A stretch of DNA of 64,000 nucleotides from Lachnospiraceae bacterium (GTDB lineage: Bacteria; Bacillota; Clostridia; Lachnospirales; Lachnospiraceae). Positions within the stretch are counted from its first letter, which is position 1. Each line of letters starts with the position of its first letter. The position numbers and the translations under genes are program-made. Positions 1 to 64,000 of the stretch are shown one piece after another. The notes under the pieces are model-generated. The model made no database searches. It had not been told where the DNA came from and saw only the letters and a program-made list of their open reading frames with translations. The stretch spans positions 18,442 through 82,441 of the forward strand of contig JAILRI010000219.1 of the NCBI GenBank assembly GCA_024698555.1, in the 5' to 3' direction.

Positions 1-2288
1 CCATCGGTAAAGGCAAAGGGGGAAAGAAGCTCTTTGAATTCCACTCCTTCATTCTGAGCCAGTTCAAGTTCCTCAACATCCGCCGGCATATTGCCCTTAT
101 CACGGCGATATATTATGAACACGCGACCGGACTTGCCTGCCTCGGTTTGAAGCATCCTGGCAGCTCTGGCGGCATCCATGGCAGTATTGCCTCCGCCAAT
201 GACAGCCGTATTCTGACCGGGATCCAGAGTGGGATCGTGACTTACTACACGCTCAAGAAATTCGATGGCGTTGATGACATTGGTTTTGCCATCTCCCGAA
301 AGATTCAATGCTCCGGCTTTACCGGCACCGACACATACTATGACATACCGGAAGCCTTCTTTTTTAAGCTCATCCAGAATATGTATCTCTTTTCCATAGA
401 CGAATCGTGCTCCCAGAGCGGCAGCAAATGCGATATCCTGAGTTATCGCTTCTCTGGGGATGCGCTGCTCGGTGATAACATGAGCTACAGTACCGCCGCC
501 GCTTTCCCGTTTGTCGTACACAACAGGCTCAAAACCGGCTCTGGCAAGGAAATGAGCCGAGGCTATACCGGCCGGTCCGGCACCTATAACAGCAACCTTA
601 ATGCCGTTGGATCTTATGCTGTGGAGCTTTATATCACCCAGATATTTTTCAAGAGCGGTGTTGGCGTTACGGGCTGCGGTCAGTTTCTTACTTCTGATAT
701 CAACAGCAGCGTCATAGAACCTGCGGGTACATCCGCCCATGCAGGGGTGAGCGCAGATCGTTCCTGTAATATTGGGCAGTGGGTTTTTCAGGATAATGAC
801 TTTAAGAGCATCAAGAAATCGTCCTTCATTAACCAGCCGCATATATGCTGTGATATCCTGACCGATAGGACAGGTATCCGAGCAGGGAGACATAAAACAG
901 TCAAATAAAGGCAGTTTTTTGGAACTTTTCCGATGGATGGCTGTTTTGACAGGTTTGGTGTGATGAGGGTCAGCTTTTGCGTGCTCAAGAAGATCTGACA
1001 GTCCATCAACATCGATCCCCTGAAAATGGTTATGGATACGCTCATAAGCCTTGTTGCTGTCAGGGCCGGAAAGCGTATCAGGGTCGAAAAGACCGGCGAT
1101 CTGAGCTATGCGATTATAACCACCCGGTTTTAATATGGTGGTAGCAAAGGTTATAGGCCATATTCCGGTACGGAAAATACTGAGAATATTGTACGCATCG
1201 GCACCTCCTGAATAGCTGATGCGTAATCTGCCGCCAAAGTCACGGGAAAGCTTTTCGGCAACCGAAAGCGACAGAGGAAGCAGCGCGCGCCCGGACATAT
1301 ACATTTCGTTGCCCGGCAGTTCGTTTCTTTTGATGTCAACCGGGAATGTATTTGTGATCTTTACTCCGAATTCAAGTCCTTCATTATCCGCAAGCGCTTG
1401 CAGACGCTTAAGCATGGGGACTGCCTTATCATACTGCAGATCATCTTCAAAATGGAAACTTCCGAACTGTACATATCCGTAACCCATTTCATCAAGTATG
1501 CAGCGCGCCTGATCGTATCCGAGCAGGGTTGGATTAAGCTTGATAAAAGTATGCAGTTTCTTTTCCGTAAGAAGATATGAGGCTATACGCTCGATGTCTT
1601 CCGCCGGACAGCCATGCAGGGTAGATAAGGTCGCTGAACGGCATATATTTGTTGAAATGCTGTCTATATCATGTAAAGTGAATTTTTTAAGAAGTCCGGT
1701 GTTAACCGCATTTATGGAAATGTTGCAGCACTCCTCCCAGATCCCGGCGCTATAGGGGGATTTTCCGGATGCACATTTAAGTCCTTCGATAAATGCGTCG
1801 ATCTTGGGAGTTTTTATCCCTTCCAGGTCATAACCCACGCTCATGTTGAAAACAAAACCGTCAGGCGAACCAAGCTCAAGTTCGACAGCCATTATCTTAC
1901 ACAGCCACCACGCCTTAACATATTCCTTATAGGCATCGGGAACGGTCAACTCAGTGGACCATTCCACATTGTAACCCTCATCTTCGGCAAGAATGCAGGG
2001 CTTGGATACCGGCAGATCCTCGCCGTCAAGCTTCTGAACAGTTTTGAGCTCGAAAAAACGGCTGCCTGCAAAGTAAGCGGCTGCGATATTCTGCGCCAGC
2101 TGAGTATTCGGACCGGCGGCAGGACCAAAGGGCATTTCCGGAGTTTCATCGAAGATATCATAAAGCGGATTGGATCTGCTTATACGATGCAGCTTTCTGA
2201 CACCGAAAACAGTATGGCTCTCTTTATATTCACATATAACCTGCTCAAGCAGTTTACTGAAAGAAACAGGACTCATTCTGTCGCTCAT
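1..2288 (-). CDS. ygfK: YgfK-family Fe-S/FAD oxidoreductase (putative selenate-reductase-like subunit); C-terminus lies beyond the window edge
   Basis: Absent from the ORF track because it has no stop inside the window. The reverse strand is open from ATG 2288-2286 (GGAGG 5 nt upstream) to base 1. My own translation gives MSDRMSPVSFSKLLEQ..., a DPD/DHOD-like ...RISYSGGA, Cys clusters DCFMSPCSDTCP and CAHPCMGGC, the Rossmann motif KVAVIGAGPAGIASAHFLA, and a second AVIGGGNTA motif. It is adjacent to ssnA, as in E. coli. Confidence 0.75.
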   Translation of the reverse strand, partial: MSDRMSPVSFSKLLEQVICEYKESHTVFGVRKLHRISRSNPLYDIFDETPEMPFGPAAGPNTQLAQNIAAAYFAGSRFFELKTVQKLDGEDLPVSKPCILAEDEGYNVEWSTELTVPDAYKEYVKAWWLCKIMAVELELGSPDGFVFNMSVGYDLEGIKTPKIDAFIEGLKCASGKSPYSAGIWEECCNISINAVNTGLLKKFTLHDIDSISTNICRSATLSTLHGCPAEDIERIASYLLTEKKLHTFIKLNPTLLGYDQARCILDEMGYGYVQFGSFHFEDDLQYDKAVPMLKRLQALADNEGLEFGVKITNTFPVDIKRNELPGNEMYMSGRALLPLSLSVAEKLSRDFGGRLRISYSGGADAYNILSIFRTGIWPITFATTILKPGGYNRIAQIAGLFDPDTLSGPDSNKAYERIHNHFQGIDVDGLSDLLEHAKADPHHTKPVKTAIHRKSSKKLPLFDCFMSPCSDTCPIGQDITAYMRLVNEGRFLDALKVIILKNPLPNITGTICAHPCMGGCTRRFYDAAVDIRSKKLTAARNANTALEKYLGDIKLHSIRSNGIKVAVIGAGPAGIASAHFLARAGFEPVVYDKRESGGGTVAHVITEQRIPREAITQDIAFAAALGARFVYGKEIHILDELKKEGFRYVIVCVGAGKAGALNLSGDGKTNVINAIEFLERVVSHDPTLDPGQNTAVIGGGNTAMDAARAARMLQTEAGKSGRVFIIYRRDKGNMPADVEELELAQNEGVEFKELLSPFAFTD

Positions 2289-2351
2289 ATAGGCCTCCTT
2301 TTGTAAGAAACATTGGCTGCGCGCACAAAACACGGGAAGAAGTGACGGCGG

Positions 2352-3689
2352 TCATCTTGAGTTGATTGCCTTCCACACGCGGCCGGAGACTTCCCTGCAA
2401 TGAGCATAGAATTCTTCCTCATCGAATCCGGGAATAATGCGATCACGCATGAGCACCCGTCCGGCACATATGGTAGATGTCACATATCGTCCGGAAACAC
2501 CGAAAAGTATATGACCGTTGATGTTTGTGCCATCCATAGGTGTAAGAGGATCATAATCGAGAGTGATGATATCGGCCGAATATCCATCTTTAAGCTTTCC
2601 TATGGGCGTTTTAAAGAAGCGTGCGGCCATACGGGCATTGTTATCGAACAGCATCCGGGGAACTTCATCCCACGCAACTGTTGGATCACAGAGATTATGT
2701 TTGTGGAGGACATTGGCCGCTTTCATGGACTCAAACATATCGTTGGTATATCCGTCGGTACCCAGACCGGTCAGAATACCCTTCGACATGATCTTCAGAG
2801 TCGGAGGACATCCTACAGCATTTCCCATGTTGGATTCGGGGTTATGAACGACCATGGTATCAGTATCACGTATCAGATCCATTTCGTGTTCGTTGATGTA
2901 AATGCAGTGTCCCAGGATCGTGTGCGGACCAAGAATGCCAAAATCGTGGAGACGGTCGGCTATTCTCTTGTGATGTTTTTTCAGGGAATCATGCAGATCC
3001 TCGATCCCTTCGGCAACATGAATATGAAATCCGCAGTCTGTGGGAGCGCTGTCTACACACTTTTCAAGTGTTTTGTCCGAAAGGGTAAACTGTGCGTGCA
3101 TCCCGAAGGTGCCTGCAAGAAGCTCCGGGTCCTGCAGATCACGGCAATGTCTGATAAAATCGACATTTTCCCTGATAGCCTGATCGCACTTATCCTGGCC
3201 ATCCCTGTCGGAGGTTTCATAGCAAAGGCATGAGCGGATGCCGTATTTGAGAGATTCTTCGCCGATGGCAAACAGACTGCCCGGGATCATCGCATAGCTG
3301 GCATGATGATCAAAGACAGTGGTGCATCCGTTCCTGATACAGTCGATGTAAGTGGCGGCGGCGCTGTAACGTGTCGCTTCAAGATCCAGATGACGATCGA
3401 GAGTCCACCACATGCCGTCAAGAATATCCAGAAAACCTTTGGGAGCATAGCCTTGGATGGATATGCCGCGTGACATGGCACTGTAGATGTGATTGTGGGC
3501 ATTGATGAGGCCGGGCATGATCAGCCCGCCCTTCGCGTCGATATGATCAGCCTGTTTGTATTTGTCACGAAGTACGGAGTATTCGCCGACCTCCACAATC
3601 AGCCTGCCGTCACAGACTACGGCTCCGTTTTCGATAAAAGGCATGTCCGGGTTGCGCGTGATAAGTCTTCCGTTACCGATAAGCAGCAT
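2352..3689 (-). CDS. ssnA: SsnA-like amidohydrolase (chlorohydrolase/aminohydrolase family)
   Basis: ORF 2352..3740. I prefer the internal ATG at 3689 (MLLIGNGRLI...) because GGAGGA lies 7 nt upstream. Metal-binding motif LINAHNHIYS, HASY and HVAEG motifs, about 445 aa. Adjacent to ygfK. Confidence 0.8.
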   Translation of the reverse strand: MLLIGNGRLITRNPDMPFIENGAVVCDGRLIVEVGEYSVLRDKYKQADHIDAKGGLIMPGLINAHNHIYSAMSRGISIQGYAPKGFLDILDGMWWTLDRHLDLEATRYSAAATYIDCIRNGCTTVFDHHASYAMIPGSLFAIGEESLKYGIRSCLCYETSDRDGQDKCDQAIRENVDFIRHCRDLQDPELLAGTFGMHAQFTLSDKTLEKCVDSAPTDCGFHIHVAEGIEDLHDSLKKHHKRIADRLHDFGILGPHTILGHCIYINEHEMDLIRDTDTMVVHNPESNMGNAVGCPPTLKIMSKGILTGLGTDGYTNDMFESMKAANVLHKHNLCDPTVAWDEVPRMLFDNNARMAARFFKTPIGKLKDGYSADIITLDYDPLTPMDGTNINGHILFGVSGRYVTSTICAGRVLMRDRIIPGFDEEEFYAHCREVSGRVWKAINSR

Positions 3690-3796
3690 AATACACTCCT
3701 CCTTAAAACTGATTATATCAGAAAAACAATGGTTTGCCAACGTGCTTTTTTTGTGTTAAGGTTATAATAAAATGATATGGATATCCGGAGATATGT

Positions 3797-5542
3797 ATGA
3801 AAAGCGTATTGAGATTTCTGAAAAAATATACAAAAGAGTCTGTGCTGGCACCGGCTTTTAAGCTTCTGGAGGCGGGAATGGATCTGCTGGTACCGATGGT
3901 AGTGGCGGCTATCATTAATACCGGTGTCGCAAATGCGGACAAAGGCTATGTTCTCCGCTGCTTTGCCCTGTTGGCTTTCCTGGCAGTGCTGGGAGTCGCG
4001 TTTTCGTTTACTGCCCAATGGTTTGCTGCCAGAGCAAGCGTGGGAGTGGCAACCGATATACGACAGGCTCTGTTTGATCACATCCAGACTTTTTCATATT
4101 CCGAACTTGACGTACTGGGAACCGATACGCTCATAACCAGGATGACGAGTGATATAAACCAGGTACAGAATGGGATAAATCTGGCTCTGAGACTGGTGCT
4201 GCGCAGCCCGTTCATTGTGTTCGGAGCCATGGTGATGGCATTTTTTATAGATGTTAAATGCGCTCTGATATTTGCCGTAGCCATCCCGGTACTTTCGGTC
4301 GTGGTATTCGGTATCATGCTGGCGTGTATGCCTTTGTACGCAAAAGCCCAGAAAACACTTGACGGGCTGCTGGGCGTCACGCGTGAAAATATGGAGGGAG
4401 TGCGGGTTATTCGCGCATTCTGTAATGAGGAACGTGAAGTACAGGAATTTGATGAAAAAAACAGCGCTCTGACCAAAACCAATGAATTTGTAGGCAGGAT
4501 ATCGGCACTTATGAATCCTGTCACGTATCTGCTGATCAACGCGGCGACCATCATACTTATCCGCAGCGGGGCGATCCGGGTGGAAATGGGTGACTTAAGG
4601 CAGGGAGACGTGGTTGCCTTATATAATTACATGGCTCAGATCATAGTAGAGCTGGTGAAGCTTGCGTCACTCATTATCACTCTGAATAAATCCATGGCAT
4701 GTGCAGGAAGGATCGGCGAGGTATTTGCGGCTGAATCCGGGATGAATTACGTCGCAAATGATGCTTTTATGGCAGGGGAAGATGCCGGAACAGCCCTTTC
4801 TTTTGAAAATGTCTCTTTTTCGTATGCCGGTTCAGGGGAGGAGACTATTAGCGGAATATCCTTTAACGCCGCAAAGGGACAGACTATCGGGGTAATAGGC
4901 GGAACGGGCTGCGGCAAGACTACACTGATAAACCTTATCCCCAGATTTTATGATGTGACCGGAGGGAGCGTCAAGGTTGACGGAATTGATGTGAGAGATT
5001 ATCCGAAGGGCGCATTGACCGGTAAGATCGGGATCGTACCACAGAAGGCTGTTCTGTTTGAAGGTACGATACGTGAAAATATGAAATGGGGTAATGAAAA
5101 CGCAACGGACAGCGAGATCAAACATGCCCTTGAAACAGCCCAGGCTCTGGAGGTGGTCGACAGTAAGGAGGACGGGCTTGAATCGCATGTGGAACCTAAC
5201 GGCAGGAATTTCTCGGGCGGTCAGAAACAGAGGCTGTGTATCGCAAGGGCGCTCGTAAAGGAACCGGAGATACTGATACTTGACGATTCATCCAGTGCTC
5301 TTGACTTTGCTACCGACTTAAAGCTTCGCAGAGCGATACATGCCCTGAGTAAAAAGATGACTGTATTTATAGTCTCACAGAGAACCGCAAGTGTCAGAAA
5401 CGCAGACCGTATACTTGTACTTGATGACGGAAAACTGGCAGGAAGCGGGACTCATGAGGAGCTCATGAAAAAGTGCGGGGTATACCGGGAGATTTATTAT
5501 TCACAGTTTCCGGATGAAGCGTCAAAGGAAAGGGAAGAATGA
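3797..5542 (+). CDS. ABC exporter subunit (TMD-NBD half transporter) with non-canonical catalytic residues
   Basis: 581 aa with six predicted TM helices. Walker A GGTGCGKTT, signature FSGGQKQR. Walker B is ILILDDSSS (Asp where the catalytic Glu is expected) and the H-loop position reads VSQR (Gln instead of His). Confidence 0.9.
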   Translation: MKSVLRFLKKYTKESVLAPAFKLLEAGMDLLVPMVVAAIINTGVANADKGYVLRCFALLAFLAVLGVAFSFTAQWFAARASVGVATDIRQALFDHIQTFSYSELDVLGTDTLITRMTSDINQVQNGINLALRLVLRSPFIVFGAMVMAFFIDVKCALIFAVAIPVLSVVVFGIMLACMPLYAKAQKTLDGLLGVTRENMEGVRVIRAFCNEEREVQEFDEKNSALTKTNEFVGRISALMNPVTYLLINAATIILIRSGAIRVEMGDLRQGDVVALYNYMAQIIVELVKLASLIITLNKSMACAGRIGEVFAAESGMNYVANDAFMAGEDAGTALSFENVSFSYAGSGEETISGISFNAAKGQTIGVIGGTGCGKTTLINLIPRFYDVTGGSVKVDGIDVRDYPKGALTGKIGIVPQKAVLFEGTIRENMKWGNENATDSEIKHALETAQALEVVDSKEDGLESHVEPNGRNFSGGQKQRLCIARALVKEPEILILDDSSSALDFATDLKLRRAIHALSKKMTVFIVSQRTASVRNADRILVLDDGKLAGSGTHEELMKKCGVYREIYYSQFPDEASKEREE

Positions 5543-5543
5543 C

Positions 5544-7319
5544 ATGAGTGGATCTGGCAAAACCGTTAAAAATAAGCTTCCGGCAGGAAGCGGTAAGGTG
5601 CTTAAAAAGGTTCTTAAAGTGATCGGCGGACATAAGCTGCTGGTAGTGCTAAGTATGATATTTGCGGCGGCCTCGGTTGTGATGCAGCTGTATGTGCCGA
5701 TGCTGTTCGGAGACGCAATAGATGAGATCAAAGACAACGGACATATCGATCTTACGGCATTGGGAGGATATCTGACAGAGATACTCATACTTACGGCGGC
5801 TTCGGCTGTTATCATCTGGGTCATGAATCTGATCAATAACAGACTTGCGTTCAGAACCGTGCAGGATATCAGGTCAAAAGCCATAAGACAGCTTCAGGAG
5901 CTGCCGCTGTCCTATCTGGATCGCTGCAGTACAGGTGATATCGTACAAAGAGTCATAGCTGATACGGATCAGCTCGCCGATGGTCTTCTGCTTGGATTTA
6001 ACCAGCTTTTTTCGGGAATTGTGACTATAATCGTGACTCTTGTTTTCATGCTTTCAAAGAATGTGTTCATTACATTGATGGTGCTGGTCATGACTCCTGT
6101 AAGCTTTCTGGTAGCCAGGTTCATTTCGGACCGTACTTACAGCATGTTCGGGAAACAGACAAAAACAAGAGGACAGCAGACTGCGCTGATAAACGAGATC
6201 ATAGCCAATCAGAAGGTAGTAAAGGCTTTCGGCTGCGAGCAGAAGGTTTCGGACCGGTTTAAGAACATAAATGAGGAATTGAAGAATTATTCACAAAGCG
6301 CCGTGTTCTTCAGCTCTCTGACCAATCCTTCCACCAGAGCCGTAAACAATGTTATTTATGCTCTGGTTGCATTGGTCGGAGCGTTTCGTATCATGGCAGG
6401 GCGATTAAGCGTCGGGGGACTGACGGTTTTGCTCTCATATTCCAATCAGTATATGAAACCTTTCAATGATATCAGCTCTGTCATTACGGAGCTTACCAAT
6501 GCGCTGGCCTGCGCGAATCGTGTTTTTGAACTCATAGAGGCTGAACCTCAGATAAGGGAACAGGACACGGTGATGATGATATCAGACGGCCTGGTAGACA
6601 TTGAACATGTGGATTTCTCGTATGTTAAGGACAAGCCCCTGATCGAGGATTTCAATTTCAGGGCGTTACCGGGAACCACAACAGCCATAGTAGGCCCCAC
6701 CGGCTGCGGCAAGACCACATTTATCAATCTGCTGATGCGTTTTTACGATGTGGATAAGGGATGTATAAGCGTAGACGGACAGGATATCAGAAGCGTTACC
6801 AGACATTCACTGAGGGGAATGTATGGCATGGTTCTTCAGGAAACCTGGCTGAAAAACGGGACGGTAAGAGACAATATCGCATTCGGAAAGCCTGAAGCCA
6901 CGGACGAAGAGATCATACGCGCCGCTAAGGATTCACACTGCTGGGAATTCATACGTAGGATGCCTGAAGGACTGGATACTGTCGTACGCGATGATTCGCT
7001 CAGCCAGGGACAGAAGCAGCTCTTATGCATAGCGAGGGTCATGCTGGCAGAACCGCCCATGCTCATACTTGACGAGGCTACTTCCAGTATCGATACACGT
7101 ACCGAACTGATGATACAGGAGGCTTTTGCCAAACTGATGAAGGGTCGGACCAGCTTTATTGTCGCCCACAGGCTGTCTACCATACACAGCGCGGACAGTA
7201 TTCTGGTCATGAAAGCAGGCAGGATCATGGAACAGGGCGATCATACTTCGCTTATGCAGAAAGGCGGTTTCTATACGGATCTTTACAACTCGCAGTTCGC
7301 CGGAGTGAAAGCCGGGTGA
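5544..7319 (+). CDS. ABC exporter subunit (TMD-NBD half transporter), consensus NBD with degenerate signature
   Basis: ORF 5514..7319. ATG 5544 directly follows the stop of the upstream gene and GGAAAGGGAAG. Walker A GPTGCGKTT, Walker B MLILDEATS, H-loop AHRL, signature LSQGQKQ (not LSGGQ). Confidence 0.9.
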   Translation: MSGSGKTVKNKLPAGSGKVLKKVLKVIGGHKLLVVLSMIFAAASVVMQLYVPMLFGDAIDEIKDNGHIDLTALGGYLTEILILTAASAVIIWVMNLINNRLAFRTVQDIRSKAIRQLQELPLSYLDRCSTGDIVQRVIADTDQLADGLLLGFNQLFSGIVTIIVTLVFMLSKNVFITLMVLVMTPVSFLVARFISDRTYSMFGKQTKTRGQQTALINEIIANQKVVKAFGCEQKVSDRFKNINEELKNYSQSAVFFSSLTNPSTRAVNNVIYALVALVGAFRIMAGRLSVGGLTVLLSYSNQYMKPFNDISSVITELTNALACANRVFELIEAEPQIREQDTVMMISDGLVDIEHVDFSYVKDKPLIEDFNFRALPGTTTAIVGPTGCGKTTFINLLMRFYDVDKGCISVDGQDIRSVTRHSLRGMYGMVLQETWLKNGTVRDNIAFGKPEATDEEIIRAAKDSHCWEFIRRMPEGLDTVVRDDSLSQGQKQLLCIARVMLAEPPMLILDEATSSIDTRTELMIQEAFAKLMKGRTSFIVAHRLSTIHSADSILVMKAGRIMEQGDHTSLMQKGGFYTDLYNSQFAGVKAG

Positions 7320-7330
7320 ATGGAATTCTA

Positions 7331-7359
7331 TTGATATTTATCTGTTTTTGTGCTATAAT
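7331..7359 (+). promoter_or_regulatory. sigma-70/SigA-type promoter of the signalling operon
   Basis: TTGATA (7331-7336), 17-nt spacer, TATAAT (7354-7359), about 90 nt upstream of the ATG at 7449. Confidence 0.55.
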
Positions 7360-7448
7360 ACAGAGGGATTTTGTGAGTTTGAGACAGGCCTGTTCGGGCG
7401 ATATGGATTCAAGAATGACGATCCGTTTTTTACAGAGGAGAATAACTG

Positions 7449-9971
7449 ATGGGTGGTATCATCGCGGCATCTGATATTGTCGGTGGGATATTTATGATTA
7501 TGATCCTGGCGGCGCTGTTGCAGCAGAAACAGACGAACAGCAGCAGAAGCAGGTTTTATATACTGCTGCTGATTTCGGATATAACCGGACTCTTTTTAGA
7601 CGCAGCCAGCTACTGTCTTGAATGCTTCGCCTGCGACAGCACGCTGCTTATAGTCACTAATTCACTCACATTTATCCTGACAAACGTCTGCATCGTGTTT
7701 TTTGCGTTTTATGTAATCTCATTTATACGTGAGAAATGGGATGTGTCATATCTGAATGCTTATATTGTGATAGGTATCGCAGTCATCAATACGCTTCTGG
7801 TCATTATCGGAGTATATACCGGTAATCTGTTTACGGTCAAAGACGGAAGATATATCTACGGAGAGTGGCGAAACTATATCAGCGTTATACCTGTTCTGAT
7901 CATTGTATGGTTCTTCATGTTTACGTTCAGCGGGATCAAAAAACTTGGAAAAAAGCAGGCGTTGCTGCTCAGTACATTTTTGATATTTCCGTTAGTGATG
8001 GCCGGATTATTGTTGTTTTTACCGCATTGCGATTTTTCATACCTCGCGATTGCCTTGTCATGTTTTCTTATTTTCATTTTCATACAGAACGAAGTGCTTA
8101 ACGAAGCCCGGAGCAGGCAGCATGTCTCTGACGAAGCTGACAAGGTTAAGACGCTGTTCCTTTCGAGCATGTCGCATGAGATCAGAACCCCTATAAACAC
8201 CGTGCTCGGAATGGACGAGATGATCTTAAGGGAGAGCAATGACGCTGCAGTCAGGGAATACGCCATGGATATCTGGGAAGCTTCACAGACACTGCTTTCC
8301 ATCATAAACGATATACTTGATCTGGGTAAGATAAAATCCGGCAGGATGGAAATAGTGCCTGAAGCATATGACGTATCCAGCATGATATTCGATATATCAA
8401 ATATGATCAGGTTCTGGGCCGAAGAAAAAGGCCTGTATGTGGATGTCAGCGTATCTGATGATATTCCTTCGAGATTGCTTGGAGATGACGTCAGGATCAG
8501 ACAGATCCTGGTGAATCTGCTCACCAACGCGATAAAATATACCCCGAAGGGAACAGTATGGCTCAGGATAGTTTTGAAAACCGACAGTAAGGATATTACA
8601 GCTGCCGGTGATGAGGTGATCCTTCATTTTGAAGTTGAAGACACCGGAATCGGAATGAAGACTGAAGATGTAAACAGGCTGTTTTCAGAGTACCGGAAGA
8701 TCGACGATGACCACGATATCAACTCGGAGAGTACCGGACTGGGCATGCCGATCACTTTGAAGCTCCTTAATATGATGGGATCGGAGCTTGAGGTGAAAAG
8801 TGAATACGGACGCGGCTCGGTCTTTGGCTTTGATCTGAAACAGAAGGTTATCGACAAGGCGCCCGTAGGTGACTTCGAAAAGAACATCAAGAATCTGATG
8901 AATACCAAATCAGGATATACCGGATCATTCGAGGCTCCTGATGCGCATATACTGGTCGTTGATGACAATGCGATGAACCGCAAGGTGTTTGTTTCACTTA
9001 TTAAATCTACCCGGATCATGATAACAGAAGCAGCGGACGGGCAGGAAGCAGTTGATCTGGCGTCAAAGCAGCATTATGACATTATTTTTATGGATCATAT
9101 GATGCCCGGGATGGATGGAGTTGAAGCCATGAAAAGGATAAAGGCTGAGGCTGACGGTCCATGTGTGGATACTCCGATCATTGTGCTTACAGCCAATGCT
9201 GTGGCAGGGGTAAAGGAAAAATACGATGAGTACGGTTTTGACGGGTATATGTCCAAGCCTGTCGCTGCCGACACTCTTGAAAAGATCATAAAGGACAGGC
9301 TCCCGGCTGATATGATACGGCCTGTCACGGATCGGAAAGCGGCACCTGAACCCGCTGCCAGCAAAAGTGCTGATAACGAGGAGTTCCCCGTTATCTTCGG
9401 CATCGACTGGAAGATGGCTATGATGCGGCTGCAGAGCAGGAAAATTCTTGATATGGTGTTAAAGGAATTTGAAATGACCATCGGGCAGCAGGCGGACAAG
9501 CTGCAGGGCTATCGCAAAGATTTCCCTGAAGCGCTGGAGAGCTACAAGATACTGGTACACGGCTTAAAAAGCGCATCTGCTTCGGTTGGCATCATTCCGC
9601 TGGCAGGAACGGCTGCTTTGCTGGAAAAAGCTGCCGCCAATAATGATGTGGACACGATAGACCGTCTTCATGAGGTATTTATCAAAGAGTGCAGAAATTA
9701 TAAGCTCAGGCTCCGCGAATATCTGCATTTGGAAGATGAGGAAGAGGACAAGGATGAGATCAACAATGTGATCTTAAGAGCACTCTTAAGGATGCTCGCA
9801 TCGGCCATGGCAGATATGGATATAGAAAAAGCAGACGGAGTGATAGAAAAGATGTCTTCATATAAGCTTCCGGATAAGGTTTCAGCAGAATTCGACAATT
9901 TGAAGGCAGCCGTTTCGCAGCTGGATCAGGATATGGTTACGGAAATACTGTCAAGAATTGAAAAATCCTGA
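7449..9971 (+). CDS. Hybrid sensor histidine kinase: 7TM sensor, HisKA, HATPase, REC, Hpt
   Basis: 840 aa. About seven N-terminal TM helices. H-box SHEIRTPINT. N/G boxes NLLTNAIKYT, DTGIGM, GTGLGM. Receiver ILVVDDN...FMDHMMPGMDG...LTANA...SKPV. Hpt LVHGLKSASASVG. RBS GAGGAG. Confidence 0.9.
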   Translation: MGGIIAASDIVGGIFMIMILAALLQQKQTNSSRSRFYILLLISDITGLFLDAASYCLECFACDSTLLIVTNSLTFILTNVCIVFFAFYVISFIREKWDVSYLNAYIVIGIAVINTLLVIIGVYTGNLFTVKDGRYIYGEWRNYISVIPVLIIVWFFMFTFSGIKKLGKKQALLLSTFLIFPLVMAGLLLFLPHCDFSYLAIALSCFLIFIFIQNEVLNEARSRQHVSDEADKVKTLFLSSMSHEIRTPINTVLGMDEMILRESNDAAVREYAMDIWEASQTLLSIINDILDLGKIKSGRMEIVPEAYDVSSMIFDISNMIRFWAEEKGLYVDVSVSDDIPSRLLGDDVRIRQILVNLLTNAIKYTPKGTVWLRIVLKTDSKDITAAGDEVILHFEVEDTGIGMKTEDVNRLFSEYRKIDDDHDINSESTGLGMPITLKLLNMMGSELEVKSEYGRGSVFGFDLKQKVIDKAPVGDFEKNIKNLMNTKSGYTGSFEAPDAHILVVDDNAMNRKVFVSLIKSTRIMITEAADGQEAVDLASKQHYDIIFMDHMMPGMDGVEAMKRIKAEADGPCVDTPIIVLTANAVAGVKEKYDEYGFDGYMSKPVAADTLEKIIKDRLPADMIRPVTDRKAAPEPAASKSADNEEFPVIFGIDWKMAMMRLQSRKILDMVLKEFEMTIGQQADKLQGYRKDFPEALESYKILVHGLKSASASVGIIPLAGTAALLEKAAANNDVDTIDRLHEVFIKECRNYKLRLREYLHLEDEEEDKDEINNVILRALLRMLASAMADMDIEKADGVIEKMSSYKLPDKVSAEFDNLKAAVSQLDQDMVTEILSRIEKS

Positions 9972-10002
9972 AAACTGTGTTTCAATATCATGATAAATAT
10001 TT

Positions 10003-12237
10003 ATGAAGGTCAACCGGATGAAAAAGATTAAAGCATGTGTAAACAGGATCAGGGATTATATTTATGATTCTTCCATCAACATAAAGGAGAGGACCTTTAT
10101 ACTGTTCTCGATCGTTGTATTGGTGGCTTTGTTTGCTGCCATACCTGCCGGTCTTATTATGAGGGAGCCGATCATGGCCACGATATTTACAGTGGTCGGA
10201 ACTGCCTTCTTTTCGGCATATGTATATCTGGCTTTCAAAAAAGACCATATATCTCGTGCCAGGATCGTCATATCGATCATTCTGATCTTTGTTTTTCTCC
10301 CCGCGATGTTCTTTACCAACGGAGGAGTTGAAGGTGGCACGCCTATATGGCTCCTTCTTGGAACGATCTATATTTCGCTCATACTCGAAGGCAGGCTTAA
10401 GGTCATCATGCTGATCAGTGAAGCTGTGGTGCTGATCGCATGCTGGATCATCGGGTACTGCTTTCCTGAATTGATCACCCAATATTCAAGGGAAGGTAAC
10501 TATTTTGATACGATCGCGGGATTGTTTATTGTCAGCGGCATAATCTTTGGCATCATTTCCTTCCAGAACAGGCTGTACAGACGGGAAGAGGAGCAGAAGA
10601 ATGTTCAGAGACTGTTCGCGCAGACGGCTACCGCGCTGGTAAATGCTATCGATGCCAAAGATAAATACACACACGGACATTCGGCCAGAGTCGCGGAATA
10701 CTCCCGGAAAATAGCAGAGTGGGCAGCCAAGACACCTTCCGAATGTGAGGAGATCTATTACGTCGCGCTTCTCCATGATGTAGGGAAGATAGGTATTCCG
10801 GAAGCGATCATCAACAAAGAGGGCAAACTTACCGATGAAGAGTTCTCGATCATAAAGCAGCATTCTTTTCTGGGTGCACAGATACTTCAGAGTATTACCG
10901 AGTATCCTTATCTGAGCATCGGAGCGCATTTTCATCATGAGCGGTATGACGGCAGAGGTTATCCCAACAGGCTTAAAGGTACAGATATTCCCGAGATAGC
11001 CAGAATTATATCCGTGGCAGACGCTTATGATGCCATGACCTCGAAGAGGAGCTACCGCGATCCCATTCCGCAGGAGAAGGTACGCGAACAGTTCATAGAG
11101 GGCGCAGGAACGCAGTTTGATCCCGAATTTGCCAATATCATGCTGCATCTGATAGATCTTGATACCGAATATGAAATGAAAGAACGGGGCGAAAGCAGTG
11201 AATTTGCGGGACAGGAGGAGCTGATCATCGGAGAGCACAGAGACGGTGTATCGGAAGGGATCCTGCTTACTCCCAATATGACTGTTGTCAGATTGAAGGT
11301 CGGAGTTGATAAAAATGCCGCCGGGCATACTCCAAAGCCTTCAATTATCATGTTTGATTCTCTTGACGGCCGCTTCCATGATGATGAGAAGGAAATAAAG
11401 GATCTTCTCTATGATGAGTATGCGGAAATATGGCTTGAGGGGCGGGTAACTAATTCCTCAGTCAGAAAGACAGAGATCAAGACCTTCGGAAAGACTGCCT
11501 CAGCCATGGCGCCGGGTGAATACCGTATAGAAGCTGTCAAACGCAGGGATCACGCTCTTGTCAGGATAGAAAGCCGTGACAAGACCGTAGAGATAATCAT
11601 GGCGCTTCCCGACAGCAGCAGGTATGTATATATGGGACTTACGGGCGAACATTGCCGCTTCAGCGATCTAAAGATCGAAAAGTCGGAAGATGCCGTTCCG
11701 GAGGACTATATACCCAGGATCGCAAAGGAGATCAGTTATATTGACGCTCCGGAAGGCGACATTCCCAATGTTCAGGTAGACGGATACCGTACAGCTTCTA
11801 CAAAGGGCATACCGATCACGGACGGGATGAAGATCACTTTCCATACCTTGAGCCTTCCTACGGCAAGGCTTGTCTGGCATTGCCCTTCATATGTTGTATT
11901 TTCGGCCGATGACGGTATTGTAAGTGGTGAGGACTACAAAGAATTCTCTCTGGTGAGACTTGACGGCGAGACCTGGGAGGGTGAGAACCTTGCCGAAAAT
12001 GAGCTTATTGTTGACAGACAGCATTTCGACGGGTGGGACGCATGGAAAAAACTGAATCTGCAGGGTTATGATGTTTCCGTATCCTTCAGCAGGGACGGAA
12101 ACCGTATCGTTTCAACCACCGACAACGGCGGCGTTTCCATCAGGAATATTACCACTGTCAAGGTTGATACAGGGGAGATCTATGTGGCACTTTCAGGAGA
12201 TCAGTGCGCTCTGACGAATATCAGGATCAGTAAATGA
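10003..12237 (+). CDS. Membrane HD-GYP phosphodiesterase with an uncharacterised duplicated C-terminal module
   Basis: 744 aa with a multi-TM N-terminus. HD-GYP motifs HGHSARVAEYS, LLHDVGKIGIP, HHERYDGRGYP. The C-terminal ~330 aa consists of two ~143-aa repeats. Confidence 0.85.
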   Translation: MKVNRMKKIKACVNRIRDYIYDSSINIKERTFILFSIVVLVALFAAIPAGLIMREPIMATIFTVVGTAFFSAYVYLAFKKDHISRARIVISIILIFVFLPAMFFTNGGVEGGTPIWLLLGTIYISLILEGRLKVIMLISEAVVLIACWIIGYCFPELITQYSREGNYFDTIAGLFIVSGIIFGIISFQNRLYRREEEQKNVQRLFAQTATALVNAIDAKDKYTHGHSARVAEYSRKIAEWAAKTPSECEEIYYVALLHDVGKIGIPEAIINKEGKLTDEEFSIIKQHSFLGAQILQSITEYPYLSIGAHFHHERYDGRGYPNRLKGTDIPEIARIISVADAYDAMTSKRSYRDPIPQEKVREQFIEGAGTQFDPEFANIMLHLIDLDTEYEMKERGESSEFAGQEELIIGEHRDGVSEGILLTPNMTVVRLKVGVDKNAAGHTPKPSIIMFDSLDGRFHDDEKEIKDLLYDEYAEIWLEGRVTNSSVRKTEIKTFGKTASAMAPGEYRIEAVKRRDHALVRIESRDKTVEIIMALPDSSRYVYMGLTGEHCRFSDLKIEKSEDAVPEDYIPRIAKEISYIDAPEGDIPNVQVDGYRTASTKGIPITDGMKITFHTLSLPTARLVWHCPSYVVFSADDGIVSGEDYKEFSLVRLDGETWEGENLAENELIVDRQHFDGWDAWKKLNLQGYDVSVSFSRDGNRIVSTTDNGGVSIRNITTVKVDTGEIYVALSGDQCALTNIRISK

Positions 12238-12263
12238 GTTGATTAAGGAGATTTTCGATTGGT

Positions 12264-13028
12264 ATGTCGATAAGAAGAATGATCTTTACAGCTGAAAAAG
12301 AGTCTTTTATCGTCCGCGTTCTTGTTAAAAAAATGCAGGATGCGGGTGTGGACTGTATTTATGCCTCGTTGCGGGTCGACGATCTCAACTCATCATGGAT
12401 GGGGGAAGATCAGCTGATCGCTCTTTTTCTGGAAGATGACTTGATCCCGAGGGAAGATGCTCTTCATTTTATTATCGATAAACTGGAGGAAAGAGGCGGA
12501 CACCTGATCCTTGTCGGAGCTCGTGAGGATTTAAAGATCATGTGTACCCATGTGCCGACAGATCTGATATATAAGAGTTTTGCCAGACCGGTGGATAATG
12601 CCATGTTCATCAGTGAAGTGGTTGAGTATTACAAAAAACTTGATTCGGGAGAACTGAAGAAGAGCATATTGATAGTTGATGATGATTCCCAGTATCTGAC
12701 ATTGATCAGACAGTGGCTCGTGGATTCATACAAGGTGTATCTGGCATCATCCGGACTCCAGGCCATAAAGCTGCTCGGAAAAACAAAAGTCGATCTGATA
12801 CTGCTTGACCACGAGATGCCGGTCACCAGCGGTCCGCAGGTCCTTGAAATGCTGCGCAGCGAGGAAGAAACGAAATCCATACCGGTCATGTTTCTCACCG
12901 GGAAGAGCGACAAAGAAAGTGTGATGGCAGTAGTTTCACTTCACCCCGAAGGCTACCTTCTCAAGAGTATTAAGAAAGAGAAACTGCTTGAGGAACTGAA
13001 AAATTATTTTGCGCTCCATAATGAGTGA
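12264..13028 (+). CDS. Stand-alone response regulator: N-terminal pseudo-receiver-like region plus canonical REC, no output domain
   Basis: 254 aa. The C-terminal half has ILIVDDD, LILLDHEMP (phospho-acceptor Asp), MFLTGKSD and YLLKS. The N-terminal ~125 aa has an alternating beta/alpha pattern but no acidic pocket. Confidence 0.8.
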   Translation: MSIRRMIFTAEKESFIVRVLVKKMQDAGVDCIYASLRVDDLNSSWMGEDQLIALFLEDDLIPREDALHFIIDKLEERGGHLILVGAREDLKIMCTHVPTDLIYKSFARPVDNAMFISEVVEYYKKLDSGELKKSILIVDDDSQYLTLIRQWLVDSYKVYLASSGLQAIKLLGKTKVDLILLDHEMPVTSGPQVLEMLRSEEETKSIPVMFLTGKSDKESVMAVVSLHPEGYLLKSIKKEKLLEELKNYFALHNE

Positions 13029-13046
13029 TAACAGGAGATCGCTTAT

Positions 13047-15248
13047 ATGAACCGAAGTTTTAAACAGAACAAAAACAGTATATTCCACCCTGCGGTGTTA
13101 TTGCTTATGGTGGTTTCTGCTCTGCTGAATATTCTGCTGTCCATGATAGTGAGGACAACAGAATTGCCTTTCTATATCGATACTGTCGGAACTATAGTCG
13201 CTACCGCCTTAGGCGGTGCCGCACCGGGCATCGTGACCGCATTTGCCACCAATACGGTCAACTTTTTTTTAGACGGCGAGTCCATATTCTATGCGCCGTT
13301 AAATATGCTGATAGCAATTCTTTCGGTAGCGTATTTCGGGGAATACTCGGCTTACAGAAAAAAACTTAAAGAACAGAATAAGAACTATAAAAAGGATTAC
13401 GGGCAGAAATCACTGCTTGATCTGATCCTTTTTATTCTGGCACTTGCCTTGATCGGCGGAGGGATTGGAGCTCAGATAACCTGGTATTTGTATGCCTCAC
13501 CGTCAGAAACTCCTATGATCGTAAATATCAGCAACTGGCTGTCCGACAGTTTTGGGATCGGTATCTGGGGCTGCCATATGATATCAACATATATTACCGA
13601 TGTGATGGATAAAGCCATATCGGTATGTCTGGCACTTCTTATCATTAAACTGGTTCCCGACAGTTTAAGGGAAAAAATCCGGTTTACCTCGTGGAGGCAG
13701 AAACCGATATCCTTTGAGGAACAAAAAGCCGCAAAAGCGAAATTTAAAGGACGTGTCTCTATAGGGACCAGGATCAATATCATACTCATTCTTTCCACTC
13801 TGCTCATGATGTTCACCGCTCTTGTTTTCAGCGCCATGACCTTCCGCCAGAATACGATCGAATCATTATCGAAATCTGCGACCCAGATAGCCTATCTTGC
13901 CTCGAAAGAGATCGATCCGAAGATGGTAGATGTGTTTCTCGAAAAGGGAAATAAAGTGGCAGAATACGCCACAGTCAAGGCAAGACTCAGGGTTATCAAA
14001 AACAGTTCACCCGATATCGCTTTTCTTTATGTATACAGGATAGAAGAAGACGGATGCCATGTGGTCTTTGACCTGGATACTGTTCTGAGTGACTCCACCT
14101 TTGTGGAGGGGGATCCGCCCGGAAGAGTGGTTCCGTTCGAAGAAGCATATCTCCCTTATATTGATGATCTGCTTGCGGGAAAGATGCTTCCGGCCGTACA
14201 GATGAAGGACAGGTACGGGAGTTTTCTTGCCTCGTACTATCCCGTTTACGACAGAGAAGGCAACTGCGTCTGCTATGCTGTATCAAATGTAGAATACAGA
14301 TTGGCCGGGAATCTGATGTACAGGTTCATCGGAAGACTTTTACTGCTATTTACCGGATTCTTTATCCTGATAGTCGCGATCAGCCTGATAACGACCAGAT
14401 ACCGTATAGTGATGCCTATCATGAGTATGACGGTTCATGCCAATGAAATGACTGATGAGAAGGGTGGAGCTGATGAGGAAAGTCTTAAAAAGATAGAGGA
14501 ACTTGATATCCGAACCGGAGATGAGATTGAAGGGCTGTACAGGGCTCTTGAAAAACTGACAGGTGACACGGTTTACCAGCTGAGTGATAACAGGAACAAG
14601 GCTGAGGCGATATCGAAGATGCAGAGTGCCCTGATCGTAACCATGGCAGATATGGTTGAAAGCAGGGATTCGGATACTGGAGCCCATGTTTTAAAGACAG
14701 CTGCTTATGTCAGGATCATACTTCAGGGACTTAAACGGAACGGTTATTATTCCGAGAAGATAACCGACAAGTATTTAAGAGATGTTGAGATGAGCGCGCC
14801 TCTTCACGATGTCGGCAAGATAAACATACCGGACGCGATCCTTAATAAACCCGGGAAGCTGACAAAGGAAGAATTTGAGATCATGAAGACCCATACGACA
14901 GCCGGAAGGTCACTGCTTGAAAACGCGATCAGCTCCATGGAAGGTGATAACTACCTTAAGGAGGCCAGAAACATGGCCGCCTATCATCATGAGAGATGGG
15001 ATGGCAAAGGATATCCAGAAGGACTGCATGGCGAGGTCATTCCTCTATCCGCGAGAGTCATGGCGGTTGCGGATGTTTTTGACGCTCTTTCCTCTCCCAG
15101 GGTTTATAAACCCGCGTTTCCTTTTGATGAGGCAGTCAAAATGATAGAAGAAGGCTCCGGAACACAGTTTGATCCCAAGTGCGTGGAGGTATTTCTCGAA
15201 TCCCTTACGGAAGTTAAGAAGATACTTAAGAGGTATCAGGAAGCATGA
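13047..15248 (+). CDS. Membrane HD-GYP phosphodiesterase with an extracytoplasmic Cache-like sensor region
   Basis: 733 aa with several N-terminal TM helices. A ~170-aa loop lies between two TM helices and looks Cache-like by position and composition. Then GAHVLKTAAYV, PLHDVGKINIP, HHERWDGKGYP. RBS AGGAG. Confidence 0.85.
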   Translation: MNRSFKQNKNSIFHPAVLLLMVVSALLNILLSMIVRTTELPFYIDTVGTIVATALGGAAPGIVTAFATNTVNFFLDGESIFYAPLNMLIAILSVAYFGEYSAYRKKLKEQNKNYKKDYGQKSLLDLILFILALALIGGGIGAQITWYLYASPSETPMIVNISNWLSDSFGIGIWGCHMISTYITDVMDKAISVCLALLIIKLVPDSLREKIRFTSWRQKPISFEEQKAAKAKFKGRVSIGTRINIILILSTLLMMFTALVFSAMTFRQNTIESLSKSATQIAYLASKEIDPKMVDVFLEKGNKVAEYATVKARLRVIKNSSPDIAFLYVYRIEEDGCHVVFDLDTVLSDSTFVEGDPPGRVVPFEEAYLPYIDDLLAGKMLPAVQMKDRYGSFLASYYPVYDREGNCVCYAVSNVEYRLAGNLMYRFIGRLLLLFTGFFILIVAISLITTRYRIVMPIMSMTVHANEMTDEKGGADEESLKKIEELDIRTGDEIEGLYRALEKLTGDTVYQLSDNRNKAEAISKMQSALIVTMADMVESRDSDTGAHVLKTAAYVRIILQGLKRNGYYSEKITDKYLRDVEMSAPLHDVGKINIPDAILNKPGKLTKEEFEIMKTHTTAGRSLLENAISSMEGDNYLKEARNMAAYHHERWDGKGYPEGLHGEVIPLSARVMAVADVFDALSSPRVYKPAFPFDEAVKMIEEGSGTQFDPKCVEVFLESLTEVKKILKRYQEA

Positions 15249-18200
15249 TGAAAAGAAACCCTATTAGGATTGGTATTGCTGTTCTTTTTCTTGCTGTGAT
15301 AACGGCAGGAATTATTTGGAATGTACGGACATTTGGGGCGGAGAAAGAGACGTATACCGTCAATGCCAACGGATATCCCGTAGGTGGCGGATATGCCGCC
15401 AGTAACCAGATACCCGGGGCATATTTTCTGCCTGTATTATATGATGCCTCAAATGGGCTTCCGACTTCGGAAGCGAACTGCATACTTGCCGCAAGTGACG
15501 GATATATCTGGATAGGCGGATACAGCGGTATTGTCAAGTATGACGGGCTGAATTTCGAAAAAATGTCTGTAACTGACGGTCTTACCAGCGGAAGAGATTT
15601 GTTTGAGGACCGGGACGGCCGTATTTGGGTTGCGACCAATGATCACGGTGTAGTAGTGATAGACGGCGCAGATCGTGTTAAGTTTACTAAAGACAATGGG
15701 ATGAATTCCAACTCTATACGTACTTTTGCCCAGGATGCGGACGGCAACGTCTTCATAGGTTCGACAGCAGGCGTTTCGTATGTAGACGTATCTATGAAAC
15801 TGCATAATATTGACGATAACAGATTAAATAATGCGAGGATCCTGCGGCTGGTATCGGACGAAGAAGGAACCGTTTACGGACATACAGGGGACGGAAACGT
15901 ATTTACCGTTTCGACGGACGGAGTCGGTGCGTTTTACAGGAGCAGCGACTTGGGAATGAAAAAAGTAACAACCATACTTCCGGATCCGGAACATGCGGGA
16001 ATGCTGTTCTTCGGAACTATAGGCCACAGTGTCTACTATGGTTCTTTATCGGAGAACGCCGCTAATATGAAAAGGATAGATACGGCTCCCGCTCAAAACA
16101 TACACTGGATGCATTATGCCTGCGGACGTTTATGGGTTTCTTCGGTAAGCGTTGCGGGATATGTTGATGAATACGACAGGTTCATCCCTTTTGAGAGTTT
16201 ACCTGTAAAAGACTCTTTTGAAATGATGACTTCGGACTATCAGGGCAATATGTGGTTTGCTTCTTCCAGGTATGGCGTCATGAAGCTGGCTGCGAACAAT
16301 TTTCTGGATATTACCGGAGCTGCAGGGTTAGATCCTGAAGTGATCAATGCTACCGCATTCAGGGAGGGGAATCTCTATATTGGTACTGATTCGGGCTTAA
16401 GGATCATTGATGAGGATTATCGCATCAGAGAAAATTATGTAACCGAATATTTCGGTGAGTCCAGGATCCGCTGCATCATGAACGACAGCAGGGGTAACAC
16501 TTGGTTCTCCACATTTACCGGAGGTCTTGGCCTGGTGTGTCTGACGGTTAACGGCAAACTGATAAATTATACATATAACAACGGCCTTCCTTCCAATGAG
16601 ATCAGGTGTACCTGCGAGATGAAGGATGGCACTTTGGTGGTCGGAACCAACGCCGGGATCGCGCTGCTGAAGAACGGACGCGTGACTGAAACCTACGGTT
16701 TCTCCAGTGGTATGAAAAACACCGTTGTTCTTACCGTGTGTGAGGGGGAAGGCGGAGAGATCCTCGCAGGCACAGACGGAGACGGAATATATGGGATCAA
16801 AAATGGTATTCTGCGCCATATCGGGATAGAGGACGGACTTGACAGTGATGTGATCATGCGCCTGAAAAAAGATGATTATAACGGCGTTGTATGGGTTATA
16901 ACATCAAGTATGGTGGAATACATAAGAAACGGTGTCGTGACCAAAGTAACCGCATTCCCTTATAACAATAATTTTGATGTGATACCCGCTGATAACGGAA
17001 AGCTCTGGTTTCTGTCATCACGCGGGATATACGTGATGAGCGCGGCGGATGTGTTAAACGATCAAATAACGGAATACATTCTGTTTGAAAAAGTCAACGG
17101 GCTTACAAGCATGCCTGTATCACATTGCTATAACGGAACGGATGACAGCGGATATCTCTATATTGCCGGACAGACAGGGGTTTCCGTGATCAATACAAAT
17201 AATCTGTATGATTTTTCGAGCAGTATCATCACCGGCGTGAGGAGCATTTATTATGACGGAGTTGAAATACTGCCGGATGAAAGCGGCGTATACAATCTGC
17301 CATCCGCATACGGACGTATGCAGATCAATCCCGCGATCCTTGATTATACACTGTCAAATCCGCTTGTCAGGGTCTGCCTTGAGGGAATGAATGATGAGGG
17401 CATTACAGCTCATCAGAGCAGTCTGGCGTCTCTTGAATATACCGGTCTGAAATATGGGGATTATTCCCTTCATATCCGGGTCCTTGACGAAAACAACGGA
17501 AGAATACTCTCTGACAGCCTATATCATATAAGAAAAGCTCCCGCTTTCTTCGAAAGGATGTCTGTCAGGATCATTTTGATGATCCTTGCTCTTGCCGCTA
17601 TAGGTATAGCGGTATGGCGTGTTCTTACCGGTACTGTCATCAGAAAACAGTATCTCCAGATACGGGAAGCAAGAGATGAAGCTGACAGGGCAAATGCTGC
17701 CAAATCCAGATTCCTTGCGAATATGAGCCATGAGATCCGTACTCCGATCAATACGATCATGGGTATGGATGAAATGATACTGCGTGAGAATACCCAAAAC
17801 GTGTCTCGTGAATATTCAAGTGCGGTCACCGGTTACGCCCGCAATATCAAGTACGCTTCCGAATCATTACTGGGTCTGATCAATGACCTTCTGGACATTT
17901 CCAAGATAGAGTCGGGCAGCATGCATCTGGTAGAACAGGAATATGATACCGCAGAACTGCTTCGAGGTGTCATTTTCATGATACGGGACCGGGCGGAAGA
18001 GAAGAAGCTGTATTTTGACCTCGATATTGATGAAACGCTTCCTAAACGGCTCTACGGTGATGGGGGCAAGGTTAAGCAGATAATCCTGAATATTCTGACT
18101 AACGCAGTAAAATACACGGATGAAGGTGGTTTTACCCTTAGCGTGAAGGTAATTGACAGGAATGAAACGAGCGCAGCCTTAAGGATCTCAGTCAGGGACA

Positions 18201-19501
18201 CCGGCATAGGGATAAAGCCGGAAGAGATCGATAAGCTGTTTTCCGCTTATGCGAGGCTGGACGAGGTCAGAAATTCAAATATAGAGGGAACCGGTCTGGG
18301 ACTAGACATTTCAAAGCAGTTCACCGATATGATGGGCGGCAGACTTTGGTGTGAGAGTGTGTACGGAGAGGGCAGCGAGTTTCTTCTTGAGATCAGACAG
18401 AAGATTGCTGATGCTGCGAAAGTCGGAGTGTTCCACGAAAAGGTGGACGATTCGGCTGCAGGGAACTATAAACCGCAGTTTATAGCGCCTGATGCCGACA
18501 TACTCGTCGTAGATGATAACCCGATGAACCTGAATGTTATCAAGGGGCTGTTGGGACCGACGAAGATATTTGTAACTACTGCCTCAAGCGGTGAAGATTG
18601 TCTGGAAAAGATCGACGCTAACGACTTTAATGTAGTGCTGCTCGATCATATGATGCCCGGAATGGACGGGATAGAAACGTTGGAGAAGATCAGAAAAGAT
18701 CACCCGGATCTGCCGGTATACGCGCTTACGGCAAATGCTACCGCGGGCGGAGAAGCATTTTATCTGTCCAAAGGCTTCAACGGATATCTTACGAAGCCTA
18801 TTGATATCGTTGCGGTAGAGCACGCGATCATGAGGCATTTGCCCGAGCATATCATGCTAAAGCCTTCTGATGAAGACGCAGTACAAAATGACACGATCCT
18901 TGACGAGGATCTGCGCTGGCTGGAAAACGCCGAGGGGATAAGTGTCCCTGAGGGAATAGCGAACTGCGGCGGAGCTTCCCAGTTTGTTTCGCAGCTGAAG
19001 TATTTTGCAGACAATATTGATGACAATTCCGCTCTCATTGAGAAAGCCTATGAGGATGACGATATAAAGCTGGCTACTGTAAAGATCCATGCGTTGAAAA
19101 CTTCTTCAAGGATTATCGGAGCCCTAAAACTTGCGGATGAGTGCCGGGAGCTTGAGGAGGCCGGAAACAGTAAGGATACAGACTATATCAATACCCGCGC
19201 ATCGGCAGTGATTGAGCATTACAGGGAGTTTAAAACGATTCTGGGACGCTTAAAGAATGATAAGAAAGATATGGACGAAAGCGGGGACAAGCCGGAAATA
19301 ACAGCAGGGGAACTGGATGAGGCGTACCGGACCTTGAAGGACTGTATCATCCAGATGGATTATGACGCAGTTGAGACTGTTCTAACACAGCTTAAGAAGT
19401 ACAGGCTTCCCGGGAAGGATGAAGATACGCTAAAGGCTCTGGAAAAAGCCTTTGGTCAGGTTAACTGGGAAGCAATGGAAGAGGTGATCGGGAATGTATG
19501 A
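15245..19501 (+). CDS. Hybrid sensor histidine kinase: beta-propeller (Reg_prop repeats) plus Y_Y_Y sensor, TM, HisKA, HATPase, REC, Hpt
   Basis: 1418 aa. Start overlaps the upstream stop (ATGA). Repeated motifs of the type GLPSNEIRCTCEMKDGTLVVGTNAGIALL. Y_Y_Y-like LKYGDYSLHIRVLD. TM ILMILALAAIGIAVW. SHEIRTPINT, GTGLGL. REC LLDHMMPGMDG. Hpt KIHALKTSSRIIG. Confidence 0.9.
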   Translation: MMKRNPIRIGIAVLFLAVITAGIIWNVRTFGAEKETYTVNANGYPVGGGYAASNQIPGAYFLPVLYDASNGLPTSEANCILAASDGYIWIGGYSGIVKYDGLNFEKMSVTDGLTSGRDLFEDRDGRIWVATNDHGVVVIDGADRVKFTKDNGMNSNSIRTFAQDADGNVFIGSTAGVSYVDVSMKLHNIDDNRLNNARILRLVSDEEGTVYGHTGDGNVFTVSTDGVGAFYRSSDLGMKKVTTILPDPEHAGMLFFGTIGHSVYYGSLSENAANMKRIDTAPAQNIHWMHYACGRLWVSSVSVAGYVDEYDRFIPFESLPVKDSFEMMTSDYQGNMWFASSRYGVMKLAANNFLDITGAAGLDPEVINATAFREGNLYIGTDSGLRIIDEDYRIRENYVTEYFGESRIRCIMNDSRGNTWFSTFTGGLGLVCLTVNGKLINYTYNNGLPSNEIRCTCEMKDGTLVVGTNAGIALLKNGRVTETYGFSSGMKNTVVLTVCEGEGGEILAGTDGDGIYGIKNGILRHIGIEDGLDSDVIMRLKKDDYNGVVWVITSSMVEYIRNGVVTKVTAFPYNNNFDVIPADNGKLWFLSSRGIYVMSAADVLNDQITEYILFEKVNGLTSMPVSHCYNGTDDSGYLYIAGQTGVSVINTNNLYDFSSSIITGVRSIYYDGVEILPDESGVYNLPSAYGRMQINPAILDYTLSNPLVRVCLEGMNDEGITAHQSSLASLEYTGLKYGDYSLHIRVLDENNGRILSDSLYHIRKAPAFFERMSVRIILMILALAAIGIAVWRVLTGTVIRKQYLQIREARDEADRANAAKSRFLANMSHEIRTPINTIMGMDEMILRENTQNVSREYSSAVTGYARNIKYASESLLGLINDLLDISKIESGSMHLVEQEYDTAELLRGVIFMIRDRAEEKKLYFDLDIDETLPKRLYGDGGKVKQIILNILTNAVKYTDEGGFTLSVKVIDRNETSAALRISVRDTGIGIKPEEIDKLFSAYARLDEVRNSNIEGTGLGLDISKQFTDMMGGRLWCESVYGEGSEFLLEIRQKIADAAKVGVFHEKVDDSAAGNYKPQFIAPDADILVVDDNPMNLNVIKGLLGPTKIFVTTASSGEDCLEKIDANDFNVVLLDHMMPGMDGIETLEKIRKDHPDLPVYALTANATAGGEAFYLSKGFNGYLTKPIDIVAVEHAIMRHLPEHIMLKPSDEDAVQNDTILDEDLRWLENAEGISVPEGIANCGGASQFVSQLKYFADNIDDNSALIEKAYEDDDIKLATVKIHALKTSSRIIGALKLADECRELEEAGNSKDTDYINTRASAVIEHYREFKTILGRLKNDKKDMDESGDKPEITAGELDEAYRTLKDCIIQMDYDAVETVLTQLKKYRLPGKDEDTLKALEKAFGQVNWEAMEEVIGNV

Positions 19502-21899
19502 TTTGATAAAGACTTATCAGATGGATATCATGCTCGGACTGTCAAGCATCTGTGTCGCTGTCGGTTTTTTTGCCCTGATCACGAAGTCCCTGCCCAGAAA
19601 AAGAAAGCTCGCCATGATCGACCTGGAGTTCTCGGCAAGCATACTGCTGTTCTCAGACAGGATAGCGTATATTTTCCACGGTGATCCGACTGTAATGGGT
19701 TACTGGATGGTCAGGATATCGAATTTTCTGGTGTTTTTTATGACGATTTCCGTCATGCATGCTTTCAATCTGTATATTTGCGACCTGTGCAGTAATGAGA
19801 TCGGTCTGAAGACTGTGCCGTTTAGGCTGAGGCTCGTAGAGCTCGTGGCCGGAGCAGGGTGGATACTGGTCATTATTTCACAGTTCACGGGTTTATATTA
19901 CTATTTTGATGAAAGCAACGCTTATCAAAGGGGCCCCGGATTTCTGATATGCTATATCATTCCGTTTGTCGGGACATTTATACAGTTGTCCGTGATCATA
20001 CAGTATTTTAAGCGTTTGAGCCTGTATATCAGCATACCCATGCTTCTTTTTACGATCCTGCCGATCATTGCCTCCATATTTCAGGCGCTTCTTTACGGCG
20101 TTTCACTTACCAACATGTCCATCGTCGGATTGGGTATAGTCCTGTATATTTTCGCCATTATGGAAATGAATGATATGGTCGAGAAGATGCGGCGCAGCCA
20201 GTTGGATGAAGCTAACAGGAAAAGCCTGCATATAAGGCAGTCCTTCGAGCAGGTGGTAAAAGCGGTGGTCAAGGCTCTCGACTCACGTGACCGCTATACC
20301 CGTGGCCACTCTCTCAGGGTTGCGGAGTATTCCAAAGAGATCGCCCAGAGAATGGAACTCGATGAAAAGGAATGCTTCCGTGTATACTATTCCGCGGCGA
20401 TGCACGACATAGGAAAGATTGAGATTCCAGACAGGATACTTGCAAAACCGGGTCGTCTGACAGATATAGAAGAGGAAATATTGAAAAAACATCCGGCTAT
20501 CGGAGGAGCGATACTTGCCGAAGTGGAAAATGTTCCTTATCTGGCGACAGCCGCAAGATATCATCATGAAAGATATGACGGAAAAGGTTATCCGGAAGGA
20601 ACAGCAGGCGAAGATATCCCTCTGATAGGACGTATAGTAGCTGTAGCAAACGCTTACGATGAAATGACCTCTTTCAAATTTTCACATACTCCTTTTGCCC
20701 AGGGCAGGGTGCGTGAAACACTGGTGAATGGAGCCGGACACGAGTTTGATCCCGCGATAGTGAAGATCATGGTGGAAATGATAGATCATGACACCGACTA
20801 CATGATGAGAGAGTCGGAAGACGAGGAGATAGATGACGCGGACAGAAACGATATTACCATAGTAAACAGGATGCATTTTGAAAACTATAAGGAGCTGGTT
20901 TCAGACGGCATACGGGTACAGAAGGAGTTCTTAAAGGTCAGATTTGAAACCCGTCCGGATACCGGATATGACAGGAAAAACTCGATCCCGGCTATCGTAT
21001 TGTTTGATTCGTTTGACAGATGCGTCCACAGAAATGAAAGAAATATCAAGAACCTGCATTACTTTGAATACGGTGAGATCTGGATGGACGGGCATACGGT
21101 CACCACATCGGCAAGAGATATAAAGGCTTCCGTAACACAAAAGGTTTCTGCTGAAAATATTGATGAAAATGAATGGATCGCCTACGAGATCGAGGCTGTG
21201 AATATCAAGGATCATGTCAGGATCAAGATAAACAGCAAATATATGTTTGCGGATATTACCGTAGCGCTTCCCGACTCGACCAGATATGTCTTTTTTGGTC
21301 TGACCGGAGAGCACTGCACGATCAAGGACATTTCCGTTAAGGAGATCGCTCTGGGCGCAGGTGATGACAATATTCCCCGGATAGTGCCTGAAGTCAGTTA
21401 TTTTACCCGTAAGGACGGGGATATCCCCAATGTCGAGGTAAATGGATACAGAGAAGAAGCAACTCTTGGGATTCCGGTTGATGACGGTATGAGACTGTTT
21501 TTCAGGACTCAGAGCCTGCCGGTGGCCAGCCTGGTACAGCACTGCGCTTATATACTGCTGTACTCTTCCGATGACGGAACCGTAAACGGGAAAAATTATA
21601 CGGAATACGTATGTATCCGTACGGACGGTGATGAGGCTACCATAGACGGGAAGGCAAAGAATAAATTCAATATACATAAGGCCGGGGATTTTTCAGGCTG
21701 GGACGCCTGGAAAGAGAAAAACAAAAAGGGGCTTGACTACGAGATCGTATTTAAACGCAGAAAAAATAATATTACATTCAAAACCGAAAATGCAGGGATT
21801 TCTATCGAATGCGCAACGACAGTACCTAAAGGCGCTGACAATGTTTACGTGGCGCTTACCGGCAACCTGTGTACTCTGATGGATATCAGGGTTAGGTAG
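19494..21899 (+). CDS. 7TM HD-GYP phosphodiesterase with the same duplicated C-terminal module as 10003..12237
   Basis: 801 aa. Start overlaps the upstream gene by 8 nt. RGHSLRVAEYS, AMHDIGKIEIP, HHERYDGKGYP. The C-terminal repeats end in GLTGEHCTIKDISV and ALTGNLCTLMDIRV. Confidence 0.85.
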   Translation: MYDLIKTYQMDIMLGLSSICVAVGFFALITKSLPRKRKLAMIDLEFSASILLFSDRIAYIFHGDPTVMGYWMVRISNFLVFFMTISVMHAFNLYICDLCSNEIGLKTVPFRLRLVELVAGAGWILVIISQFTGLYYYFDESNAYQRGPGFLICYIIPFVGTFIQLSVIIQYFKRLSLYISIPMLLFTILPIIASIFQALLYGVSLTNMSIVGLGIVLYIFAIMEMNDMVEKMRRSQLDEANRKSLHIRQSFEQVVKAVVKALDSRDRYTRGHSLRVAEYSKEIAQRMELDEKECFRVYYSAAMHDIGKIEIPDRILAKPGRLTDIEEEILKKHPAIGGAILAEVENVPYLATAARYHHERYDGKGYPEGTAGEDIPLIGRIVAVANAYDEMTSFKFSHTPFAQGRVRETLVNGAGHEFDPAIVKIMVEMIDHDTDYMMRESEDEEIDDADRNDITIVNRMHFENYKELVSDGIRVQKEFLKVRFETRPDTGYDRKNSIPAIVLFDSFDRCVHRNERNIKNLHYFEYGEIWMDGHTVTTSARDIKASVTQKVSAENIDENEWIAYEIEAVNIKDHVRIKINSKYMFADITVALPDSTRYVFFGLTGEHCTIKDISVKEIALGAGDDNIPRIVPEVSYFTRKDGDIPNVEVNGYREEATLGIPVDDGMRLFFRTQSLPVASLVQHCAYILLYSSDDGTVNGKNYTEYVCIRTDGDEATIDGKAKNKFNIHKAGDFSGWDAWKEKNKKGLDYEIVFKRRKNNITFKTENAGISIECATTVPKGADNVYVALTGNLCTLMDIRVR

Positions 21900-21909
21900 G
21901 AGATGATTA

Positions 21910-23850
21910 ATGGCAATTAAACGCATAACTGATAAATATCTGGCAGATTTCTTCGGAATTGATGACAGTGAACAGGGACAGGCTGAACTGGCCGATATCA
22001 GAAAGAAGCTGGTCAGACAGCAGTACGAGAACGGAACTGATGTCTGTGTTATTGACGAAGAACCTGACGGGATGTTTTTCCTGGAAACAGGGACGGCTAT
22101 AGTACTGGGGCGTGAGGGAGAACAGCTCAATATCCTGCACGAAGGACAGTATTTCGGTGAATATGGCGTCCTTTCCGGCAACAAGAGGCTGTCAACCGTG
22201 CGTTCGTTGGGAAGGACCATAGTCTTCAAGCTGGAAAGCGATGACATGATGGAAATACTTTCGCGTCATCCCGAAATCTACGGAAAACTGATGAAAAGGG
22301 TTTATGGGCAGGTGTCGCGTAAACATTCCCAGATATTGGAACTGTCAGGTTTACGTAAGGGAATACTCCAGCACCCAAGAAACGAAACGCCGATGTCAAA
22401 GGGACAGATGGCGGTTCAGTACGGGATCCTGGCGCTTGTTTACCTTGCTGCATACTTTATTCCGCTTCCGGGCGGGAGTTTTCCTGTATTTTTATTTCCG
22501 CTGGGTCTGATGCTGGTTTATGTCGTTCTTACCAAAAGAACGCTGGAATCTCTGGTGGCTTCGATCATACTGGCGGCTGTACTGCTGTACAAAGAGGGGG
22601 TATCAGCCGGCTTCGTGGACGCGGTAATGGACACCATGGAGCTGGAGGATAATGTTTTTACCGTACTGGTGATGGCACTTATGGGCGGAATGATCCAGCT
22701 GATCACTGCGTCCGGCGCTATTACGGCCTTTAAGAAAATGGTCGATAAAAAGATACACGGTCAAAATGAAACCATGCTCGCGGCCTGCGGTATTATGACC
22801 GCCACATGCATTGATGACGGATTAAATATGTCCTGCGCGGCTCTGGCCACCAACTCTTCCGCGAAGGAGCATATGATACCGAGGGAGAAGCTGGCGCTTA
22901 TATACAGCCTTCTTCCGACGGCTCTGTGCTCATTTATGCCTTTGTCGCTGTGGGGGATCTTTGTTATAGGTACGCTGACTGCAACCGTGAGAGCTCAGGA
23001 CATCCAGCTTTTTTGCAGGTCGATACCCTTCAATTTTTTCTCTATCCTGACTGTGGCAGCGATACTGATGCTTTGTTTTGGCAGACTCCCTCTGAGCAGG
23101 AAGCTTAAACACGCGGATGCCAGGGTAGAAAGCGGAGGGACCTTATGGCCTGCCGGATCCGAGAAATACTTAAACGTACTTGAACCTGAGATGTGGGGAA
23201 AAATATACAATATCATGCTGCCGATACTGGTACTGGCGATATCCTCGCTGGCGGTACGTTCGATCCTGGCCGGCAGATTTATTGTAGACAGTGCCTGCGG
23301 GCTGGTTGTGACACTGCTGTTTATGTTTTTGCTTTACTGCGCCCAGGGGCTTATGACCCCGGAACAGTTTATGGAGCATCTGGTCACAGGCATTGCCAAC
23401 ACCACGCTGCCTATAATAATGTACCTGCTTACCATCTGCTTTGCAAATCTTCTGGACGCGCTCTCTCTTGAAAATTATTTTCTTGGTATCGTGGAACATG
23501 TACGCGGATTTGGATTTATGCTTCCGGCATTCATTTTCATCACATCCATGCTGCTTACGGTCGTTCTCGGTTCTTCGTGGTCAATGTATGCTATCGTGTT
23601 TCCCATAGCCATACATATGGCAGGCGGTCTGGGGATCGATCTGGCTTTGTGCGTGGGCGCGGTATGCGGCGCGGGCATAGCCGGTGAATACAACTGTATG
23701 TTTACGGTAAACGCGCTGGATGTGGGTACTGTTATAGGATGTGATCCGGGAGCGGTACGCTCGGTAAGGATGACCTACAGTATCGCGCTTACTCTGATCA
23801 CTGCGTTGTTGTATCTGGCAGCGGGTGTGCTGGTTACGGTGCGCATGTGA
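21910..23850 (+). CDS. Cyclic-nucleotide-binding domain fused to an NhaC-family (Na+/H+ antiporter-like) membrane transporter
   Basis: 646 aa. The N-terminal ~140 aa resemble a CAP-effector domain (FFLETGTAIVL...GQYFGEYGVLSGNKRLSTVRS). About 11-12 TM helices follow, with an NhaC-like GSSWSMYAIVFPIA motif. RBS AGGAG. Confidence 0.8.
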   Translation: MAIKRITDKYLADFFGIDDSEQGQAELADIRKKLVRQQYENGTDVCVIDEEPDGMFFLETGTAIVLGREGEQLNILHEGQYFGEYGVLSGNKRLSTVRSLGRTIVFKLESDDMMEILSRHPEIYGKLMKRVYGQVSRKHSQILELSGLRKGILQHPRNETPMSKGQMAVQYGILALVYLAAYFIPLPGGSFPVFLFPLGLMLVYVVLTKRTLESLVASIILAAVLLYKEGVSAGFVDAVMDTMELEDNVFTVLVMALMGGMIQLITASGAITAFKKMVDKKIHGQNETMLAACGIMTATCIDDGLNMSCAALATNSSAKEHMIPREKLALIYSLLPTALCSFMPLSLWGIFVIGTLTATVRAQDIQLFCRSIPFNFFSILTVAAILMLCFGRLPLSRKLKHADARVESGGTLWPAGSEKYLNVLEPEMWGKIYNIMLPILVLAISSLAVRSILAGRFIVDSACGLVVTLLFMFLLYCAQGLMTPEQFMEHLVTGIANTTLPIIMYLLTICFANLLDALSLENYFLGIVEHVRGFGFMLPAFIFITSMLLTVVLGSSWSMYAIVFPIAIHMAGGLGIDLALCVGAVCGAGIAGEYNCMFTVNALDVGTVIGCDPGAVRSVRMTYSIALTLITALLYLAAGVLVTVRM

Positions 23851-23947
23851 TAAAAACAGCACTTTACATCTTGGATGATTTGTGTTATAACTACATCTGT
23901 TGTGCATATAACGCACAGAAATAATATGAAAGGCAGATTATTTGATC

Positions 23948-25012
23948 ATGAAGAAGATTATGGCTGCGGCACTTGTATTGTGCATGTGCATGGTACTTGC
24001 CGGATGCAGTAGCAAGGTTAATCTGGTAACAGGCTACAAAAAGGGTGACGTAACACTTGGACAGTATAAAGGGTTGACATACACGAAGACCTCGACTGAG
24101 ATCTCTGAAGAAGATGTTGAAAATGAAATACAGAGCAGGCTGGAAATGAATGCCGAGAGCGCGGATGTGACCGACAGGCCTGTTAAGACCGGAGATATCG
24201 TTAATATCGATTTTGTCGGCAAGGTTGACGGTGTGGAGTTTGATAACGGATCGGGAACGGATACTGATCTGGAGATCGGCTCGGGCAGGATGATACCCGG
24301 ATTTGAGGATGGGATCATAGGCATGAATAACGGTGATACAAAGGTCATAGATGTGACATTTCCCGATGAATATCCCAACAATCCTGATCTGGCAGGAGTG
24401 GCGGCAACCTTTGACATCACTGTAAACAGCATTACGGAAAAAGTGATCCCTTCACTGGAAGATTATGTTGCTACTAAAGACGAATATTCGTCGGCAGATG
24501 ATTTCCGCGCGGCTGTAAGGTCAGAACTGGAAACCGAAGCAGTTAAAAATGCCGATGATCAGAAATTCAACGACATAATCGAGAAGGCTGTAGGCAACTC
24601 CACCTTTAATACCGATATGACCGAGGCTATCTCGGCTATCAAGACGAATCTGTACAGCAACTACAATTCGATCGCAAGTGCCTATAATCTGGATGCGGCT
24701 ACATTGTTCAGCTATATGTACGGAATGAGCACTGAAGAGTTTGACGCTTACGTTGATGAACAGGCAAAATCCAGTGCCGAGTATAATTATCTGCTTTCAG
24801 CAGTAGTGGAGGCCGAGAAGATCAAGGCAACCGATAAGGAAGTAGAGGATTACGCACAGACCGTATTGTCCAGCTACGGAGTAGATACGACCGCTGCCCT
24901 GTACGAAATGATCAAGAATACTACAGGCAAAGACGGAAAACTCATGCTCACCGAGCAGGTCAAGCTCAACAAGGCAAGTGACTTGATCATTGACTCGGCG
25001 ATAGAAGAGTGA
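23948..25012 (+). CDS. Lipoprotein with a trigger-factor-like FKBP PPIase domain and C-terminal chaperone domain
   Basis: The ORF starts at TTG 23942, but ATG 23948 gives MKKIMAAALVLCMCMVLAGC (lipobox LAGC). TF-type PPIase motifs GDIVNIDFVGKVDG, IPGFEDGIIGM, FPDEYP. The ribosome-binding N-domain is absent. Confidence 0.75.
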   Translation: MKKIMAAALVLCMCMVLAGCSSKVNLVTGYKKGDVTLGQYKGLTYTKTSTEISEEDVENEIQSRLEMNAESADVTDRPVKTGDIVNIDFVGKVDGVEFDNGSGTDTDLEIGSGRMIPGFEDGIIGMNNGDTKVIDVTFPDEYPNNPDLAGVAATFDITVNSITEKVIPSLEDYVATKDEYSSADDFRAAVRSELETEAVKNADDQKFNDIIEKAVGNSTFNTDMTEAISAIKTNLYSNYNSIASAYNLDAATLFSYMYGMSTEEFDAYVDEQAKSSAEYNYLLSAVVEAEKIKATDKEVEDYAQTVLSSYGVDTTAALYEMIKNTTGKDGKLMLTEQVKLNKASDLIIDSAIEE

Positions 25013-25046
25013 TCTGACAATATAAAAGATGATTATATAACAAATG

Positions 25047-25078
25047 ATAACCCGGTACAGATAAAAGTACCGGGTTAT
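25047..25078. terminator. Bidirectional intrinsic terminator between convergent genes
   Basis: Perfect 12-bp stem ATAACCCGGTAC / GTACCGGGTTAT with an 8-nt loop and AT-rich flanks. Confidence 0.6.
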
Positions 25079-25137
25079 AGTTTTATAGGAATTGTTTTGC
25101 GGCTTAAGGGAGTTTGTCCGTCGGCCATTTATATTGT

Positions 25138-27555
25138 TTACAGATAATACTCCACGTTTACAGCATTCTTTTCAGGTTTCGGGATGAGGTTGCCTTCAAC
25201 CTTATTACCTTCGACATAAAGTCCTTTTTTGCCGTCGGCTTTGGTTACATGCACTGTATAGGTGCAGCCGCGGTATTTACGTGTAACAGTGTAATCGGCA
25301 AGTGCTCCGGGAACGCAGGGCTTTACGGACAGCCCGTCAAATGTGGGCGCGATACCGAGTATTGCCTGCGAGATATCCACAAATGCCCAGGCTGCGGTAC
25401 CGGTCAGGAAGCTGTTCTTGGCCTCACCGTAGCGGGGAGCTGAACGTCCTGCGATCATCTGACTGTATACATAGGGTTCGGTACGGTGGATCTCGCTTAC
25501 ATCTTCGAGATAAGCGGGGCAGCTGCGTCTGTAAATGTCAAATGCCATTTCGCCGTCTCCGATCACTGTGGCTGCAACAGATACCCAGGGATTGTTGTGG
25601 GTGAAGATAGCGCCGTTCTCCTTGTATCCGGGCGGATAAGAGCTGATCTCACCGAGCTCTACATGGTAAGTGGTATAGCAAGGAGCGAGGATCTCAACGC
25701 CATAGTCGTTGAGCAGGTACTTCTTCACAGAGTCGAGAGCCTTGCGCCCGTATCCCTTTTCCTGTCCGATGCCTGCCATGGTGCAGAAGCCCTGAGGCTC
25801 GATGAAGATCTTGCCTTCTTCACATTCGTTGGAACCAACCTTATGTCCGTACGCGTCATATGCCCTGACGAACCATTCTCCGTCCCAGCCGGCATCTTCA
25901 GCGGCTGCGTTGATCTTTTCCACTTCGCCTCTGATCGCGGCTGCTTCGTCTTTAAGACCTACATGCTCGCAAAGGTCTGCGTACTCCTTTCCGTATTTTA
26001 CAAACATTCCTGCTATGAATACGGATTCCGCGACGGGACCTTCGGAAGGGCCAAAGGTCTGGAAGCTTTCACCCGGTTCTTCGGAGAAACAGTTGAGGTT
26101 CAGGCAGTCATTCCAGTCAGCGCGTCCGATGAGGGGCAGACCATGGGGACCTTTATTGTTGATAATAAAGCCGACGCTTCTGCGCAGATGCTCCATAAGA
26201 GGCTTTTCACTGCCTTCAACGTTATTGAAGGGTGTGGGATGGTCAAGGATGGTGTAATCACCGGTCTCTCTTACGTAGGCGCAGGTGCAGGCTACCAGCC
26301 ACAGCGGATCGTCGTTGAAACCGCCGCCGATATCGGCGTTGCCGCGCTTGGTGAGAGGCTGGTACTGATGGTAGGTGGAACCGTTTTCAAACTGTATAGA
26401 TGCGATATCGATGATGCGGTCTCTTGCACGGTCCGGAACAAGATGCATAAATCCGAGCAGATCCTGACAGGAATCCCTGAATCCCATACCTCTTCCGGTA
26501 CCGGTCTCCCAGTAGCTGGCGGAACGGCTCATGTTGAAGGTAACCATACACTGGTACTGATGCCAGATATTTACCATACGGTTCAGCTTATCATCATTGC
26601 TTTCGAGATGATAAATGGAAAGAAGCTCCGACCAGTAAGCGCGAAGCGCTTCAAATGCCTTGTCGAAGGTGTTTTCAGTATTATACTTTTCGATAAGGGC
26701 TTTTGCGGGCTTTTTATTGATAACGCCCTTTGATTCCCACTTTTCATCGCGGGGAACTTCTATATAGCCCAGCTGGAAAATATAAGACTTCTTTTCACCG
26801 GGCTTTAAGCTCAGCTTGATGCCGTGGCTGCCTATCAGATACCAGCCGCTGGCGGTAGAATTACCTGAAGAGCCGTTTTCTACGACCTTGGGATCATTCC
26901 AGTTTCTTCTCGCGCCGAGGAAGGTATCACGGTCGGTGTCATACCCGGCTATATCGGTATTTACCGTATAGAAAGCGTAGTGATTGCGTCTTTCGCGGAA
27001 TTCTGTCTTGTGGTAGATAGTGGAGCCCTCCACTTCAACCTCGCCTATGGAAAGGTTACGCTGATAGTTGTTGGCATCATCGACCGCGTTCCAGAGGCAC
27101 CACTCTATACAGCTGAATACGGTCAGGTCTTTGGTCTCACCCGAGTTGTTGGTGATATCGAGGCGGTTCAGCTCGCAGGAATCACCAAGGGGCACAAAAG
27201 CAGTCAGCTTTGCTTCGACACCGTTTTTGACTCCTGTGAAGGTGGTGTAACCCATGCCGTGACGGCACTCATAAGAATCAAGCGCGGTTCCGCTGGGAAG
27301 AAATGTGGGATTCCAGGCAGTGTCGCCGTCCTTGATGTAGTACATACGGCCGCCGAAGTCATTGGGAACATTGTTGTAGCGGAAGCGTGTGATGCGGCGC
27401 AGCTTGGCATCACGGTAAAAATCATACCCGCCGCCTGTATTGGAAATGAGTCCGAAAAAACCGTCATTACCCAGGTAGTTGATCCAGGGGAGCGGAGTTT
27501 CGGGAGTGGTGATGACGTATTCTCTGTTGGGATCGTCAAAATAGCCGTACTTCAT
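25138..27555 (-). CDS. GH94 cellobiose/cellodextrin phosphorylase
   Basis: 805 aa. The N-terminus [29 protein letters not shown] is characteristic of cellobiose phosphorylases, and the length fits. RBS GGAGGG. Confidence 0.9.
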
Positions 27556-27609
27556 GGTAAACCCTCCATATTTAATATTTTACGATAACGATTTCGCAAA
27601 CCGATTTTC

Positions 27610-27638
27610 ATTATAATATCATTCTCTGAATAATGCAA
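27610..27638 (-). promoter_or_regulatory. Candidate promoter for the GH94 gene
   Basis: On the reverse strand: TTGCAT, 17 nt, TATAAT. Followed by tandem AAnCGnTT-type operator-like repeats (27583-27609). Confidence 0.45.
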
Positions 27639-27712
27639 GGAGAATGTTGCGGAAAATGCCATTTTATGTTAGATTGTAACTGATCATCGTTCTTAAACGG
27701 AGGAAGACCGCG

Positions 27713-29437
27713 TTGAAAAAATACTTTATCATATCAGCAATTCTCGTTTTGACCCTGATGCTTACAGGATGCTCGAGGAACGGAAATGGAGAAAAGGAAC
27801 CGATTATGGATACAGAAAACATAACTCCTGAAGAAAGCGAAACAGGCTCTGTGACCGGTTCCGAAACTGAATCTGTAACGGAAACCGGGATCGATTCTGG
27901 ATCTGAACCGCTATCCGTTCCGGATGACTGGTACCGGAATTTCTACGAAATATTCGTTTACAGCTTCTATGATTCGAACGGTGATGGGTATGGAGATATT
28001 AAAGGCGTAATTTCCAGGCTTGATTATATAAAAGACATGGGGTACAACGCGATATGGCTGATGCCTGTCCATCCTTCGCCATCCTATCACAAATATGATG
28101 TCAGGGATTATTATGATATCGACCCCAAATACGGTAATGTGGATGATATGAAGAAGCTCTTTGAGGAGGCTCATAAGCGCGATATAAGAGTCATAATGGA
28201 TCTGGTGGTGAACCATACCTCAAAGGAGCATAAGTGGTTTATCGATGCATGCAGGCAGATAAGGGAAAATGGAGAGCCTTCCGGGGAACACAGTGATTAT
28301 TACAATTTCCGTGATACCCCCGAGTACGGATATGCGCAGGTGACCGGAGCCCAGTGGTTTTATGAAGCCAGATTCGATTCGGGTATGCCGGATCTGAATC
28401 TTGATAATCCGAAAGTCAGGAATGAGATAAAAGACATCATGCAGTTCTGGTTTGACACAGGCGCGGACGGATTCCGGCTGGATGCTGTTACCAGCTATTA
28501 TACAGGGAATATTGGTAAGAATGTGGAGTTTTTGAACTGGCTTGAAACTACCGCGCATTCGATAAAGGAAGACAGCTTTCTGGTAGGTGAAGCCTGGGAA
28601 AGTTCGGATGCGATCATCAGGAGGTATTACGAATCGGGGCTGGACAGCTTCTTCATTTTCACCATGGCAACCGGAGAAGGAACTATCGTAAACCGCGCCA
28701 TGAGTTTCTCGGCACAGACCAACGGCAGCGCGCTGACCAAGCTCATGCTGAATTTGGAACAGACCTATGATACCGGTATCATGTCATGCTTTCTGGGCAA
28801 TCATGACACTGCCAGGGCAGCGAACTTCCTGCGCAGATCCATGCCTGAGCGCGTGAAGATGGGAGCAGGTATCCTGGCAATGATGCCCGGAGCGGTATTT
28901 ACCTATTACGGTGAGGAGATAGGAATGATCGGAACGGGGGCTGATCCCAACAAGCGCATTGCCATGCTTTGGGACGGGCTCGATACGGAAGGGTATGTTA
29001 AAAATGCGCCTTCTGGGGCAGACACTGTTACAGCCGACAGCTACTGCTTCCCCGGTGTGGCTTCACAGCAGGAAGAGGCGGATTCCATTCTTAACTACTA
29101 TAAACAGGCCATGAAGCTGCGCCTGCAAAATCCCGAGATCGCCCGCGGTACGGTGGAGGATCTGCAGGACATGGACGGTATCGAGGCAGGCGGGCAGGTA
29201 AGCATAACCCGCCGGACCTGGAACGGTTCCTCTGTCATAGTTGTAATTAACCTGAATTCCGGCGAGCCTGAAACGATAAAGCTGGATTTGAATGTAACAG
29301 GCAATGTAAAAAAGAAGGGCTGCCTTTCTGCATACTATGGCGTATCAGCCGGAGCTGGAGAAGATGGGACAGCAGCTGCCGATGAAGAGAAGGAGGTATA
29401 TGTACTTCCTCCGTATTCTGTCACGATATTCAGGTAG
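27713..29437 (+). CDS. GH13 alpha-glucosidase/amylase-family lipoprotein
   Basis: 574 aa. TTG start 7 nt after GGAGGAAG. Lipobox LTGC. GH13 regions DLVVNHTS, GFRLDAV, VGEAWE, FLGNHD. Confidence 0.9.
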   Translation: MKKYFIISAILVLTLMLTGCSRNGNGEKEPIMDTENITPEESETGSVTGSETESVTETGIDSGSEPLSVPDDWYRNFYEIFVYSFYDSNGDGYGDIKGVISRLDYIKDMGYNAIWLMPVHPSPSYHKYDVRDYYDIDPKYGNVDDMKKLFEEAHKRDIRVIMDLVVNHTSKEHKWFIDACRQIRENGEPSGEHSDYYNFRDTPEYGYAQVTGAQWFYEARFDSGMPDLNLDNPKVRNEIKDIMQFWFDTGADGFRLDAVTSYYTGNIGKNVEFLNWLETTAHSIKEDSFLVGEAWESSDAIIRRYYESGLDSFFIFTMATGEGTIVNRAMSFSAQTNGSALTKLMLNLEQTYDTGIMSCFLGNHDTARAANFLRRSMPERVKMGAGILAMMPGAVFTYYGEEIGMIGTGADPNKRIAMLWDGLDTEGYVKNAPSGADTVTADSYCFPGVASQQEEADSILNYYKQAMKLRLQNPEIARGTVEDLQDMDGIEAGGQVSITRRTWNGSSVIVVINLNSGEPETIKLDLNVTGNVKKKGCLSAYYGVSAGAGEDGTAAADEEKEVYVLPPYSVTIFR

Positions 29438-29455
29438 GTTTAGGGAATATAAAAG

Positions 29456-29587
29456 GTAACTATTCAGCCCCCCGAACATGAGCAAAAAAATGACTTCTTT
29501 GCATGACGTGATAGTCATTTTTTTACGACTTGCGACAGGAACCGGCTTGCCGGTTCTCGATGCGAGGTGGAGGTTCTGAATAGTTAC
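29456..29587. mobile_element. MITE-like non-autonomous element, copy A (132 bp)
   Basis: Perfect 12-bp terminal inverted repeats GTAACTATTCAG / CTGAATAGTTAC, flanked by an identical 8-bp direct repeat TATAAAAG (29448-29455 and 29588-29595). The internal 12-bp stem AAAAAAATGACT/AGTCATTTTTTT and a 27-nt block are identical to 33122-33148. Confidence 0.6.
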
Positions 29588-29607
29588 TATAAAAGAAGAT
29601 AAAAAAA

Positions 29608-29644
29608 GGGGCTGTCACACTGAGAAAGTGCAACAGTCCTTTTT
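29608..29644. terminator. Bidirectional intrinsic terminator (GH13 gene / zinc-ribbon gene)
   Basis: A-run, then hairpin GGGCTGTCAC...GTG..ACAGTCC, then TTTTT. Confidence 0.6.
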
Positions 29645-29659
29645 GATATGCGGATTTAT

Positions 29660-30145
29660 TTACTTAAGGAAGCCCAGGCTCCTGATGATGGCGGGCTCTT
29701 TGGACTGGCCGGCGAAGATCTGGAACACAGTGATGATCTTGAGTATGCCCAGAATTATGAAACAGACAGCTCCGGCGATGGGAACGATAATGGTCCAGCA
29801 CAGTACCACGCAGCATATACCCAGCAGCATATTGACTACAGTGTACTTGACTGCCTGACGCAGATGGAACTGGATGAAGGGTGATTCCTTGCTCAGAAGC
29901 GCACATACTATCATGCCGATAACGCCCAGCAGGTAGGGCAGGATCGCATAACACTTATTGTTGGAAACATCCATCGGATCAAACTCGGTGGTATGATCGA
30001 AGGGATCATACGCAGGCGCCATAGCAGGCATGGGAGCCACTCCGGGAGCAGCATTGTTCATGGGCGCACCCATGTTGGTTCCGCAGTTTCCGCAGAAAGG
30101 AGCGCCGTCCTCTACCTGTGCTCCGCATTTGGGACAAAAAGCCAT
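29660..30145 (-). CDS. Zinc-ribbon plus DUF4870-like small membrane protein
   Basis: ORF 29660..30181. ATG 30145 follows AAGGAGGAA. MAFCPKCGAQVEDGAPFCGNCG zinc ribbon, Pro/Ala linker, three TM helices, FHLRQ motif. Confidence 0.7.
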   Translation of the reverse strand: MAFCPKCGAQVEDGAPFCGNCGTNMGAPMNNAAPGVAPMPAMAPAYDPFDHTTEFDPMDVSNNKCYAILPYLLGVIGMIVCALLSKESPFIQFHLRQAVKYTVVNMLLGICCVVLCWTIIVPIAGAVCFIILGILKIITVFQIFAGQSKEPAIIRSLGFLK

Positions 30146-30179
30146 ATCTTTATTCCTCCTTATTGTAGGTTTTAACCTC

Positions 30180-30207
30180 ATTATATCATTTCCTGACAGA
30201 ATGTAAA
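30180..30207 (-). promoter_or_regulatory. Candidate promoter of the zinc-ribbon gene
   Basis: Reverse strand: TTTACA, 16 nt, TATAAT. Confidence 0.45.
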
Positions 30208-30310
30208 TACCATTTGACCGAGATAGTAGTAATTCCTTTAATTTGAATTATTATGAAAACTTGATATACTGTAAATGATTGTTTTTTATTCGAAAACGTG
30301 GATTTCACTG

Positions 30311-30395
30311 CCTTCCCCTTGAGGGGAAGGTGCCCCGAAGGGGCGGATGAGGTGTAATGCCTTCCCCTTGAGGGGAAGCCTGAACCGGAAGGGGT
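30311..30395. repeat. Cluster of GC-rich palindromic hairpin repeats
   Basis: CCTTCCCCTTGAGGGGAAGG (30311-30330), GCCCCGAAGGGGC (30332-30344), a second CTTCCCCTTGAGGGGAAG (30361-30378), and a CCGGAAGGGG tail. Confidence 0.6.
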
Positions 30396-30419
30396 AAAGA
30401 AAAATTTTTTAAAAACCTA

Positions 30420-30448
30420 TTGACATGGTAGGTAGATGGATGTATAAT
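30420..30448 (+). promoter_or_regulatory. Consensus sigma-70/SigA promoter of metY
   Basis: TTGACA (30420-30425), 17 nt, TATAAT (30443-30448), 48 nt upstream of ATG 30497. Confidence 0.65.
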
Positions 30449-30496
30449 GCAATTCAAGTTCTTAAAAATGACATACATACAAAGGAGAGAAAGATT

Positions 30497-31780
30497 ATGA
30501 GCGATTACAGATTTGAAACCTTACAGCTTCACGTGGGACAGGAGCAGGCGGATCCCGCAACCGACTCAAGGGCGGTGCCTATTTATCAGACCACGTCTTA
30601 TGTGTTCCACAATTCAAAGCATGCGGCAGACCGTTTCGGCCTGGCTGATGCCGGTAATATCTACGGACGTCTTACCAATTCCACTCAGGATGTTCTTGAA
30701 AAAAGAGTTGCGGCTCTGGAGGGCGGAAGCGCGGCGCTTGCGCTCGCATCCGGTGCCGCGGCTATTACCTACACTATAGAAGCTCTCGCTGCCAACGGCG
30801 GCCACATCGTTTCCCAGAAGACTATCTATGGCGGTTCCTTCAACTTGCTCGAGCATACTCTTCCCCAGTACGGCATTGAAACAACATTTGTGGATGCCCA
30901 TAACCTTCAGGAAGTAGAAGCAGCCATTAAGGACAATACACGCGCGATATATCTGGAAACTCTTGGCAATCCCAACAGTGATATCCCCGATATTGACGCG
31001 ATAGCAGAAATAGCCCATCGTCACGGTCTTCCCGTAGTAGTCGACAATACCTTCGGAACTCCCTACCTGATCAGACCCATTGAGCATGGGGCGGATATCG
31101 TAGTGCATTCGGCTACCAAGTTCCTGGGCGGCCATGGTACTACACTGGGCGGTATCATTGTTGAATCCGGCAAGTTTAACTGGAAGGAAAGCGGTAAGTA
31201 TCCGAACATAGCAGCTCCCAACCCCAGCTATCACGGTGTTTCCTTCTATGATGTGGTGGGTCCCGCCGCGTTTGTTACTTATATCAGAGCCATTCTTCTT
31301 CGCGATACGGGCGCTACCATTTCTCCGTTCAACGCGTTTCTGCTGCTGCAGGGTGTAGAGACTCTGTCCCTTCGTCTTGAGAGACATGCCGAAAATACCA
31401 AAAAAGTAGTAGAGTTCCTTAAGAATCATCCTCAGGTTGAAAAAGTAAACCATCCTTCACTTGAAGATCACCCTGATCATGCGCTTTACCAGAGATATTT
31501 CCCGAATGGCGGCGCTTCCATTTTCACCTTTGATATCAAGGGCGGACAGGATGAAGCATGGAAGTTTATCGACGGTCTGAAGATATTCTCTCTGCTGGCT
31601 AACGTGGCCGATGTAAAGAGTCTGGTGATCCATCCCGCATCCACCACTCATTCCCAGCTTTCGGCCGAGGAGCTTGCCGGTCAGGGGATCCATCCGAACA
31701 CTATCCGTCTTTCCATAGGCACCGAGCATATCGATGATATCATTGCCGACCTGGAAGCAGGTTTCGCGGCAGTGAAATAA
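30497..31780 (+). CDS. metY: O-acetylhomoserine (thiol)-lyase / sulfhydrylase
   Basis: ORF 30425..31780. The internal ATG 30497 follows AAAGGAGAGAAAG. MSDYRFETLQLHVGQ..., PLP-lysine motif HSATKFLGGHG. Confidence 0.9.
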   Translation: MSDYRFETLQLHVGQEQADPATDSRAVPIYQTTSYVFHNSKHAADRFGLADAGNIYGRLTNSTQDVLEKRVAALEGGSAALALASGAAAITYTIEALAANGGHIVSQKTIYGGSFNLLEHTLPQYGIETTFVDAHNLQEVEAAIKDNTRAIYLETLGNPNSDIPDIDAIAEIAHRHGLPVVVDNTFGTPYLIRPIEHGADIVVHSATKFLGGHGTTLGGIIVESGKFNWKESGKYPNIAAPNPSYHGVSFYDVVGPAAFVTYIRAILLRDTGATISPFNAFLLLQGVETLSLRLERHAENTKKVVEFLKNHPQVEKVNHPSLEDHPDHALYQRYFPNGGASIFTFDIKGGQDEAWKFIDGLKIFSLLANVADVKSLVIHPASTTHSQLSAEELAGQGIHPNTIRLSIGTEHIDDIIADLEAGFAAVK

Positions 31781-31902
31781 AAAAACAGAACTCTGTAGCA
31801 ATTGCGGTTATTTTATGATATTATTGACTTTGGAAGTAATCCGGGGAAACGCTGATCAAAATAACGAACCGGATCAATAACAAATATTTAAGGAGAACGC
31901 TT

Positions 31903-32835
31903 ATGTCAAACATTTACAAAGGAACACTCGGACTCATCGGAAACACTCCTCTGGTAGAGGTAACCAATATAGAAAAGGAACTGGGGCTTAAGGCCACGAT
32001 ACTGGTCAAGCTTGAATATTTTAACCCCGCCGGAAGCGTCAAGGACCGTATCGCAAAGGCAATGGTGGAAGACGCCGAAAGTAAAGGCCTCTTAAAGGAA
32101 GGCTCCGTGATCATAGAGCCCACCAGCGGCAATACAGGTATAGGACTTGCTTCCATAGCCGCGGCTAAAGGATATCGCATAATACTTACCATGCCTGAGA
32201 CCATGAGCGTGGAGCGCAGGAACATACTGAAGGCTTACGGCGCGGAGCTGGTACTTACGGAAGGCTCAAAGGGAATGAAGGGCGCTATAGCCAAGGCTGA
32301 AGAGCTGGCCAAAGAGATTCCGAACAGCTTTATCCCCGGACAGTTTGTCAATCCCGCAAACCCCGCGATCCACAAGGCTACCACCGGTCCCGAGATCTGG
32401 AAGGATACGGACGGAAAGGTTGACATCTTTATCGCGGGCGTAGGCACAGGCGGAACCGTTACCGGTACCGGAGAATATTTAAAGGAACAGAACCCGAACG
32501 TGAAGGTTGTTGCTCTCGAGCCCGCAGATTCGCCTGTTCTTTCCAAGGGGCAGGCAGGTCCTCACAAGATTCAGGGTATCGGTGCCGGATTTGTTCCTGA
32601 TGTATTGAATACCAAGGTCTATGACGAAGTATTTACCGCCGCCAATGATGATGCTTTCGCGGCAGCCAAACTGCTGGCCAGAAAAGAGGGCATTTCGGTA
32701 GGTATTTCCTCAGGAGCGGCACTGCATGGTGCCATAGAACTTGCAAAGAGGCCTGAGAACGAGGGCAAGGTAATAGTTGCGCTCCTTCCCGACAGCGGTG
32801 ACAGATATTATTCAACAGCGCTGTTTACAGAATAA
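31903..32835 (+). CDS. cysK: Cysteine synthase A (O-acetylserine sulfhydrylase)
   Basis: 310 aa. [12 protein letters not shown]-lysine motif, TSGNTG loop. RBS AAGGAGAA. Confidence 0.92.
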
Positions 32836-32857
32836 ATATAATTTTACAGAAACAAAA

Positions 32858-32900
32858 GGGGGCTGTGGCGCTTGAATAAGTGTCGCAGCCCCCGGATTTT
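32858..32900 (+). terminator. Intrinsic terminator after cysK
   Basis: 16-bp stem GGGGGCTGTGGCGCTT / AAGTGTCGCAGCCCCC (three G-U pairs), GAAT loop, downstream GGATTTT. Confidence 0.7.
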
Positions 32901-32970
32901 GAGCTGATTGATAAAAAAATGCACCTATCTCATTTCCTACAGTTTTCCTGTTTCGCCATAATATTTTTTC

Positions 32971-33000
32971 TTGATTTACCTACTTACCCTATGGTATAGT
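32971..33000 (+). promoter_or_regulatory. Candidate extended -10 promoter upstream of the rrf2 leader
   Basis: TTGATT, 18 nt, TGgTATAGT. Lies upstream of MITE-like copy B. Confidence 0.4.
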
Positions 33001-33011
33001 ATGTGAAAAGA

Positions 33012-33202
33012 GTAACTATTCAGAACCCCCTGCCAGATATACATATTTGAAGTGAAAGCTTGCTTTCATACTTCAAATATGTTTTATCTGGCAAAGGGCG
33101 GTGACGTTAGTTACCGCCCAAAACATGAGCAAAAAAATGACTTCTTTGTCATATATTAAAGGTCATTTTTTTGCGAATGTTCGGGGGTCTGAATAGTTTT
33201 AC
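33012..33202. mobile_element. MITE-like element, copy B (191 bp, nested hairpins, opposite orientation to copy A)
   Basis: Ends GTAACTATTCAGAACCCCC / GGGGGTCTGAATAGTTTTAC. Shares the 27-mer AACATGAGCAAAAAAATGACTTCTTTG with copy A. Has extra hairpins at 33031-33093 and 33096-33119. No clean target-site duplication. Confidence 0.55.
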
Positions 33203-33230
33203 ATAATGATACAAAAGGAGTGATAATAAC

Positions 33231-33626
33231 ATGATTTCAACACGTGGACGATATGCGATCAGGGTTATGATAGATCTGGCAGAAAATGATAACGGAGGCT
33301 ATATTCCTCTGAAGGATATTGCTGCCAGGCAGAGTATTTCCAAAAAATATCTTGAGATAATCGTAAAGGATATGGTCAATGGAGGACTGCTCACGGGTGT
33401 GAGCGGTAAGGGAGGCGGTTACAGGCTTTGCCGCAAACCGGAAGAATACAACATCGGTGAAGTCATCGAGCTGATGGAAGGCACGCTCTCCCCTGTAGCA
33501 TGCCTGACCGGAAAGACCAATGAATGCCCCTACAAAGGTTCCTGCCATACGCTTCCAATGTGGGAAGAATATGACAGGATGGTGCATGATTTCTTCTACG
33601 GGAAACGGTTGAGCGATCTTGTGTGA
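33231..33626 (+). CDS. Rrf2-family transcriptional regulator (CymR/IscR-like, three-Cys cluster)
   Basis: 131 aa. MISTRGRYAIRVMIDLA wHTH. Cys triad CLTGKTNECPYKGSC. RBS AAAGGAG. Confidence 0.85.
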   Translation: MISTRGRYAIRVMIDLAENDNGGYIPLKDIAARQSISKKYLEIIVKDMVNGGLLTGVSGKGGGYRLCRKPEEYNIGEVIELMEGTLSPVACLTGKTNECPYKGSCHTLPMWEEYDRMVHDFFYGKRLSDLV

Positions 33627-33802
33627 TCGTGACCGCGTTATGACAATTTACATTTTTTTAACACTTATTTGATATCTGAATATATTGACATCAAGCGGAA
33701 TAAAGCATACTATATAAAGTGTATGATTTTGTGCATGTCTTGTCAGTTGTTGGACCGGCAAGATCAGGCGCGCATTTTAATGTTTCCGGAAGGAGAGAAA
33801 TT

Positions 33803-35032
33803 ATGCTTGCTACACTGATCCCGCTTTTGGACAATACCATGAATGTTCCGGCATATTCCATTTTCGCGCAAAGAGAAAACCTCCTTGCCAATCCGAGTTT
33901 GCTTGGAACAGGCAGCCTTGATATGGCATCAAGAGTGCTCGGGCTTGAGATCATCAACAATATGGGACTGGATTCGGTCGCGTCGGACCGCACGGTCGTT
34001 TTCATAGAAGTTAACAATATTTCAGTATTTGCGGATATTGAAAATGAGTGTCACGTCAATCCCCGCAAGATCGTTCTGCTGGCCAATAAGAGCGTTAAGC
34101 CCACAGAGCAGTATATCAACAGATTTGCTGCTCTGAAACAGAAAGGCTTCGGTCTTGCTATCAAAGGACTCGCTTATACCCAGTTTGAAGAATATAAGCC
34201 GATACTCGCCCTGATGGATTATGCGCTGCTCGATCACAAGCGAGTGAACATAACCGTTGCGCGCACATATTTTTCACAGCGTTATCCCAATCTTAAGCTG
34301 ATCGCGGTCAATGTAAACACACGCGAGGATTATGAGGCTCTGACCGAAAAAGAGGGATATTGCATGTATGAAGGAGAATTCTTCAGAGTCCCTGTAGCGG
34401 TCGGCGACAAGGAGGTAGCTCCTCTTAAAGCCAACTACATAGAACTGCTCAATGTGGTCAATGCGCCTAATTTCAACCTTTCGGACGCGGCGAGTGTTAT
34501 CTCGAGAGATACAGCGCTCGTTATCTCGCTGCTGGGAATGGTCAACAAGATGTCGCGCAATTCGGAGATCACATCCGTAAACCACGCAGCTGCCATGCTG
34601 GGACAGAAAGAATTGAAGAAATGGATCAATACAGCCGTGACTAAGGAATTATGCGCCGACAGGCCCAATGAGATCACGAGACTGTCACTGCTGCGCGCCA
34701 AATTCGCGGAAAATCTCGCTCCGGTATTCGATCAGGCCCAGCTTGCCAGTGAATATTTCCTGATGGGGCTGTTCTCGGTCATCGATATTATTCTGGACAA
34801 GACCATGGAAGAAGCGCTTAACCTGGTAAAGGTAAGCCGCGGGATCAATGACGCGCTTCTTCGGCATGAAGGCGATCTTGCCCCCATGCTCGACTTCATT
34901 GTCAGATATGAAAACGCTTCCTTCCAGGAAGTATCCAGACAGATGCTGCTCAAAAACATCGACGATGATAAGGTTTATGATGCGTATGTACAGTCGCTGA
35001 TCTGGTACAGAGACATGTTTCTGAAAAAATAG
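33803..35032 (+). CDS. EAL-like (degenerate) plus HDOD domain signalling protein
   Basis: ORF 33719..35032. ATG 33803 follows GAAGGAGAG. The N-terminal half resembles the COG3434-type EAL fold without a recognisable EAL motif. The C-terminal half is HDOD-like (LLGMVNK..., AAAMLGQKELKKWI). Confidence 0.65.
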   Translation: MLATLIPLLDNTMNVPAYSIFAQRENLLANPSLLGTGSLDMASRVLGLEIINNMGLDSVASDRTVVFIEVNNISVFADIENECHVNPRKIVLLANKSVKPTEQYINRFAALKQKGFGLAIKGLAYTQFEEYKPILALMDYALLDHKRVNITVARTYFSQRYPNLKLIAVNVNTREDYEALTEKEGYCMYEGEFFRVPVAVGDKEVAPLKANYIELLNVVNAPNFNLSDAASVISRDTALVISLLGMVNKMSRNSEITSVNHAAAMLGQKELKKWINTAVTKELCADRPNEITRLSLLRAKFAENLAPVFDQAQLASEYFLMGLFSVIDIILDKTMEEALNLVKVSRGINDALLRHEGDLAPMLDFIVRYENASFQEVSRQMLLKNIDDDKVYDAYVQSLIWYRDMFLKK

Positions 35033-35074
35033 TAATTTCGGCCGAGATCTGTTTTGTTTGTAAAGGAGGAGTCC

Positions 35075-37060
35075 ATGATATACTATGTTAACTGCAATGC
35101 CTCGCGTGACGGAAACGGTTCCAAGGATATGCCTTTTAAGAAGATAGGTGATGCAGCCTGCGTTGCCAAAGCCGGTGACGAGGTGATCGTTGCGCCCGGT
35201 GTTTACCGTGAATATGTTAATCCGCTCCATGCCGGCACCAAAGAAGCACGTATAACCTACCGTTCGGAGGAGCCTTTGGGCGCGGTCATCACAGGTGCCG
35301 AAGAGGTTTCCTCATGGACTCATTACAAAGACAACGTTTGGACAGCCAGGATCGATAACGGGATATTCGGCGGATATAATCCCTATACGACCTTTGTATG
35401 CGGAGACTGGTATTTCGCTCCTACCGTCCGCCATACCGGGACGGTTTATATTAACGATCTGGCCATGTATGAGACCGTAACGCTCGATGAATGTATTGAG
35501 GGGGCAGTGTATCCTCATGCCTGGGTTCCCGAAGAATCCAAATATAAATGGTATACGGAGCAGGACGGCAACGAGACTGTCCTTTACGCCAATTTTCAGG
35601 GACTTGATCCCAACCGCGAAAAAGTTGAGATCAATGTTCGCCGTAACTGCTTTATGCCTGATAAAGTCGGAGTCGGGTATATCACTGTCAGCGGTTTTGT
35701 GATCACCAAGGCAGCCACCACATGGGCGCCTCCCGCAGCTTATCAGGACGGCATGATAGGTCCTCACTGGAGCAGGGGATGGATCATCGAAGACTGCGAA
35801 ATATCCAACAGCAAATGCTGCGGCATTTCTCTGGGCAAGTACCGCGATCCCGAAAATGACATGTATTTTTATACGAAGCATGTTAAAAGCCCGACCCAGA
35901 TGGAGCGCGACGCGGTATGCCGGGGGCAGTACCACGGATGGCTCAAAGAGAGGGTTGGCGGGCATATTATCCGTCGCTGCAATGTCCATCACTGCGAACA
36001 GACCGGTATCGTGGGTCGCATGGGAGGAGTTTTCTCCACTATTGAAGACTGCCATATCCACCATATATGCAATTCCCAGCAGCTGGGCGGCGCGGAAACC
36101 GCAGGGATCAAGCTTCATGCGGGCATAGATGTTACTATCCGCCGCAATCATATACATAACTGCATTTTAGGTGTTTGGCTTGACTGGGAGGCACAGGGAG
36201 CGCGTGTTACTCAGAATCTGATGCATGACAATATGAGACCGGATCATGCGACTCCCGCTCAGGGAGCTATGTTCTCGGGAGATGTTTTTATAGAAGTAGG
36301 CCACGGCCCGACCCTCATAGACAACAATCTGCTGCTCTCAAAAGTATCGGTCATAATCCCCAGCGAAGGCATTGCCTGTGTTCACAATATGATGCTCGGA
36401 TCCTTCAGTCTTATCAATTCCGGGGTGGACAGCATCGTTAACGGACAGCGCGAACCACGCTACACGCCTTACCATATCCGTCACAGGACCGAGGTCGCGG
36501 GCTTTATGACCATTCTTCACGGAGACGACCGCATATACAACAACATTTTCATCCAGCATTATCCTGTAACGGATCCTTCAAAGACAGCCGCAGATAACGA
36601 TTATCAGGTAGTCGGAACAGCTCCTTTTGATATTTTCCCGACTTATGATGAGTGGCTCTCCCGCTTTATGATGGACAGGGAGCCCGATATGGGAGCGCTG
36701 GCGGAACCTCATTTTGATCATCTGCCTGTGTGGGTGGATGGCAATGCGTATTTCAACAAAGCTACTGTCTGCAAGCATGAGCAGCATAAGTTGGATAACA
36801 CGGATGATCCCGTCACTGTCGAGCTTATCGAGTCTCAGGGAGCTTACAGCTTAAAGACCAATGTTTTTGAGTATCTCGGGGACTTTAAGGATGGTATCAT
36901 TACCAGTGATATCCTTGGACTGGCTTTCGAGCCTGAGCAGCGCTTTGAGAATCCCGACGGGACCGCGATCACATTTGATTCCGATTATTTCGGCAATCAT
37001 CGCGGTGTCAGCACCATACCCGGTCCCTTCGCTTCCATACGCGACGAATATGATCTGTGA
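35075..37060 (+). CDS. Right-handed parallel beta-helix repeat protein (DUF1565/pectate-lyase-fold), cytoplasmic
   Basis: ORF 35054..37060. ATG 35075 follows AAAGGAGGAG. N-terminus YYVNCNASRDGNGSKDMPFKKIGDAA...AGDEVIVAPGVYRE is typical of beta-helix proteins. No signal peptide. Confidence 0.6.
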   Translation: MIYYVNCNASRDGNGSKDMPFKKIGDAACVAKAGDEVIVAPGVYREYVNPLHAGTKEARITYRSEEPLGAVITGAEEVSSWTHYKDNVWTARIDNGIFGGYNPYTTFVCGDWYFAPTVRHTGTVYINDLAMYETVTLDECIEGAVYPHAWVPEESKYKWYTEQDGNETVLYANFQGLDPNREKVEINVRRNCFMPDKVGVGYITVSGFVITKAATTWAPPAAYQDGMIGPHWSRGWIIEDCEISNSKCCGISLGKYRDPENDMYFYTKHVKSPTQMERDAVCRGQYHGWLKERVGGHIIRRCNVHHCEQTGIVGRMGGVFSTIEDCHIHHICNSQQLGGAETAGIKLHAGIDVTIRRNHIHNCILGVWLDWEAQGARVTQNLMHDNMRPDHATPAQGAMFSGDVFIEVGHGPTLIDNNLLLSKVSVIIPSEGIACVHNMMLGSFSLINSGVDSIVNGQREPRYTPYHIRHRTEVAGFMTILHGDDRIYNNIFIQHYPVTDPSKTAADNDYQVVGTAPFDIFPTYDEWLSRFMMDREPDMGALAEPHFDHLPVWVDGNAYFNKATVCKHEQHKLDNTDDPVTVELIESQGAYSLKTNVFEYLGDFKDGIITSDILGLAFEPEQRFENPDGTAITFDSDYFGNHRGVSTIPGPFASIRDEYDL

Positions 37061-37080
37061 TCAAAGGAGTTTAGATATTT

Positions 37081-38382
37081 ATGTACAGAAAAAACAGGGC
37101 AGCAGCCCTTGCCACCGTGCTCATCATGTGCATGACGATCCTGGTATCTCCCAAGCACCGCGCCTTAGCCGCGGTGCTTGATTTTCCGGCCGCGAGCGTA
37201 CAGCTTGACGTTCCCGATGACGCGCTCATTATGACCCCGACTACAGCCAAATATGATGAAGTCTGGGGCAAGGCCGGTGTGACAGACTCCGCGTCAAAGC
37301 TGAAGGAATTCCAGAGCATGGGAGTAGTCGCCGCTTTTTATGATCCGGCAACAAAGACTACGGTAAACTTCATTACCAACAGAAATAATATTACCGCGGA
37401 ACAGTTTACTCTTGAAGGCATGAGTGAAGCTCAGGTTGAAGAGTACATAAACGGCCTCATGGGATCGGGTGAAGATGTCCGGACCTCAGTTACAGCCTTT
37501 TCTCATGATACCGTGCCCTTTTTCAGACTGGTCATCGACGGTATGTCTGAAAAAGCACAGGGACGTGAGATCATATACGGCACGATCATTAACGGACAGA
37601 TGGTACAGTTTGATGTTTATACCGAAACTATTCAGGATATCGATGAATCATTTCTGAAAAAGATCGTTGACAGCGTAAAGTTCACCCGTATCATGACCCG
37701 CGAGGATTACGAGGAGGAAGCCACCGCGGCCATGCATAAATTCTTTATCGGCGTGGGGGTATTCTTCGGAGCGCTTATTGCACTCGTAATATATGCCATT
37801 TTCCGTAAAAGGGCACGTAAACGCAAAACAGCCGCGATCTCCCAGGCTGTGACCGATTTCAGGGAGCGGCGCAAGAACGGCGATATCGCCGATAATGAAA
37901 TTCCTTTATTTACTGCTCATATAGAGCTGAATGACGCCGCGATCAATTCTTTCGGCACATTTAATACATGGATCCGTGTCTGGCCGGTGCTGGCAGGATG
38001 TACACTGCTTTATCTGGCCATCATAGTGCTGATGCTGAATAAGGGCTTTCCGCTTTATGCGCTGCTGACCGTGATCGCGGGCGTGGTTCTTCTATACATG
38101 CACTATACACGTCTGGAAAAGCTCAAAGAAGCCATGAAAAAACGCTTCCGTACCAAGAACAAGCCATCCATGACCATAAGGTTTTTCGACGAATACTTCA
38201 CTACCGGCGGAGTTGAATCCGTGTCCGAATATATTTACCAACAGGTTACTGACGTAAGTGTTTATCAGGATTATATTTTCGTATATACCGGGGATGAAAA
38301 TGCGGTCATGCTCACCAGAGCCGGTGTTGATGGCGGAAAGGCCGATGAACTGATAGCGATGTTGAAAGAGAGAAACAAATAG
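37081..38382 (+). CDS. Membrane protein with signal peptide and YcxB/bPH-like C-terminal domain
   Basis: 433 aa. N-terminal signal-like segment, three central TM helices, C-terminal IRFFDEYFTTGG...YQDYIFVYTGDENAVML pattern. Confidence 0.5.
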   Translation: MYRKNRAAALATVLIMCMTILVSPKHRALAAVLDFPAASVQLDVPDDALIMTPTTAKYDEVWGKAGVTDSASKLKEFQSMGVVAAFYDPATKTTVNFITNRNNITAEQFTLEGMSEAQVEEYINGLMGSGEDVRTSVTAFSHDTVPFFRLVIDGMSEKAQGREIIYGTIINGQMVQFDVYTETIQDIDESFLKKIVDSVKFTRIMTREDYEEEATAAMHKFFIGVGVFFGALIALVIYAIFRKRARKRKTAAISQAVTDFRERRKNGDIADNEIPLFTAHIELNDAAINSFGTFNTWIRVWPVLAGCTLLYLAIIVLMLNKGFPLYALLTVIAGVVLLYMHYTRLEKLKEAMKKRFRTKNKPSMTIRFFDEYFTTGGVESVSEYIYQQVTDVSVYQDYIFVYTGDENAVMLTRAGVDGGKADELIAMLKERNK

Positions 38383-38406
38383 AGAATATCTGATCTGTAA
38401 TTACGA

Positions 38407-38450
38407 GGGGCTGCAGCACTTGATGAAGTGCCACAGCCCCCTGTTATTAT
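38407..38450 (+). terminator. Intrinsic terminator (same hairpin family as 32858 and 29608)
   Basis: GGGGCTGCAGCACTT / AAGTGCCACAGCCCC stem with a GATG loop and a 2-nt internal mismatch, followed by CTGTTATTATTT. Confidence 0.55.
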
Positions 38451-38461
38451 TTGGAAAAAAC

Positions 38462-38866
38462 TCAATCCTTGGTCTTGTCCTTAAGTCCAAGGTCTTCTTT
38501 TATCTTGGAAGTGGAAATGCCTTCGGTACGCGGCAGGTATACGACCTCGCAGTATTCTTTTAAGAAATCGAACTTGCCCGTCCAGTCATCGCCCATAACA
38601 AAAACATCAACGTTGTTGTTTACCACATCATCGATCTTCTGTTCCCAGGTGTACTCGGGGAGCACTTCGTCAACATATTTGATGGCTTCGAGGATCTGTT
38701 TGCGGTCTTCAAAGCTGTAGTATGCTTTTTTGCCTTTGATGGCGTTGAACTCGTCAGAAGACACAACTACTATGAGGTAATCTCCCAAAGCTTTGGCTCT
38801 GCGCAGAAGATTGATGTGCCCCACGTGGAGAAGGTCATAGGTTCCGTAAGTGATCACTTTTTTCAT
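38462..38866 (-). CDS. tagD: Glycerol-3-phosphate cytidylyltransferase
   Basis: 134 aa. MKKVITYGTYDLLHVGHINLL (HxGH motif) and typical length. Confidence 0.9.
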   Translation of the reverse strand: MKKVITYGTYDLLHVGHINLLRRAKALGDYLIVVVSSDEFNAIKGKKAYYSFEDRKQILEAIKYVDEVLPEYTWEQKIDDVVNNNVDVFVMGDDWTGKFDFLKEYCEVVYLPRTEGISTSKIKEDLGLKDKTKD

Positions 38867-38920
38867 GAATATATCCCTTTCTTATCAGCTGTATTACCAT
38901 GTTTTGAAATGGCAGGTCTG

Positions 38921-40048
38921 TTACTGCTCATGCCGGCATCCTATGCGGACCATTCCGTCAGTATAGATGAATTCACACGCAAGACCGGCAGGGCTCGCTG
39001 CGTTGTACCATATTATATCGCTTTCGTTGCCTTCATCTGCTTCGAGCGTAAATCCGGCAGCCTTGAGCTCGTCAATGTAGGCGGCGCAGCCCGGAGCCGC
39101 GTCGTAAAAAACGGCATACTGGGTGTCATCCTCAAATCTGCCCGAATCGAATATTCCATAGGTAAATCTGGGGATCAAGCCGAGCAGTGTGGTGTCGATC
39201 AGCTTCTGGTATCCGTCGGCGTGAACGCTGTGGTATCCCGAGCCTATGATCGCGGTCTTGCCGGCGCTGTCGTAATCGATAAAGGCTTCCCAGCCATCCT
39301 GATTGGACGCGGTGTACTCGAGAGTTCCTCCGAATCTGAAATCGGAAGGTTCAAGGTATCCTGCCGTGGTATTGAAACCTGAATCCGTAAGAAGACCGAT
39401 GTATTGCTCAAGATCCGAGTCCGAAATATTACCAAGCATGATATAATCATGAGTTTCATCATGATTGGTATCTATAAAACTACCCTTCTCAAATAAAGGC
39501 AGCCAGACAAGGAAACTGTTAAGCCAGTATTCTTTTACGGCTGCGGAAACTTTTGTATCGGTATCGGAACCGCCGGATGACTGTTCAGAGCTGTCTGTAC
39601 CTTCGGTATCAGTACTTAAGGTATCTTCCCCGGATCCGGAAGGATCTCCTGTATCCGCTTCCGGTCCCTGAGCATCACCCGCGGGTTCTGTTTCGCCGCC
39701 GGAATCATTATCTGTTGTTTTTTCGCCGTTGTTACCGGAGTCGGTATCTGTGCCGGCGGGAATATCCTGCTCAATATCGTTTTCGTTAGAGTCGCCGTTC
39801 TCATCAGGCGCGGCGGTTAACCCGGATGAGTCCGGTTCATCTGCTTCCCCGGGAGTGAGATGGGGTGTTGCGGATGCATCAGGCTTCGAAGCGGTCTGGG
39901 CCGGCGATAATGGACGGACTTCCATAGTAGGCTCCACACCGGTCGTAGGAGTAACGGCATTTATGAGCGGCGGGTCTTTATGACTGCTGCAGCCGACAGT
40001 ACAGGCCGATATCAGCAGCGCCGCAAAAATATATGATATTCTTCTCAT
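38921..40048 (-). CDS. Lipoprotein with a long acidic Asp/Ser/Thr/Gly/Glu-rich linker; function unknown
   Basis: 375 aa. Lipobox ISACTVGC. About 150 aa of low-complexity acidic region, then a folded C-terminal ~200 aa. Confidence 0.55.
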   Translation of the reverse strand: MRRISYIFAALLISACTVGCSSHKDPPLINAVTPTTGVEPTMEVRPLSPAQTASKPDASATPHLTPGEADEPDSSGLTAAPDENGDSNENDIEQDIPAGTDTDSGNNGEKTTDNDSGGETEPAGDAQGPEADTGDPSGSGEDTLSTDTEGTDSSEQSSGGSDTDTKVSAAVKEYWLNSFLVWLPLFEKGSFIDTNHDETHDYIMLGNISDSDLEQYIGLLTDSGFNTTAGYLEPSDFRFGGTLEYTASNQDGWEAFIDYDSAGKTAIIGSGYHSVHADGYQKLIDTTLLGLIPRFTYGIFDSGRFEDDTQYAVFYDAAPGCAAYIDELKAAGFTLEADEGNESDIIWYNAASPAGLACEFIYTDGMVRIGCRHEQ

Positions 40049-40172
40049 GGTAAAATAAAGCTTTCATAAAGATTTAAGGTTTTTCTTGCAATATCTCATA
40101 TTTAATCTTAAAATTATAGCAGTATTATGTCAACAGAAGATTTTTAATTTTTGATTTCAAGGAGTGATCATC

Positions 40173-40682
40173 ATGAATATCGAAAATGAAGATACCAAAC
40201 TGCCGGTAAAGGCTCCCGGAACCGGGATCACAAAGAACGGAGAAAGTATTCCGAGCACGAACCGCATCAGCGATTTAAAGTGCAGGGAATTGATCGCTAA
40301 GGCTATGGATATGCTGAAATATTCATATACACCTTATTCACATTTTAAAGTAGGAGCCGCTCTGCTGACGAAATCCGGCAGGATTTACGGGGGCTGCAAT
40401 ATTGAAAACGCAGCTTACGGACCATCCAACTGCGCGGAAAGAACGGCATTTTTCAATGCAGTAAGTGAAGGCAATCTGGAGTTTGCGGCTATAGCCATAG
40501 TCGGTGGACCCGAAGGACGGATCAAGGACTTTTGTCCCCCTTGCGGCGTGTGCAGGCAGGTTATGCGTGAATTCTGCGACCCCAAGAGCTTTTATGTCAT
40601 ACTTGCGCGCAGCGAGGCGGATTATTGGGTCTATACGCTTGAGGAACTCCTGCCCATGAGCTTCGGGCCCGAAAATCTGTAG
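40173..40682 (+). CDS. cdd: Cytidine deaminase
   Basis: ORF 40164..40682. ATG 40173 lies 8 nt after AAGGAG. Zinc motifs CAERTAFF and PCGVCRQ. Confidence 0.88.
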   Translation: MNIENEDTKLPVKAPGTGITKNGESIPSTNRISDLKCRELIAKAMDMLKYSYTPYSHFKVGAALLTKSGRIYGGCNIENAAYGPSNCAERTAFFNAVSEGNLEFAAIAIVGGPEGRIKDFCPPCGVCRQVMREFCDPKSFYVILARSEADYWVYTLEELLPMSFGPENL

Positions 40683-40712
40683 AAACGGTGCCGGGCAACT
40701 TGGAGAAATAAA

Positions 40713-41492
40713 ATGAATATCGAAATTGACGGCTACAATATTTGTTATAAGGTAACCGGTGAAGGTGATGAAACCGTGATCATGCTGCAGGGCTGGGGAA
40801 CGGATCTGGGAGTATACGATCCGGTCGCTGAGGCGATCAGTGATAAATACCGGTTCATTCAGTTTGATTTTCCCGGCTTTGGAGGAAGTGATGAGCCCCG
40901 TGAGGCATGGAACGTTGATGCCTACGCGGATTTTTTCTGCAGATTCGCCGAGGCTTTGCATATTGAGAGCGCAACCCTCATAGGCCACTCCTATGGCGGG
41001 CGCGTGATCATTAAGCTGGCGTCGCGGGAGAGTCTCCCTTTCAGGATCAATAATATTGTTCTGATCGACAGTGCCGGCATAGTTCCGAAAAAATCCTTCA
41101 TGCAAAAAGTTAAGATAAGAAGTTACAAGATACTTAAAAAACTGTTTGACCTTAAGCTTGTCTATGCCCTGTTTCCGGAACTGGTTGACGATTGGCGGAG
41201 CAGGCAGGGTTCAGCCGATTATCGTAACGCTTCTGAGATCATGCGAAAGTGTCTGGTTATGGCCGTTAATGAGGATCTGACTCACCTGTTGCCGCAGATA
41301 AAGCAGGATACACTGCTGATATGGGGAGATAAGGATACGGCGACACCCATTTCAGACGCCAAAACCATGGAAACACTGATACCCGGCTCGGGGCTTGTGG
41401 TGCTTGCAGGTGCCGGTCATTTTTCATTTTTGGAACAGCCTGCGGTTTTCAGGAATGTCATGAGATCATATTTTGGGATTGGAGCCGTGTAA
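40713..41492 (+). CDS. Alpha/beta-fold hydrolase
   Basis: 259 aa. Nucleophile elbow GHSYGG, C-terminal AGHFSF motif. Confidence 0.8.
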   Translation: MNIEIDGYNICYKVTGEGDETVIMLQGWGTDLGVYDPVAEAISDKYRFIQFDFPGFGGSDEPREAWNVDAYADFFCRFAEALHIESATLIGHSYGGRVIIKLASRESLPFRINNIVLIDSAGIVPKKSFMQKVKIRSYKILKKLFDLKLVYALFPELVDDWRSRQGSADYRNASEIMRKCLVMAVNEDLTHLLPQIKQDTLLIWGDKDTATPISDAKTMETLIPGSGLVVLAGAGHFSFLEQPAVFRNVMRSYFGIGAV

Positions 41493-43072
41493 TGACAGTC
41501 AGAACAGTTATAGCGGCTGTTTTGGCCGCATATGCGTCATTCCTCACCTTGAGGCACAACATGCACATGTTCCAGCTGAACGGGTATAAGAATGACGAGC
41601 ATATCAGATGGATCGGAAAAAACCTGAGGCAGCAGTGGCTGCTGTATTATGGTCTGGTATTGGGAATACTGAGGATCATTTTTCCGGTGATCCTGCTCGA
41701 TATTCTCATTTATATCGCTCTTATTCTGGATATTCTGGTATACAGGGCATTACGAAGGCTGAATAACAAGAAAAAACTTGTGTATACCGCCAGAGTGAAA
41801 AGGATGATCGTGACGATCGTTTTGATCATGGCCGCCGTGTGCGCGCTGGTATGGATATTCGCCGGGGCGGGATACCTTACAGGAGTGCTGGCCATACTGG
41901 TATCATCCCAGTTTTTTATGAATCTGGCGGCAAATATCATCAATCATCCGCTGGAGAAGGCGATCGGAAAGCTTTATATCAACGACGCAAAGAAGAAACT
42001 CGCCGGCGCTTCGGGGCTTAAGGTGATAGGAGTTACGGGCAGCTTTGGCAAGACCAGTATGAAGTTTTTTCTTCAGACCCTGTTGCAGAGCAGGTATGAT
42101 GTCCTGGTGACTCCCGGTAATTTCAATACACCCATGGGGATAACCATTACGGTACGGAATTATCTGAAACCTTCCCATGAGATATTTATCTGCGAGATGG
42201 GAGCGAGGCGTGTGGGTGAAATAAAGGAAGTGTGTGATATCGCGCATCCGGATTACGGTATTATCACCTCGGTAGGACCTCAGCACCTGGAAACGTTTCA
42301 TTCCATAGAAAACATTCAAAAGACCAAATTTGAACTGGCTGACGCCCTTCCACCGGACGGAATGCTGTTCCTTAACGGAGACAATGAGCTGATAAGGGAC
42401 AAGGCAAGGGATTACGACAGAAAGATATTTTATTGTACCGAAGGCTCTGCCAACGAAACTATAGGCTGCGCCGGATATTATGCCCGGAATATTTCCGTTT
42501 CACAGTTTGGTACGGATTTTGATGTGATAACTCCTCAGGGCGAATCGGAAAGCTTTCAGATGCGGCTGATCGGAGCACATAACGTCATAAATGTCACAGG
42601 AGCCATTGCGGTTGCTCATTCTCTCGGAATGAGCCTGAAGGAGCTAAAGATACCCGTAAGACGCCTGCAGCCGGTAGAACACCGCATGCAGATGAGGGAA
42701 CACGGGCTGGTGACGATCATAGACGATGCGTATAATTCAAATCCCGTAGGTTCGAAGGCCGCGGTGGAGACACTGGCCATGTTTGACGGTATCCGCATCC
42801 TGATCACTCCTGGCATGGTCGAGCTTGGAGAGAAGGAGGAGGAATACAATTATAAATTCGGAACCTATGCGGCAGAGTGCTGTGATCATATTCTCCTGGT
42901 CGGAAAGAAACATACGGAACCGATCATGAGAGGCATCCTGGAAAAGGGTTTTCCGAAAGACAGATGCATGGCGTTTGACAGACTGGAGGAAGCAGTAGCT
43001 TACGCATATGCCATAAAAGGGCAGGGACACAAGTATATTCTTCTGGAAAATGACCTTCCGGATAATTATTAA
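41492..43072 (+). CDS. Mur-ligase family protein (MurF-like) with a 4-5 TM N-terminal extension
   Basis: 526 aa. Start overlaps the upstream stop (TAATG). The first ~150 aa are hydrophobic helices. P-loop GVTGSFGKTS. Central and C-terminal Mur ligase domains (DDAYNSNP). Confidence 0.8.
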   Translation: MTVRTVIAAVLAAYASFLTLRHNMHMFQLNGYKNDEHIRWIGKNLRQQWLLYYGLVLGILRIIFPVILLDILIYIALILDILVYRALRRLNNKKKLVYTARVKRMIVTIVLIMAAVCALVWIFAGAGYLTGVLAILVSSQFFMNLAANIINHPLEKAIGKLYINDAKKKLAGASGLKVIGVTGSFGKTSMKFFLQTLLQSRYDVLVTPGNFNTPMGITITVRNYLKPSHEIFICEMGARRVGEIKEVCDIAHPDYGIITSVGPQHLETFHSIENIQKTKFELADALPPDGMLFLNGDNELIRDKARDYDRKIFYCTEGSANETIGCAGYYARNISVSQFGTDFDVITPQGESESFQMRLIGAHNVINVTGAIAVAHSLGMSLKELKIPVRRLQPVEHRMQMREHGLVTIIDDAYNSNPVGSKAAVETLAMFDGIRILITPGMVELGEKEEEYNYKFGTYAAECCDHILLVGKKHTEPIMRGILEKGFPKDRCMAFDRLEEAVAYAYAIKGQGHKYILLENDLPDNY

Positions 43073-43100
43073 AACATGATTTAATTTGGAGGAGCAAAAA

Positions 43101-44282
43101 GTGAAGACAAGGGTTGCGATGCTGTTCGGAGGCAAGAGCGTTGAACATGAGGTGTCCGTGATCACGGGCATTCAGGCTCTGCTGAGCATGGATACCGACA
43201 AATACGATGTGATACCGGTATATATGACCAAGAGCAATGATATGTATGTCGGTGATGATATAGGTAAGATCGAGTCATATAAGGACATAGACGGTCTTCT
43301 TAAAAGATCCCAAAGGGTCATCATGGTAAATGAAAAGGATCAGGTGCGTCTTGTGGCGTATCCTCCGAAGAAGCTGGGCAGGAATCCTGAGATAGACATT
43401 GATGTGGCTTTTCCGGCCGTTCACGGCACCAATGTTGAGGACGGGGCCCTTCAGGGATATCTTAAGACCATAGGCATACCCTTTGTCGGATGTGATGTGA
43501 CTGCATCGGCAGTGGGCATGGACAAGTACATCATGAAAATGATACTGAAGGAAGCCGGTGTTCCGGTACTGGATGCCAAAGCGTACACACTGTCGGATTA
43601 TGCGGAAATGGACATTATGCTGGCAGGAATTGAGAAAACTTTCGGATATCCTGTGATCATCAAACCGGTCAACTTAGGCTCGAGTGTCGGCATAAGCGTT
43701 GCCAGATCAAAGGCCGAGCTGGCATCCTCTATAGACGAAGCTTTCAGGTATGCGACAAAAGTACTGGTTGAACATGCGATCACGAATCTGAGGGAGATCA
43801 ACTGTTCAGTCCTGGGCGACGAAAACGAAGCTGAAGCTTCCGAATGTGAAGAACCACTGCATACCAAAGACATCTTAAGCTATGAGGATAAATATGTGAA
43901 AAACTCGAAAGGCGGAGGTTCAAAGGGAATGGCCAGCGTTTCCAGAAAGATTCCCGCCGATCTGACTCCCGAAAAAAGGGAAGAAGTGAGAGCACTGGCG
44001 GTAAGATCGTTTAAAGCTCTCGGGTGCAACGGCGTTTCAAGGATCGATTTCATGATCGATGATGATGATGGCAAACTGTATTTTAACGAGATAAATACCA
44101 TACCGGGATCGCTTGCGTTTTATCTGTGGGAGCCTCTCGGAGTGTCCTATAAAGAACTGCTTGACCGGATGATCAGACTGAGTCTGAAGAGAGTGCGTAC
44201 GGAACAGAATCTGACATTTACATTTGACACCAATATCCTGAACTCCGCCAGTTTTGGAGGAAGTAAGGGAGGAAAGCTGTAA
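43101..44282 (+). CDS. ddl: D-alanine--D-alanine ligase (ATP-grasp)
   Basis: ORF 43086..44282. GTG 43101 lies 6 nt after GGAGGAG. MKTRVAMLFGGKSVEHEVS, SYEDKY, NEINTIPG motifs. Confidence 0.88.
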   Translation: MKTRVAMLFGGKSVEHEVSVITGIQALLSMDTDKYDVIPVYMTKSNDMYVGDDIGKIESYKDIDGLLKRSQRVIMVNEKDQVRLVAYPPKKLGRNPEIDIDVAFPAVHGTNVEDGALQGYLKTIGIPFVGCDVTASAVGMDKYIMKMILKEAGVPVLDAKAYTLSDYAEMDIMLAGIEKTFGYPVIIKPVNLGSSVGISVARSKAELASSIDEAFRYATKVLVEHAITNLREINCSVLGDENEAEASECEEPLHTKDILSYEDKYVKNSKGGGSKGMASVSRKIPADLTPEKREEVRALAVRSFKALGCNGVSRIDFMIDDDDGKLYFNEINTIPGSLAFYLWEPLGVSYKELLDRMIRLSLKRVRTEQNLTFTFDTNILNSASFGGSKGGKL

Positions 44283-44315
44283 TATGGAAAGACAGGAATA
44301 AGGGAGAGTACATAG

Positions 44316-46052
44316 ATGATCATTCTTTCAGCGATTTTTACCGATCACGCAGTGCTCCAGCAGGGCAAAAAAGCAGCTGTCTGGGGGGAAACGGATGGTT
44401 CTGATATTGAAGTGATCCTGATGCGCAAGGATATGCAGGGCGAGACTGTGTGCAGCGTGAAGGCTGTAACCGTGCCGGTGCCGGATGCGGAAAGCAAAGT
44501 GCCTCCGGTCGCTGCTAGCGAAAGCTTTGACGAGCACAACAGAAAGGCTTTTCTGGCATATCTTGAACCGCAGGAGCCGGGAGGACCCTACAGCATTTTG
44601 ATCCGTGAAAATAAATCCCCGGCAGGATCAGGCAGTGAGATCATATTGAATGATATCTGGTTCGGAGAGGTATTTCTTGCCGGCGGACAGTCCAATATGG
44701 AACTGAACCTGATCAATTCCAGAAACGGAAAAGAAGAGGTTGCTGCTTCATTCGATCCGAATGTCAGATTTTACTGTACACCCAAAGTGGCCTACGTGGG
44801 AGAAGAGCTGTACGGTCAGGAAAGAACCTCGGTATGGACCGGGTGTAATCCCGAAACTTCGTATTATCAGTCAGCCATCGGCTACTATTTTGCCAGGGAT
44901 CTGAGCCGTAAGCTCGGGAGAATGGTGGGCATCATAAACTGTAACTGGGGCGGCACCAGTGCTACCTGCTGGATCAGCAGGGAAACGACCGAAGCTCACC
45001 CCGAACTTATGCCGTATCTGGAGGCATATGACAGGGCATGCTCGGGACAGACTGAAGAGGAGTATCTGAAGGCACTGGAGGAATACCGTATATATGACGC
45101 AGAGTTTAACAGAAAACTTTCGGAATATTATGCTACCGCCCAGTCACCGAATTGGAACGATGCCATAAAAGTCTGCGGTGAATGCCGTTATCCCGGCCCG
45201 ATGGGTCCTCGTACATGGTGCAGGCCAAACGGTCTGTATGAGAGCATGCTCAGAAGAGTTGCGCCATATACGCTTGCGGGTTTTCTGTTTTATCAGGCTG
45301 AAGAAGATGATAACCGCCCGTTTACATATGCGAAGCTCCTTCCGGTATTGATGCGTGCCTGGCGTGATGAGTGGAAAGATCCGGAATTGCCGTTTCTGCT
45401 GGTACAGCTCCCCGGATACAACGGAGAGGATGAACAGGATCTTATGAACTGGCCGATTATCCGTGAGATTCAGCAGAACACAGCGAAGAGTGACGCGAAC
45501 TGCGCGATGGCAGTTACCATTGACCTTGGACACCGTACCAATGTTCACCCTCTGGATAAAAAGCCTGTGGGAGAGAGGCTGTCGCTTCAGGCACAATACC
45601 TTCTGTACGGTATGTTATCAGGGGAAAAAGCGTCAGGACCTGTATTTGACAGGGCAGAGTTTCATAAGGGCAGAGCGGATGTCTATTTTGAAAATGCGGA
45701 TGAAGGATTCGATGTTAAGATACCGGGCGGATGGAATGCCTACAATCCCGATGAGGCAGGCGGCGGACATTTTGAAAAGCTCTCGGATACCAATTTGGGA
45801 TTTGTCACCGGTTTTGAACTGGCGGGACAGGACAGGATATATCATGAAGCGGTGGTCACAAAGAGCACCGGCAATGTGATCACGGTTGAGAGCCCCCGGG
45901 TAGACACGCCTGTGTACGTAAGGTATCTGTGGCGTAATTTCGCTGAAGTGACGCTGTATGGGGTAAATGGTATCCCTGTTGCGCCTTTCCGATCCAACGC
46001 TGACGATAAAGCCATGCCTTTGGGAAGCAGGCAGGGCAGGCTTTTAGAGTAG
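44316..46052 (+). CDS. Sialate O-acetylesterase-like (SASA/DUF303) carbohydrate esterase
   Basis: 578 aa. LAGGQSNME catalytic-serine motif. No signal peptide. Confidence 0.75.
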   Translation: MIILSAIFTDHAVLQQGKKAAVWGETDGSDIEVILMRKDMQGETVCSVKAVTVPVPDAESKVPPVAASESFDEHNRKAFLAYLEPQEPGGPYSILIRENKSPAGSGSEIILNDIWFGEVFLAGGQSNMELNLINSRNGKEEVAASFDPNVRFYCTPKVAYVGEELYGQERTSVWTGCNPETSYYQSAIGYYFARDLSRKLGRMVGIINCNWGGTSATCWISRETTEAHPELMPYLEAYDRACSGQTEEEYLKALEEYRIYDAEFNRKLSEYYATAQSPNWNDAIKVCGECRYPGPMGPRTWCRPNGLYESMLRRVAPYTLAGFLFYQAEEDDNRPFTYAKLLPVLMRAWRDEWKDPELPFLLVQLPGYNGEDEQDLMNWPIIREIQQNTAKSDANCAMAVTIDLGHRTNVHPLDKKPVGERLSLQAQYLLYGMLSGEKASGPVFDRAEFHKGRADVYFENADEGFDVKIPGGWNAYNPDEAGGGHFEKLSDTNLGFVTGFELAGQDRIYHEAVVTKSTGNVITVESPRVDTPVYVRYLWRNFAEVTLYGVNGIPVAPFRSNADDKAMPLGSRQGRLLE

Positions 46053-46062
46053 GAGGTATGAT

Positions 46063-46422
46063 ATGAAGTTGATACTTGCGGTTGATGACAGTCCCGCCAA
46101 TCTGACACTTGTAAGGGAAGCCCTTAAGGAACACTATAAGGTTAGTGTTGTCACATCCGGTGATCAGGCACTGCGCTTCCTGAAAAAAAAGCAGCCGGAT
46201 CTGGTGCTGCTTGATGTGTGTATGCCGGGTATGGACGGGATAGAGACCATGCGCAGGATGAATGATATGCCGAATTGTACCTGGAAAGTCATCTTCCTGA
46301 CTGCGCTTACAGACGCATATCTGGGAGAACAGGCCAAATCGCTGAATGCTGCGGGCTATATTACCAAGCCGTTTTCTCCCGATGCTTTAGTGGACAACAT
46401 TAAAGAAGTGATCGGCGAATAG
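46063..46422 (+). CDS. Single-domain CheY-like response regulator
   Basis: 119 aa. LAVDDS, LLDVCMPGMDG, FLTAL, ITKPF. RBS AGGAGG. Confidence 0.85.
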   Translation: MKLILAVDDSPANLTLVREALKEHYKVSVVTSGDQALRFLKKKQPDLVLLDVCMPGMDGIETMRRMNDMPNCTWKVIFLTALTDAYLGEQAKSLNAAGYITKPFSPDALVDNIKEVIGE

Positions 46423-46430
46423 TCCCGGGA

Positions 46431-48137
46431 TCATTGGAACACGTCGCATTTGACCAGGATTGCATATATCATATATGAGAAAAAGAGCAGATCGTTGGTT
46501 TCTTCGCCGGTATGACTGCCCATGTCATTGAAGCAGTCATAGGAGAAAAGAGCAAGCGGTGAGTTGATCTCACCGATGATGATCTGAAGCGAAGAGGTTA
46601 TACCGCAGTTTTTCAGGCAGGTATGATACTCCTCTATAGGCTCGTTCTGCAGGTGCATGAGATTGACATAACTGATGCCGCGGCTGTTAAAAAGAGCGCG
46701 TACTTTCGGATTGCGCAGGAAAAAGGCGCTCTCGGGCTCGGTGGGATAGTGCCCTTTGCGGAATACGGGAAGATATGAACGGCCGCAGTAAACAGTCAGC
46801 GCGTCACACCTGTATTTCAGCAGCAGCTTGACCAGTGCCTGATCCATCGCGTTTGTCAGAGTGTCCGGTGATGAGGAATTGGCTATGGCTACTGACGAAA
46901 GGATGTCTTTGATGGTGATGAACTGTTCCTCACGGTTATGAGGCACGGGCTTTATCACGTCACTTGCCTCATCGGTTATTTCGCCGTGCATGGCTTCTTT
47001 GTAGATGATATATCTTGCTTTTCCTTTGAATTTGGCTATATACAGGGCGCGTTCGGCCTTTTTGAGTAGGATGTCGTAATCCATGCTGTTGCGCGGATAT
47101 TCCGCAACACCCATGGAAAGCGTGAAACGGTGCTTTACATCGGGAAACGCGTATTGAAGCTTGAAAATAATATCATGCATGACCGCTCTTAATTCGTCTT
47201 CGGTGCGGATGTCTATCAGTACCAGCAGAAATTCGTCGGCTCCGAAATGCGCTGCAAACCCTCTGCCCTGCGCAGCCTCGTTAAGTATGACGGAAAGCTT
47301 CTGCAGAACCTTGTTACCGAAAGAAGTTCCGAAGGTTTCGTTGACGGTCTTGAAGTTGTCGATGTTCAGTATTATAAACGAGATGTTGACATAACTGTGT
47401 TCACTGACCATTTTTTTTGCTTCCGAAAGCGCGAAGGATCTGTTGTAAAGTCCGGTCAGCGCGTCATGAGTATCGCCCCAGCCGGCGAGTTCCGTGCCGT
47501 CACCGTCGTGTTTGCGGATGATACCGTACAGCATGGTGCGTTCATTGCTATGATAGGCAACTGTGCCGTTCATCATGAAGCGTTCGCCATCTACGTCATA
47601 ATCCATGCGGTATGAGTAGTTGGTCTCACGGTTTTCAAGGTCGTCCCGGATGAGCGCTCCCAGCCTGTCATAAGGTGAGCTGTTTATCAGATTCATCCGG
47701 CCGGCATCTGTGAATTTGAAAATATCAAGTTTTTTGTTTAAATAATTATAATTGATCAGGATCTCATCTTCAAAGATTAAAAACCATTCTGTCCTCTTCT
47801 CCGCATCCACAAGCTCCATGCAGCTGTTACACGCATTTTCAATATCTATCACTTCCACAAATATGGTCTTATCGTCTGAACGGTTATAGATGCGTACCCG
47901 GCATACTCGTGTTTCGCCGCTGGAGGTTATGAACCTGAGAAGAGCGCAGGATTCGGGTACGGTTCCGGCTATGACCCGGCGAACCCGGTCTATGAATATG
48001 TCAACATCATCCTTGTGAATATGGCTGGTGAGCGTAGAACGCCACGAGGCACCGAGATAAGTCAGCAGTTCCTCGTCAGAATTCAGGCACGCAAAGCTCT
48101 CATCAAATACGCCGGTTCCTACCAGAAAATTGTTCAT
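46431..48137 (-). CDS. GGDEF-family protein with an atypical GADEF active-site motif and an extra C-terminal domain
   Basis: 568 aa. DALTGLYNR, NIDNFKTVNETFG, HFGADEFLLVL. N-terminal PAS-like region. C-terminal ~180 aa unassigned. RBS GAGGA. Confidence 0.75.
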   Translation of the reverse strand: MNNFLVGTGVFDESFACLNSDEELLTYLGASWRSTLTSHIHKDDVDIFIDRVRRVIAGTVPESCALLRFITSSGETRVCRVRIYNRSDDKTIFVEVIDIENACNSCMELVDAEKRTEWFLIFEDEILINYNYLNKKLDIFKFTDAGRMNLINSSPYDRLGALIRDDLENRETNYSYRMDYDVDGERFMMNGTVAYHSNERTMLYGIIRKHDGDGTELAGWGDTHDALTGLYNRSFALSEAKKMVSEHSYVNISFIILNIDNFKTVNETFGTSFGNKVLQKLSVILNEAAQGRGFAAHFGADEFLLVLIDIRTEDELRAVMHDIIFKLQYAFPDVKHRFTLSMGVAEYPRNSMDYDILLKKAERALYIAKFKGKARYIIYKEAMHGEITDEASDVIKPVPHNREEQFITIKDILSSVAIANSSSPDTLTNAMDQALVKLLLKYRCDALTVYCGRSYLPVFRKGHYPTEPESAFFLRNPKVRALFNSRGISYVNLMHLQNEPIEEYHTCLKNCGITSSLQIIIGEINSPLALFSYDCFNDMGSHTGEETNDLLFFSYMIYAILVKCDVFQ

Positions 48138-48274
48138 AAGCGATCCTCATATGATATAATACACTAAATGGTATTGTTTTTGCCGATGAATAGTTACGAT
48201 GACTATAATTTTACTACGAACGGAAAGAAAAAACAACAAACAACACAACAGATTTATTTAGATAATTGGACAAG

Positions 48275-49363
48275 ATGAAACGATTTGCTGTTTTACTGCT
48301 TATTATACCGGTTTTCGCCATGAGCGCAGCCGGATGCGTAAAGAAATACCCTGATGTCGGACAGGCTCCCCTGCACAGGAGTTTTTTCGCGATGGATACC
48401 ATTATGGAGCTGACGATATATGAGAGCCGAAACGCGGATTCTCCGGAGTCGTATGATGGGGATGATCCGGGTAAAGTAATGATGGATGAGGCACAGAAAA
48501 TTATCTGTGACCTGGAGGGCAGAATATCCGTAACGGATCCGGAAAGCGTGATCCATAAGCTTAACTCGGGAATGGAGGTTCCTATTGACGAAGCGACGCG
48601 CAAGCTTTTGTCAAGGGCGGTCGGAATGTGCGAACTGACGGGCGGAAATCTGGATATAAGCATATATCCTCTGGTCAGGCTGTGGGGATTTACAACAGGT
48701 GAATACAGGATACCGTCTTCAGATCAGATCAGAGAAGCTTTGGAAAATGTGGGGTATGAGGCGCTTACAGAAATGATCGCTTCCGCAGCCGTTCAGGATG
48801 CATCAGTTCTTCCCGATGGCATGCAGATAGACTTAGGGGCTGTTGCCAAGGGGTATGCTGCTGAAAAACTTAAAAGCCATTTTGTATCAAAAGGTGTAAA
48901 GAGCGGCGTGATCTCACTGGGGGGCAATATACTTGTAATCGGGAAAAAGCCTGACGGCAGTAAGTGGCGTATCGCCATAGCCGATCCGTATGGGGATGGC
49001 TTTGCCGGGACTGTCAGCGTGTTTGACCGGTCGGTAGTTACCTCGGGAGTCTATGAACGCTATTTTGAGGACAATGGCAGGAGATATTCGCATATCATCG
49101 ATCCGTCAACGGGGTGTCCTGTAGATAACAAAGTGATGTCCGTAACCGTGATAGGAGATGACGGGATGTATTGCGATGCCCTTTCAACGGCGCTTACGAT
49201 CATGGGCGAAGACGCTGCCGCCGATTACTGGAGACTAAGAGGCAGGGATTTTGAATTTATACTGATAAACAGTGATCATAAAATGATCGTGACCGGCGGT
49301 CTGAAAGACATATTTAAGGCAGATGATAAATACGGACCGGATGCTGTAAGATATATAGAGTAG
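48275..49363 (+). CDS. apbE: FAD:protein FMN transferase (ApbE family) lipoprotein
   Basis: ORF 48266..49363 (TTG). ATG 48275 gives MKRFAVLLLIIPVFAMSAAGC (lipobox). AMDT, DLGAVAKGY, ISLGGN, HIIDP motifs. Confidence 0.85.
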   Translation: MKRFAVLLLIIPVFAMSAAGCVKKYPDVGQAPLHRSFFAMDTIMELTIYESRNADSPESYDGDDPGKVMMDEAQKIICDLEGRISVTDPESVIHKLNSGMEVPIDEATRKLLSRAVGMCELTGGNLDISIYPLVRLWGFTTGEYRIPSSDQIREALENVGYEALTEMIASAAVQDASVLPDGMQIDLGAVAKGYAAEKLKSHFVSKGVKSGVISLGGNILVIGKKPDGSKWRIAIADPYGDGFAGTVSVFDRSVVTSGVYERYFEDNGRRYSHIIDPSTGCPVDNKVMSVTVIGDDGMYCDALSTALTIMGEDAAADYWRLRGRDFEFILINSDHKMIVTGGLKDIFKADDKYGPDAVRYIE

Positions 49364-49390
49364 GAAAAATTGGAAAAGTCTAAAAGATGA

Positions 49391-50858
<1,468 letters not shown>

Positions 50859-50897
50859 TAAGCAGGGATATTCCGGTAATAAGAATTAAACAGATAC

Positions 50898-50923
50898 AAA
50901 AAGCCCCCGCCTTCAGGCGGGGG
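50898..50923. terminator. Intrinsic terminator between convergent gdhA and the M14 peptidase gene
   Basis: GCCCCCGCC TTCA GGCGGGGG hairpin preceded by an A-run, which is a T-run on the reverse strand. Confidence 0.7.
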
Positions 50924-50931
50924 TCTTGCTG

Positions 50932-52572
50932 TCAGAAGAGATAATCGTACAGGTTATACAGTACCCTGTCAAAGTGATAATTGTCATATTCCTCGGCCAG
51001 CAGCTTTCTGGCAGCGGAGGTATAGCCGAGATACTTTGAACCGTATCCGATCTCAAAGGTCATGGTTGCGAAATCAGGATTCGTCTCATGGATAACATCA
51101 AGATTGGTATCATTCAGACGGGGAATGCTGATAAGCGGGTATTCATTGATTCCGTCGGTAAACACACAGAAACCGAAAGCAGGAGAAAACTTGGCTCCGA
51201 CTGCCAGAGAAACCGCATAGTCGGTAAGCGTTGAGCCTGTACCGTTCAGATCATAATCACTATCTTCGGGATACCATGTGTACTTGTGGGAATTACCCTT
51301 ATTCAGACCGGACATCAATGCGTTGGCAAGATCCTTGCATCGCTTCTGCTGCTTGGTGGTCTGCCAGGGCTTGGCTGCATAGCTGATCCTTCCCTGCTGG
51401 TGATAATCCAGCAGAACGGTCGCTTTTTCAAGTACTATATAATGATATAAAAATTTCATCATAGCCTTGGTCTCTTTATTGCAGCCCGCGTAGTCACCGG
51501 GATAGTATATCTTGTTGGCGCTGTTGCTGATATAATATGATTTGCTGTTGCCGGTAAGTACCTGAGACCAGGCCAGCCCCGGAAAGTTCCGGTTCAGGTC
51601 GGTTCCGTTGCTGGTGGCTTTCCACAGAACACCATTGGAGTATGTGTAGTTTTCCCTGTCAAAAGCTACTCCGTCGCGGCCGTCCGGATTGACGCAGACA
51701 ACGGCGGCTATTTTGAATCTGTTCAGTATGTTTTTTGCTTCGTCGGTATCAGACTGGAGCAGATCGGCAAGTTCTTTGAGTACATAAACGCTTCCGGCCG
51801 TTTCCCGGGCGTGAATGTTGCCTGTCAGGAGCACTACTGTTTTGTCTGTTCCGGCAGACGAAGCCATGGATAATCCGGTGTCATCTTCTTTGGTATCATC
51901 TTCTTCGTCTTCTTCATTTATCATATCTTCCGGACGCATGTCGATCTCAAGCGCATACATACGTCTTCCGGATGTGGTCTCGCCTATATCGTACAGATAT
52001 ACTCCCGGACGCCTTGAAAGGAGCTTTAGAAAGGATACCAGATCATCATAGGTGTACGAACGGGAAATGTCGATGTTCACATCCTTGATCCTGTGACCGT
52101 AGGAAGTGACATCGGCCCATTTATATTCCATGGCTTCGCGGTATTCCTCAACGGGCATACCCATGAGCCCTGTGAAAGATCCGTAATCTGCGATCTTGGC
52201 AGTCAGCTGCTTTTTGGATAATTGCCGGTCGGAAAGACCTGTCAGCGAATCCGTAAAATAATCGAAGGTATTGGCGGTGATCACTGTGGCAGAAGGTTCC
52301 GGCTCGGTTTTTCTGGCCACATAGGTAAAATACTCACTGGCAGAGGGTAATACGGAGATCTCACGGCCGACCTTTGCGGTTGAATGGCCGGAACTTCGCC
52401 CGGTTACAACGGATATCTCTTTTTGCGGCTTTTCCTCATGTTTCGTGTTAAAAGGAGCCGCATAGGTATCCGCGTATGTCCGGTTATCACCCGAAAGAAC
52501 GAGGACATCGCCGGTCATGGGCGCAGCAAGGAGCGCTGCGATTAGAATTATGGATAGTGTCTTTTTAATCAT
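50932..52572 (-). CDS. Secreted M14-family zinc carboxypeptidase (gamma-D-Glu-DAP peptidase-like)
   Basis: 546 aa with a signal peptide. Zinc motif GNIHARETAG. Start overlaps the upstream AP2 gene by 8 nt. Confidence 0.8.
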   Translation of the reverse strand: MIKKTLSIILIAALLAAPMTGDVLVLSGDNRTYADTYAAPFNTKHEEKPQKEISVVTGRSSGHSTAKVGREISVLPSASEYFTYVARKTEPEPSATVITANTFDYFTDSLTGLSDRQLSKKQLTAKIADYGSFTGLMGMPVEEYREAMEYKWADVTSYGHRIKDVNIDISRSYTYDDLVSFLKLLSRRPGVYLYDIGETTSGRRMYALEIDMRPEDMINEEDEEDDTKEDDTGLSMASSAGTDKTVVLLTGNIHARETAGSVYVLKELADLLQSDTDEAKNILNRFKIAAVVCVNPDGRDGVAFDRENYTYSNGVLWKATSNGTDLNRNFPGLAWSQVLTGNSKSYYISNSANKIYYPGDYAGCNKETKAMMKFLYHYIVLEKATVLLDYHQQGRISYAAKPWQTTKQQKRCKDLANALMSGLNKGNSHKYTWYPEDSDYDLNGTGSTLTDYAVSLAVGAKFSPAFGFCVFTDGINEYPLISIPRLNDTNLDVIHETNPDFATMTFEIGYGSKYLGYTSAARKLLAEEYDNYHFDRVLYNLYDYLF

Positions 52573-53371
52573 GTTTTTTTATTTCCACTATTTTCTTTGA
52601 AATCTTTACTTTGTCATATCTGGTTCGGTACTGTTCATCAGACAGCTCTTCGATGTAATTCTGGTTGAAATTATTGAGGTAGCCTTTGCTGCGGAGTACA
52701 TCCGCAGCTTTGTTGTAGGCAATAGCGGCATCTGTCTCGTCAGAATACCTGCCTACGATCAGACTGCCTGTCAGGTGGATCTTTACGATATAGACCGCAT
52801 GCCCTCTAAGCATCAGACGCCTGACTCCGTGGTAGCGATTGACTATGACGATATTGCCGGATCTAAAGTCCGATTCGTCGCCGTTTTTAAAATAATAATC
52901 CTTGTTTTTTACCGCGAATCCAGGTATGCCGTAGCGTCCGAGAATGTTCAGCTGGGAACCGTAGTCGGCGACGAACAGGTGACCTCCGCGGCGCTGGATA
53001 CTGTGATTGGTATAGTAAAACAATTCATCTGCGCTGAATCGGAGAACGGTCTTTGCATCGAGATAGTAATCGAAATAATTGGATCTTAAATATATCGGTC
53101 CTTTACAGTATATTCCGTTATCACGGAGATTAACAAGCATTACGAGCTTTGAAAACGGTAACGGAAGCTCGTGCGTCTCGTTCAGGAAATAATCCGCGGG
53201 GATATCTTCATGCAACAGGCGTGAAGCATACTTGTAGGCCTCATGAGCCGACAGGGCAGTTTCATAGCTGCCGAGGCTTATGTGTTTGGAACCGTAGGTG
53301 ATTGAAGCGCGGTAATAAAGGGTTCCGTCTTTTTTACGTGCTGGGAAAGTGCCCTCAAGATTACTCGCCAT
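52565..53371 (-). CDS. AP2-domain protein (two AP2-like DNA-binding domains flanking a degenerate HNH-like core)
   Basis: ORF 52565..53377 (GTG). ATG 53371 lies 10 nt after GAGGT. AP2-like stretches are YYRASITYGSKHISLGSYETALSAHEAYKYA and YHGVRR...IVGRYSDETDAAIAYNKAA. The call is by motif resemblance only. Confidence 0.5.
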   Translation of the reverse strand: MASNLEGTFPARKKDGTLYYRASITYGSKHISLGSYETALSAHEAYKYASRLLHEDIPADYFLNETHELPLPFSKLVMLVNLRDNGIYCKGPIYLRSNYFDYYLDAKTVLRFSADELFYYTNHSIQRRGGHLFVADYGSQLNILGRYGIPGFAVKNKDYYFKNGDESDFRSGNIVIVNRYHGVRRLMLRGHAVYIVKIHLTGSLIVGRYSDETDAAIAYNKAADVLRSKGYLNNFNQNYIEELSDEQYRTRYDKVKISKKIVEIKKHD

Positions 53372-53406
53372 AGTCACTTTTACCTCATTTCAAACTCACT
53401 GATATA

Positions 53407-53435
53407 ATTGTAGGCAACTTGCCTAATAAAATCAA
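53407..53435 (-). promoter_or_regulatory. Candidate promoter of the AP2/M14 operon with an embedded palindrome
   Basis: Reverse strand: TTGATT, 17 nt, TACAAT. The spacer contains the perfect palindrome AGGCAAcTTGCCT (53412-53424). Confidence 0.45.
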
Positions 53436-53500
53436 TAGCAATAGTAAATTTTACTAAAATCACAAATATAATTCATATATATGTTTGTTAATTATGCGAC

Positions 53501-53529
53501 TTGTACAAAATGTTTTTCGATACTATAAT
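53501..53529 (+). promoter_or_regulatory. Candidate promoter of the SleB-like hydrolase gene
   Basis: TTGTAC, 17 nt, TATAAT, followed by the inverted repeat TAACAAA-N9-TTTGTTA. Confidence 0.45.
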
Positions 53530-53598
53530 TCCACTACTGCATGTAACAAAAATGTAACATTTGTTAATAAAATTTAAATATTCCGGGAAACTAACACA

Positions 53599-54666
53599 AT
53601 GATTAAACAGATCAAGGCAGATGAAGAATTGAGAACCTTTGTGTATGTTTCATCAGAAGCGGCAAGGACCATAGGCTCGAAGCTGGGAATACTTAAGTCA
53701 CGGGTCTCGAAAGTGCTTATCACATGCATTTTGATGATAGCACTGATCACCTCGGTGTGTGTGGTGAGAGCTGATGCGAAGAGGCAGACCTCAGGCTTTG
53801 AACCGGATAATATCAGAATGGGCGCAGCGGTCATAATACCGGCTGAGTATCGTTTTTCAGACAGAAACTCAGACGCAGGGCTGATAGATGCAGCGGATCG
53901 GGGTATTACCGCGTTTGACAAGACTCCTGTTTTAAACACCGCGGAGATGACCGGCGGTGAGGACGAGGTCATAATGCTGCTTTCAAATGATGAAATCACA
54001 AACTTTAGTCCCGTTCATGAGGACACTCTCCAAACGGATGAAGAAGTTCTGTCGGTTAAAGCGCAGGATGTCGCGCAGATGCTTGAAGACAACCTGCCCG
54101 AATACGAATACTCTTCGAGACTGGAGGCCGCACAGGCAGCAGCAGAAGAAGAAACCTCGGATTATGATTATTCCTCAAAGATCGAAGAGGTTTCAAAGAA
54201 AATAGAGGACGCAACCAGACCCAAGGATGTTCCGCATAAACTGACTTATGCTTTTAACCAGAAGATGGTCATATATCCTGACGCGGATGAAGTGACTGTA
54301 TTGCAGAGGATCGTGGAAGCCGAAGCGGGAGATCAGGATATATACGGCAGGATACTGGTTGCGAATGTTATCCTGAACCGTGTGAACAATAAGGCTTTTC
54401 CTGACAGTATCAGTAAAGTGGTGTTCCAGAAGATCGGTAATTCAACACAGTTCTCTCCTGTCAGGGACGGCAGCTATTACAATGTTACCGTATCGGAAAA
54501 GACAGTTGAAGCAGTGTCAAGAGCGCTGGTGGGTGAGGATTATTCGGAGGGAGCGCTGTATTTCTTTATGAGATCGGGAACCTCCGCCCAGAAGGCCGCG
54601 TGGTTTGACAGGGATCTGAAATTCCTGTTCAAATACGGATGCCATGAGTTTTTTAAGGAGAAATAA
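53599..54666 (+). CDS. Cell-wall hydrolase, SleB/CwlJ (Hydrolase_2) family, membrane-anchored
   Basis: 355 aa with one TM helix. C-terminal domain VLQRIVEAEAGDQ...ANVILNRVNN...QFSPV. Confidence 0.8.
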   Translation: MIKQIKADEELRTFVYVSSEAARTIGSKLGILKSRVSKVLITCILMIALITSVCVVRADAKRQTSGFEPDNIRMGAAVIIPAEYRFSDRNSDAGLIDAADRGITAFDKTPVLNTAEMTGGEDEVIMLLSNDEITNFSPVHEDTLQTDEEVLSVKAQDVAQMLEDNLPEYEYSSRLEAAQAAAEEETSDYDYSSKIEEVSKKIEDATRPKDVPHKLTYAFNQKMVIYPDADEVTVLQRIVEAEAGDQDIYGRILVANVILNRVNNKAFPDSISKVVFQKIGNSTQFSPVRDGSYYNVTVSEKTVEAVSRALVGEDYSEGALYFFMRSGTSAQKAAWFDRDLKFLFKYGCHEFFKEK

Positions 54667-54684
54667 TATACAGTATCTTTTTTC

Positions 54685-54710
54685 GGGCTTGTTATTCAAG
54701 CCCCTTTTTG
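54685..54710 (+). terminator. Weak intrinsic terminator after the SleB-like gene
   Basis: GGGCTT / AAGCCC stem followed by CTTTTT. Confidence 0.45.
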
Positions 54711-54783
54711 ATATAATAATTATGATTGCGCAGCCAATCCTTTTATCAGGGTTCTTAATACATTTTTGAAAGGAAGAAAGATC

Positions 54784-56241
54784 ATGATCTATCACAGCAC
54801 CAGAAATACCAAACTGACAGCTACTGCATCGGAAGCGATTCTCAAAGGCATAGCGCCTGACGGCGGTCTATATGTGCCTGACGATATCCCCAAGCTGGAT
54901 AAAAGCTTCACAAAGCTCGCCAAGCTTGATTATCCTCATCTGGCGTATGAGGTCATGAAGCTGTTTATTGACGACTTCACACCCGAAGAGCTTATGGATG
55001 CCATCAATAACGCATATAACACAAAAAATTTCGATCATGAGGATATTACCTGTCTTGTTGAGGCAGATGGGGCTTATTATCTGGAACTGTTCCATGGAAG
55101 GACCATTGCCTTTAAGGATATGGCGCTGTCCATTCTGCCTTATCTGATGATGACATCTGCACGTAAGTGCGGGGTTAAGGAGGATATCGTTATACTGACC
55201 GCGACTTCGGGAGATACCGGTAAGGCGGCTTTGGCAGGCTTTGACTCCGTGCCGGGGACCGGCATCGTCGTTTTTTATCCCAAGGACGGAGTAAGTCCCG
55301 TACAGGAGCGTCAGATGGTCACCCAGGCAGGGGAAAATACGCATGTTATCGGTATCAGAGGCAATTTTGACGATGCGCAGCGGGAAGTGAAGAAAGCTTT
55401 TACAGATGAGACGCTGGCAAAGAAGATGCTTGAAGCCGGATATCGTTTTTCTTCCGCAAATTCGATCAACATCGGCCGTCTGGTTCCTCAGATAGCGTAT
55501 TATGTATATGCCTATACCAGACTTTGCCCGAAGGAGATCAATTTCGTCGTGCCTACAGGCAATTTCGGCAATATCCTGGCGGCATACTATGCGTACCGTA
55601 TGGGTGTTCCGATCCATAAACTCATATGTGCGTCCAATGATAATAAAGTTCTGTATGACTTCTTCAAGACCGGTGTTTACGACCGCAACAGGGAATTCAT
55701 ACTTACCAGTTCGCCGAGCATGGATATACTGATCTCAAGTAATCTGGAGCGTTTGATAGCTGAGCTTGCGGGAGAAGAGACCGCCGGACTTATGAAGCAG
55801 CTTTCCGATAAAGGAAGGTATGAACTGCCGGCCAATTCGCGTAGCAGCGAAGCTTTACAGCTTTTTGAGGGAGAGTTTGCGAGCGAAGCCGAGATGTCAG
55901 CACGCATAAAGGAACTGTACGAGAAAGAAGGATACATACTTGATCCGCATACGGCAGTTGCTTCGGCAGCTTATGAAAAATATAAAAAGGAAACCGGAGA
56001 CGATACCTGCACCGTGATAGCTTCGACAGCCAGCCCGTATAAATTTACCCGGGCCGTACTTACTTCGATAGACGCGAAATATTCATCGATGGAGGATTTC
56101 GCTCTGTTCGATGAGCTGAACAAGCTGTCACAGGTGCCTGTTCCCAAGGCGATCAAGGATATCATCAGCGCTCCGGTAAAACATAACACGGTATGCGATA
56201 AGGATAAGCTGATCGAGGAAATTGAGAAGATATATTTATGA
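54784..56241 (+). CDS. thrC: Threonine synthase
   Basis: ORF 54766..56241. ATG 54784 gives MIYHSTRN.... AFKD PLP-lysine region and SGDTGKAA loop. Confidence 0.9.
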   Translation: MIYHSTRNTKLTATASEAILKGIAPDGGLYVPDDIPKLDKSFTKLAKLDYPHLAYEVMKLFIDDFTPEELMDAINNAYNTKNFDHEDITCLVEADGAYYLELFHGRTIAFKDMALSILPYLMMTSARKCGVKEDIVILTATSGDTGKAALAGFDSVPGTGIVVFYPKDGVSPVQERQMVTQAGENTHVIGIRGNFDDAQREVKKAFTDETLAKKMLEAGYRFSSANSINIGRLVPQIAYYVYAYTRLCPKEINFVVPTGNFGNILAAYYAYRMGVPIHKLICASNDNKVLYDFFKTGVYDRNREFILTSSPSMDILISSNLERLIAELAGEETAGLMKQLSDKGRYELPANSRSSEALQLFEGEFASEAEMSARIKELYEKEGYILDPHTAVASAAYEKYKKETGDDTCTVIASTASPYKFTRAVLTSIDAKYSSMEDFALFDELNKLSQVPVPKAIKDIISAPVKHNTVCDKDKLIEEIEKIYL

Positions 56242-56741
56242 AAATACTCATAATAAGTGATACCCACGGAAATCTGAATAATCTGAAAACGGTTCTGGAA
56301 AGGGAACAGCCCATAGACCAGCTTCTTCATACGGGAGATGTGCTGGATGATCAGGAACAGATCCGGGAAATGGCAGGGTGCGCATGCGCGTTTGTCCGGG
56401 GCAACTGTGATTTCTTTTCAAGAGAACCGCTTTCGCGTGATTTCGGGCTCATGCAGCACAATATCCACATGGAACACGGTCATATGCTGCCGGACAGCTT
56501 TAATTCCATAGCATATAAGGCTGAATCGATCGGAGCAGATATACTTATGTTCGGTCATACACATGTGCCCCTGATCACTGAAGCCGGAGGCATCACTATC
56601 TTAAATCCCGGCAGTCTGACCCGGCCGCGTCAGGCCAACCGTCTTCCGAGCTATATCATCATGACGCTTGATAAGGAAGGACATGCAGAATTTGAACTGA
56701 AATACCTTCGAAAAATGTCGGATCAGGAGGTGGCACCGTGA
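56238..56741 (+). CDS. yfcE: YfcE/MJ0936-family metallophosphoesterase
   Basis: 167 aa. ISDTHGN, GDV, RGNCD, GHTH motifs. Start overlaps the thrC stop. Confidence 0.85.
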   Translation: MKILIISDTHGNLNNLKTVLEREQPIDQLLHTGDVLDDQEQIREMAGCACAFVRGNCDFFSREPLSRDFGLMQHNIHMEHGHMLPDSFNSIAYKAESIGADILMFGHTHVPLITEAGGITILNPGSLTRPRQANRLPSYIIMTLDKEGHAEFELKYLRKMSDQEVAP

Positions 56742-57715
56742 GCAGAAGGCATTTGAAAGAAATACCGGCTATATGCGCCATACTGATCCTTATCTGCGTG
56801 CTTTCTGCCTGCAGCTCTTCTTCAGGTTCGGTAGATTATTCCGACAAAGATAACTGGGCTTATTATGCTCTGGGAGAAGAAAGAAAAGCCGATCTGTTTC
56901 TGATCTGTCCGACTGTGGACATGAAAAAAGAAAACAATATGTCCATGAAGGACAAAAAGACCAAAGCGAGCTTTCTTGGCGCGCTCAATATGGAACGGGG
57001 CATATATGAGGCTGTGACGCGCATGTATGCTCCATTTTACAGACAGGCGGCTATGCGCGTGTACGATATGGATAAAGCTGAACGTGAAAAATATATGCAG
57101 ATCGCGTACAGGGATGTTTCAGATGCATTTTCCTACTACCTGGAGCACGAGAACGGCGGCAGACCGATCATTCTTGCAGGCTTTTCCCAGGGCGCGGATA
57201 TGTGCTATCGTCTGATGGAAGAATATTTTGACGATGAGGAACTGTTTGAACGGCTCATCGCTGTCTATGCCATAGGCTGGCCGTGCAGCGCCGAAACGGT
57301 CAGAAACAATCCGCAGATACGCCCTGCGCAATGGGAATACGATCCCCATACGGTTATCAGCTTTGACTGTGAAGCTTCAGATGTGAAAGGGACGTTCATT
57401 AATCCGGAAGGAGAAAAAAACTATTGCTGCATCAATCCGCTGAACTGGACATGCGATGGTACTCCTGCAGATGCCTCCCTGAATATGGGAGCGTGCTTTA
57501 CCGATTATGAAGGGAATATCACCGCGGAAGAAAAAAGCCTTTGCGGAGCGTATGTTGACGTTACCCGCGGGGTGTTAAAGGTGACCGGCATAGACGCGGC
57601 GGATTATCCGCCGGTAGTTCCCGGTCTCCCGGAAGGCGCTTATCATGTTTATGACTACCAGTTTTTCTACCGCAACCTGCAGGAAAACGTAAGGAGCAGG
57701 GTGATGAGAAATTGA
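56738..57715 (+). CDS. DUF3089-like alpha/beta-hydrolase-fold lipoprotein
   Basis: 325 aa. GTG start 7 nt after AGGAGG. Lipobox LSAC. GFSQGA elbow. Confidence 0.6.
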   Translation: MSRRHLKEIPAICAILILICVLSACSSSSGSVDYSDKDNWAYYALGEERKADLFLICPTVDMKKENNMSMKDKKTKASFLGALNMERGIYEAVTRMYAPFYRQAAMRVYDMDKAEREKYMQIAYRDVSDAFSYYLEHENGGRPIILAGFSQGADMCYRLMEEYFDDEELFERLIAVYAIGWPCSAETVRNNPQIRPAQWEYDPHTVISFDCEASDVKGTFINPEGEKNYCCINPLNWTCDGTPADASLNMGACFTDYEGNITAEEKSLCGAYVDVTRGVLKVTGIDAADYPPVVPGLPEGAYHVYDYQFFYRNLQENVRSRVMRN

Positions 57716-57751
57716 TATTACTGTTGAGGGAATATATGGGGAACAAAATGT

Positions 57752-58990
57752 ATGAAGATTGATCTGCCCGGGAACGCTCGAGCTATTATTGCGAGACTCA
57801 GGGAAGCGGGATTTGAGGCTTACGCCGTGGGTGGATGCGTCAGGGATTCACTGCTTGGACGCGAGCCCAAGGATTGGGATATTACGACCTCGGCACTCCC
57901 TTCGGACATAAAAAGACTGTTTTTACGGACTGTGGATACCGGCATCGAACACGGCACGGTGACCGTACTTACAGGCGGGGAAGCCTATGAGACCACGACC
58001 TACAGGCTTGATGGCAAATACACGGATTCAAGGCATCCCGACAGCGTAGAATTTTCAACTTCGCTGGAGGAGGACTTAAAACGCAGGGATTTTACCATCA
58101 ATGCCATGGCATACTCCGACGAGACCGGCCTGGTGGATATATACGGCGGCGAACGTGATCTGAACGACCGCATTATCAGATGCGTGGGCAATCCCATGGA
58201 AAGGTTTGGAGAAGATGCGTTAAGGATACTCAGGGCTGTGCGTTTTGCCGCGCAGCTTGATTTCGGGATAGAAGAATCTACATTTCACGCTGCCGCTTTG
58301 CTGGTACAAAAGCTTAAACTGATCAGTGCCGAAAGGATCCGCGAGGAGCTTCATAAGCTGCTTATGTCGGATCACCCCGAAAAGCTGGTCATTCTTCATG
58401 AAATGGGTATAGACAGTGTGGTATTGCCTGAACTGGCTGTATACGCCGCACGGCTCAATGACCTGATCGATCTGCTGAAACGCGCTGACGCGTCATCATA
58501 TATCCGATGGGGATTACTGATGGACTTTGTAAGCGGTGATGCGTCTTCGGAGGAAAAAGCCGTCGCTGCCGGACACATTTTGCGGAGACTGAAATTTGAC
58601 AATGATACCGTCTATGCCGTAAAGAAGCTGATGACTTTTAAGAACGCGCCTGTGGAAGGTATTACTGATCATGAAATGCGTATACTGATGAACAGGGCAG
58701 GTGTGGAAGATCTAAAGCTTATCTTTAGGTTCAGAACTGTCCTTAAGGGAGAGAACGGGGCAGAGTCATTGAGGAACGCATATCTGCAATATGAGCGGAT
58801 AGTGCAGGCCGGGGACTGCGTTGATCTTAAAACTCTGGCCGTGGACGGCAATGATCTGATAAAGGCAGGTGTACCCAAAGGCAGGGAAATAGGAATAATA
58901 TTGAACAGTTTGCTGGATAAAGTTCTGGAAAATCCCGGACTCAATGAAAGGGAGCAGTTGATGGAGCTGTTCAGAAAGAATTTATCTTGA
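57752..58990 (+). CDS. cca: CCA-adding tRNA nucleotidyltransferase
   Basis: 412 aa. AYAVGGCVRDSLLGREPKDWDITT, RRDFTINA motifs. Confidence 0.9.
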   Translation: MKIDLPGNARAIIARLREAGFEAYAVGGCVRDSLLGREPKDWDITTSALPSDIKRLFLRTVDTGIEHGTVTVLTGGEAYETTTYRLDGKYTDSRHPDSVEFSTSLEEDLKRRDFTINAMAYSDETGLVDIYGGERDLNDRIIRCVGNPMERFGEDALRILRAVRFAAQLDFGIEESTFHAAALLVQKLKLISAERIREELHKLLMSDHPEKLVILHEMGIDSVVLPELAVYAARLNDLIDLLKRADASSYIRWGLLMDFVSGDASSEEKAVAAGHILRRLKFDNDTVYAVKKLMTFKNAPVEGITDHEMRILMNRAGVEDLKLIFRFRTVLKGENGAESLRNAYLQYERIVQAGDCVDLKTLAVDGNDLIKAGVPKGREIGIILNSLLDKVLENPGLNEREQLMELFRKNLS

Positions 58991-59061
58991 TTTTTTCACA
59001 ATGTCAGGCAGGTATCGGGAACCTGACTGTTTTCATAAAACATGAAAGGTATTTGTTGTAA

Positions 59062-60642
59062 ATGAATAACAACAACTACAGGACTCCGATAATCGTGGTC
59101 ATTATCGGAATCGTGATCATCATAGCACTTTCCGTGGTATATGTACTTACATCGGACGACAGGAAAGAACCTAAGAAAACAGGTTCCGCGCCGACTCCGG
59201 TACCGTCTCAGAGTCTTGAGCCTGAGGATATCCTTTTAGGTGGCGATGATGAAGAGATTCATTCAAAAAACGTGATCATTAAGGCTATAGACCTTGATAA
59301 CGCTTTTATTACCGTTCAGGAACGGGGAACAGCACTTGAGGAGGAGTATACATATAACGGGGCTACCGATATCAGGACGGCTCATGGCAGACAGATAACG
59401 GCAGCGCTGTTGTCACCCGGTGATTTTGTCAGGATATTTTACAATGAAGAAATGCTCCTGCGTTCGGTGAACGGCTCTAAAGATGTCGAACTGTATAAAA
59501 ACGTGCTCCAGCGCACTCAGGATGATGATCTGCGTAAAATTACCATAGGGAGCGATATCTACAGATTCGATGATTATATGCTGGTGCTTAACAACGGGGA
59601 ATTCGTGGAGCTGGATTCACTCAGGAATATGGACATAATTTCTTTATACAGCGTTGATAATGTCCTTTATATGATAAAAGTGGAGAACGGACACGGATAT
59701 TTTACTCTGAACAATTATGACGGGTTTATCGGAGGAACGCTCAATGTCGGGAGATATCAGACCTTTGAGATCGTGGAGGACATGGAACTGACTCTGGCCG
59801 AGGGAGAATATGATATCGAAGTCGTGCATGAGGATTTTCTGGGGACGGCATCCATCCGGATAGACCGCGATATGACAACGGTTCTCGATCTGGCCGCTTA
59901 TTCGCCATCCGGAGGAGAAAAAGGCTATGTCAGGTTGGAGATCGAGCCTGAAGGGGCAGATCTGTACGTAGACGGGATCAGGACATCATATGATAACGCC
60001 GTTGAGCTTACCAAAGGCGAACACTGGATACAGGCTGTTCTGGGCGGATACAATTCATATACCGGATTTATTGATATAGGTGATTCCATAGAGGAGATAA
60101 GTATTTCACTCTCTCCCGCTTCGGCAAAGGTTTCGGGAGATATAATGCTGGAGGATATCCCGGTTACCGTTACTGAAAACCTGCTTACACCTACTCCGGC
60201 AGGCAGCAGCTCCGACTATGTAAATGCCGGCATACAGGACTCAACAAGCGAAACATTAATCGATGATAACACTGCATCTGAGACCGTAAGCGTCGATCCT
60301 TCGCAGGAGAGTACAGGCGATCTGACTCCGGAACCATTGCCCGAAAGCACAGACGAGCCGTCCATCGGTTCCGGTGAAACCGGAGAGGAAGACACTTCCG
60401 GCAGCGATGCGGTTCCGGCCGAAGGCAGTATGATATTTAAGTGTACAGAGGGTGCCGCTGTTTTTGTCAATGATGTCTACAAAGGTGAAATATCCGGTGG
60501 AAAGCTCTCGACCAGAAAAATTGTGGGAACATTATCCATAAGGCTGACCAAGCAGGGCTATATAACCAAGAAGTACACTGTGACCGTTGAGGATGACGGA
60601 GAGGATGCTGAATTCGTCTTTCCCGACATGGTGCTTGAGTAG
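59062..60642 (+). CDS. Membrane-anchored PEGA-domain protein
   Basis: 526 aa with an N-terminal TM helix. PEGADLYVDG motif, a low-complexity Ser/Thr/Glu linker, and a second PEGA-like C-terminal domain. Confidence 0.6.
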   Translation: MNNNNYRTPIIVVIIGIVIIIALSVVYVLTSDDRKEPKKTGSAPTPVPSQSLEPEDILLGGDDEEIHSKNVIIKAIDLDNAFITVQERGTALEEEYTYNGATDIRTAHGRQITAALLSPGDFVRIFYNEEMLLRSVNGSKDVELYKNVLQRTQDDDLRKITIGSDIYRFDDYMLVLNNGEFVELDSLRNMDIISLYSVDNVLYMIKVENGHGYFTLNNYDGFIGGTLNVGRYQTFEIVEDMELTLAEGEYDIEVVHEDFLGTASIRIDRDMTTVLDLAAYSPSGGEKGYVRLEIEPEGADLYVDGIRTSYDNAVELTKGEHWIQAVLGGYNSYTGFIDIGDSIEEISISLSPASAKVSGDIMLEDIPVTVTENLLTPTPAGSSSDYVNAGIQDSTSETLIDDNTASETVSVDPSQESTGDLTPEPLPESTDEPSIGSGETGEEDTSGSDAVPAEGSMIFKCTEGAAVFVNDVYKGEISGGKLSTRKIVGTLSIRLTKQGYITKKYTVTVEDDGEDAEFVFPDMVLE

Positions 60643-60761
60643 TAACTAACCGCTGAGCAAAATAAGATGCTTTAATTTGCACATATAAGTATTTAATATG
60701 GCGATGATGAGCAGTATGATCGTTATAACCTGAAGATGCACATACTAAAGGAGGTTTCCAT

Positions 60762-61709
60762 ATGGACAAGAAAATCAGTACACTGATCAAATTTGCAGTA
60801 GTGGTCGTGATAGCCGCTGTGCTGTTGGGCAACTGCTACTACACGATCACTGAGCAGGAAGCTGCAGTAGTGACCACTTTCGGAAAAGCGACTGCAGCCA
60901 CGGATTCCGGTCTTCATCTGAAGATACCTTTCATCCAGCATGTCGACAAAGTCGATACAACGATCAAGGGCTTCCCTATCGGCTATACAGAGGATACGAA
61001 TATGTCGGTAGAGGATGAATCTCTGATGATAACTTCGGATTTCAACTTTGTTAATGTGGATTTTTACGTGGAGTACAAAGTGACCGACCCGATCAAGGCC
61101 CTGTACGCTTCACAGGATCCTGTTGAGGTATTGAAAAATGTCGCGCAGTCCAGTATACGTTCCGAGATTGGGGCGTTCTCGGTTGACAGCGTTATCACTA
61201 CGGGCAAGAACGAGATCCAGTCCAATATCAGGGAACGGATCAACTCACGCCTGGAACAGCAGGATATCGGAATACAGCTGATCAATATAACCATCCAGGA
61301 TGCTGAGCCGCCTACATCAGAGGTCAAGGAAGCATTTATGAATGTCGAGTCGGCCAAGCAGGGTGCGGACACAGCGGTCAATAACGCGAATAAGTACCGC
61401 TCGGAACAGGTGCCTGCAGCACAGGCCCGGATCGACCAGATATTAAAGGAGGCTGACGCGACCAAGGAGGCCCGCATAAATGAGGCCGAAGGACAGGTGG
61501 CGAGATTTAATTCACTGTTTGATGAGTACAAGAAATATCCCCTGATCACAAAACAGCGCATGTTCTATGAGACTATGGAGGAGATCATGCCCGATCTGAC
61601 CGTTATCATTGATAATTCGGAAAGCGGAGTTCAGAAAATTCTTCCTCTTGACAGCCTTGTGGATGTGATCGCGGGTGAGGATGGAAATATGAACGGAGGT
61701 GAGCAGTAA
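60762..61709 (+). CDS. hflK: FtsH protease modulator HflK (SPFH/band-7)
   Basis: 315 aa with an N-terminal TM helix, an SPFH domain and a coiled-coil tail. RBS AAAGGAGG. Confidence 0.85.
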   Translation: MDKKISTLIKFAVVVVIAAVLLGNCYYTITEQEAAVVTTFGKATAATDSGLHLKIPFIQHVDKVDTTIKGFPIGYTEDTNMSVEDESLMITSDFNFVNVDFYVEYKVTDPIKALYASQDPVEVLKNVAQSSIRSEIGAFSVDSVITTGKNEIQSNIRERINSRLEQQDIGIQLINITIQDAEPPTSEVKEAFMNVESAKQGADTAVNNANKYRSEQVPAAQARIDQILKEADATKEARINEAEGQVARFNSLFDEYKKYPLITKQRMFYETMEEIMPDLTVIIDNSESGVQKILPLDSLVDVIAGEDGNMNGGEQ

Positions 61710-62695
61710 TGGGCGAAACCGGATTTGATTTTAAGGATAAATTTAAGGATGCCGCAAAGAACTTTGTGGATGCGGAAGGAGTTACAGACGGGAACGGAGG
61801 CGTAAAATACACCTCGGGTAAATCCGGAAAAAGAGGGATAGCGATCGGTGTCATCCTGGTAGTATTAGTCATCACAGTGATAGTGCTTTCCCAGGCAGTA
61901 GTGATCACACGCGAGAACGAATATTCGCTTATCAAGGAATTCGGCAAGGTGGAGCGTATAGTCGATGAGGCAGGTCTTTCGTTTAAAACACCGTTTATCC
62001 AGACCAGCGATACATTGCCCAAGACGTTGCTTTTATACGATCTGGCCAAGTCCGATGTAATTACAGAAGATAAAAAGACCATGGTTGTGGACAGCTACGT
62101 GCTCTGGCAGATCACAGATCCGTTAAAGTTCACACAGACACTGACCCTTGTCAGCAATGCCGAGGGACGTATCAATACCATTGTCTACAACTCAATGAAA
62201 AATGTGATCTCGAGTATGAACCAGACTGCGGTGATACAGTCAAGGGATGGGGCGCTGAGTACACTGATAATGGAAAATATCGGCAACACCATGGATCAGT
62301 ACGGGATCACCTTCAGAGCGGTTGAGACCAAAAGACTTGATCTGCCCAGTGACAATAAGGCTGCCGTATATGAGCGTATGATTTCGGAAAGAAATAATAT
62401 AGCTGCCTCATACACCGCCTCCGGTGAGTCGGAAGCCAAGATGATACGCAACAAAACGGACAATGAGATAGCGATCAGTATTTCTGAGGCACAGGCACAG
62501 GCTGAAAAGACCATAGCCGAGGGCGAAGCCGAATATATGAGGATACTGTCTCAGGCATACAATACAACGGAAAGAGCGGATTTCTATACCTTTGTAAGAG
62601 CACTGGACGCATCCAAACAGGCTATGAAGGGCGATAAGACGATCATACTCAATTCGGATTCGCCCCTGGCCCAGATATTTAATAACGTGGAATGA
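61709..62695 (+). CDS. hflC: FtsH protease modulator HflC (SPFH/band-7)
   Basis: 328 aa with a TM helix and an SPFH domain. Start overlaps the hflK stop (TAATG). Confidence 0.85.
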   Translation: MGETGFDFKDKFKDAAKNFVDAEGVTDGNGGVKYTSGKSGKRGIAIGVILVVLVITVIVLSQAVVITRENEYSLIKEFGKVERIVDEAGLSFKTPFIQTSDTLPKTLLLYDLAKSDVITEDKKTMVVDSYVLWQITDPLKFTQTLTLVSNAEGRINTIVYNSMKNVISSMNQTAVIQSRDGALSTLIMENIGNTMDQYGITFRAVETKRLDLPSDNKAAVYERMISERNNIAASYTASGESEAKMIRNKTDNEIAISISEAQAQAEKTIAEGEAEYMRILSQAYNTTERADFYTFVRALDASKQAMKGDKTIILNSDSPLAQIFNNVE

Positions 62696-63450
62696 TCATT
62701 ATGTCGGGTTTTGACCAGCAGAGATTTGAAGAGACGAAGGACGCGGTGCTTGCATCGCGTCCTCATTCGATGGGATTCGGTTCCCTTGCGGAGAAGTCTG
62801 TGCATGCCGTATTAAAACGATATTATTCTCCCACGGATGATGATATGGAAGTGCCGGTGGGCGGTTTTGTCGCGGATATATGCTATGGGATGAGCATCAT
62901 AGAGATACAGACGAGACAGTTTTATACCATGAAGAGAAAGCTGGAGGCTTTTCTGCCTGAATATGATGTGACGATAGTCTACCCTCTGCCTGTTTCCAAA
63001 ACACTGTTTTATATAGATCCGGATACCGGAAAGGTTAAAAACCGCAGAAAGTCGAACAAAAAGAGGAATATATATGAGCTCTTTTATGAAATGTACGGGA
63101 TCAGGGATTATATAAATGATCCTCATCTGCATTTTAAGGCGCTTCTTTACGAGGCCGAAGAATACCGTTATCAGGGGCTTACCGAGAAGCACGGACGAAA
63201 GGAACGGGTACTGACGGATATTGTTCCGGCCCGGGTACTGGAAGAAATAAGCATAGAGAGCGTTAGGGATCTCATGATGTTTGTACCGGTCGAGCTGGAC
63301 GATGTCTTCACCACACGGGATTTTGCCCGGGCTGCCGGTATTGCTTGGGACCTTGCGGGGTTTTGCGTGGGAATTCTTAAAATCACCGGGAACATTGAGA
63401 AGACAGGCACCGGGCCGAGGGGAGTCTATCTGTACAGCGTTAGGGAATAA
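62692..63450 (+). CDS. Hypothetical protein with a CoiA-like PD-(D/E)xK nuclease-fold motif
   Basis: 252 aa. Start overlaps the hflC stop (ATGA). GFVADICYGMSIIEIQTRQF resembles the aD...iEiQ.S core of CoiA-type nucleases. The call is by motif resemblance only. Confidence 0.45.
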   Translation: MIIMSGFDQQRFEETKDAVLASRPHSMGFGSLAEKSVHAVLKRYYSPTDDDMEVPVGGFVADICYGMSIIEIQTRQFYTMKRKLEAFLPEYDVTIVYPLPVSKTLFYIDPDTGKVKNRRKSNKKRNIYELFYEMYGIRDYINDPHLHFKALLYEAEEYRYQGLTEKHGRKERVLTDIVPARVLEEISIESVRDLMMFVPVELDDVFTTRDFARAAGIAWDLAGFCVGILKITGNIEKTGTGPRGVYLYSVRE

Positions 63451-63493
63451 GCCGTGAAATTAGGCGCTGCGAAAAGATACCCGAAAGTTAGAC

Positions 63494-63521
63494 TTGAAAA
63501 ATATTAATTCGGTGGTATAAT
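63494..63521 (+). promoter_or_regulatory. Candidate extended -10 promoter of the BMP lipoprotein gene
   Basis: TTGAAA, 16 nt, TGgTATAAT. Confidence 0.45.
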
Positions 63522-63586
63522 AATTCACTGTAACTGATGGGGGACGATATTGCCCCCGAACAAGGCAAAAAACAGGAGGAAGAATT

Positions 63587-64000
63587 ATGAAAAAAGTTTT
63601 ATCACTGGTTCTGGCGCTCTGTCTTATCATGTCTTTATGCGCATGTTCAAAAAGCGGTGCCGGTAAGGATGCCTACAAGGTGGCTATGATCACCGATTAC
63701 GGCGATATTACGGATCAGAGCTTTAACCAGACTACCTATGAGGCCTGCAAGGCTTTCTGTGACACCAACAAGGTTCAGTTTGAATACAAGAAGCCCGCGG
63801 GCGACAGCACCGCAGAGCGTGTGGCAGCTGTTGAGAGCGCCATCGATGAGGGCTACAATGTTATCGTTATGCCCGGATACGCGTTTGGCGGTACTATCGT
63901 GGAAGTAAGCGAGAAATATAAGGATGTCAAGTTCATCGCTCTCGATGTGGCTGCCGGCGATATCCTTGAGGCGGGTGTTCCCAAGAAGGGCGGTTCTTAT
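63587..64000 (+). CDS. BMP-family (Med/PnrA-like) ABC-transporter substrate-binding lipoprotein; 3' end beyond the window
   Basis: Not in the ORF track because it is edge-truncated. My translation from ATG 63587 (AGGAGGAAG upstream) reads MKKVLSLVLALCLIMSLCACSKSG...YKVAMITDYGDITDQSFNQ..., open to base 64000. Confidence 0.8.
   Translation, partial: MKKVLSLVLALCLIMSLCACSKSGAGKDAYKVAMITDYGDITDQSFNQTTYEACKAFCDTNKVQFEYKKPAGDSTAERVAAVESAIDEGYNVIVMPGYAFGGTIVEVSEKYKDVKFIALDVAAGDILEAGVPKKGGSY

Follow-up and report, generated by a model that had tools for sequence, protein, structure and literature searches.

The analysed window, a 64,000-nucleotide stretch of a Lachnospiraceae bacterium contig, contains an array of seven + strand open reading frames (g1-g7) that occupies 7449-23850, with junctions of 31, 26, 18, -4, -8 and 10 nt. 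These junction lengths match the initial annotation exactly, and a Pfam scan agrees with the domain content it gave for g1-g7. Its statement that the array encodes no cyclase also holds. The features of the locus are as follows.

7331..7359, + strand: candidate promoter TTGATA-17-TATAAT with TG upstream, an 11/12 match and the top + strand site of the region
7449..9971, + strand: g1, hybrid histidine kinase with ~7 transmembrane (TM) segments, HisKA-HATPase-REC-Hpt by Pfam (HisKA-HATPase 8148-8843; REC 8949-9290; Hpt 9444-9671; Hpt His704 in VHGLKSASASVG)
10003..12237, + strand: g2, multi-TM HD-GYP protein with a C-terminal module, HD_5/HD by Pfam (HD-GYP 10636-11127; tandem beta-sandwich module 11200-12234; Y-T-H triplet, full ligand set)
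12264..13028, + strand: g3, tandem receiver protein with no output domain, an N-terminal domain without Pfam match and then REC (pseudo-receiver 12264-12647; canonical REC 12666-12998; DD139/140, D182, T212, K234)
13047..15248, + strand: g4, membrane HD-GYP protein, HD_5 by Pfam (ECF-S-component-like 13101-13667; Cache-like 13845-14315; HD-GYP 14643-15179; D-T-G triplet, eight metal ligands)
15245..19501, + strand: g5, 1418-aa hybrid kinase, Reg_prop/Y_Y_Y-HisKA-HATPase-REC-Hpt by Pfam (signal/TM; sensor 15338-17539; TM; HisKA-HATPase 17699-18400; REC 18500-18826; Hpt 18998-19177; His1282)
19494..21899, + strand: g6, HD-GYP protein with ~7 TM segments, HD_5/HD by Pfam (HD-GYP 20262-20759; tandem beta-sandwich module 20808-21896; Y-T-R triplet)
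21910..23850, + strand: g7, CNB-NhaC fusion, cNMP_binding and Na_H_antiporter by Pfam (CNB 22018-22269; NhaC-family Pfam match 22939-23829; canonical phosphate-binding cassette)
23942..25012, + strand: downstream lipoprotein with a trigger-factor-like PPIase, no terminator between it and g7
25047..25078, bidirectional: first strong terminator-like hairpin 3' of the array, 12 pairs, 6 of them G-C

The candidate promoter lies in the 129-nt gap between an ABC-transporter gene and g1. Promoter-like sites overall occur at chance level (31 found versus 31.7 expected). No convincing terminator was found inside the array, where + strand candidates are weak and all intragenic, in agreement with the earlier statement that none precedes 23850. 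None was found after g7 and before 25047, where the hairpin stands beyond the lipoprotein gene; that gene has a promoter-like sequence of its own (TTTACA-17-TATAAC, ~23864-23892). Shine-Dalgarno sequences precede 6/7 array genes. With the gene spacing, the promoter-like site and the lack of a terminator, they are indirect signs that the seven genes may share a transcript. The first ATG of g2 has none, and Met6 (10018) appears the likelier start. A scan of the whole window with Rfam returned no riboswitch and no other RNA family.

Inspection of g1 and g5 reveals the H-box, HATPase_c, REC Asp and Hpt His of hybrid kinases of the BarA/TorS/ArcB type (motifs SHEIRTP; DD...D...T...K; VHGLKS / IHALKT), and matches of both proteins to the NCBIfam TorS, BarA and ArcB models each fall under the equivalog cut-off. 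The Hpt of g1, scanned alone, exceeds the gathering score at 27.9 bits, and g1, g3 and g5 all retain their phospho-acceptor residues. The membrane domain of g1 matched no Pfam family (E up to 10). The sensor of g5 has the Reg_prop/Y_Y_Y composition of HTCS sensors (Reg_prop 87 bits; Y_Y_Y 21.9 bits, slightly under cut-off), and matches the Bacteroides HTCS sensors 4a2l, 3v9f and 3ott among PDB sequences with E-values of 4e-20 to 2.5e-14. A search of g5 for the AraC-type output of HTCS proteins gave no HTH match, and its C-terminus is the Hpt. The idea that g1, g2 and g6 couple the same 7TM sensor to opposite outputs was discarded, as no similarity was found among their membrane sensor domains.

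The predicted structure of g3 contains two (beta-alpha)5 domains. Its best full-length matches are to the REC-REC stem of PleD, the fold also matches 3luf/3mf4 and the pseudo-receiver-REC of ShkA over the full length, and residues 17-249 align to the REC-REC of CbrR. The description of g3 as a pseudo-receiver plus REC is therefore borne out by structure prediction for the whole and by Pfam for the REC. Sequence support for the pseudo-receiver is weak: nothing significant was returned for the N-terminal domain in Pfam (E up to 10), and since hhalign against REC gives a probability of just 11%, the call rests on the predicted fold. An apparent in-frame fusion of g3 and g6 in L098/L099 was ruled out by a TAA stop between the two genes.

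HD-GYP membership was assigned from an HD_5 or HD score above the curated cut-off (27.2 bits for HD_5) together with the HHE...GYP motif. g2, g4 and g6 score 111-117 bits against HD_5, and the motif is present in all three. The catalytic set was taken as PmGH H189, H221, D222, H250, H276, H277 and D305, with or without E185, and R314/K317 as substrate contacts, following the residue roles reported for the PmGH metal ligands and substrate contacts (PMC4159591). None of the seven shared ligands is missing from g2 or g4, and both retain the R..Y(K/R) motif; g4 also has the E185 equivalent, as D-T-G, and g2 has Y-T-H. The HD-GYP domain of g6 aligns to PmGH, V-cGAP3 and PA4781 and retains H..HD..H..HHE..GYP, but its D305 equivalent is Asn, R314 is replaced by Lys and K317 is lost. 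That is to say, the claim that all three HD-GYP domains keep their catalytic residues fails for g6. Because a D305A substitution in PmGH reduced activity without abolishing it (PMC4159591), g6 may be weak rather than dead.

No Response_reg match was found in g2, g4 or g6, which bears out the initial observation that no HD-GYP protein of the array has a receiver domain. The N-terminal REC fused to HD-GYP that marks the RpfG family is thus missing from all three, and the receiver is a separate protein, g3. A membrane sensor without a receiver is a common arrangement among HD-GYP proteins and has been catalogued before, so this composition is not unusual per se; among clostridial phosphodiesterases, the HD-GYP class predominates (Galperin and Chou, bioRxiv 10.1101/2021.11.05.467447). 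The HD-GYP proteins carry sensor domains of their own and may be able to dispense with a receiver. The N-terminal membrane domain of g4, an addition to the earlier domain list, resembles the S-component of ECF transporters (NCBIfam CD3073 family, E 9.6e-11, below cut-off). As for the description of g4 as a Cache-like HD-GYP protein, the HD-GYP part stands through HD_5 and the Cache-like part is weakly borne out: its extracytoplasmic domain of ~160 aa gave nothing significant in Pfam (E up to 10), and dCache_1 matches one of 15 orthologues (E 1.6e-4). The membrane domain of g6 likewise gave nothing significant in Pfam at E up to 10.

Comparison with related loci reveals that the array is a composite, in which a four-gene cassette (g3-g4-g5-g6) is joined by g1 and g2 upstream and by g7 downstream. 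The recurring unit is g4-g5-(g3)-g6, which is present in every informative locus (~24), including cultured Butyrivibrio sp. WCD2001. It occurs in 19/19 metagenome loci with at least 6.7 kb of upstream sequence, and in five more loci reached through g3 or g6 homologues (L081, L163, L164 from Butyrivibrio sp. WCD2001, L165/166 and L167). The WCD2001 cassette lies on AUJZ01000004.1 at ~261.6-282.4 kb, and WCD2001 also has an SBP_bac_3 kinase. Within the unit, g5 lies strictly between both HD-GYP genes with junctions that overlap or measure 3-40 nt, and g6 is directly 3' of g5, or of g5-g3, in all related loci. The position of g3 varies: in 13 of 29 loci it separates g5 from g6, two more have it ahead of g4 and another two behind g6. 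g3 is present in 17 of the 25 loci whose g5 has an Hpt and in none of the 4 without one, an association with a Fisher test value of ~0.02 on non-independent data. Eight Hpt-bearing cassettes have no g3 in the sequence at hand, and just some of these eight are incomplete; L081, L085 and L100 keep g4-g5-g6 with neither g3 nor Hpt. All five g3 homologues checked (the window's own, P0184, P0257, P0222 and P0271) fall within a cassette.

The two HD-GYP genes of the cassette differ in their conservation. Catalytic residues of g4 are virtually unchanged across 19 cassette orthologues, and of 27 g6-type orthologues the majority have ligand substitutions, with the GYP motif and fold kept. A by-eye comparison of g3 presence with catalytic degeneracy of g6 gave no clear pattern. 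The seven genes do not form the conserved neighbourhood first proposed. Of the suggested hub of phosphorelay and HD-GYP genes, the joint recurrence of g4, g5, g3 and g6 is sustained; g1, g2 and g7 are not conserved partners. g2-type genes stand alone in 43/43 loci, with no kinase, g3 or g4 beside them, and g2 is a member of a stand-alone clade of the module family; we propose that it is a paralogous, predicted stand-alone sensor phosphodiesterase. The membrane domain of g1 is absent from 80/80 loci, and g1 is no conserved partner of the cassette, though extra hybrid kinases often flank it (as in L164, L099 and L167). A literature search for HD-GYP proteins together with Butyrivibrio returned nothing relevant.

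As the initial annotation noted, g2 and g6 end in the same C-terminal module (345-363 aa, 40% identity, E 8e-90). Proteins with an HD-GYP domain usually end in it, which makes the module an exception. It is an internally duplicated tandem beta-sandwich (AF2 model pLDDT 91) that found no match in Pfam (E up to 10), NCBIfam or PDB sequences; in a profile search that included the module, PDB sequences matched the HD-GYP columns alone. In Foldseek the module comes closest to the galectin-8 tandem CRD, laminin LG and legume lectins (E 1e-6 to 1e-2), with weak TM-scores (0.2-0.45 overall, 0.2-0.26 for the whole module and ~0.43 per single-domain target). Approximately 300 representatives are present among 1.84 billion proteins, and in every architecture checked the module follows an HD-GYP domain, with a 7TM, beta-propeller or sugar-binding sensor ahead. 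The module constitutes a new HD-GYP-associated domain without description in databases. Some relatives place sensor and enzyme in one polypeptide, as Reg_prop/Y_Y_Y-HD-GYP (L099 15092-18184; L108 4706-7840) or, with the module, as Reg_prop-HD-GYP-module and sugar-binding PBP-HD-GYP-module. These one-polypeptide versions tie glycan-type sensors to the HD-GYP output of the cassette.

g7 combines a CNB domain (cNMP_binding 48.6 bits, cut-off 27.5) with a match of residues 344-640 to positions 6-303 of the 303 in the Na_H_antiporter profile (PF03553; 49.4 bits, cut-off 23). The CNB domain aligns to those of CNGA1, MloK1, SthK and PKA-R, and the phosphate-binding cassette FGE...R.ST (F82, G83, E84, R93, S95, T96) is invariant in 15 homologues. 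From this canonical pocket, cAMP or cGMP would be the expected ligand, and we know of no HD-GYP enzyme that hydrolyses either. Across 75 genome loci, HD-GYP genes are virtually never found beside g7 homologues, and the genes upstream vary from locus to locus; GGDEF is the commonest upstream gene at 5/57, a raw count. Each of the two closest relatives (72% and 69% identity) has g7 as a separate gene, next to a divergent GGDEF-EAL gene and near a PilZ gene. It is absent downstream of g6 in L084, L086 and L163, the three closest cassette loci with sequence there. Exact-sequence look-ups of g7 and P0170 gave no record, and no paper on a CNB-NhaC fusion was found in the literature searched. The claim that the CNB domain reads a pool set by the HD-GYP enzymes is not supported by these results, and a role for g7 as reader of an HD-GYP substrate appears unlikely from its pocket. 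We propose that g7 is a putative cAMP/cGMP-gated NhaC-type transporter which, judging by gene order, is a chance neighbour, perhaps co-transcribed with the array.

We favor, with a probability of about 0.5, a reading in which the cassette connects a glycan-sensing hybrid kinase through its Hpt to the tandem receiver g3, and g3 to control of the g4 and g6 HD-GYP proteins. Sensing, relay and g3 phosphorylation are drawn from domain content and residues, and the action of g3 on HD-GYP proteins is the least supported step. The HTCS-type beta-propeller/Y_Y_Y sensor of g5 would detect an extracellular glycan or oligosaccharide, a ligand suggested by distant homologues, and promote autophosphorylation. 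The phosphoryl group would pass from His to the Asp of the internal REC of g5 and then to His1282 of the Hpt, which would phosphorylate Asp182 of g3, akin to a stand-alone PleD-like REC-REC stem without output; accessory hybrid kinases such as g1 could also feed g3. Phosphorylated g3 would then act by protein-protein contact on both membrane HD-GYP proteins, equivalent to an RpfG split into separate polypeptides. In this arrangement, g4 would be a constitutively competent c-di-GMP phosphodiesterase, given its trinuclear-type D-T-G motif and near-unchanged catalytic residues, and g6 (Y-type, often degenerate, here D305N) would rather be a modulator or c-di-GMP-binding partner, with its C-terminal tandem beta-sandwich as an additional surface for ligand or partner binding. 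Overall, plant-polymer cues would change c-di-GMP, probably locally.

Several other explanations were weighed against this one. According to the initial annotation, the seven genes form a single hub in which input from five sensors determines, via three HD-GYP enzymes, a cyclic (di)nucleotide pool that the CNB domain of g7 reads. The common orientation, the 10-31-nt or overlapping junctions, the one good promoter and the lack of a terminator before or after g7 all fit such a hub, as does the loose tie of g7 homologues to GGDEF, GGDEF-EAL and PilZ genes. However, g7 does not adjoin HD-GYP genes in related genomes, no cassette locus examined carries it, and its pocket is a canonical cNMP cassette aligned to cAMP/cGMP receptors; published work names c-di-GMP and 3'3'-cGAMP as the characterised HD-GYP substrates. 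We consider this hub very improbable.

A possible, if doubtful, alternative is that each HD-GYP protein is a one-component system ruled by its own membrane or extracytoplasmic domain, and that the g5-g3 relay is directed elsewhere, for instance at motility or a different enzyme, or ends in g3 as a phosphate sink, with the cluster persisting through a common local c-di-GMP pool or a membrane complex. Two-component signalling offers established cases of single-domain receivers that work as sinks or as diffusible regulators, g4, g6 and g2 each have a sensor domain, receiver-less membrane HD-GYP proteins are common, and L081, L085 and L100 do without g3 and Hpt altogether. Less readily explained in this way are the movement of g3 that nonetheless remains inside the cluster, with 5/5 checked homologues in a cassette, its co-variation with Hpt, and the strict placement of the kinase between two HD-GYP genes at overlapping or 3-40-nt junctions. 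The flow could also run in reverse, such that c-di-GMP is bound either by g3, through a ShkA-like pseudo-receiver, or by g6, through its degenerate HD-GYP and beta-sandwich, and the bound protein gates phosphotransfer or the kinase, while active g4 sets the local level. This reading draws on the match of g3 to ShkA pseudo-receiver-REC and PleD along its whole length and on the erosion of g6-type catalytic sites under a conserved GYP motif and fold. A c-di-GMP-binding motif was not identified in g3, however, the structural matches of g3 are generic for tandem receivers, and the same evidence fits the preferred model equally well; we regard reverse flow as rather unlikely.

The phosphorelay reading that we prefer has partial counterparts in known systems. 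As in RpfC/RpfG of Xanthomonas, an Hpt hybrid kinase is encoded beside HD-GYP phosphodiesterase genes, and phosphorelay control of c-di-GMP hydrolysis is likely. In contrast to the REC-HD-GYP regulator RpfG, the cassette splits receiver (g3) and HD-GYP domains over different polypeptides, and it has two HD-GYP proteins, of which one is invariant and the other often degenerate. Both are membrane sensors in themselves, and g6 carries a 360-aa C-terminal module; the sensor of g5 is an HTCS-type beta-propeller rather than the DSF sensor of RpfC. g5 resembles Bacteroides HTCS proteins (4a2l/4a2m, 3v9f, 3ott) in its extracytoplasmic Reg_prop and Y_Y_Y domains followed by HisKA-HATPase-REC. The output of HTCS proteins is a C-terminal AraC-type DNA-binding domain, and their targets are polysaccharide-utilisation loci, whereas g5 ends in an Hpt, is encoded between c-di-GMP phosphodiesterase genes and belongs to a Gram-positive Lachnospiraceae host. 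The fold of g3 superposes on the REC-REC stems of PleD, 3luf/3mf4 and ShkA and aligns to that of CbrR, but g3 has no GGDEF or kinase and, relative to PleD, the order is reversed, with the pseudo-receiver first and the phosphorylatable REC second. g7 shares its canonical phosphate-binding cassette and CNB alignment with MloK1, SthK and CNG channels; its CNB domain is instead N-terminal and fused to an NhaC-family secondary transporter. In the Shewanella H-NOX/HnoK network, one kinase serves an active phosphodiesterase, HnoB, and a degenerate REC-HD-GYP protein, HnoD, whose role is modulation instead of hydrolysis (as summarised by Galperin and Chou, bioRxiv 10.1101/2021.11.05.467447). There, each target has a REC of its own and hydrolysis is carried out by an EAL protein, whereas the cassette has a separate tandem receiver and both partners are membrane HD-GYP proteins. 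The HnoD precedent, as cited in the same source, supports the idea of a degenerate HD-GYP modulator under kinase control.

Taken further, and tentatively, the cassette may represent a previously undescribed "split RpfG" device of plant-fibre-degrading Lachnospiraceae, in which a glycan-sensing phosphorelay would converge on a free-standing tandem receiver; this receiver and a tandem beta-sandwich obligatorily tied to HD-GYP (a new cytoplasmic module for ligand or partner binding) would jointly switch a pair of active and degenerate HD-GYP proteins, so that carbohydrate availability and c-di-GMP gate each other locally at the membrane. To our knowledge, hardly any work exists on c-di-GMP signalling in anaerobic Firmicutes of the gut and rumen. 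The g4/g6 pair provides a natural combination of active and degenerate HD-GYP proteins for studying signalling by inactive HD-GYP domains, and the presence of the cassette across many rumen Lachnospiraceae, including culturable Butyrivibrio, offers a testable route from plant-polymer sensing to attachment and biofilm decisions in fibre degraders.

The seven plus-strand ORFs of the array were recovered with exactly the junctions proposed in the initial annotation (31, 26, 18, -4, -8 and 10 nt), and their domain architectures were borne out by Pfam:

7449-9971, +, g1: about seven TM segments, then HisKA-HATPase-REC-Hpt (Pfam)
10003-12237, +, g2: membrane domain, HD-GYP and a C-terminal module in common with g6 (Pfam; sequence comparison)
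12264-13028, +, g3: N-domain without Pfam assignment, then a canonical REC (Pfam)
13047-15248, +, g4: C-terminal HD-GYP (Pfam)
15245-19501, +, g5: Reg_prop/Y_Y_Y-TM-HisKA-HATPase-REC-Hpt (Pfam)
19494-21899, +, g6: membrane domain, HD-GYP and the module in common with g2 (Pfam; sequence comparison)
21910-23850, +, g7: cNMP_binding and Na_H_antiporter, NhaC family (Pfam)

The window belongs to a rumen Lachnospiraceae metagenome-assembled genome, one contig of which encodes proteins 100% identical to g7 and g3. Base composition is uniform across this region, and none of the seven proteins reaches an NCBIfam equivalog cut-off. TTGATA-17-TATAAT (7331-7359, with an upstream TG) is indeed the top-scoring plus-strand promoter match and sits in the intergenic gap 3' of two ABC-transporter genes. 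Promoter-like sites are overall no more numerous than in shuffled sequence. Given that no convincing hairpin terminator lies inside the array, as had been proposed, that clear Shine-Dalgarno sites precede six of the seven genes and that no terminator directly follows g7, co-transcription as a putative single unit is plausible, and this unit could reach as far as 25012. The first strong hairpin (25047-25078) lies beyond the gene for a lipoprotein trigger-factor-like PPIase, and that gene has a promoter-like site of its own. The Shine-Dalgarno exception is g2, whose first ATG (10003) lacks such a site; a GAAGG motif stands 5' of the Met6 ATG (10018), so the true g1-g2 gap may be 46 nt. An Rfam scan of the window gave no RNA family match. 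The gene after g7 (23942-25012, +) passes the NCBIfam trigger-factor (tig) cut-off with 217 bits versus 180. Its product opens with a lipoprotein signal peptide (MKKIMAAALVLCMCMVLAGCSS), is missing most of the ribosome-binding N-domain and appears to be an exported, lipid-anchored trigger-factor-like PPIase. Elsewhere in the window, not adjacent to the array, are two more c-di-GMP-related genes, for an HDOD-domain protein (33719-35032, +) and a GGDEF diguanylate cyclase (46431-48137, -), and three ORFs have no Pfam match at E < 1e-5 (147-908, +, 253 aa; 37081-38382, +, 433 aa; 38921-40048, -, 375 aa).

Conservation is confined to part of the array, and the seven genes do not form a conserved unit. 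A metagenome scan for the C-terminal module returned at least 462 loci, and the 80 of these that were fetched split into a g2-type and a g6-type class. Near g2-type genes (43 loci) the kinase, g3 and g4 are all absent. A g5-type kinase, by contrast, always precedes the g6-type gene, and every locus with at least 6.7 kb upstream of that gene (19/19) reads g4-g5-(g3)-g6, hereafter the cassette. Look-ups of g3 and g6 homologues recovered it again in related loci L081, L163, L164 (Butyrivibrio sp. WCD2001), L165/166 and L167; the order in L163 is g3-g4-g5-g6 followed by mraZ, with g7 absent. In a set of 29 cassette loci, g3 occupies the slot between g5 and g6 13 times, precedes g4 twice (the order of the window) and follows g6 twice. 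The gene is present only where g5 has an Hpt domain (17/25 such loci) and missing from all four loci whose g5 is without one. The cassette often has extra hybrid kinases on its flanks, with differing sensors (SBP_bac_3, HisKA_7TM, dCache_1, Fe-hydrogenase-like), and an accessory role of this kind fits g1. Just downstream of the L167 cassette, a HisKA-HATPase-REC-Hpt kinase (15084-18233) matches Fe-hydrogenase large subunit and 4Fe-4S domains at its N-terminus and may sense redox state or H2.

The description of g3 as a pseudo-receiver plus REC proved right. Its predicted structure contains two (beta-alpha)5 domains (pLDDT 87) with best full-length matches to the PleD REC-REC stem, 3luf/3mf4 and ShkA, residues 17-249 align to the CbrR REC-REC region (NCBIfam), and in the N-domain the canonical acidic pocket is missing and Arg-Pro replaces the Lys-Pro of receivers. 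The set of phospho-acceptor residues in g1, g3 and g5 is complete.

To examine catalytic sites, the HD-GYP domains of g2, g4 and g6 were aligned to the reference enzyme PmGH, for which eight metal ligands and the substrate contacts are defined (PMC4159591). The initial claim that all three retain catalytic residues stands for g2 and g4; in g6, D305 is replaced by Asn and the R314/K317 equivalents are lost. All metal ligands are kept in g4, together with the D-T-G triplet that marks the subgroup predicted to be trinuclear. The paralogues g2 and g6, with 40% identity across HD-GYP domain and module, have Tyr at the E185 position, as in the Y/F subgroup, for which a binuclear site is predicted. 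Among related loci, g4-type domains show essentially no variation (19/19) and g2-type domains are ~96% intact. Of 27 g6-type domains, in contrast, over half are substituted at ligand positions and the HHE-GYP segment is missing from two, although the fold is retained and so, in most cases, is the GYP motif. From this contrast, g4 would seem to be the working enzyme, and g6 would lean toward a modulator or receptor role, for which HnoD and the catalytically weak RpfG are precedents (Galperin and Chou, bioRxiv 10.1101/2021.11.05.467447). In cassette variants L103 and L112, the g5 homologue (653-663 aa) has no beta-propeller and the g6 homologue wholly lacks the HHE-GYP segment.

The sensory regions are diverse. 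Comparison of the g1, g2 and g6 membrane domains revealed no relationship among them, and the g5 sensor is homologous to those of Bacteroides hybrid two-component systems (HTCS). For g4, the suggested Cache-like sensor is weakly supported by a 160-aa extracytoplasmic domain; missed was an N-terminal ECF-transporter S-component-like membrane domain (NCBIfam CD3073 family, E 9.6e-11, below cut-off), with Pfam ECF_trnsprt matched in 4/15 g4 orthologues. This domain (13101-13667, g4 residues 19-207) precedes the extracytoplasmic domain, and a vitamin-transporter-type module serving as a sensor in a phosphodiesterase would be unusual.

The module of g2 and g6 matched nothing among Pfam, NCBIfam and PDB sequences. 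Its AlphaFold2 model, which is confident (pLDDT 91), depicts two beta-sandwiches, and the two halves of the module are homologous to each other (hhalign probability 98.6%, E 1e-15). Foldseek likeness is only loose, the structures matched being those of the galectin-8 tandem CRD, laminin G, legume lectins and the GH32 C-domain. When 1.84 billion representative proteins were searched exhaustively with phmmer, only 300 relatives emerged, of which 94 had E < 1e-30. HD-GYP precedes the module in each architecture checked; since HD-GYP is usually the C-terminal domain of its protein (Galperin and Chou), this association is unusual and apparently undescribed. With a cytoplasmic enzyme domain before it and no TM segment between the two, the module is expected to be cytoplasmic. 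N-terminal sensors of module proteins vary (7TM, Reg_prop/Y_Y_Y beta-propeller, LacI-type sugar-binding PBP domains), and Reg_prop-HD-GYP fusions without the module also adjoin module genes. HTCS-type beta-propeller or LacI-type PBP sensors are fused directly to HD-GYP in one polypeptide at L099 (15092-18184) and L108 (4706-7840) and in proteins P0310, P0329, P0339 and P0375, some with the tandem module and others without. Several copies of a related single sandwich occur in the long proteins P0437 (1658 aa, 7 matched stretches), P0393, P0415, P0419 and P0433, for which Pfam offers no family or just a weak DUF5766 match; the unit thus also occurs as a repeat outside HD-GYP proteins.

The initial annotation had cast the array as a seven-gene hub in which the g7 CNB domain reads a nucleotide pool set by the HD-GYP enzymes. 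A g7-homologue alignment searched against one genome per GTDB species gave 75 loci; Lachnospiraceae bacterium G11 is represented, and nearly all the others come from rumen MAGs of Lachnospiraceae or Oscillospiraceae. On these loci, tblastn of all window proteins placed essentially no HD-GYP gene beside g7. Immediate upstream neighbors span 67 Pfam families, the commonest being GGDEF (raw count 5/57 loci). In the two closest relatives (L076 and L078; 72% and 69% identity) g7 is a lone gene transcribed divergently to one for a GGDEF-EAL protein, with a PilZ gene ~4 kb away, and there may be a weak tie of the transporter to c-di-GMP genes. The CNB domain aligns with CNG channels, MloK1, SthK and PKA-R, and its canonical phosphate-binding cassette is invariant across the family, so its predicted ligand should be cAMP or cGMP rather than the dinucleotides hydrolyzed by HD-GYP. 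Given this ligand prediction and the absence of conserved linkage, the proposed read-out step falls away and the hub becomes unlikely.

The best-supported reading is a glycan-responsive relay through g3 to g4 and g6. In this model, g5, with accessory kinases such as g1, would initiate a phosphorelay with the free tandem receiver g3 as its end point, and g3 would control the g4/g6 HD-GYP pair by protein contact; we infer the glycan ligand, the g3 targets and any role of the module. The relay draws on conserved linkage, Hpt-g3 co-occurrence, intact phospho-sites, HTCS sensor homology and the contrast in catalytic conservation. Under the g3-mediated relay the cassette would be RpfG in effect divided among separate polypeptides. 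Besides the now unlikely seven-gene hub, its rivals are that the sensors are co-located yet act independently, and that the relay is instead gated by c-di-GMP in a ShkA-like manner.

Receiver-less membrane HD-GYP proteins are common (Galperin and Chou), and all domain classes present are already known, the module excepted. Among the papers searched, we found nothing on the cassette, the module or the CNB-NhaC fusion. We would place the cassette among two-component phosphorelays linked to the turnover of c-di-GMP, here with an undescribed domain family as one of its parts; it is open to testing in a cultured Butyrivibrio.

Follow-up and report, generated by a model that had tools for sequence, protein, structure and literature searches.

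The window analysed here, a 64,000-nt stretch of DNA from a Lachnospiraceae bacterium, contains a gene that appears to join a cyclic-nucleotide-binding (CNB) domain to an NhaC-type permease, and which follows three HD-GYP genes on the same strand. The questions raised by this locus are whether such a fusion is genuine, whether its N-terminal domain has the makings of a sensor and, if so, which nucleotide that sensor would answer to.

The fusion gene and its relatives

The target gene begins with an ATG codon and its product has no identical database record by exact look-up. Its component parts are as follows.

21895–21902, + strand: ribosome-binding site GGTAGGAG, GGAG-type, read directly; 7 nt from the ATG, and overlapping the stop codon of HD-GYP3
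21910–23850, + strand: complete CNB–NhaC fusion gene, with an intact ORF of 646 aa, both Pfam domains above cut-off and full-length homologues
21967–22314, + strand: CNB domain, approximately residues 20–135 (Pfam match 37–120), from PF00027, PDB and fold matches, and the beta-roll and helices of the AF2 model
22153–22206, + strand: phosphate-binding cassette FGEYGVLSGNKRLSTVRS, residues 82–99, from conservation in 90 sequences
22270–22395, + strand: C-helix and linker to the first membrane helix, residues 121–162, conserved in alignments
22396–23847, + strand: membrane transport domain, a distant NhaC/ion-transporter-superfamily member, from PF03553 and Foldseek

The earlier note on this DNA had placed a CNB domain and an NhaC-type permease within one ORF, and this is borne out, with both Pfam domains scoring above their cut-offs in the uninterrupted frame. 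The cNMP_binding profile (PF00027), named in that note as a point at which its reading could fail, matches residues 37–120 with an E-value of 8e-13 and 48.6 bits (cut-off 27.5), whilst the Na_H_antiporter profile (PF03553) matches residues 344–640 over its full length (E 5e-13; 49.4 bits; cut-off 23).

Homologues of the whole protein form more than 120 clusters at 90 % identity, 638–665 aa in length and covering 96–100 % of the query, all of which carry cNMP_binding and all but one of which carry PF03553 (the exception in the precomputed Pfam column being P0088). Their hosts are Lachnospiraceae, other rumen and gut Clostridia, and one Treponema MAG. The note had itself raised the possibility of two genes having been joined artificially by misassembly or a frameshift; these would be one gene for a CRP-like protein and one for a permease. 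Unfused permease paralogues do exist (P0130 and P0133), starting at the end of the linker segment, but nothing else in favour of an artefact was found. As the same architecture is common to more than 120 independent clusters of full-length homologues, drawn from different assemblies and sources, and recurs in 90 full-length loci with a highly conserved linker (K138, H139, L145 and G151 invariant; P156 in 89 of 90 sequences), this explanation was ruled out, and we regard its probability as negligible. On this reading of the sequences, the gene is a real and conserved membrane transporter gene of gut and rumen bacteria, the product of which has a predicted built-in cyclic-nucleotide sensor.

With regard to the transport domain, hydropathy and the AF2 model indicate approximately 12–13 membrane segments or hairpins beyond residue 163, and Foldseek returns TRAP SiaQM (TM-score ~0.5), the MleN model 9a59, VcINDY and NaCT. 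The description of this part as NhaC-type stands at the superfamily level, through PF03553, but does not extend to the NhaC equivalog TIGR00931 (cut-off 370 bits), to which the target shows no match at E ≤ 0.01, and therefore Na+/H+ antiport cannot be assumed. The sole match in the equivalog-type search is a weak one to Tet(35) (17.7 bits); unfused relatives score 21–49 bits in the NhaC equivalog test, and the nearest of them are at most 38 % identical to the target. Judging from these profiles and from the predicted structure, the permease is a distant NhaC-superfamily member with an elevator-type fold, and is not an NhaC equivalog. Members of this superfamily transport substrates as varied as Na+/H+, organic acids and amino acids, and the target could act on Na+/H+, or on an organic acid or amino acid whose transport is coupled to Na+/H+. 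Neighbouring genes (FeoB, ABC importers, GH13, an RCK channel and an SSF transporter) are inconsistent in this respect, and indicate no substrate.

The CNB domain and its cassette

PDB sequence matches to the N-terminal part comprise CNG channels, SthK, MlotiK1 and PKA-R, along with a weak match to PycTIR, and Foldseek comparisons return a similar set of CNGA1–A4, SthK, Mtb CRP, PKA RI-alpha and MlotiK1. The AF2 model displays an eight-stranded beta-roll flanked by helices, like solved CNB domains, with low confidence at cassette residues 85–93 and linker residues 131–160.

The motif quoted in the earlier note, GEYGVLSGNKRLSTVRS, corresponds to residues 83–99 of the target protein, and the FGE and cassette Arg recognized there prove to be invariant: F82, G83, E84, Y85, R93, T96, V97 and R98 occur in 90 of 90 sequences, as does G61, the co-evolving beta2–beta3 Gly of the CNB cassette motif (Kannan 2007, PMC2246266). 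Of these residues, G83, E84 and R93 are those that contact cNMP in CNB domains. No other segment of the protein is as well conserved as the cassette, which has a mean column identity of 0.88 vs 0.67 for the membrane domain. It departs from the canonical form in having Tyr85 after the Glu, and Leu94–Ser95 after the Arg, such that R-L-S takes the place of R-[STA]-A; the latter deviation, also remarked upon previously, is a fixed signature of the family. Due to these departures, the ligand preference could differ from that of canonical domains. More distant fusion clusters (27–36 % identity) mostly retain the Arg, and one of them possesses a textbook RSATV. Domains that are selective for cGMP have Thr or Ser directly after the cassette Arg, and the Leu found here would fit cAMP better than cGMP. 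A by-eye inspection of the N-terminal 165 residues of the alignments revealed no conserved PilZ RxxxR or DxSxxG motif, nor an I-site RxxD.

One might alternatively suppose that the domain binds no nucleotide at all, and acts as a dimerization or autoinhibitory module, or as a sensor of some other small molecule in the manner of CooA, FNR, PrfA and CprK, which share its fold. The CNB fold serves generally as a scaffold for sensors (Kannan 2007, PMC2246266), the R-L-S and G-E-Y deviations are unusual, the Arg is lost in two distant fusion clusters (replaced by Thr in P0123 and by Cys in P0132), and most loci have no cyclase nearby. Against this, families that gave up cNMP binding normally lose the FGE and the Arg, both of which are here invariant within the most conserved segment of the protein, and the gene recurs alongside an adenylate cyclase cluster and genes for standalone CNB proteins of canonical type, as described below. 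We consider a domain that binds no nucleotide to be unlikely.

Gene company in the window and in other genomes

The features surrounding the target within the window are as follows.

7331–7359, + strand: best promoter-like site, preceding the HK/HD-GYP/REC gene string that leads up to the target; a consensus match only, at 11 of 12 positions and with an extended TG
7449–19501, + strand: co-directional signalling genes (hybrid HK1, HD-GYP1, REC, HD-GYP2 and hybrid HK2), from Pfam
19494–21899, + strand: HD-GYP3, 801 aa, directly upstream of the target; HD_5 at 115 bits, with HD, HHE and GYP motifs intact
23942–25012, + strand: trigger-factor-like PPIase gene, the last of the unit, from domain and terminator evidence
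25047–25078: strong bidirectional terminator-like hairpin with a 12-bp stem, the sole strong terminator found
40713–44282, + strand: abhydrolase, Mur-ligase and Ddl trio, with 76, 63 and 79 % identity to the genes directly following target orthologues elsewhere

The three HD-GYP genes recognized in the earlier note are present upstream on the same strand (10003–12237, 13047–15248 and 19494–21899), each with its HD, HHE and GYP motifs intact, and approximately 10–11 nt separate the stop codon of the third from the target ATG. The target is probably co-transcribed with the two-component/HD-GYP cluster. It is not, as previously thought, the last gene of the operon but the second-to-last, being followed by the trigger-factor-like gene and then the terminator; no terminator was found between these two genes. 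As the trio that follows the orthologues elsewhere lies some 17 kb downstream in the window, the neighbourhood has been rearranged here. When the 64-kb window was searched by tblastn for cyclase, GGDEF, EAL and PilZ genes, the three HD-GYP domains were the sole matches. Upstream, the window has an ABC pair that recalls the ABC genes of L010 and L012, but we claim no synteny between them, since the protein lengths differ (581 and 601 aa vs 760–794 aa) and the likeness may be generic to ABC exporters.

The earlier note had suggested surveying how often the fusion neighbours HD-GYP genes. Amongst 48 lineages surveyed, direct HD-GYP adjacency is confined to the window; two lineages have a GAF-HD-GYP gene 0.6–0.9 kb away, inside cyclase clusters, the remaining lineages have no HD-GYP gene near the transporter gene, and the nine species-representative loci surveyed first lack HD-GYP within 10 kb. 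A conserved HD-GYP operon was rejected on these grounds. When cyclases were counted within 5 kb of the gene, a gene encoding CHASE2 and Guanylate_cyc domains was found near the transporter gene in 7 of the 48 lineages. The set of Lactamase_B_2, FecR, cyclase and NHL/SLH protein genes is kept in three different orders, with the transporter gene last (L007), first (L022) or divergent (L018). Alignment of the cyclase to CyaC, CyaB and Cya2 places a Lys in DKFvGD and a Thr in DYTaiGD, which together we take to be the pattern of class IIIb adenylate cyclases; at these sites Cya2, a guanylate cyclase, has DEF and YGVVG. Genes for standalone proteins with a canonical cassette (FGEMALID..RSATVRT) adjoin the transporter gene in L022, L098 and L073, whilst 32 of the 48 lineages have no second-messenger gene nearby. 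The strongest genomic link is, as far as gene order and annotation indicate, to the cluster of the putative CHASE2 adenylate cyclase rather than to phosphodiesterases. A Pycsar reading, with the protein as an effector of cCMP or cUMP, was prompted by the weak PycTIR match and was also rejected, because the linked cyclase is of the CHASE2 membrane adenylate type and no defence-system genes were seen in the Pfam annotations of neighbouring genes.

Genes of c-di-GMP turnover are nonetheless frequent companions. In 11 of the 48 lineages, a GGDEF, EAL or HD-GYP gene occurs no more than 1 kb away, with at least five distinct arrangements: a co-directional HD-GYP (the window), a divergent GGDEF-EAL (L010–13), a HAMP-GGDEF immediately upstream (L029, L030, L037, L052 and L069), a TPR-GGDEF (L038), and a GAF-HD-GYP with a GGDEF (L018). 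A sixth is provided by the distant, 33 %-identical member L102, which has an EAL gene 132 nt downstream. Up to 1 kb from the gene there are 12 hits per 87 kb, and beyond that distance 6 per 521 kb, with a cut-off chosen after the data had been seen and lineages that are not independent; the flanks carry approximately one c-di-GMP gene per 87 kb. The neighbouring GGDEF proteins possess intact GGDEF and NDTYGH motifs. Of the proposal that the gene is an effector of an HD-GYP operon, there survives a statistical, post hoc excess of c-di-GMP genes in its vicinity, whereas the HD-GYP adjacency itself is not conserved.

In line with the earlier note, which saw a candidate effector here, the CNB domain could sense the nucleotide handled by its HD-GYP, GGDEF or EAL neighbours, either c-di-GMP itself or a different cyclic dinucleotide (cGAMP, for example), and the transporter would be an effector of the c-di-GMP pathway. 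In addition to the proximity of these genes, the GGDEF motifs of the neighbours and the HD-GYPs of the window are intact, and some CRP-family proteins (Xanthomonas Clp and Burkholderia Bcam1349) bind c-di-GMP. However, the invariant FGE...R cassette with its beta2–beta3 Gly is the signature of mononucleotide cNMP binding, and c-di-GMP was reportedly modelled outside the classical cassette of Clp, which offers no precedent for this pocket. On comparison of the aligned sequences, the cyclase-linked clades were not found to differ from the GGDEF-linked ones in their ligand-binding residues, and since the cassette is identical in both, a single ligand for all members is suggested. Furthermore, only the adenylate-cyclase link survives gene-order shuffling, several lineages share one ancestral arrangement, and the genomes are rich in c-di-GMP genes. 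A dinucleotide ligand shared with these neighbours therefore seems to us rather improbable. A related proposal, which we hold to be improbable, is that the family cassette FGEY..RLSTVRS has been retuned to c-di-GMP or another GGDEF or HD-GYP product, such that the protein would be a dinucleotide-gated secondary transporter with the HD-GYP/two-component cluster of the window as its dedicated signal-removal arm. The c-di-GMP gene company points to cross-talk between cAMP and c-di-GMP, and less to a dinucleotide ligand; in the same way, the HD-GYP position in the window is read as regulatory cross-talk with c-di-GMP, and not as evidence on the ligand.

Proposed mechanism and known systems

The analysis establishes which domains are present, that the cassette is intact and extremely conserved, to which fold class the protein belongs and which genes surround it. 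On this basis we favour, with moderate confidence, an NhaC/ion-transporter-superfamily secondary transporter of elevator type under predicted allosteric control by a 3′,5′-cyclic mononucleotide, most likely cAMP, exerted through the N-terminal, cytoplasmic CNB domain. Ligand identity, the direction of regulation and the transported substrate are predictions within this scheme. The cyclic phosphate of the nucleotide would be held by R93, and the ribose 2′-OH by E84, within the phosphate-binding cassette. Binding would reposition the B and C helices, as in PKA, HCN and MlotiK1, and this movement might travel via the conserved linker (residues 121–162) into the first membrane helix, so that the transport cycle is either braked or freed of a brake. 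For several relatives, the source of the signal would be the membrane CHASE2 adenylate cyclase of the same cluster; the gene of the window instead lies behind, and is probably co-transcribed with, its two-component/HD-GYP cluster. A pure cAMP model accounts for the c-di-GMP-gene neighbours (11 of 48 lineages, and L102) only via cross-talk.

If this reading is correct, a bacterial carrier of an elevator-type fold, unrelated to that of the sperm exchanger SLC9C1, would be under direct cyclic-nucleotide control, and would provide a compact model for how ligand binding can arrest an elevator transporter or set it free. Such control would also constitute a concrete, non-transcriptional output of cAMP in gut and rumen Clostridia and spirochaetes, in which, to our knowledge, cAMP signalling is barely described. 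The recurrent cluster of CHASE2 cyclase, FecR, NHL/SLH and metallo-beta-lactamase-fold genes would form an input-to-output pathway that is open to testing, and the recurrence of GGDEF, EAL and HD-GYP genes nearby suggests that cAMP and c-di-GMP signalling may converge at this point.

The classic role of CNB domains in membrane proteins is the gating of ion channels. We know of no characterized NhaC-family member with a nucleotide-binding domain, and SLC9C1 is the sole secondary carrier with a covalently joined CNB domain that is known in depth. In agreement with the earlier note, which knew of no characterized nucleotide-gated NhaC transporter, full-text literature searches found no paper naming the CNB and NhaC domain combination. 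Within the NhaC family (TC 2.A.35: NhaC, MleN, Tet(35) and ArcD-type), likeness consists of the PF03553 score and the fold match to MleN model 9a59, with the TIGR00931, Tet(35) and identity results given above marking the difference. MloK1 (MlotiK1) and SthK, the closest prokaryotic matches to the CNB domain in sequence and fold, are membrane transport proteins gated via a linker by cAMP or cGMP, as the target may be, but they form tetrameric K+ channels in which the CNBD is C-terminal and has the canonical R-[ST]-A, whereas in the target, a carrier, the CNB domain is N-terminal and has R-L-S.

SLC9C1, the sperm-specific Na+/H+ exchanger sNHE (PMC10620091), is a secondary-active transporter in which a covalent CNB domain modulates transport, as is predicted for the target. 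It is, however, a eukaryotic CPA1 (NhaA-fold) carrier that has a voltage-sensor domain and bears its CNBD at the C-terminus, whilst the target is bacterial, has its CNB domain at the N-terminus, lacks a voltage sensor and has a predicted elevator fold, the two transport domains not being homologous. Predicted CNB–transporter fusions have been described in bacteria, namely an ATP:ADP-antiporter–CNB protein in Arthrospira (PMC2853384), and MscS- and ABC-type proteins (Kannan 2007, PMC2246266); these are, like the target, bacterial, CNB-fused and known from genome sequence, but their transporter families differ, and a term search of both papers found no NhaC-type partner. Finally, Bd1971, a cAMP-sensing EAL phosphodiesterase of Bdellovibrio (PMC6717892), brings cAMP to bear on c-di-GMP through a CNB domain. 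Whilst its output is enzymatic rather than transport, and its homology to the target is limited to the CNB fold, it exemplifies the kind of cross-talk that is suggested by the neighbourhoods described herein, such as the GAF-HD-GYP genes within cyclase clusters.

A cyclic-nucleotide-binding domain fused to a distant NhaC-superfamily permease

The gene under study is a single reading frame whose GGAG-type ribosome-binding site overlaps the stop codon of the gene upstream.

21910-23850 (+), CNB-NhaC fusion gene, one 646-aa ORF with an ATG start

The N-terminal cyclic-nucleotide-binding (CNB) domain claimed in the earlier note is borne out by the Pfam cNMP_binding profile, which the protein passes over residues 37-120 (48.6 bits against a cut-off of 27.5), and by a PDB sequence search in which this part matches CNG channels, SthK, MlotiK1 and PKA regulatory subunits. 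An AlphaFold2 model, built with 22 homologues as input (mean pLDDT 78.9), displays a beta-roll and helices and, after these, a membrane domain made up entirely of helices; by Foldseek, the former resembles cAMP/cGMP-binding domains, and the latter resembles elevator-type members of the ion-transporter superfamily, namely TRAP SiaQM, VcINDY/NaCT and an MleN model. The description of the permease as NhaC-type holds in part: residues 344-640 match Na_H_antiporter (PF03553; 49.4 bits against 23) and the elevator-type fold agrees, but the NhaC equivalog model TIGR00931 finds no match in the protein, with Tet(35) matching weakly, and its unfused relatives give the same outcome. Judged by these profiles, the membrane half is a distant NhaC-superfamily member. 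Characterised members carry Na+/H+, malate/lactate, arginine/ornithine and possibly other solutes, and a search for a substrate clue among the neighbouring genes of the target and its relatives' loci yielded nothing consistent.

A search of 5.8 billion proteins, clustered at 90% identity, returned more than 120 homologous clusters of 638-665 aa, 53-72% identical to the window protein with query coverage of 96-100%, every one with cNMP_binding and all except one cluster (P0088) with PF03553 in the precomputed Pfam column. The fusion is genuine and defines a family; the assembly or frameshift artefact that the earlier note had allowed for is ruled out by this shared length and architecture. Sources are mostly Lachnospiraceae, Acetatifactor and other rumen or gut Clostridia MAGs, with one distant member from a Treponema MAG. 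HMMER, run exhaustively on representatives at 50% identity, added about eight full-length fusion clusters (28-54% identity, or 27-53% in a later alignment), as well as unfused paralogues of 450-500 aa (at most 38% identity) whose N-terminal start falls exactly at the linker end. Public databases already list this uncharacterised family under a generic name (NCBI label only "cyclic nucleotide-binding domain-containing protein"), and it is not categorically new.

Predicted nucleotide-binding site and linker

Amongst 90 full-length family members taken from genome and metagenome loci, mean column identity is 0.88 for the phosphate-binding cassette (residues 82-99), 0.67 for the membrane domain and 0.56 for the N-terminal helices. 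Residues 83-99 are the motif quoted in the earlier note, GEYGVLSGNKRLSTVRS; its FGE and cassette Arg prove invariant, with F82, G83, E84, Y85, R93, T96, V97, R98 and Gly61 of the beta2-beta3 loop identical in 90/90. The RLS deviation noticed after the Arg is likewise fixed, and R-L-S for R-[STA]-A and the Tyr following Glu are family signatures rather than degeneration of the canonical cassette defined by Kannan et al. 2007 (PMC2246266). That study also found the beta2-beta3 Gly to co-evolve with the phosphate-binding Arg, both of which are fixed in this family. In most of the more distant fusion clusters the Arg is retained, with RSATV in one; in two it is gone. A non-nucleotide role for the domain appears improbable, as the invariant FGE...R cassette speaks against it.

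Conservation is also strong in the C-helix and linker (residues 121-162; K138, H139, L145 and G151 invariant; P156 in 89/90), which AlphaFold2 models poorly, as might be expected of a coupling element whose conformation is set by ligand or oligomer state. A nucleotide bound at the cassette would shift the B/C helices along with this linker, and the linker movement would in turn gate the elevator cycle.

Gene neighbourhood in the window

Upstream, on the same strand, are genes for three HD-GYP proteins, all catalytically intact, two hybrid histidine kinases (HK1 and HK2) and one receiver protein.

7331-7359, best promoter-like site by consensus match, ahead of HK1 (11/12 matches, extended TG)
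13047-15248 (+), HD-GYP2, with an N-terminal multi-pass membrane domain
15245-19501 (+), hybrid histidine kinase, 1418 aa, with Reg_prop/Y_Y_Y propeller, HisKA, HATPase, REC and Hpt
23942-25012 (+), trigger-factor paralogue, 356 aa, FKBP_C and Trigger_C (TIGR00115, 217 bits)
25047-25078, predicted bidirectional terminator, 12-bp stem
33719-35032 (+), HDOD-domain protein, 437 aa, inside the ~17-kb segment parting the target from its usual downstream neighbours
40713-44282 (+), hydrolase, Mur ligase and D-Ala-D-Ala-ligase (Ddl) orthologues (63-79% identity), ~17 kb further on

The HD-GYP3 stop lies 10 nt from the target ATG, and the target 91 nt from the trigger-factor-like gene, both gaps being free of terminator-like hairpins. 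Given this, the promoter-like site ahead of HK1 and the terminator at 25047-25078, the target is probably co-transcribed with the HD-GYP/kinase string as its second-to-last gene. It had been called the last gene of the HD-GYP operon, a place that falls to the co-directional trigger-factor paralogue. The ribosome-binding N domain of this paralogue is almost wholly missing.

The membrane domain of HD-GYP2 resembles, below threshold, the CD3073-family ECF S-component and 5TMR-LYT, and as a sensor module it is unusual among HD-GYP enzymes. The 1418-aa kinase is flanked on both sides by HD-GYP genes, stop and start codons overlapping, and is devoid of a DNA-binding output; its propeller is a sensor type associated with Bacteroides hybrid two-component systems.

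At the loci of the nearest relatives (65-72% identity), the genes after the target orthologue encode Vsr, an alpha/beta hydrolase, a member of the Mur ligase family, Ddl and an M15 peptidase. Displacement of the hydrolase/Mur-ligase/Ddl trio in the window points to insertion or rearrangement of ~23.9-40.7 kb, where genes for GH94, GH13, GH120 and Cys/Met metabolism lie; HDOD, also found there, is an HD-related signalling domain. The window neighbourhood is rearranged and its HD-GYP juxtaposition lineage-specific, such that the proposed role as effector of an HD-GYP operon fares weakly in the survey of adjacency.

Second-messenger genes across the family and known systems

In total, 102 related loci were collected besides the window, their ORFs screened with phmmer and locally built HMMs, and key genes checked with Pfam. 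Screen and counts cover the window and L001-L099, where 90 loci with a full-length target form 48 lineages at 85% identity; L100-L102 are later additions outside the counts.

L007 42-6422, L022 6304-13083 and L018 1-7764, recurrent cyclase cluster
L022 2331-4087 (-), L098 1240-1926 (-) and L073 5143-5649 (+), standalone CNB proteins of 166-169 aa adjoining the transporter gene
L029 655-2118, L030 8487-9968, L037 3121-4521 and L069 717-2216, HAMP-GGDEF membrane proteins of ~490 aa
L102 10067-11862, EAL-only protein and RelA_SpoT small alarmone synthetase, directly 3′ of the transporter gene

A CHASE2 and class III cyclase gene lies within 5 kb of the transporter gene in 7/48 lineages, accompanied by a metallo-beta-lactamase-fold protein, a FecR-domain protein and an NHL/SLH surface protein. 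The transporter is last in this cluster in six loci (L007, L008, L036, L059, L066 and L073), first in L022, and divergent from it in L018 and L062, where GAF-HD-GYP is added. This linkage, surviving reshuffling, is the strongest functional signal amongst the neighbourhoods, and we would expect such cyclase genes to be rare in carrier genomes. Alignment with Cya2, CyaC and CyaB reveals the cyclase motifs DKFVGD (Lys) and DYTAIGD (Thr) where Cya2, a guanylate cyclase, has DEF and YGVVG; we take the Lys and Thr positions to be the adenylate-type pattern. From its members (Lactamase_B_2, FecR-domain protein with Listeria-Bacteroides repeat, CHASE2 class IIIb adenylate-type cyclase and NHL-repeat/SLH protein), the cluster resembles a cAMP module, so far uncharacterised, for sensing at the cell surface, in which the metallo-beta-lactamase-fold protein could be the phosphodiesterase. 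The standalone CNB proteins carry a canonical cassette, FGEMALID..RSATVRT. An RCK-domain protein flanks the transporter gene in L022 (419 aa, Slo-like/TrkA_N) and L098.

GGDEF, EAL or HD-GYP genes occur within 1 kb of the transporter gene in 11/48 lineages, in at least five distinct arrangements. Their density, 12 per 87 kb near the gene versus 6 per 521 kb beyond, is suggestive only, as the cut-off was post hoc and lineages are not independent. In one clade the HAMP-GGDEF genes are immediately upstream and co-directional, their products having intact GGDEF and NDTYGH motifs without an RxxD I-site. In L102, a 33%-identical member, an EAL gene lies 132 nt downstream, followed by the RelA/SpoT-type synthetase; upstream are a nucleoside hydrolase and a histidine phosphatase. 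No second-messenger gene is found nearby in 32/48 lineages. The cassette is identical across every context class, and one ligand is thus presumably common to the whole family. Dinucleotide binding by the CNB domain seems unlikely; the simplest reading of the c-di-GMP genes that recur beside the transporter gene is cross-talk between pathways, paralleled by Bd1971, a cAMP-sensing EAL enzyme (PMC6717892), and by the GAF-HD-GYP genes embedded in the family's cyclase clusters.

The best-supported reading of these sequences is a cAMP-regulated secondary transporter, with cGMP less likely as ligand. Searches of 8.3 million full texts found none that connects a CNB domain to an NhaC-type permease, in keeping with the earlier note, which knew of no characterised nucleotide-gated NhaC transporter, and other bacterial transporter-CNB fusions have been recognised from genome sequence only (PMC2853384, PMC2246266). 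As a candidate for the first bacterial carrier gated by a cyclic nucleotide, the protein is solid and testable. Functionally it comes closest to SLC9C1 (PMC10620091), an exchanger of CPA fold from eukaryotes which differs in its C-terminal CNBD, voltage sensor and non-homologous transport domain. The CNB domain of the window protein is most closely related to those of MloK1 and SthK, both bacterial channels.
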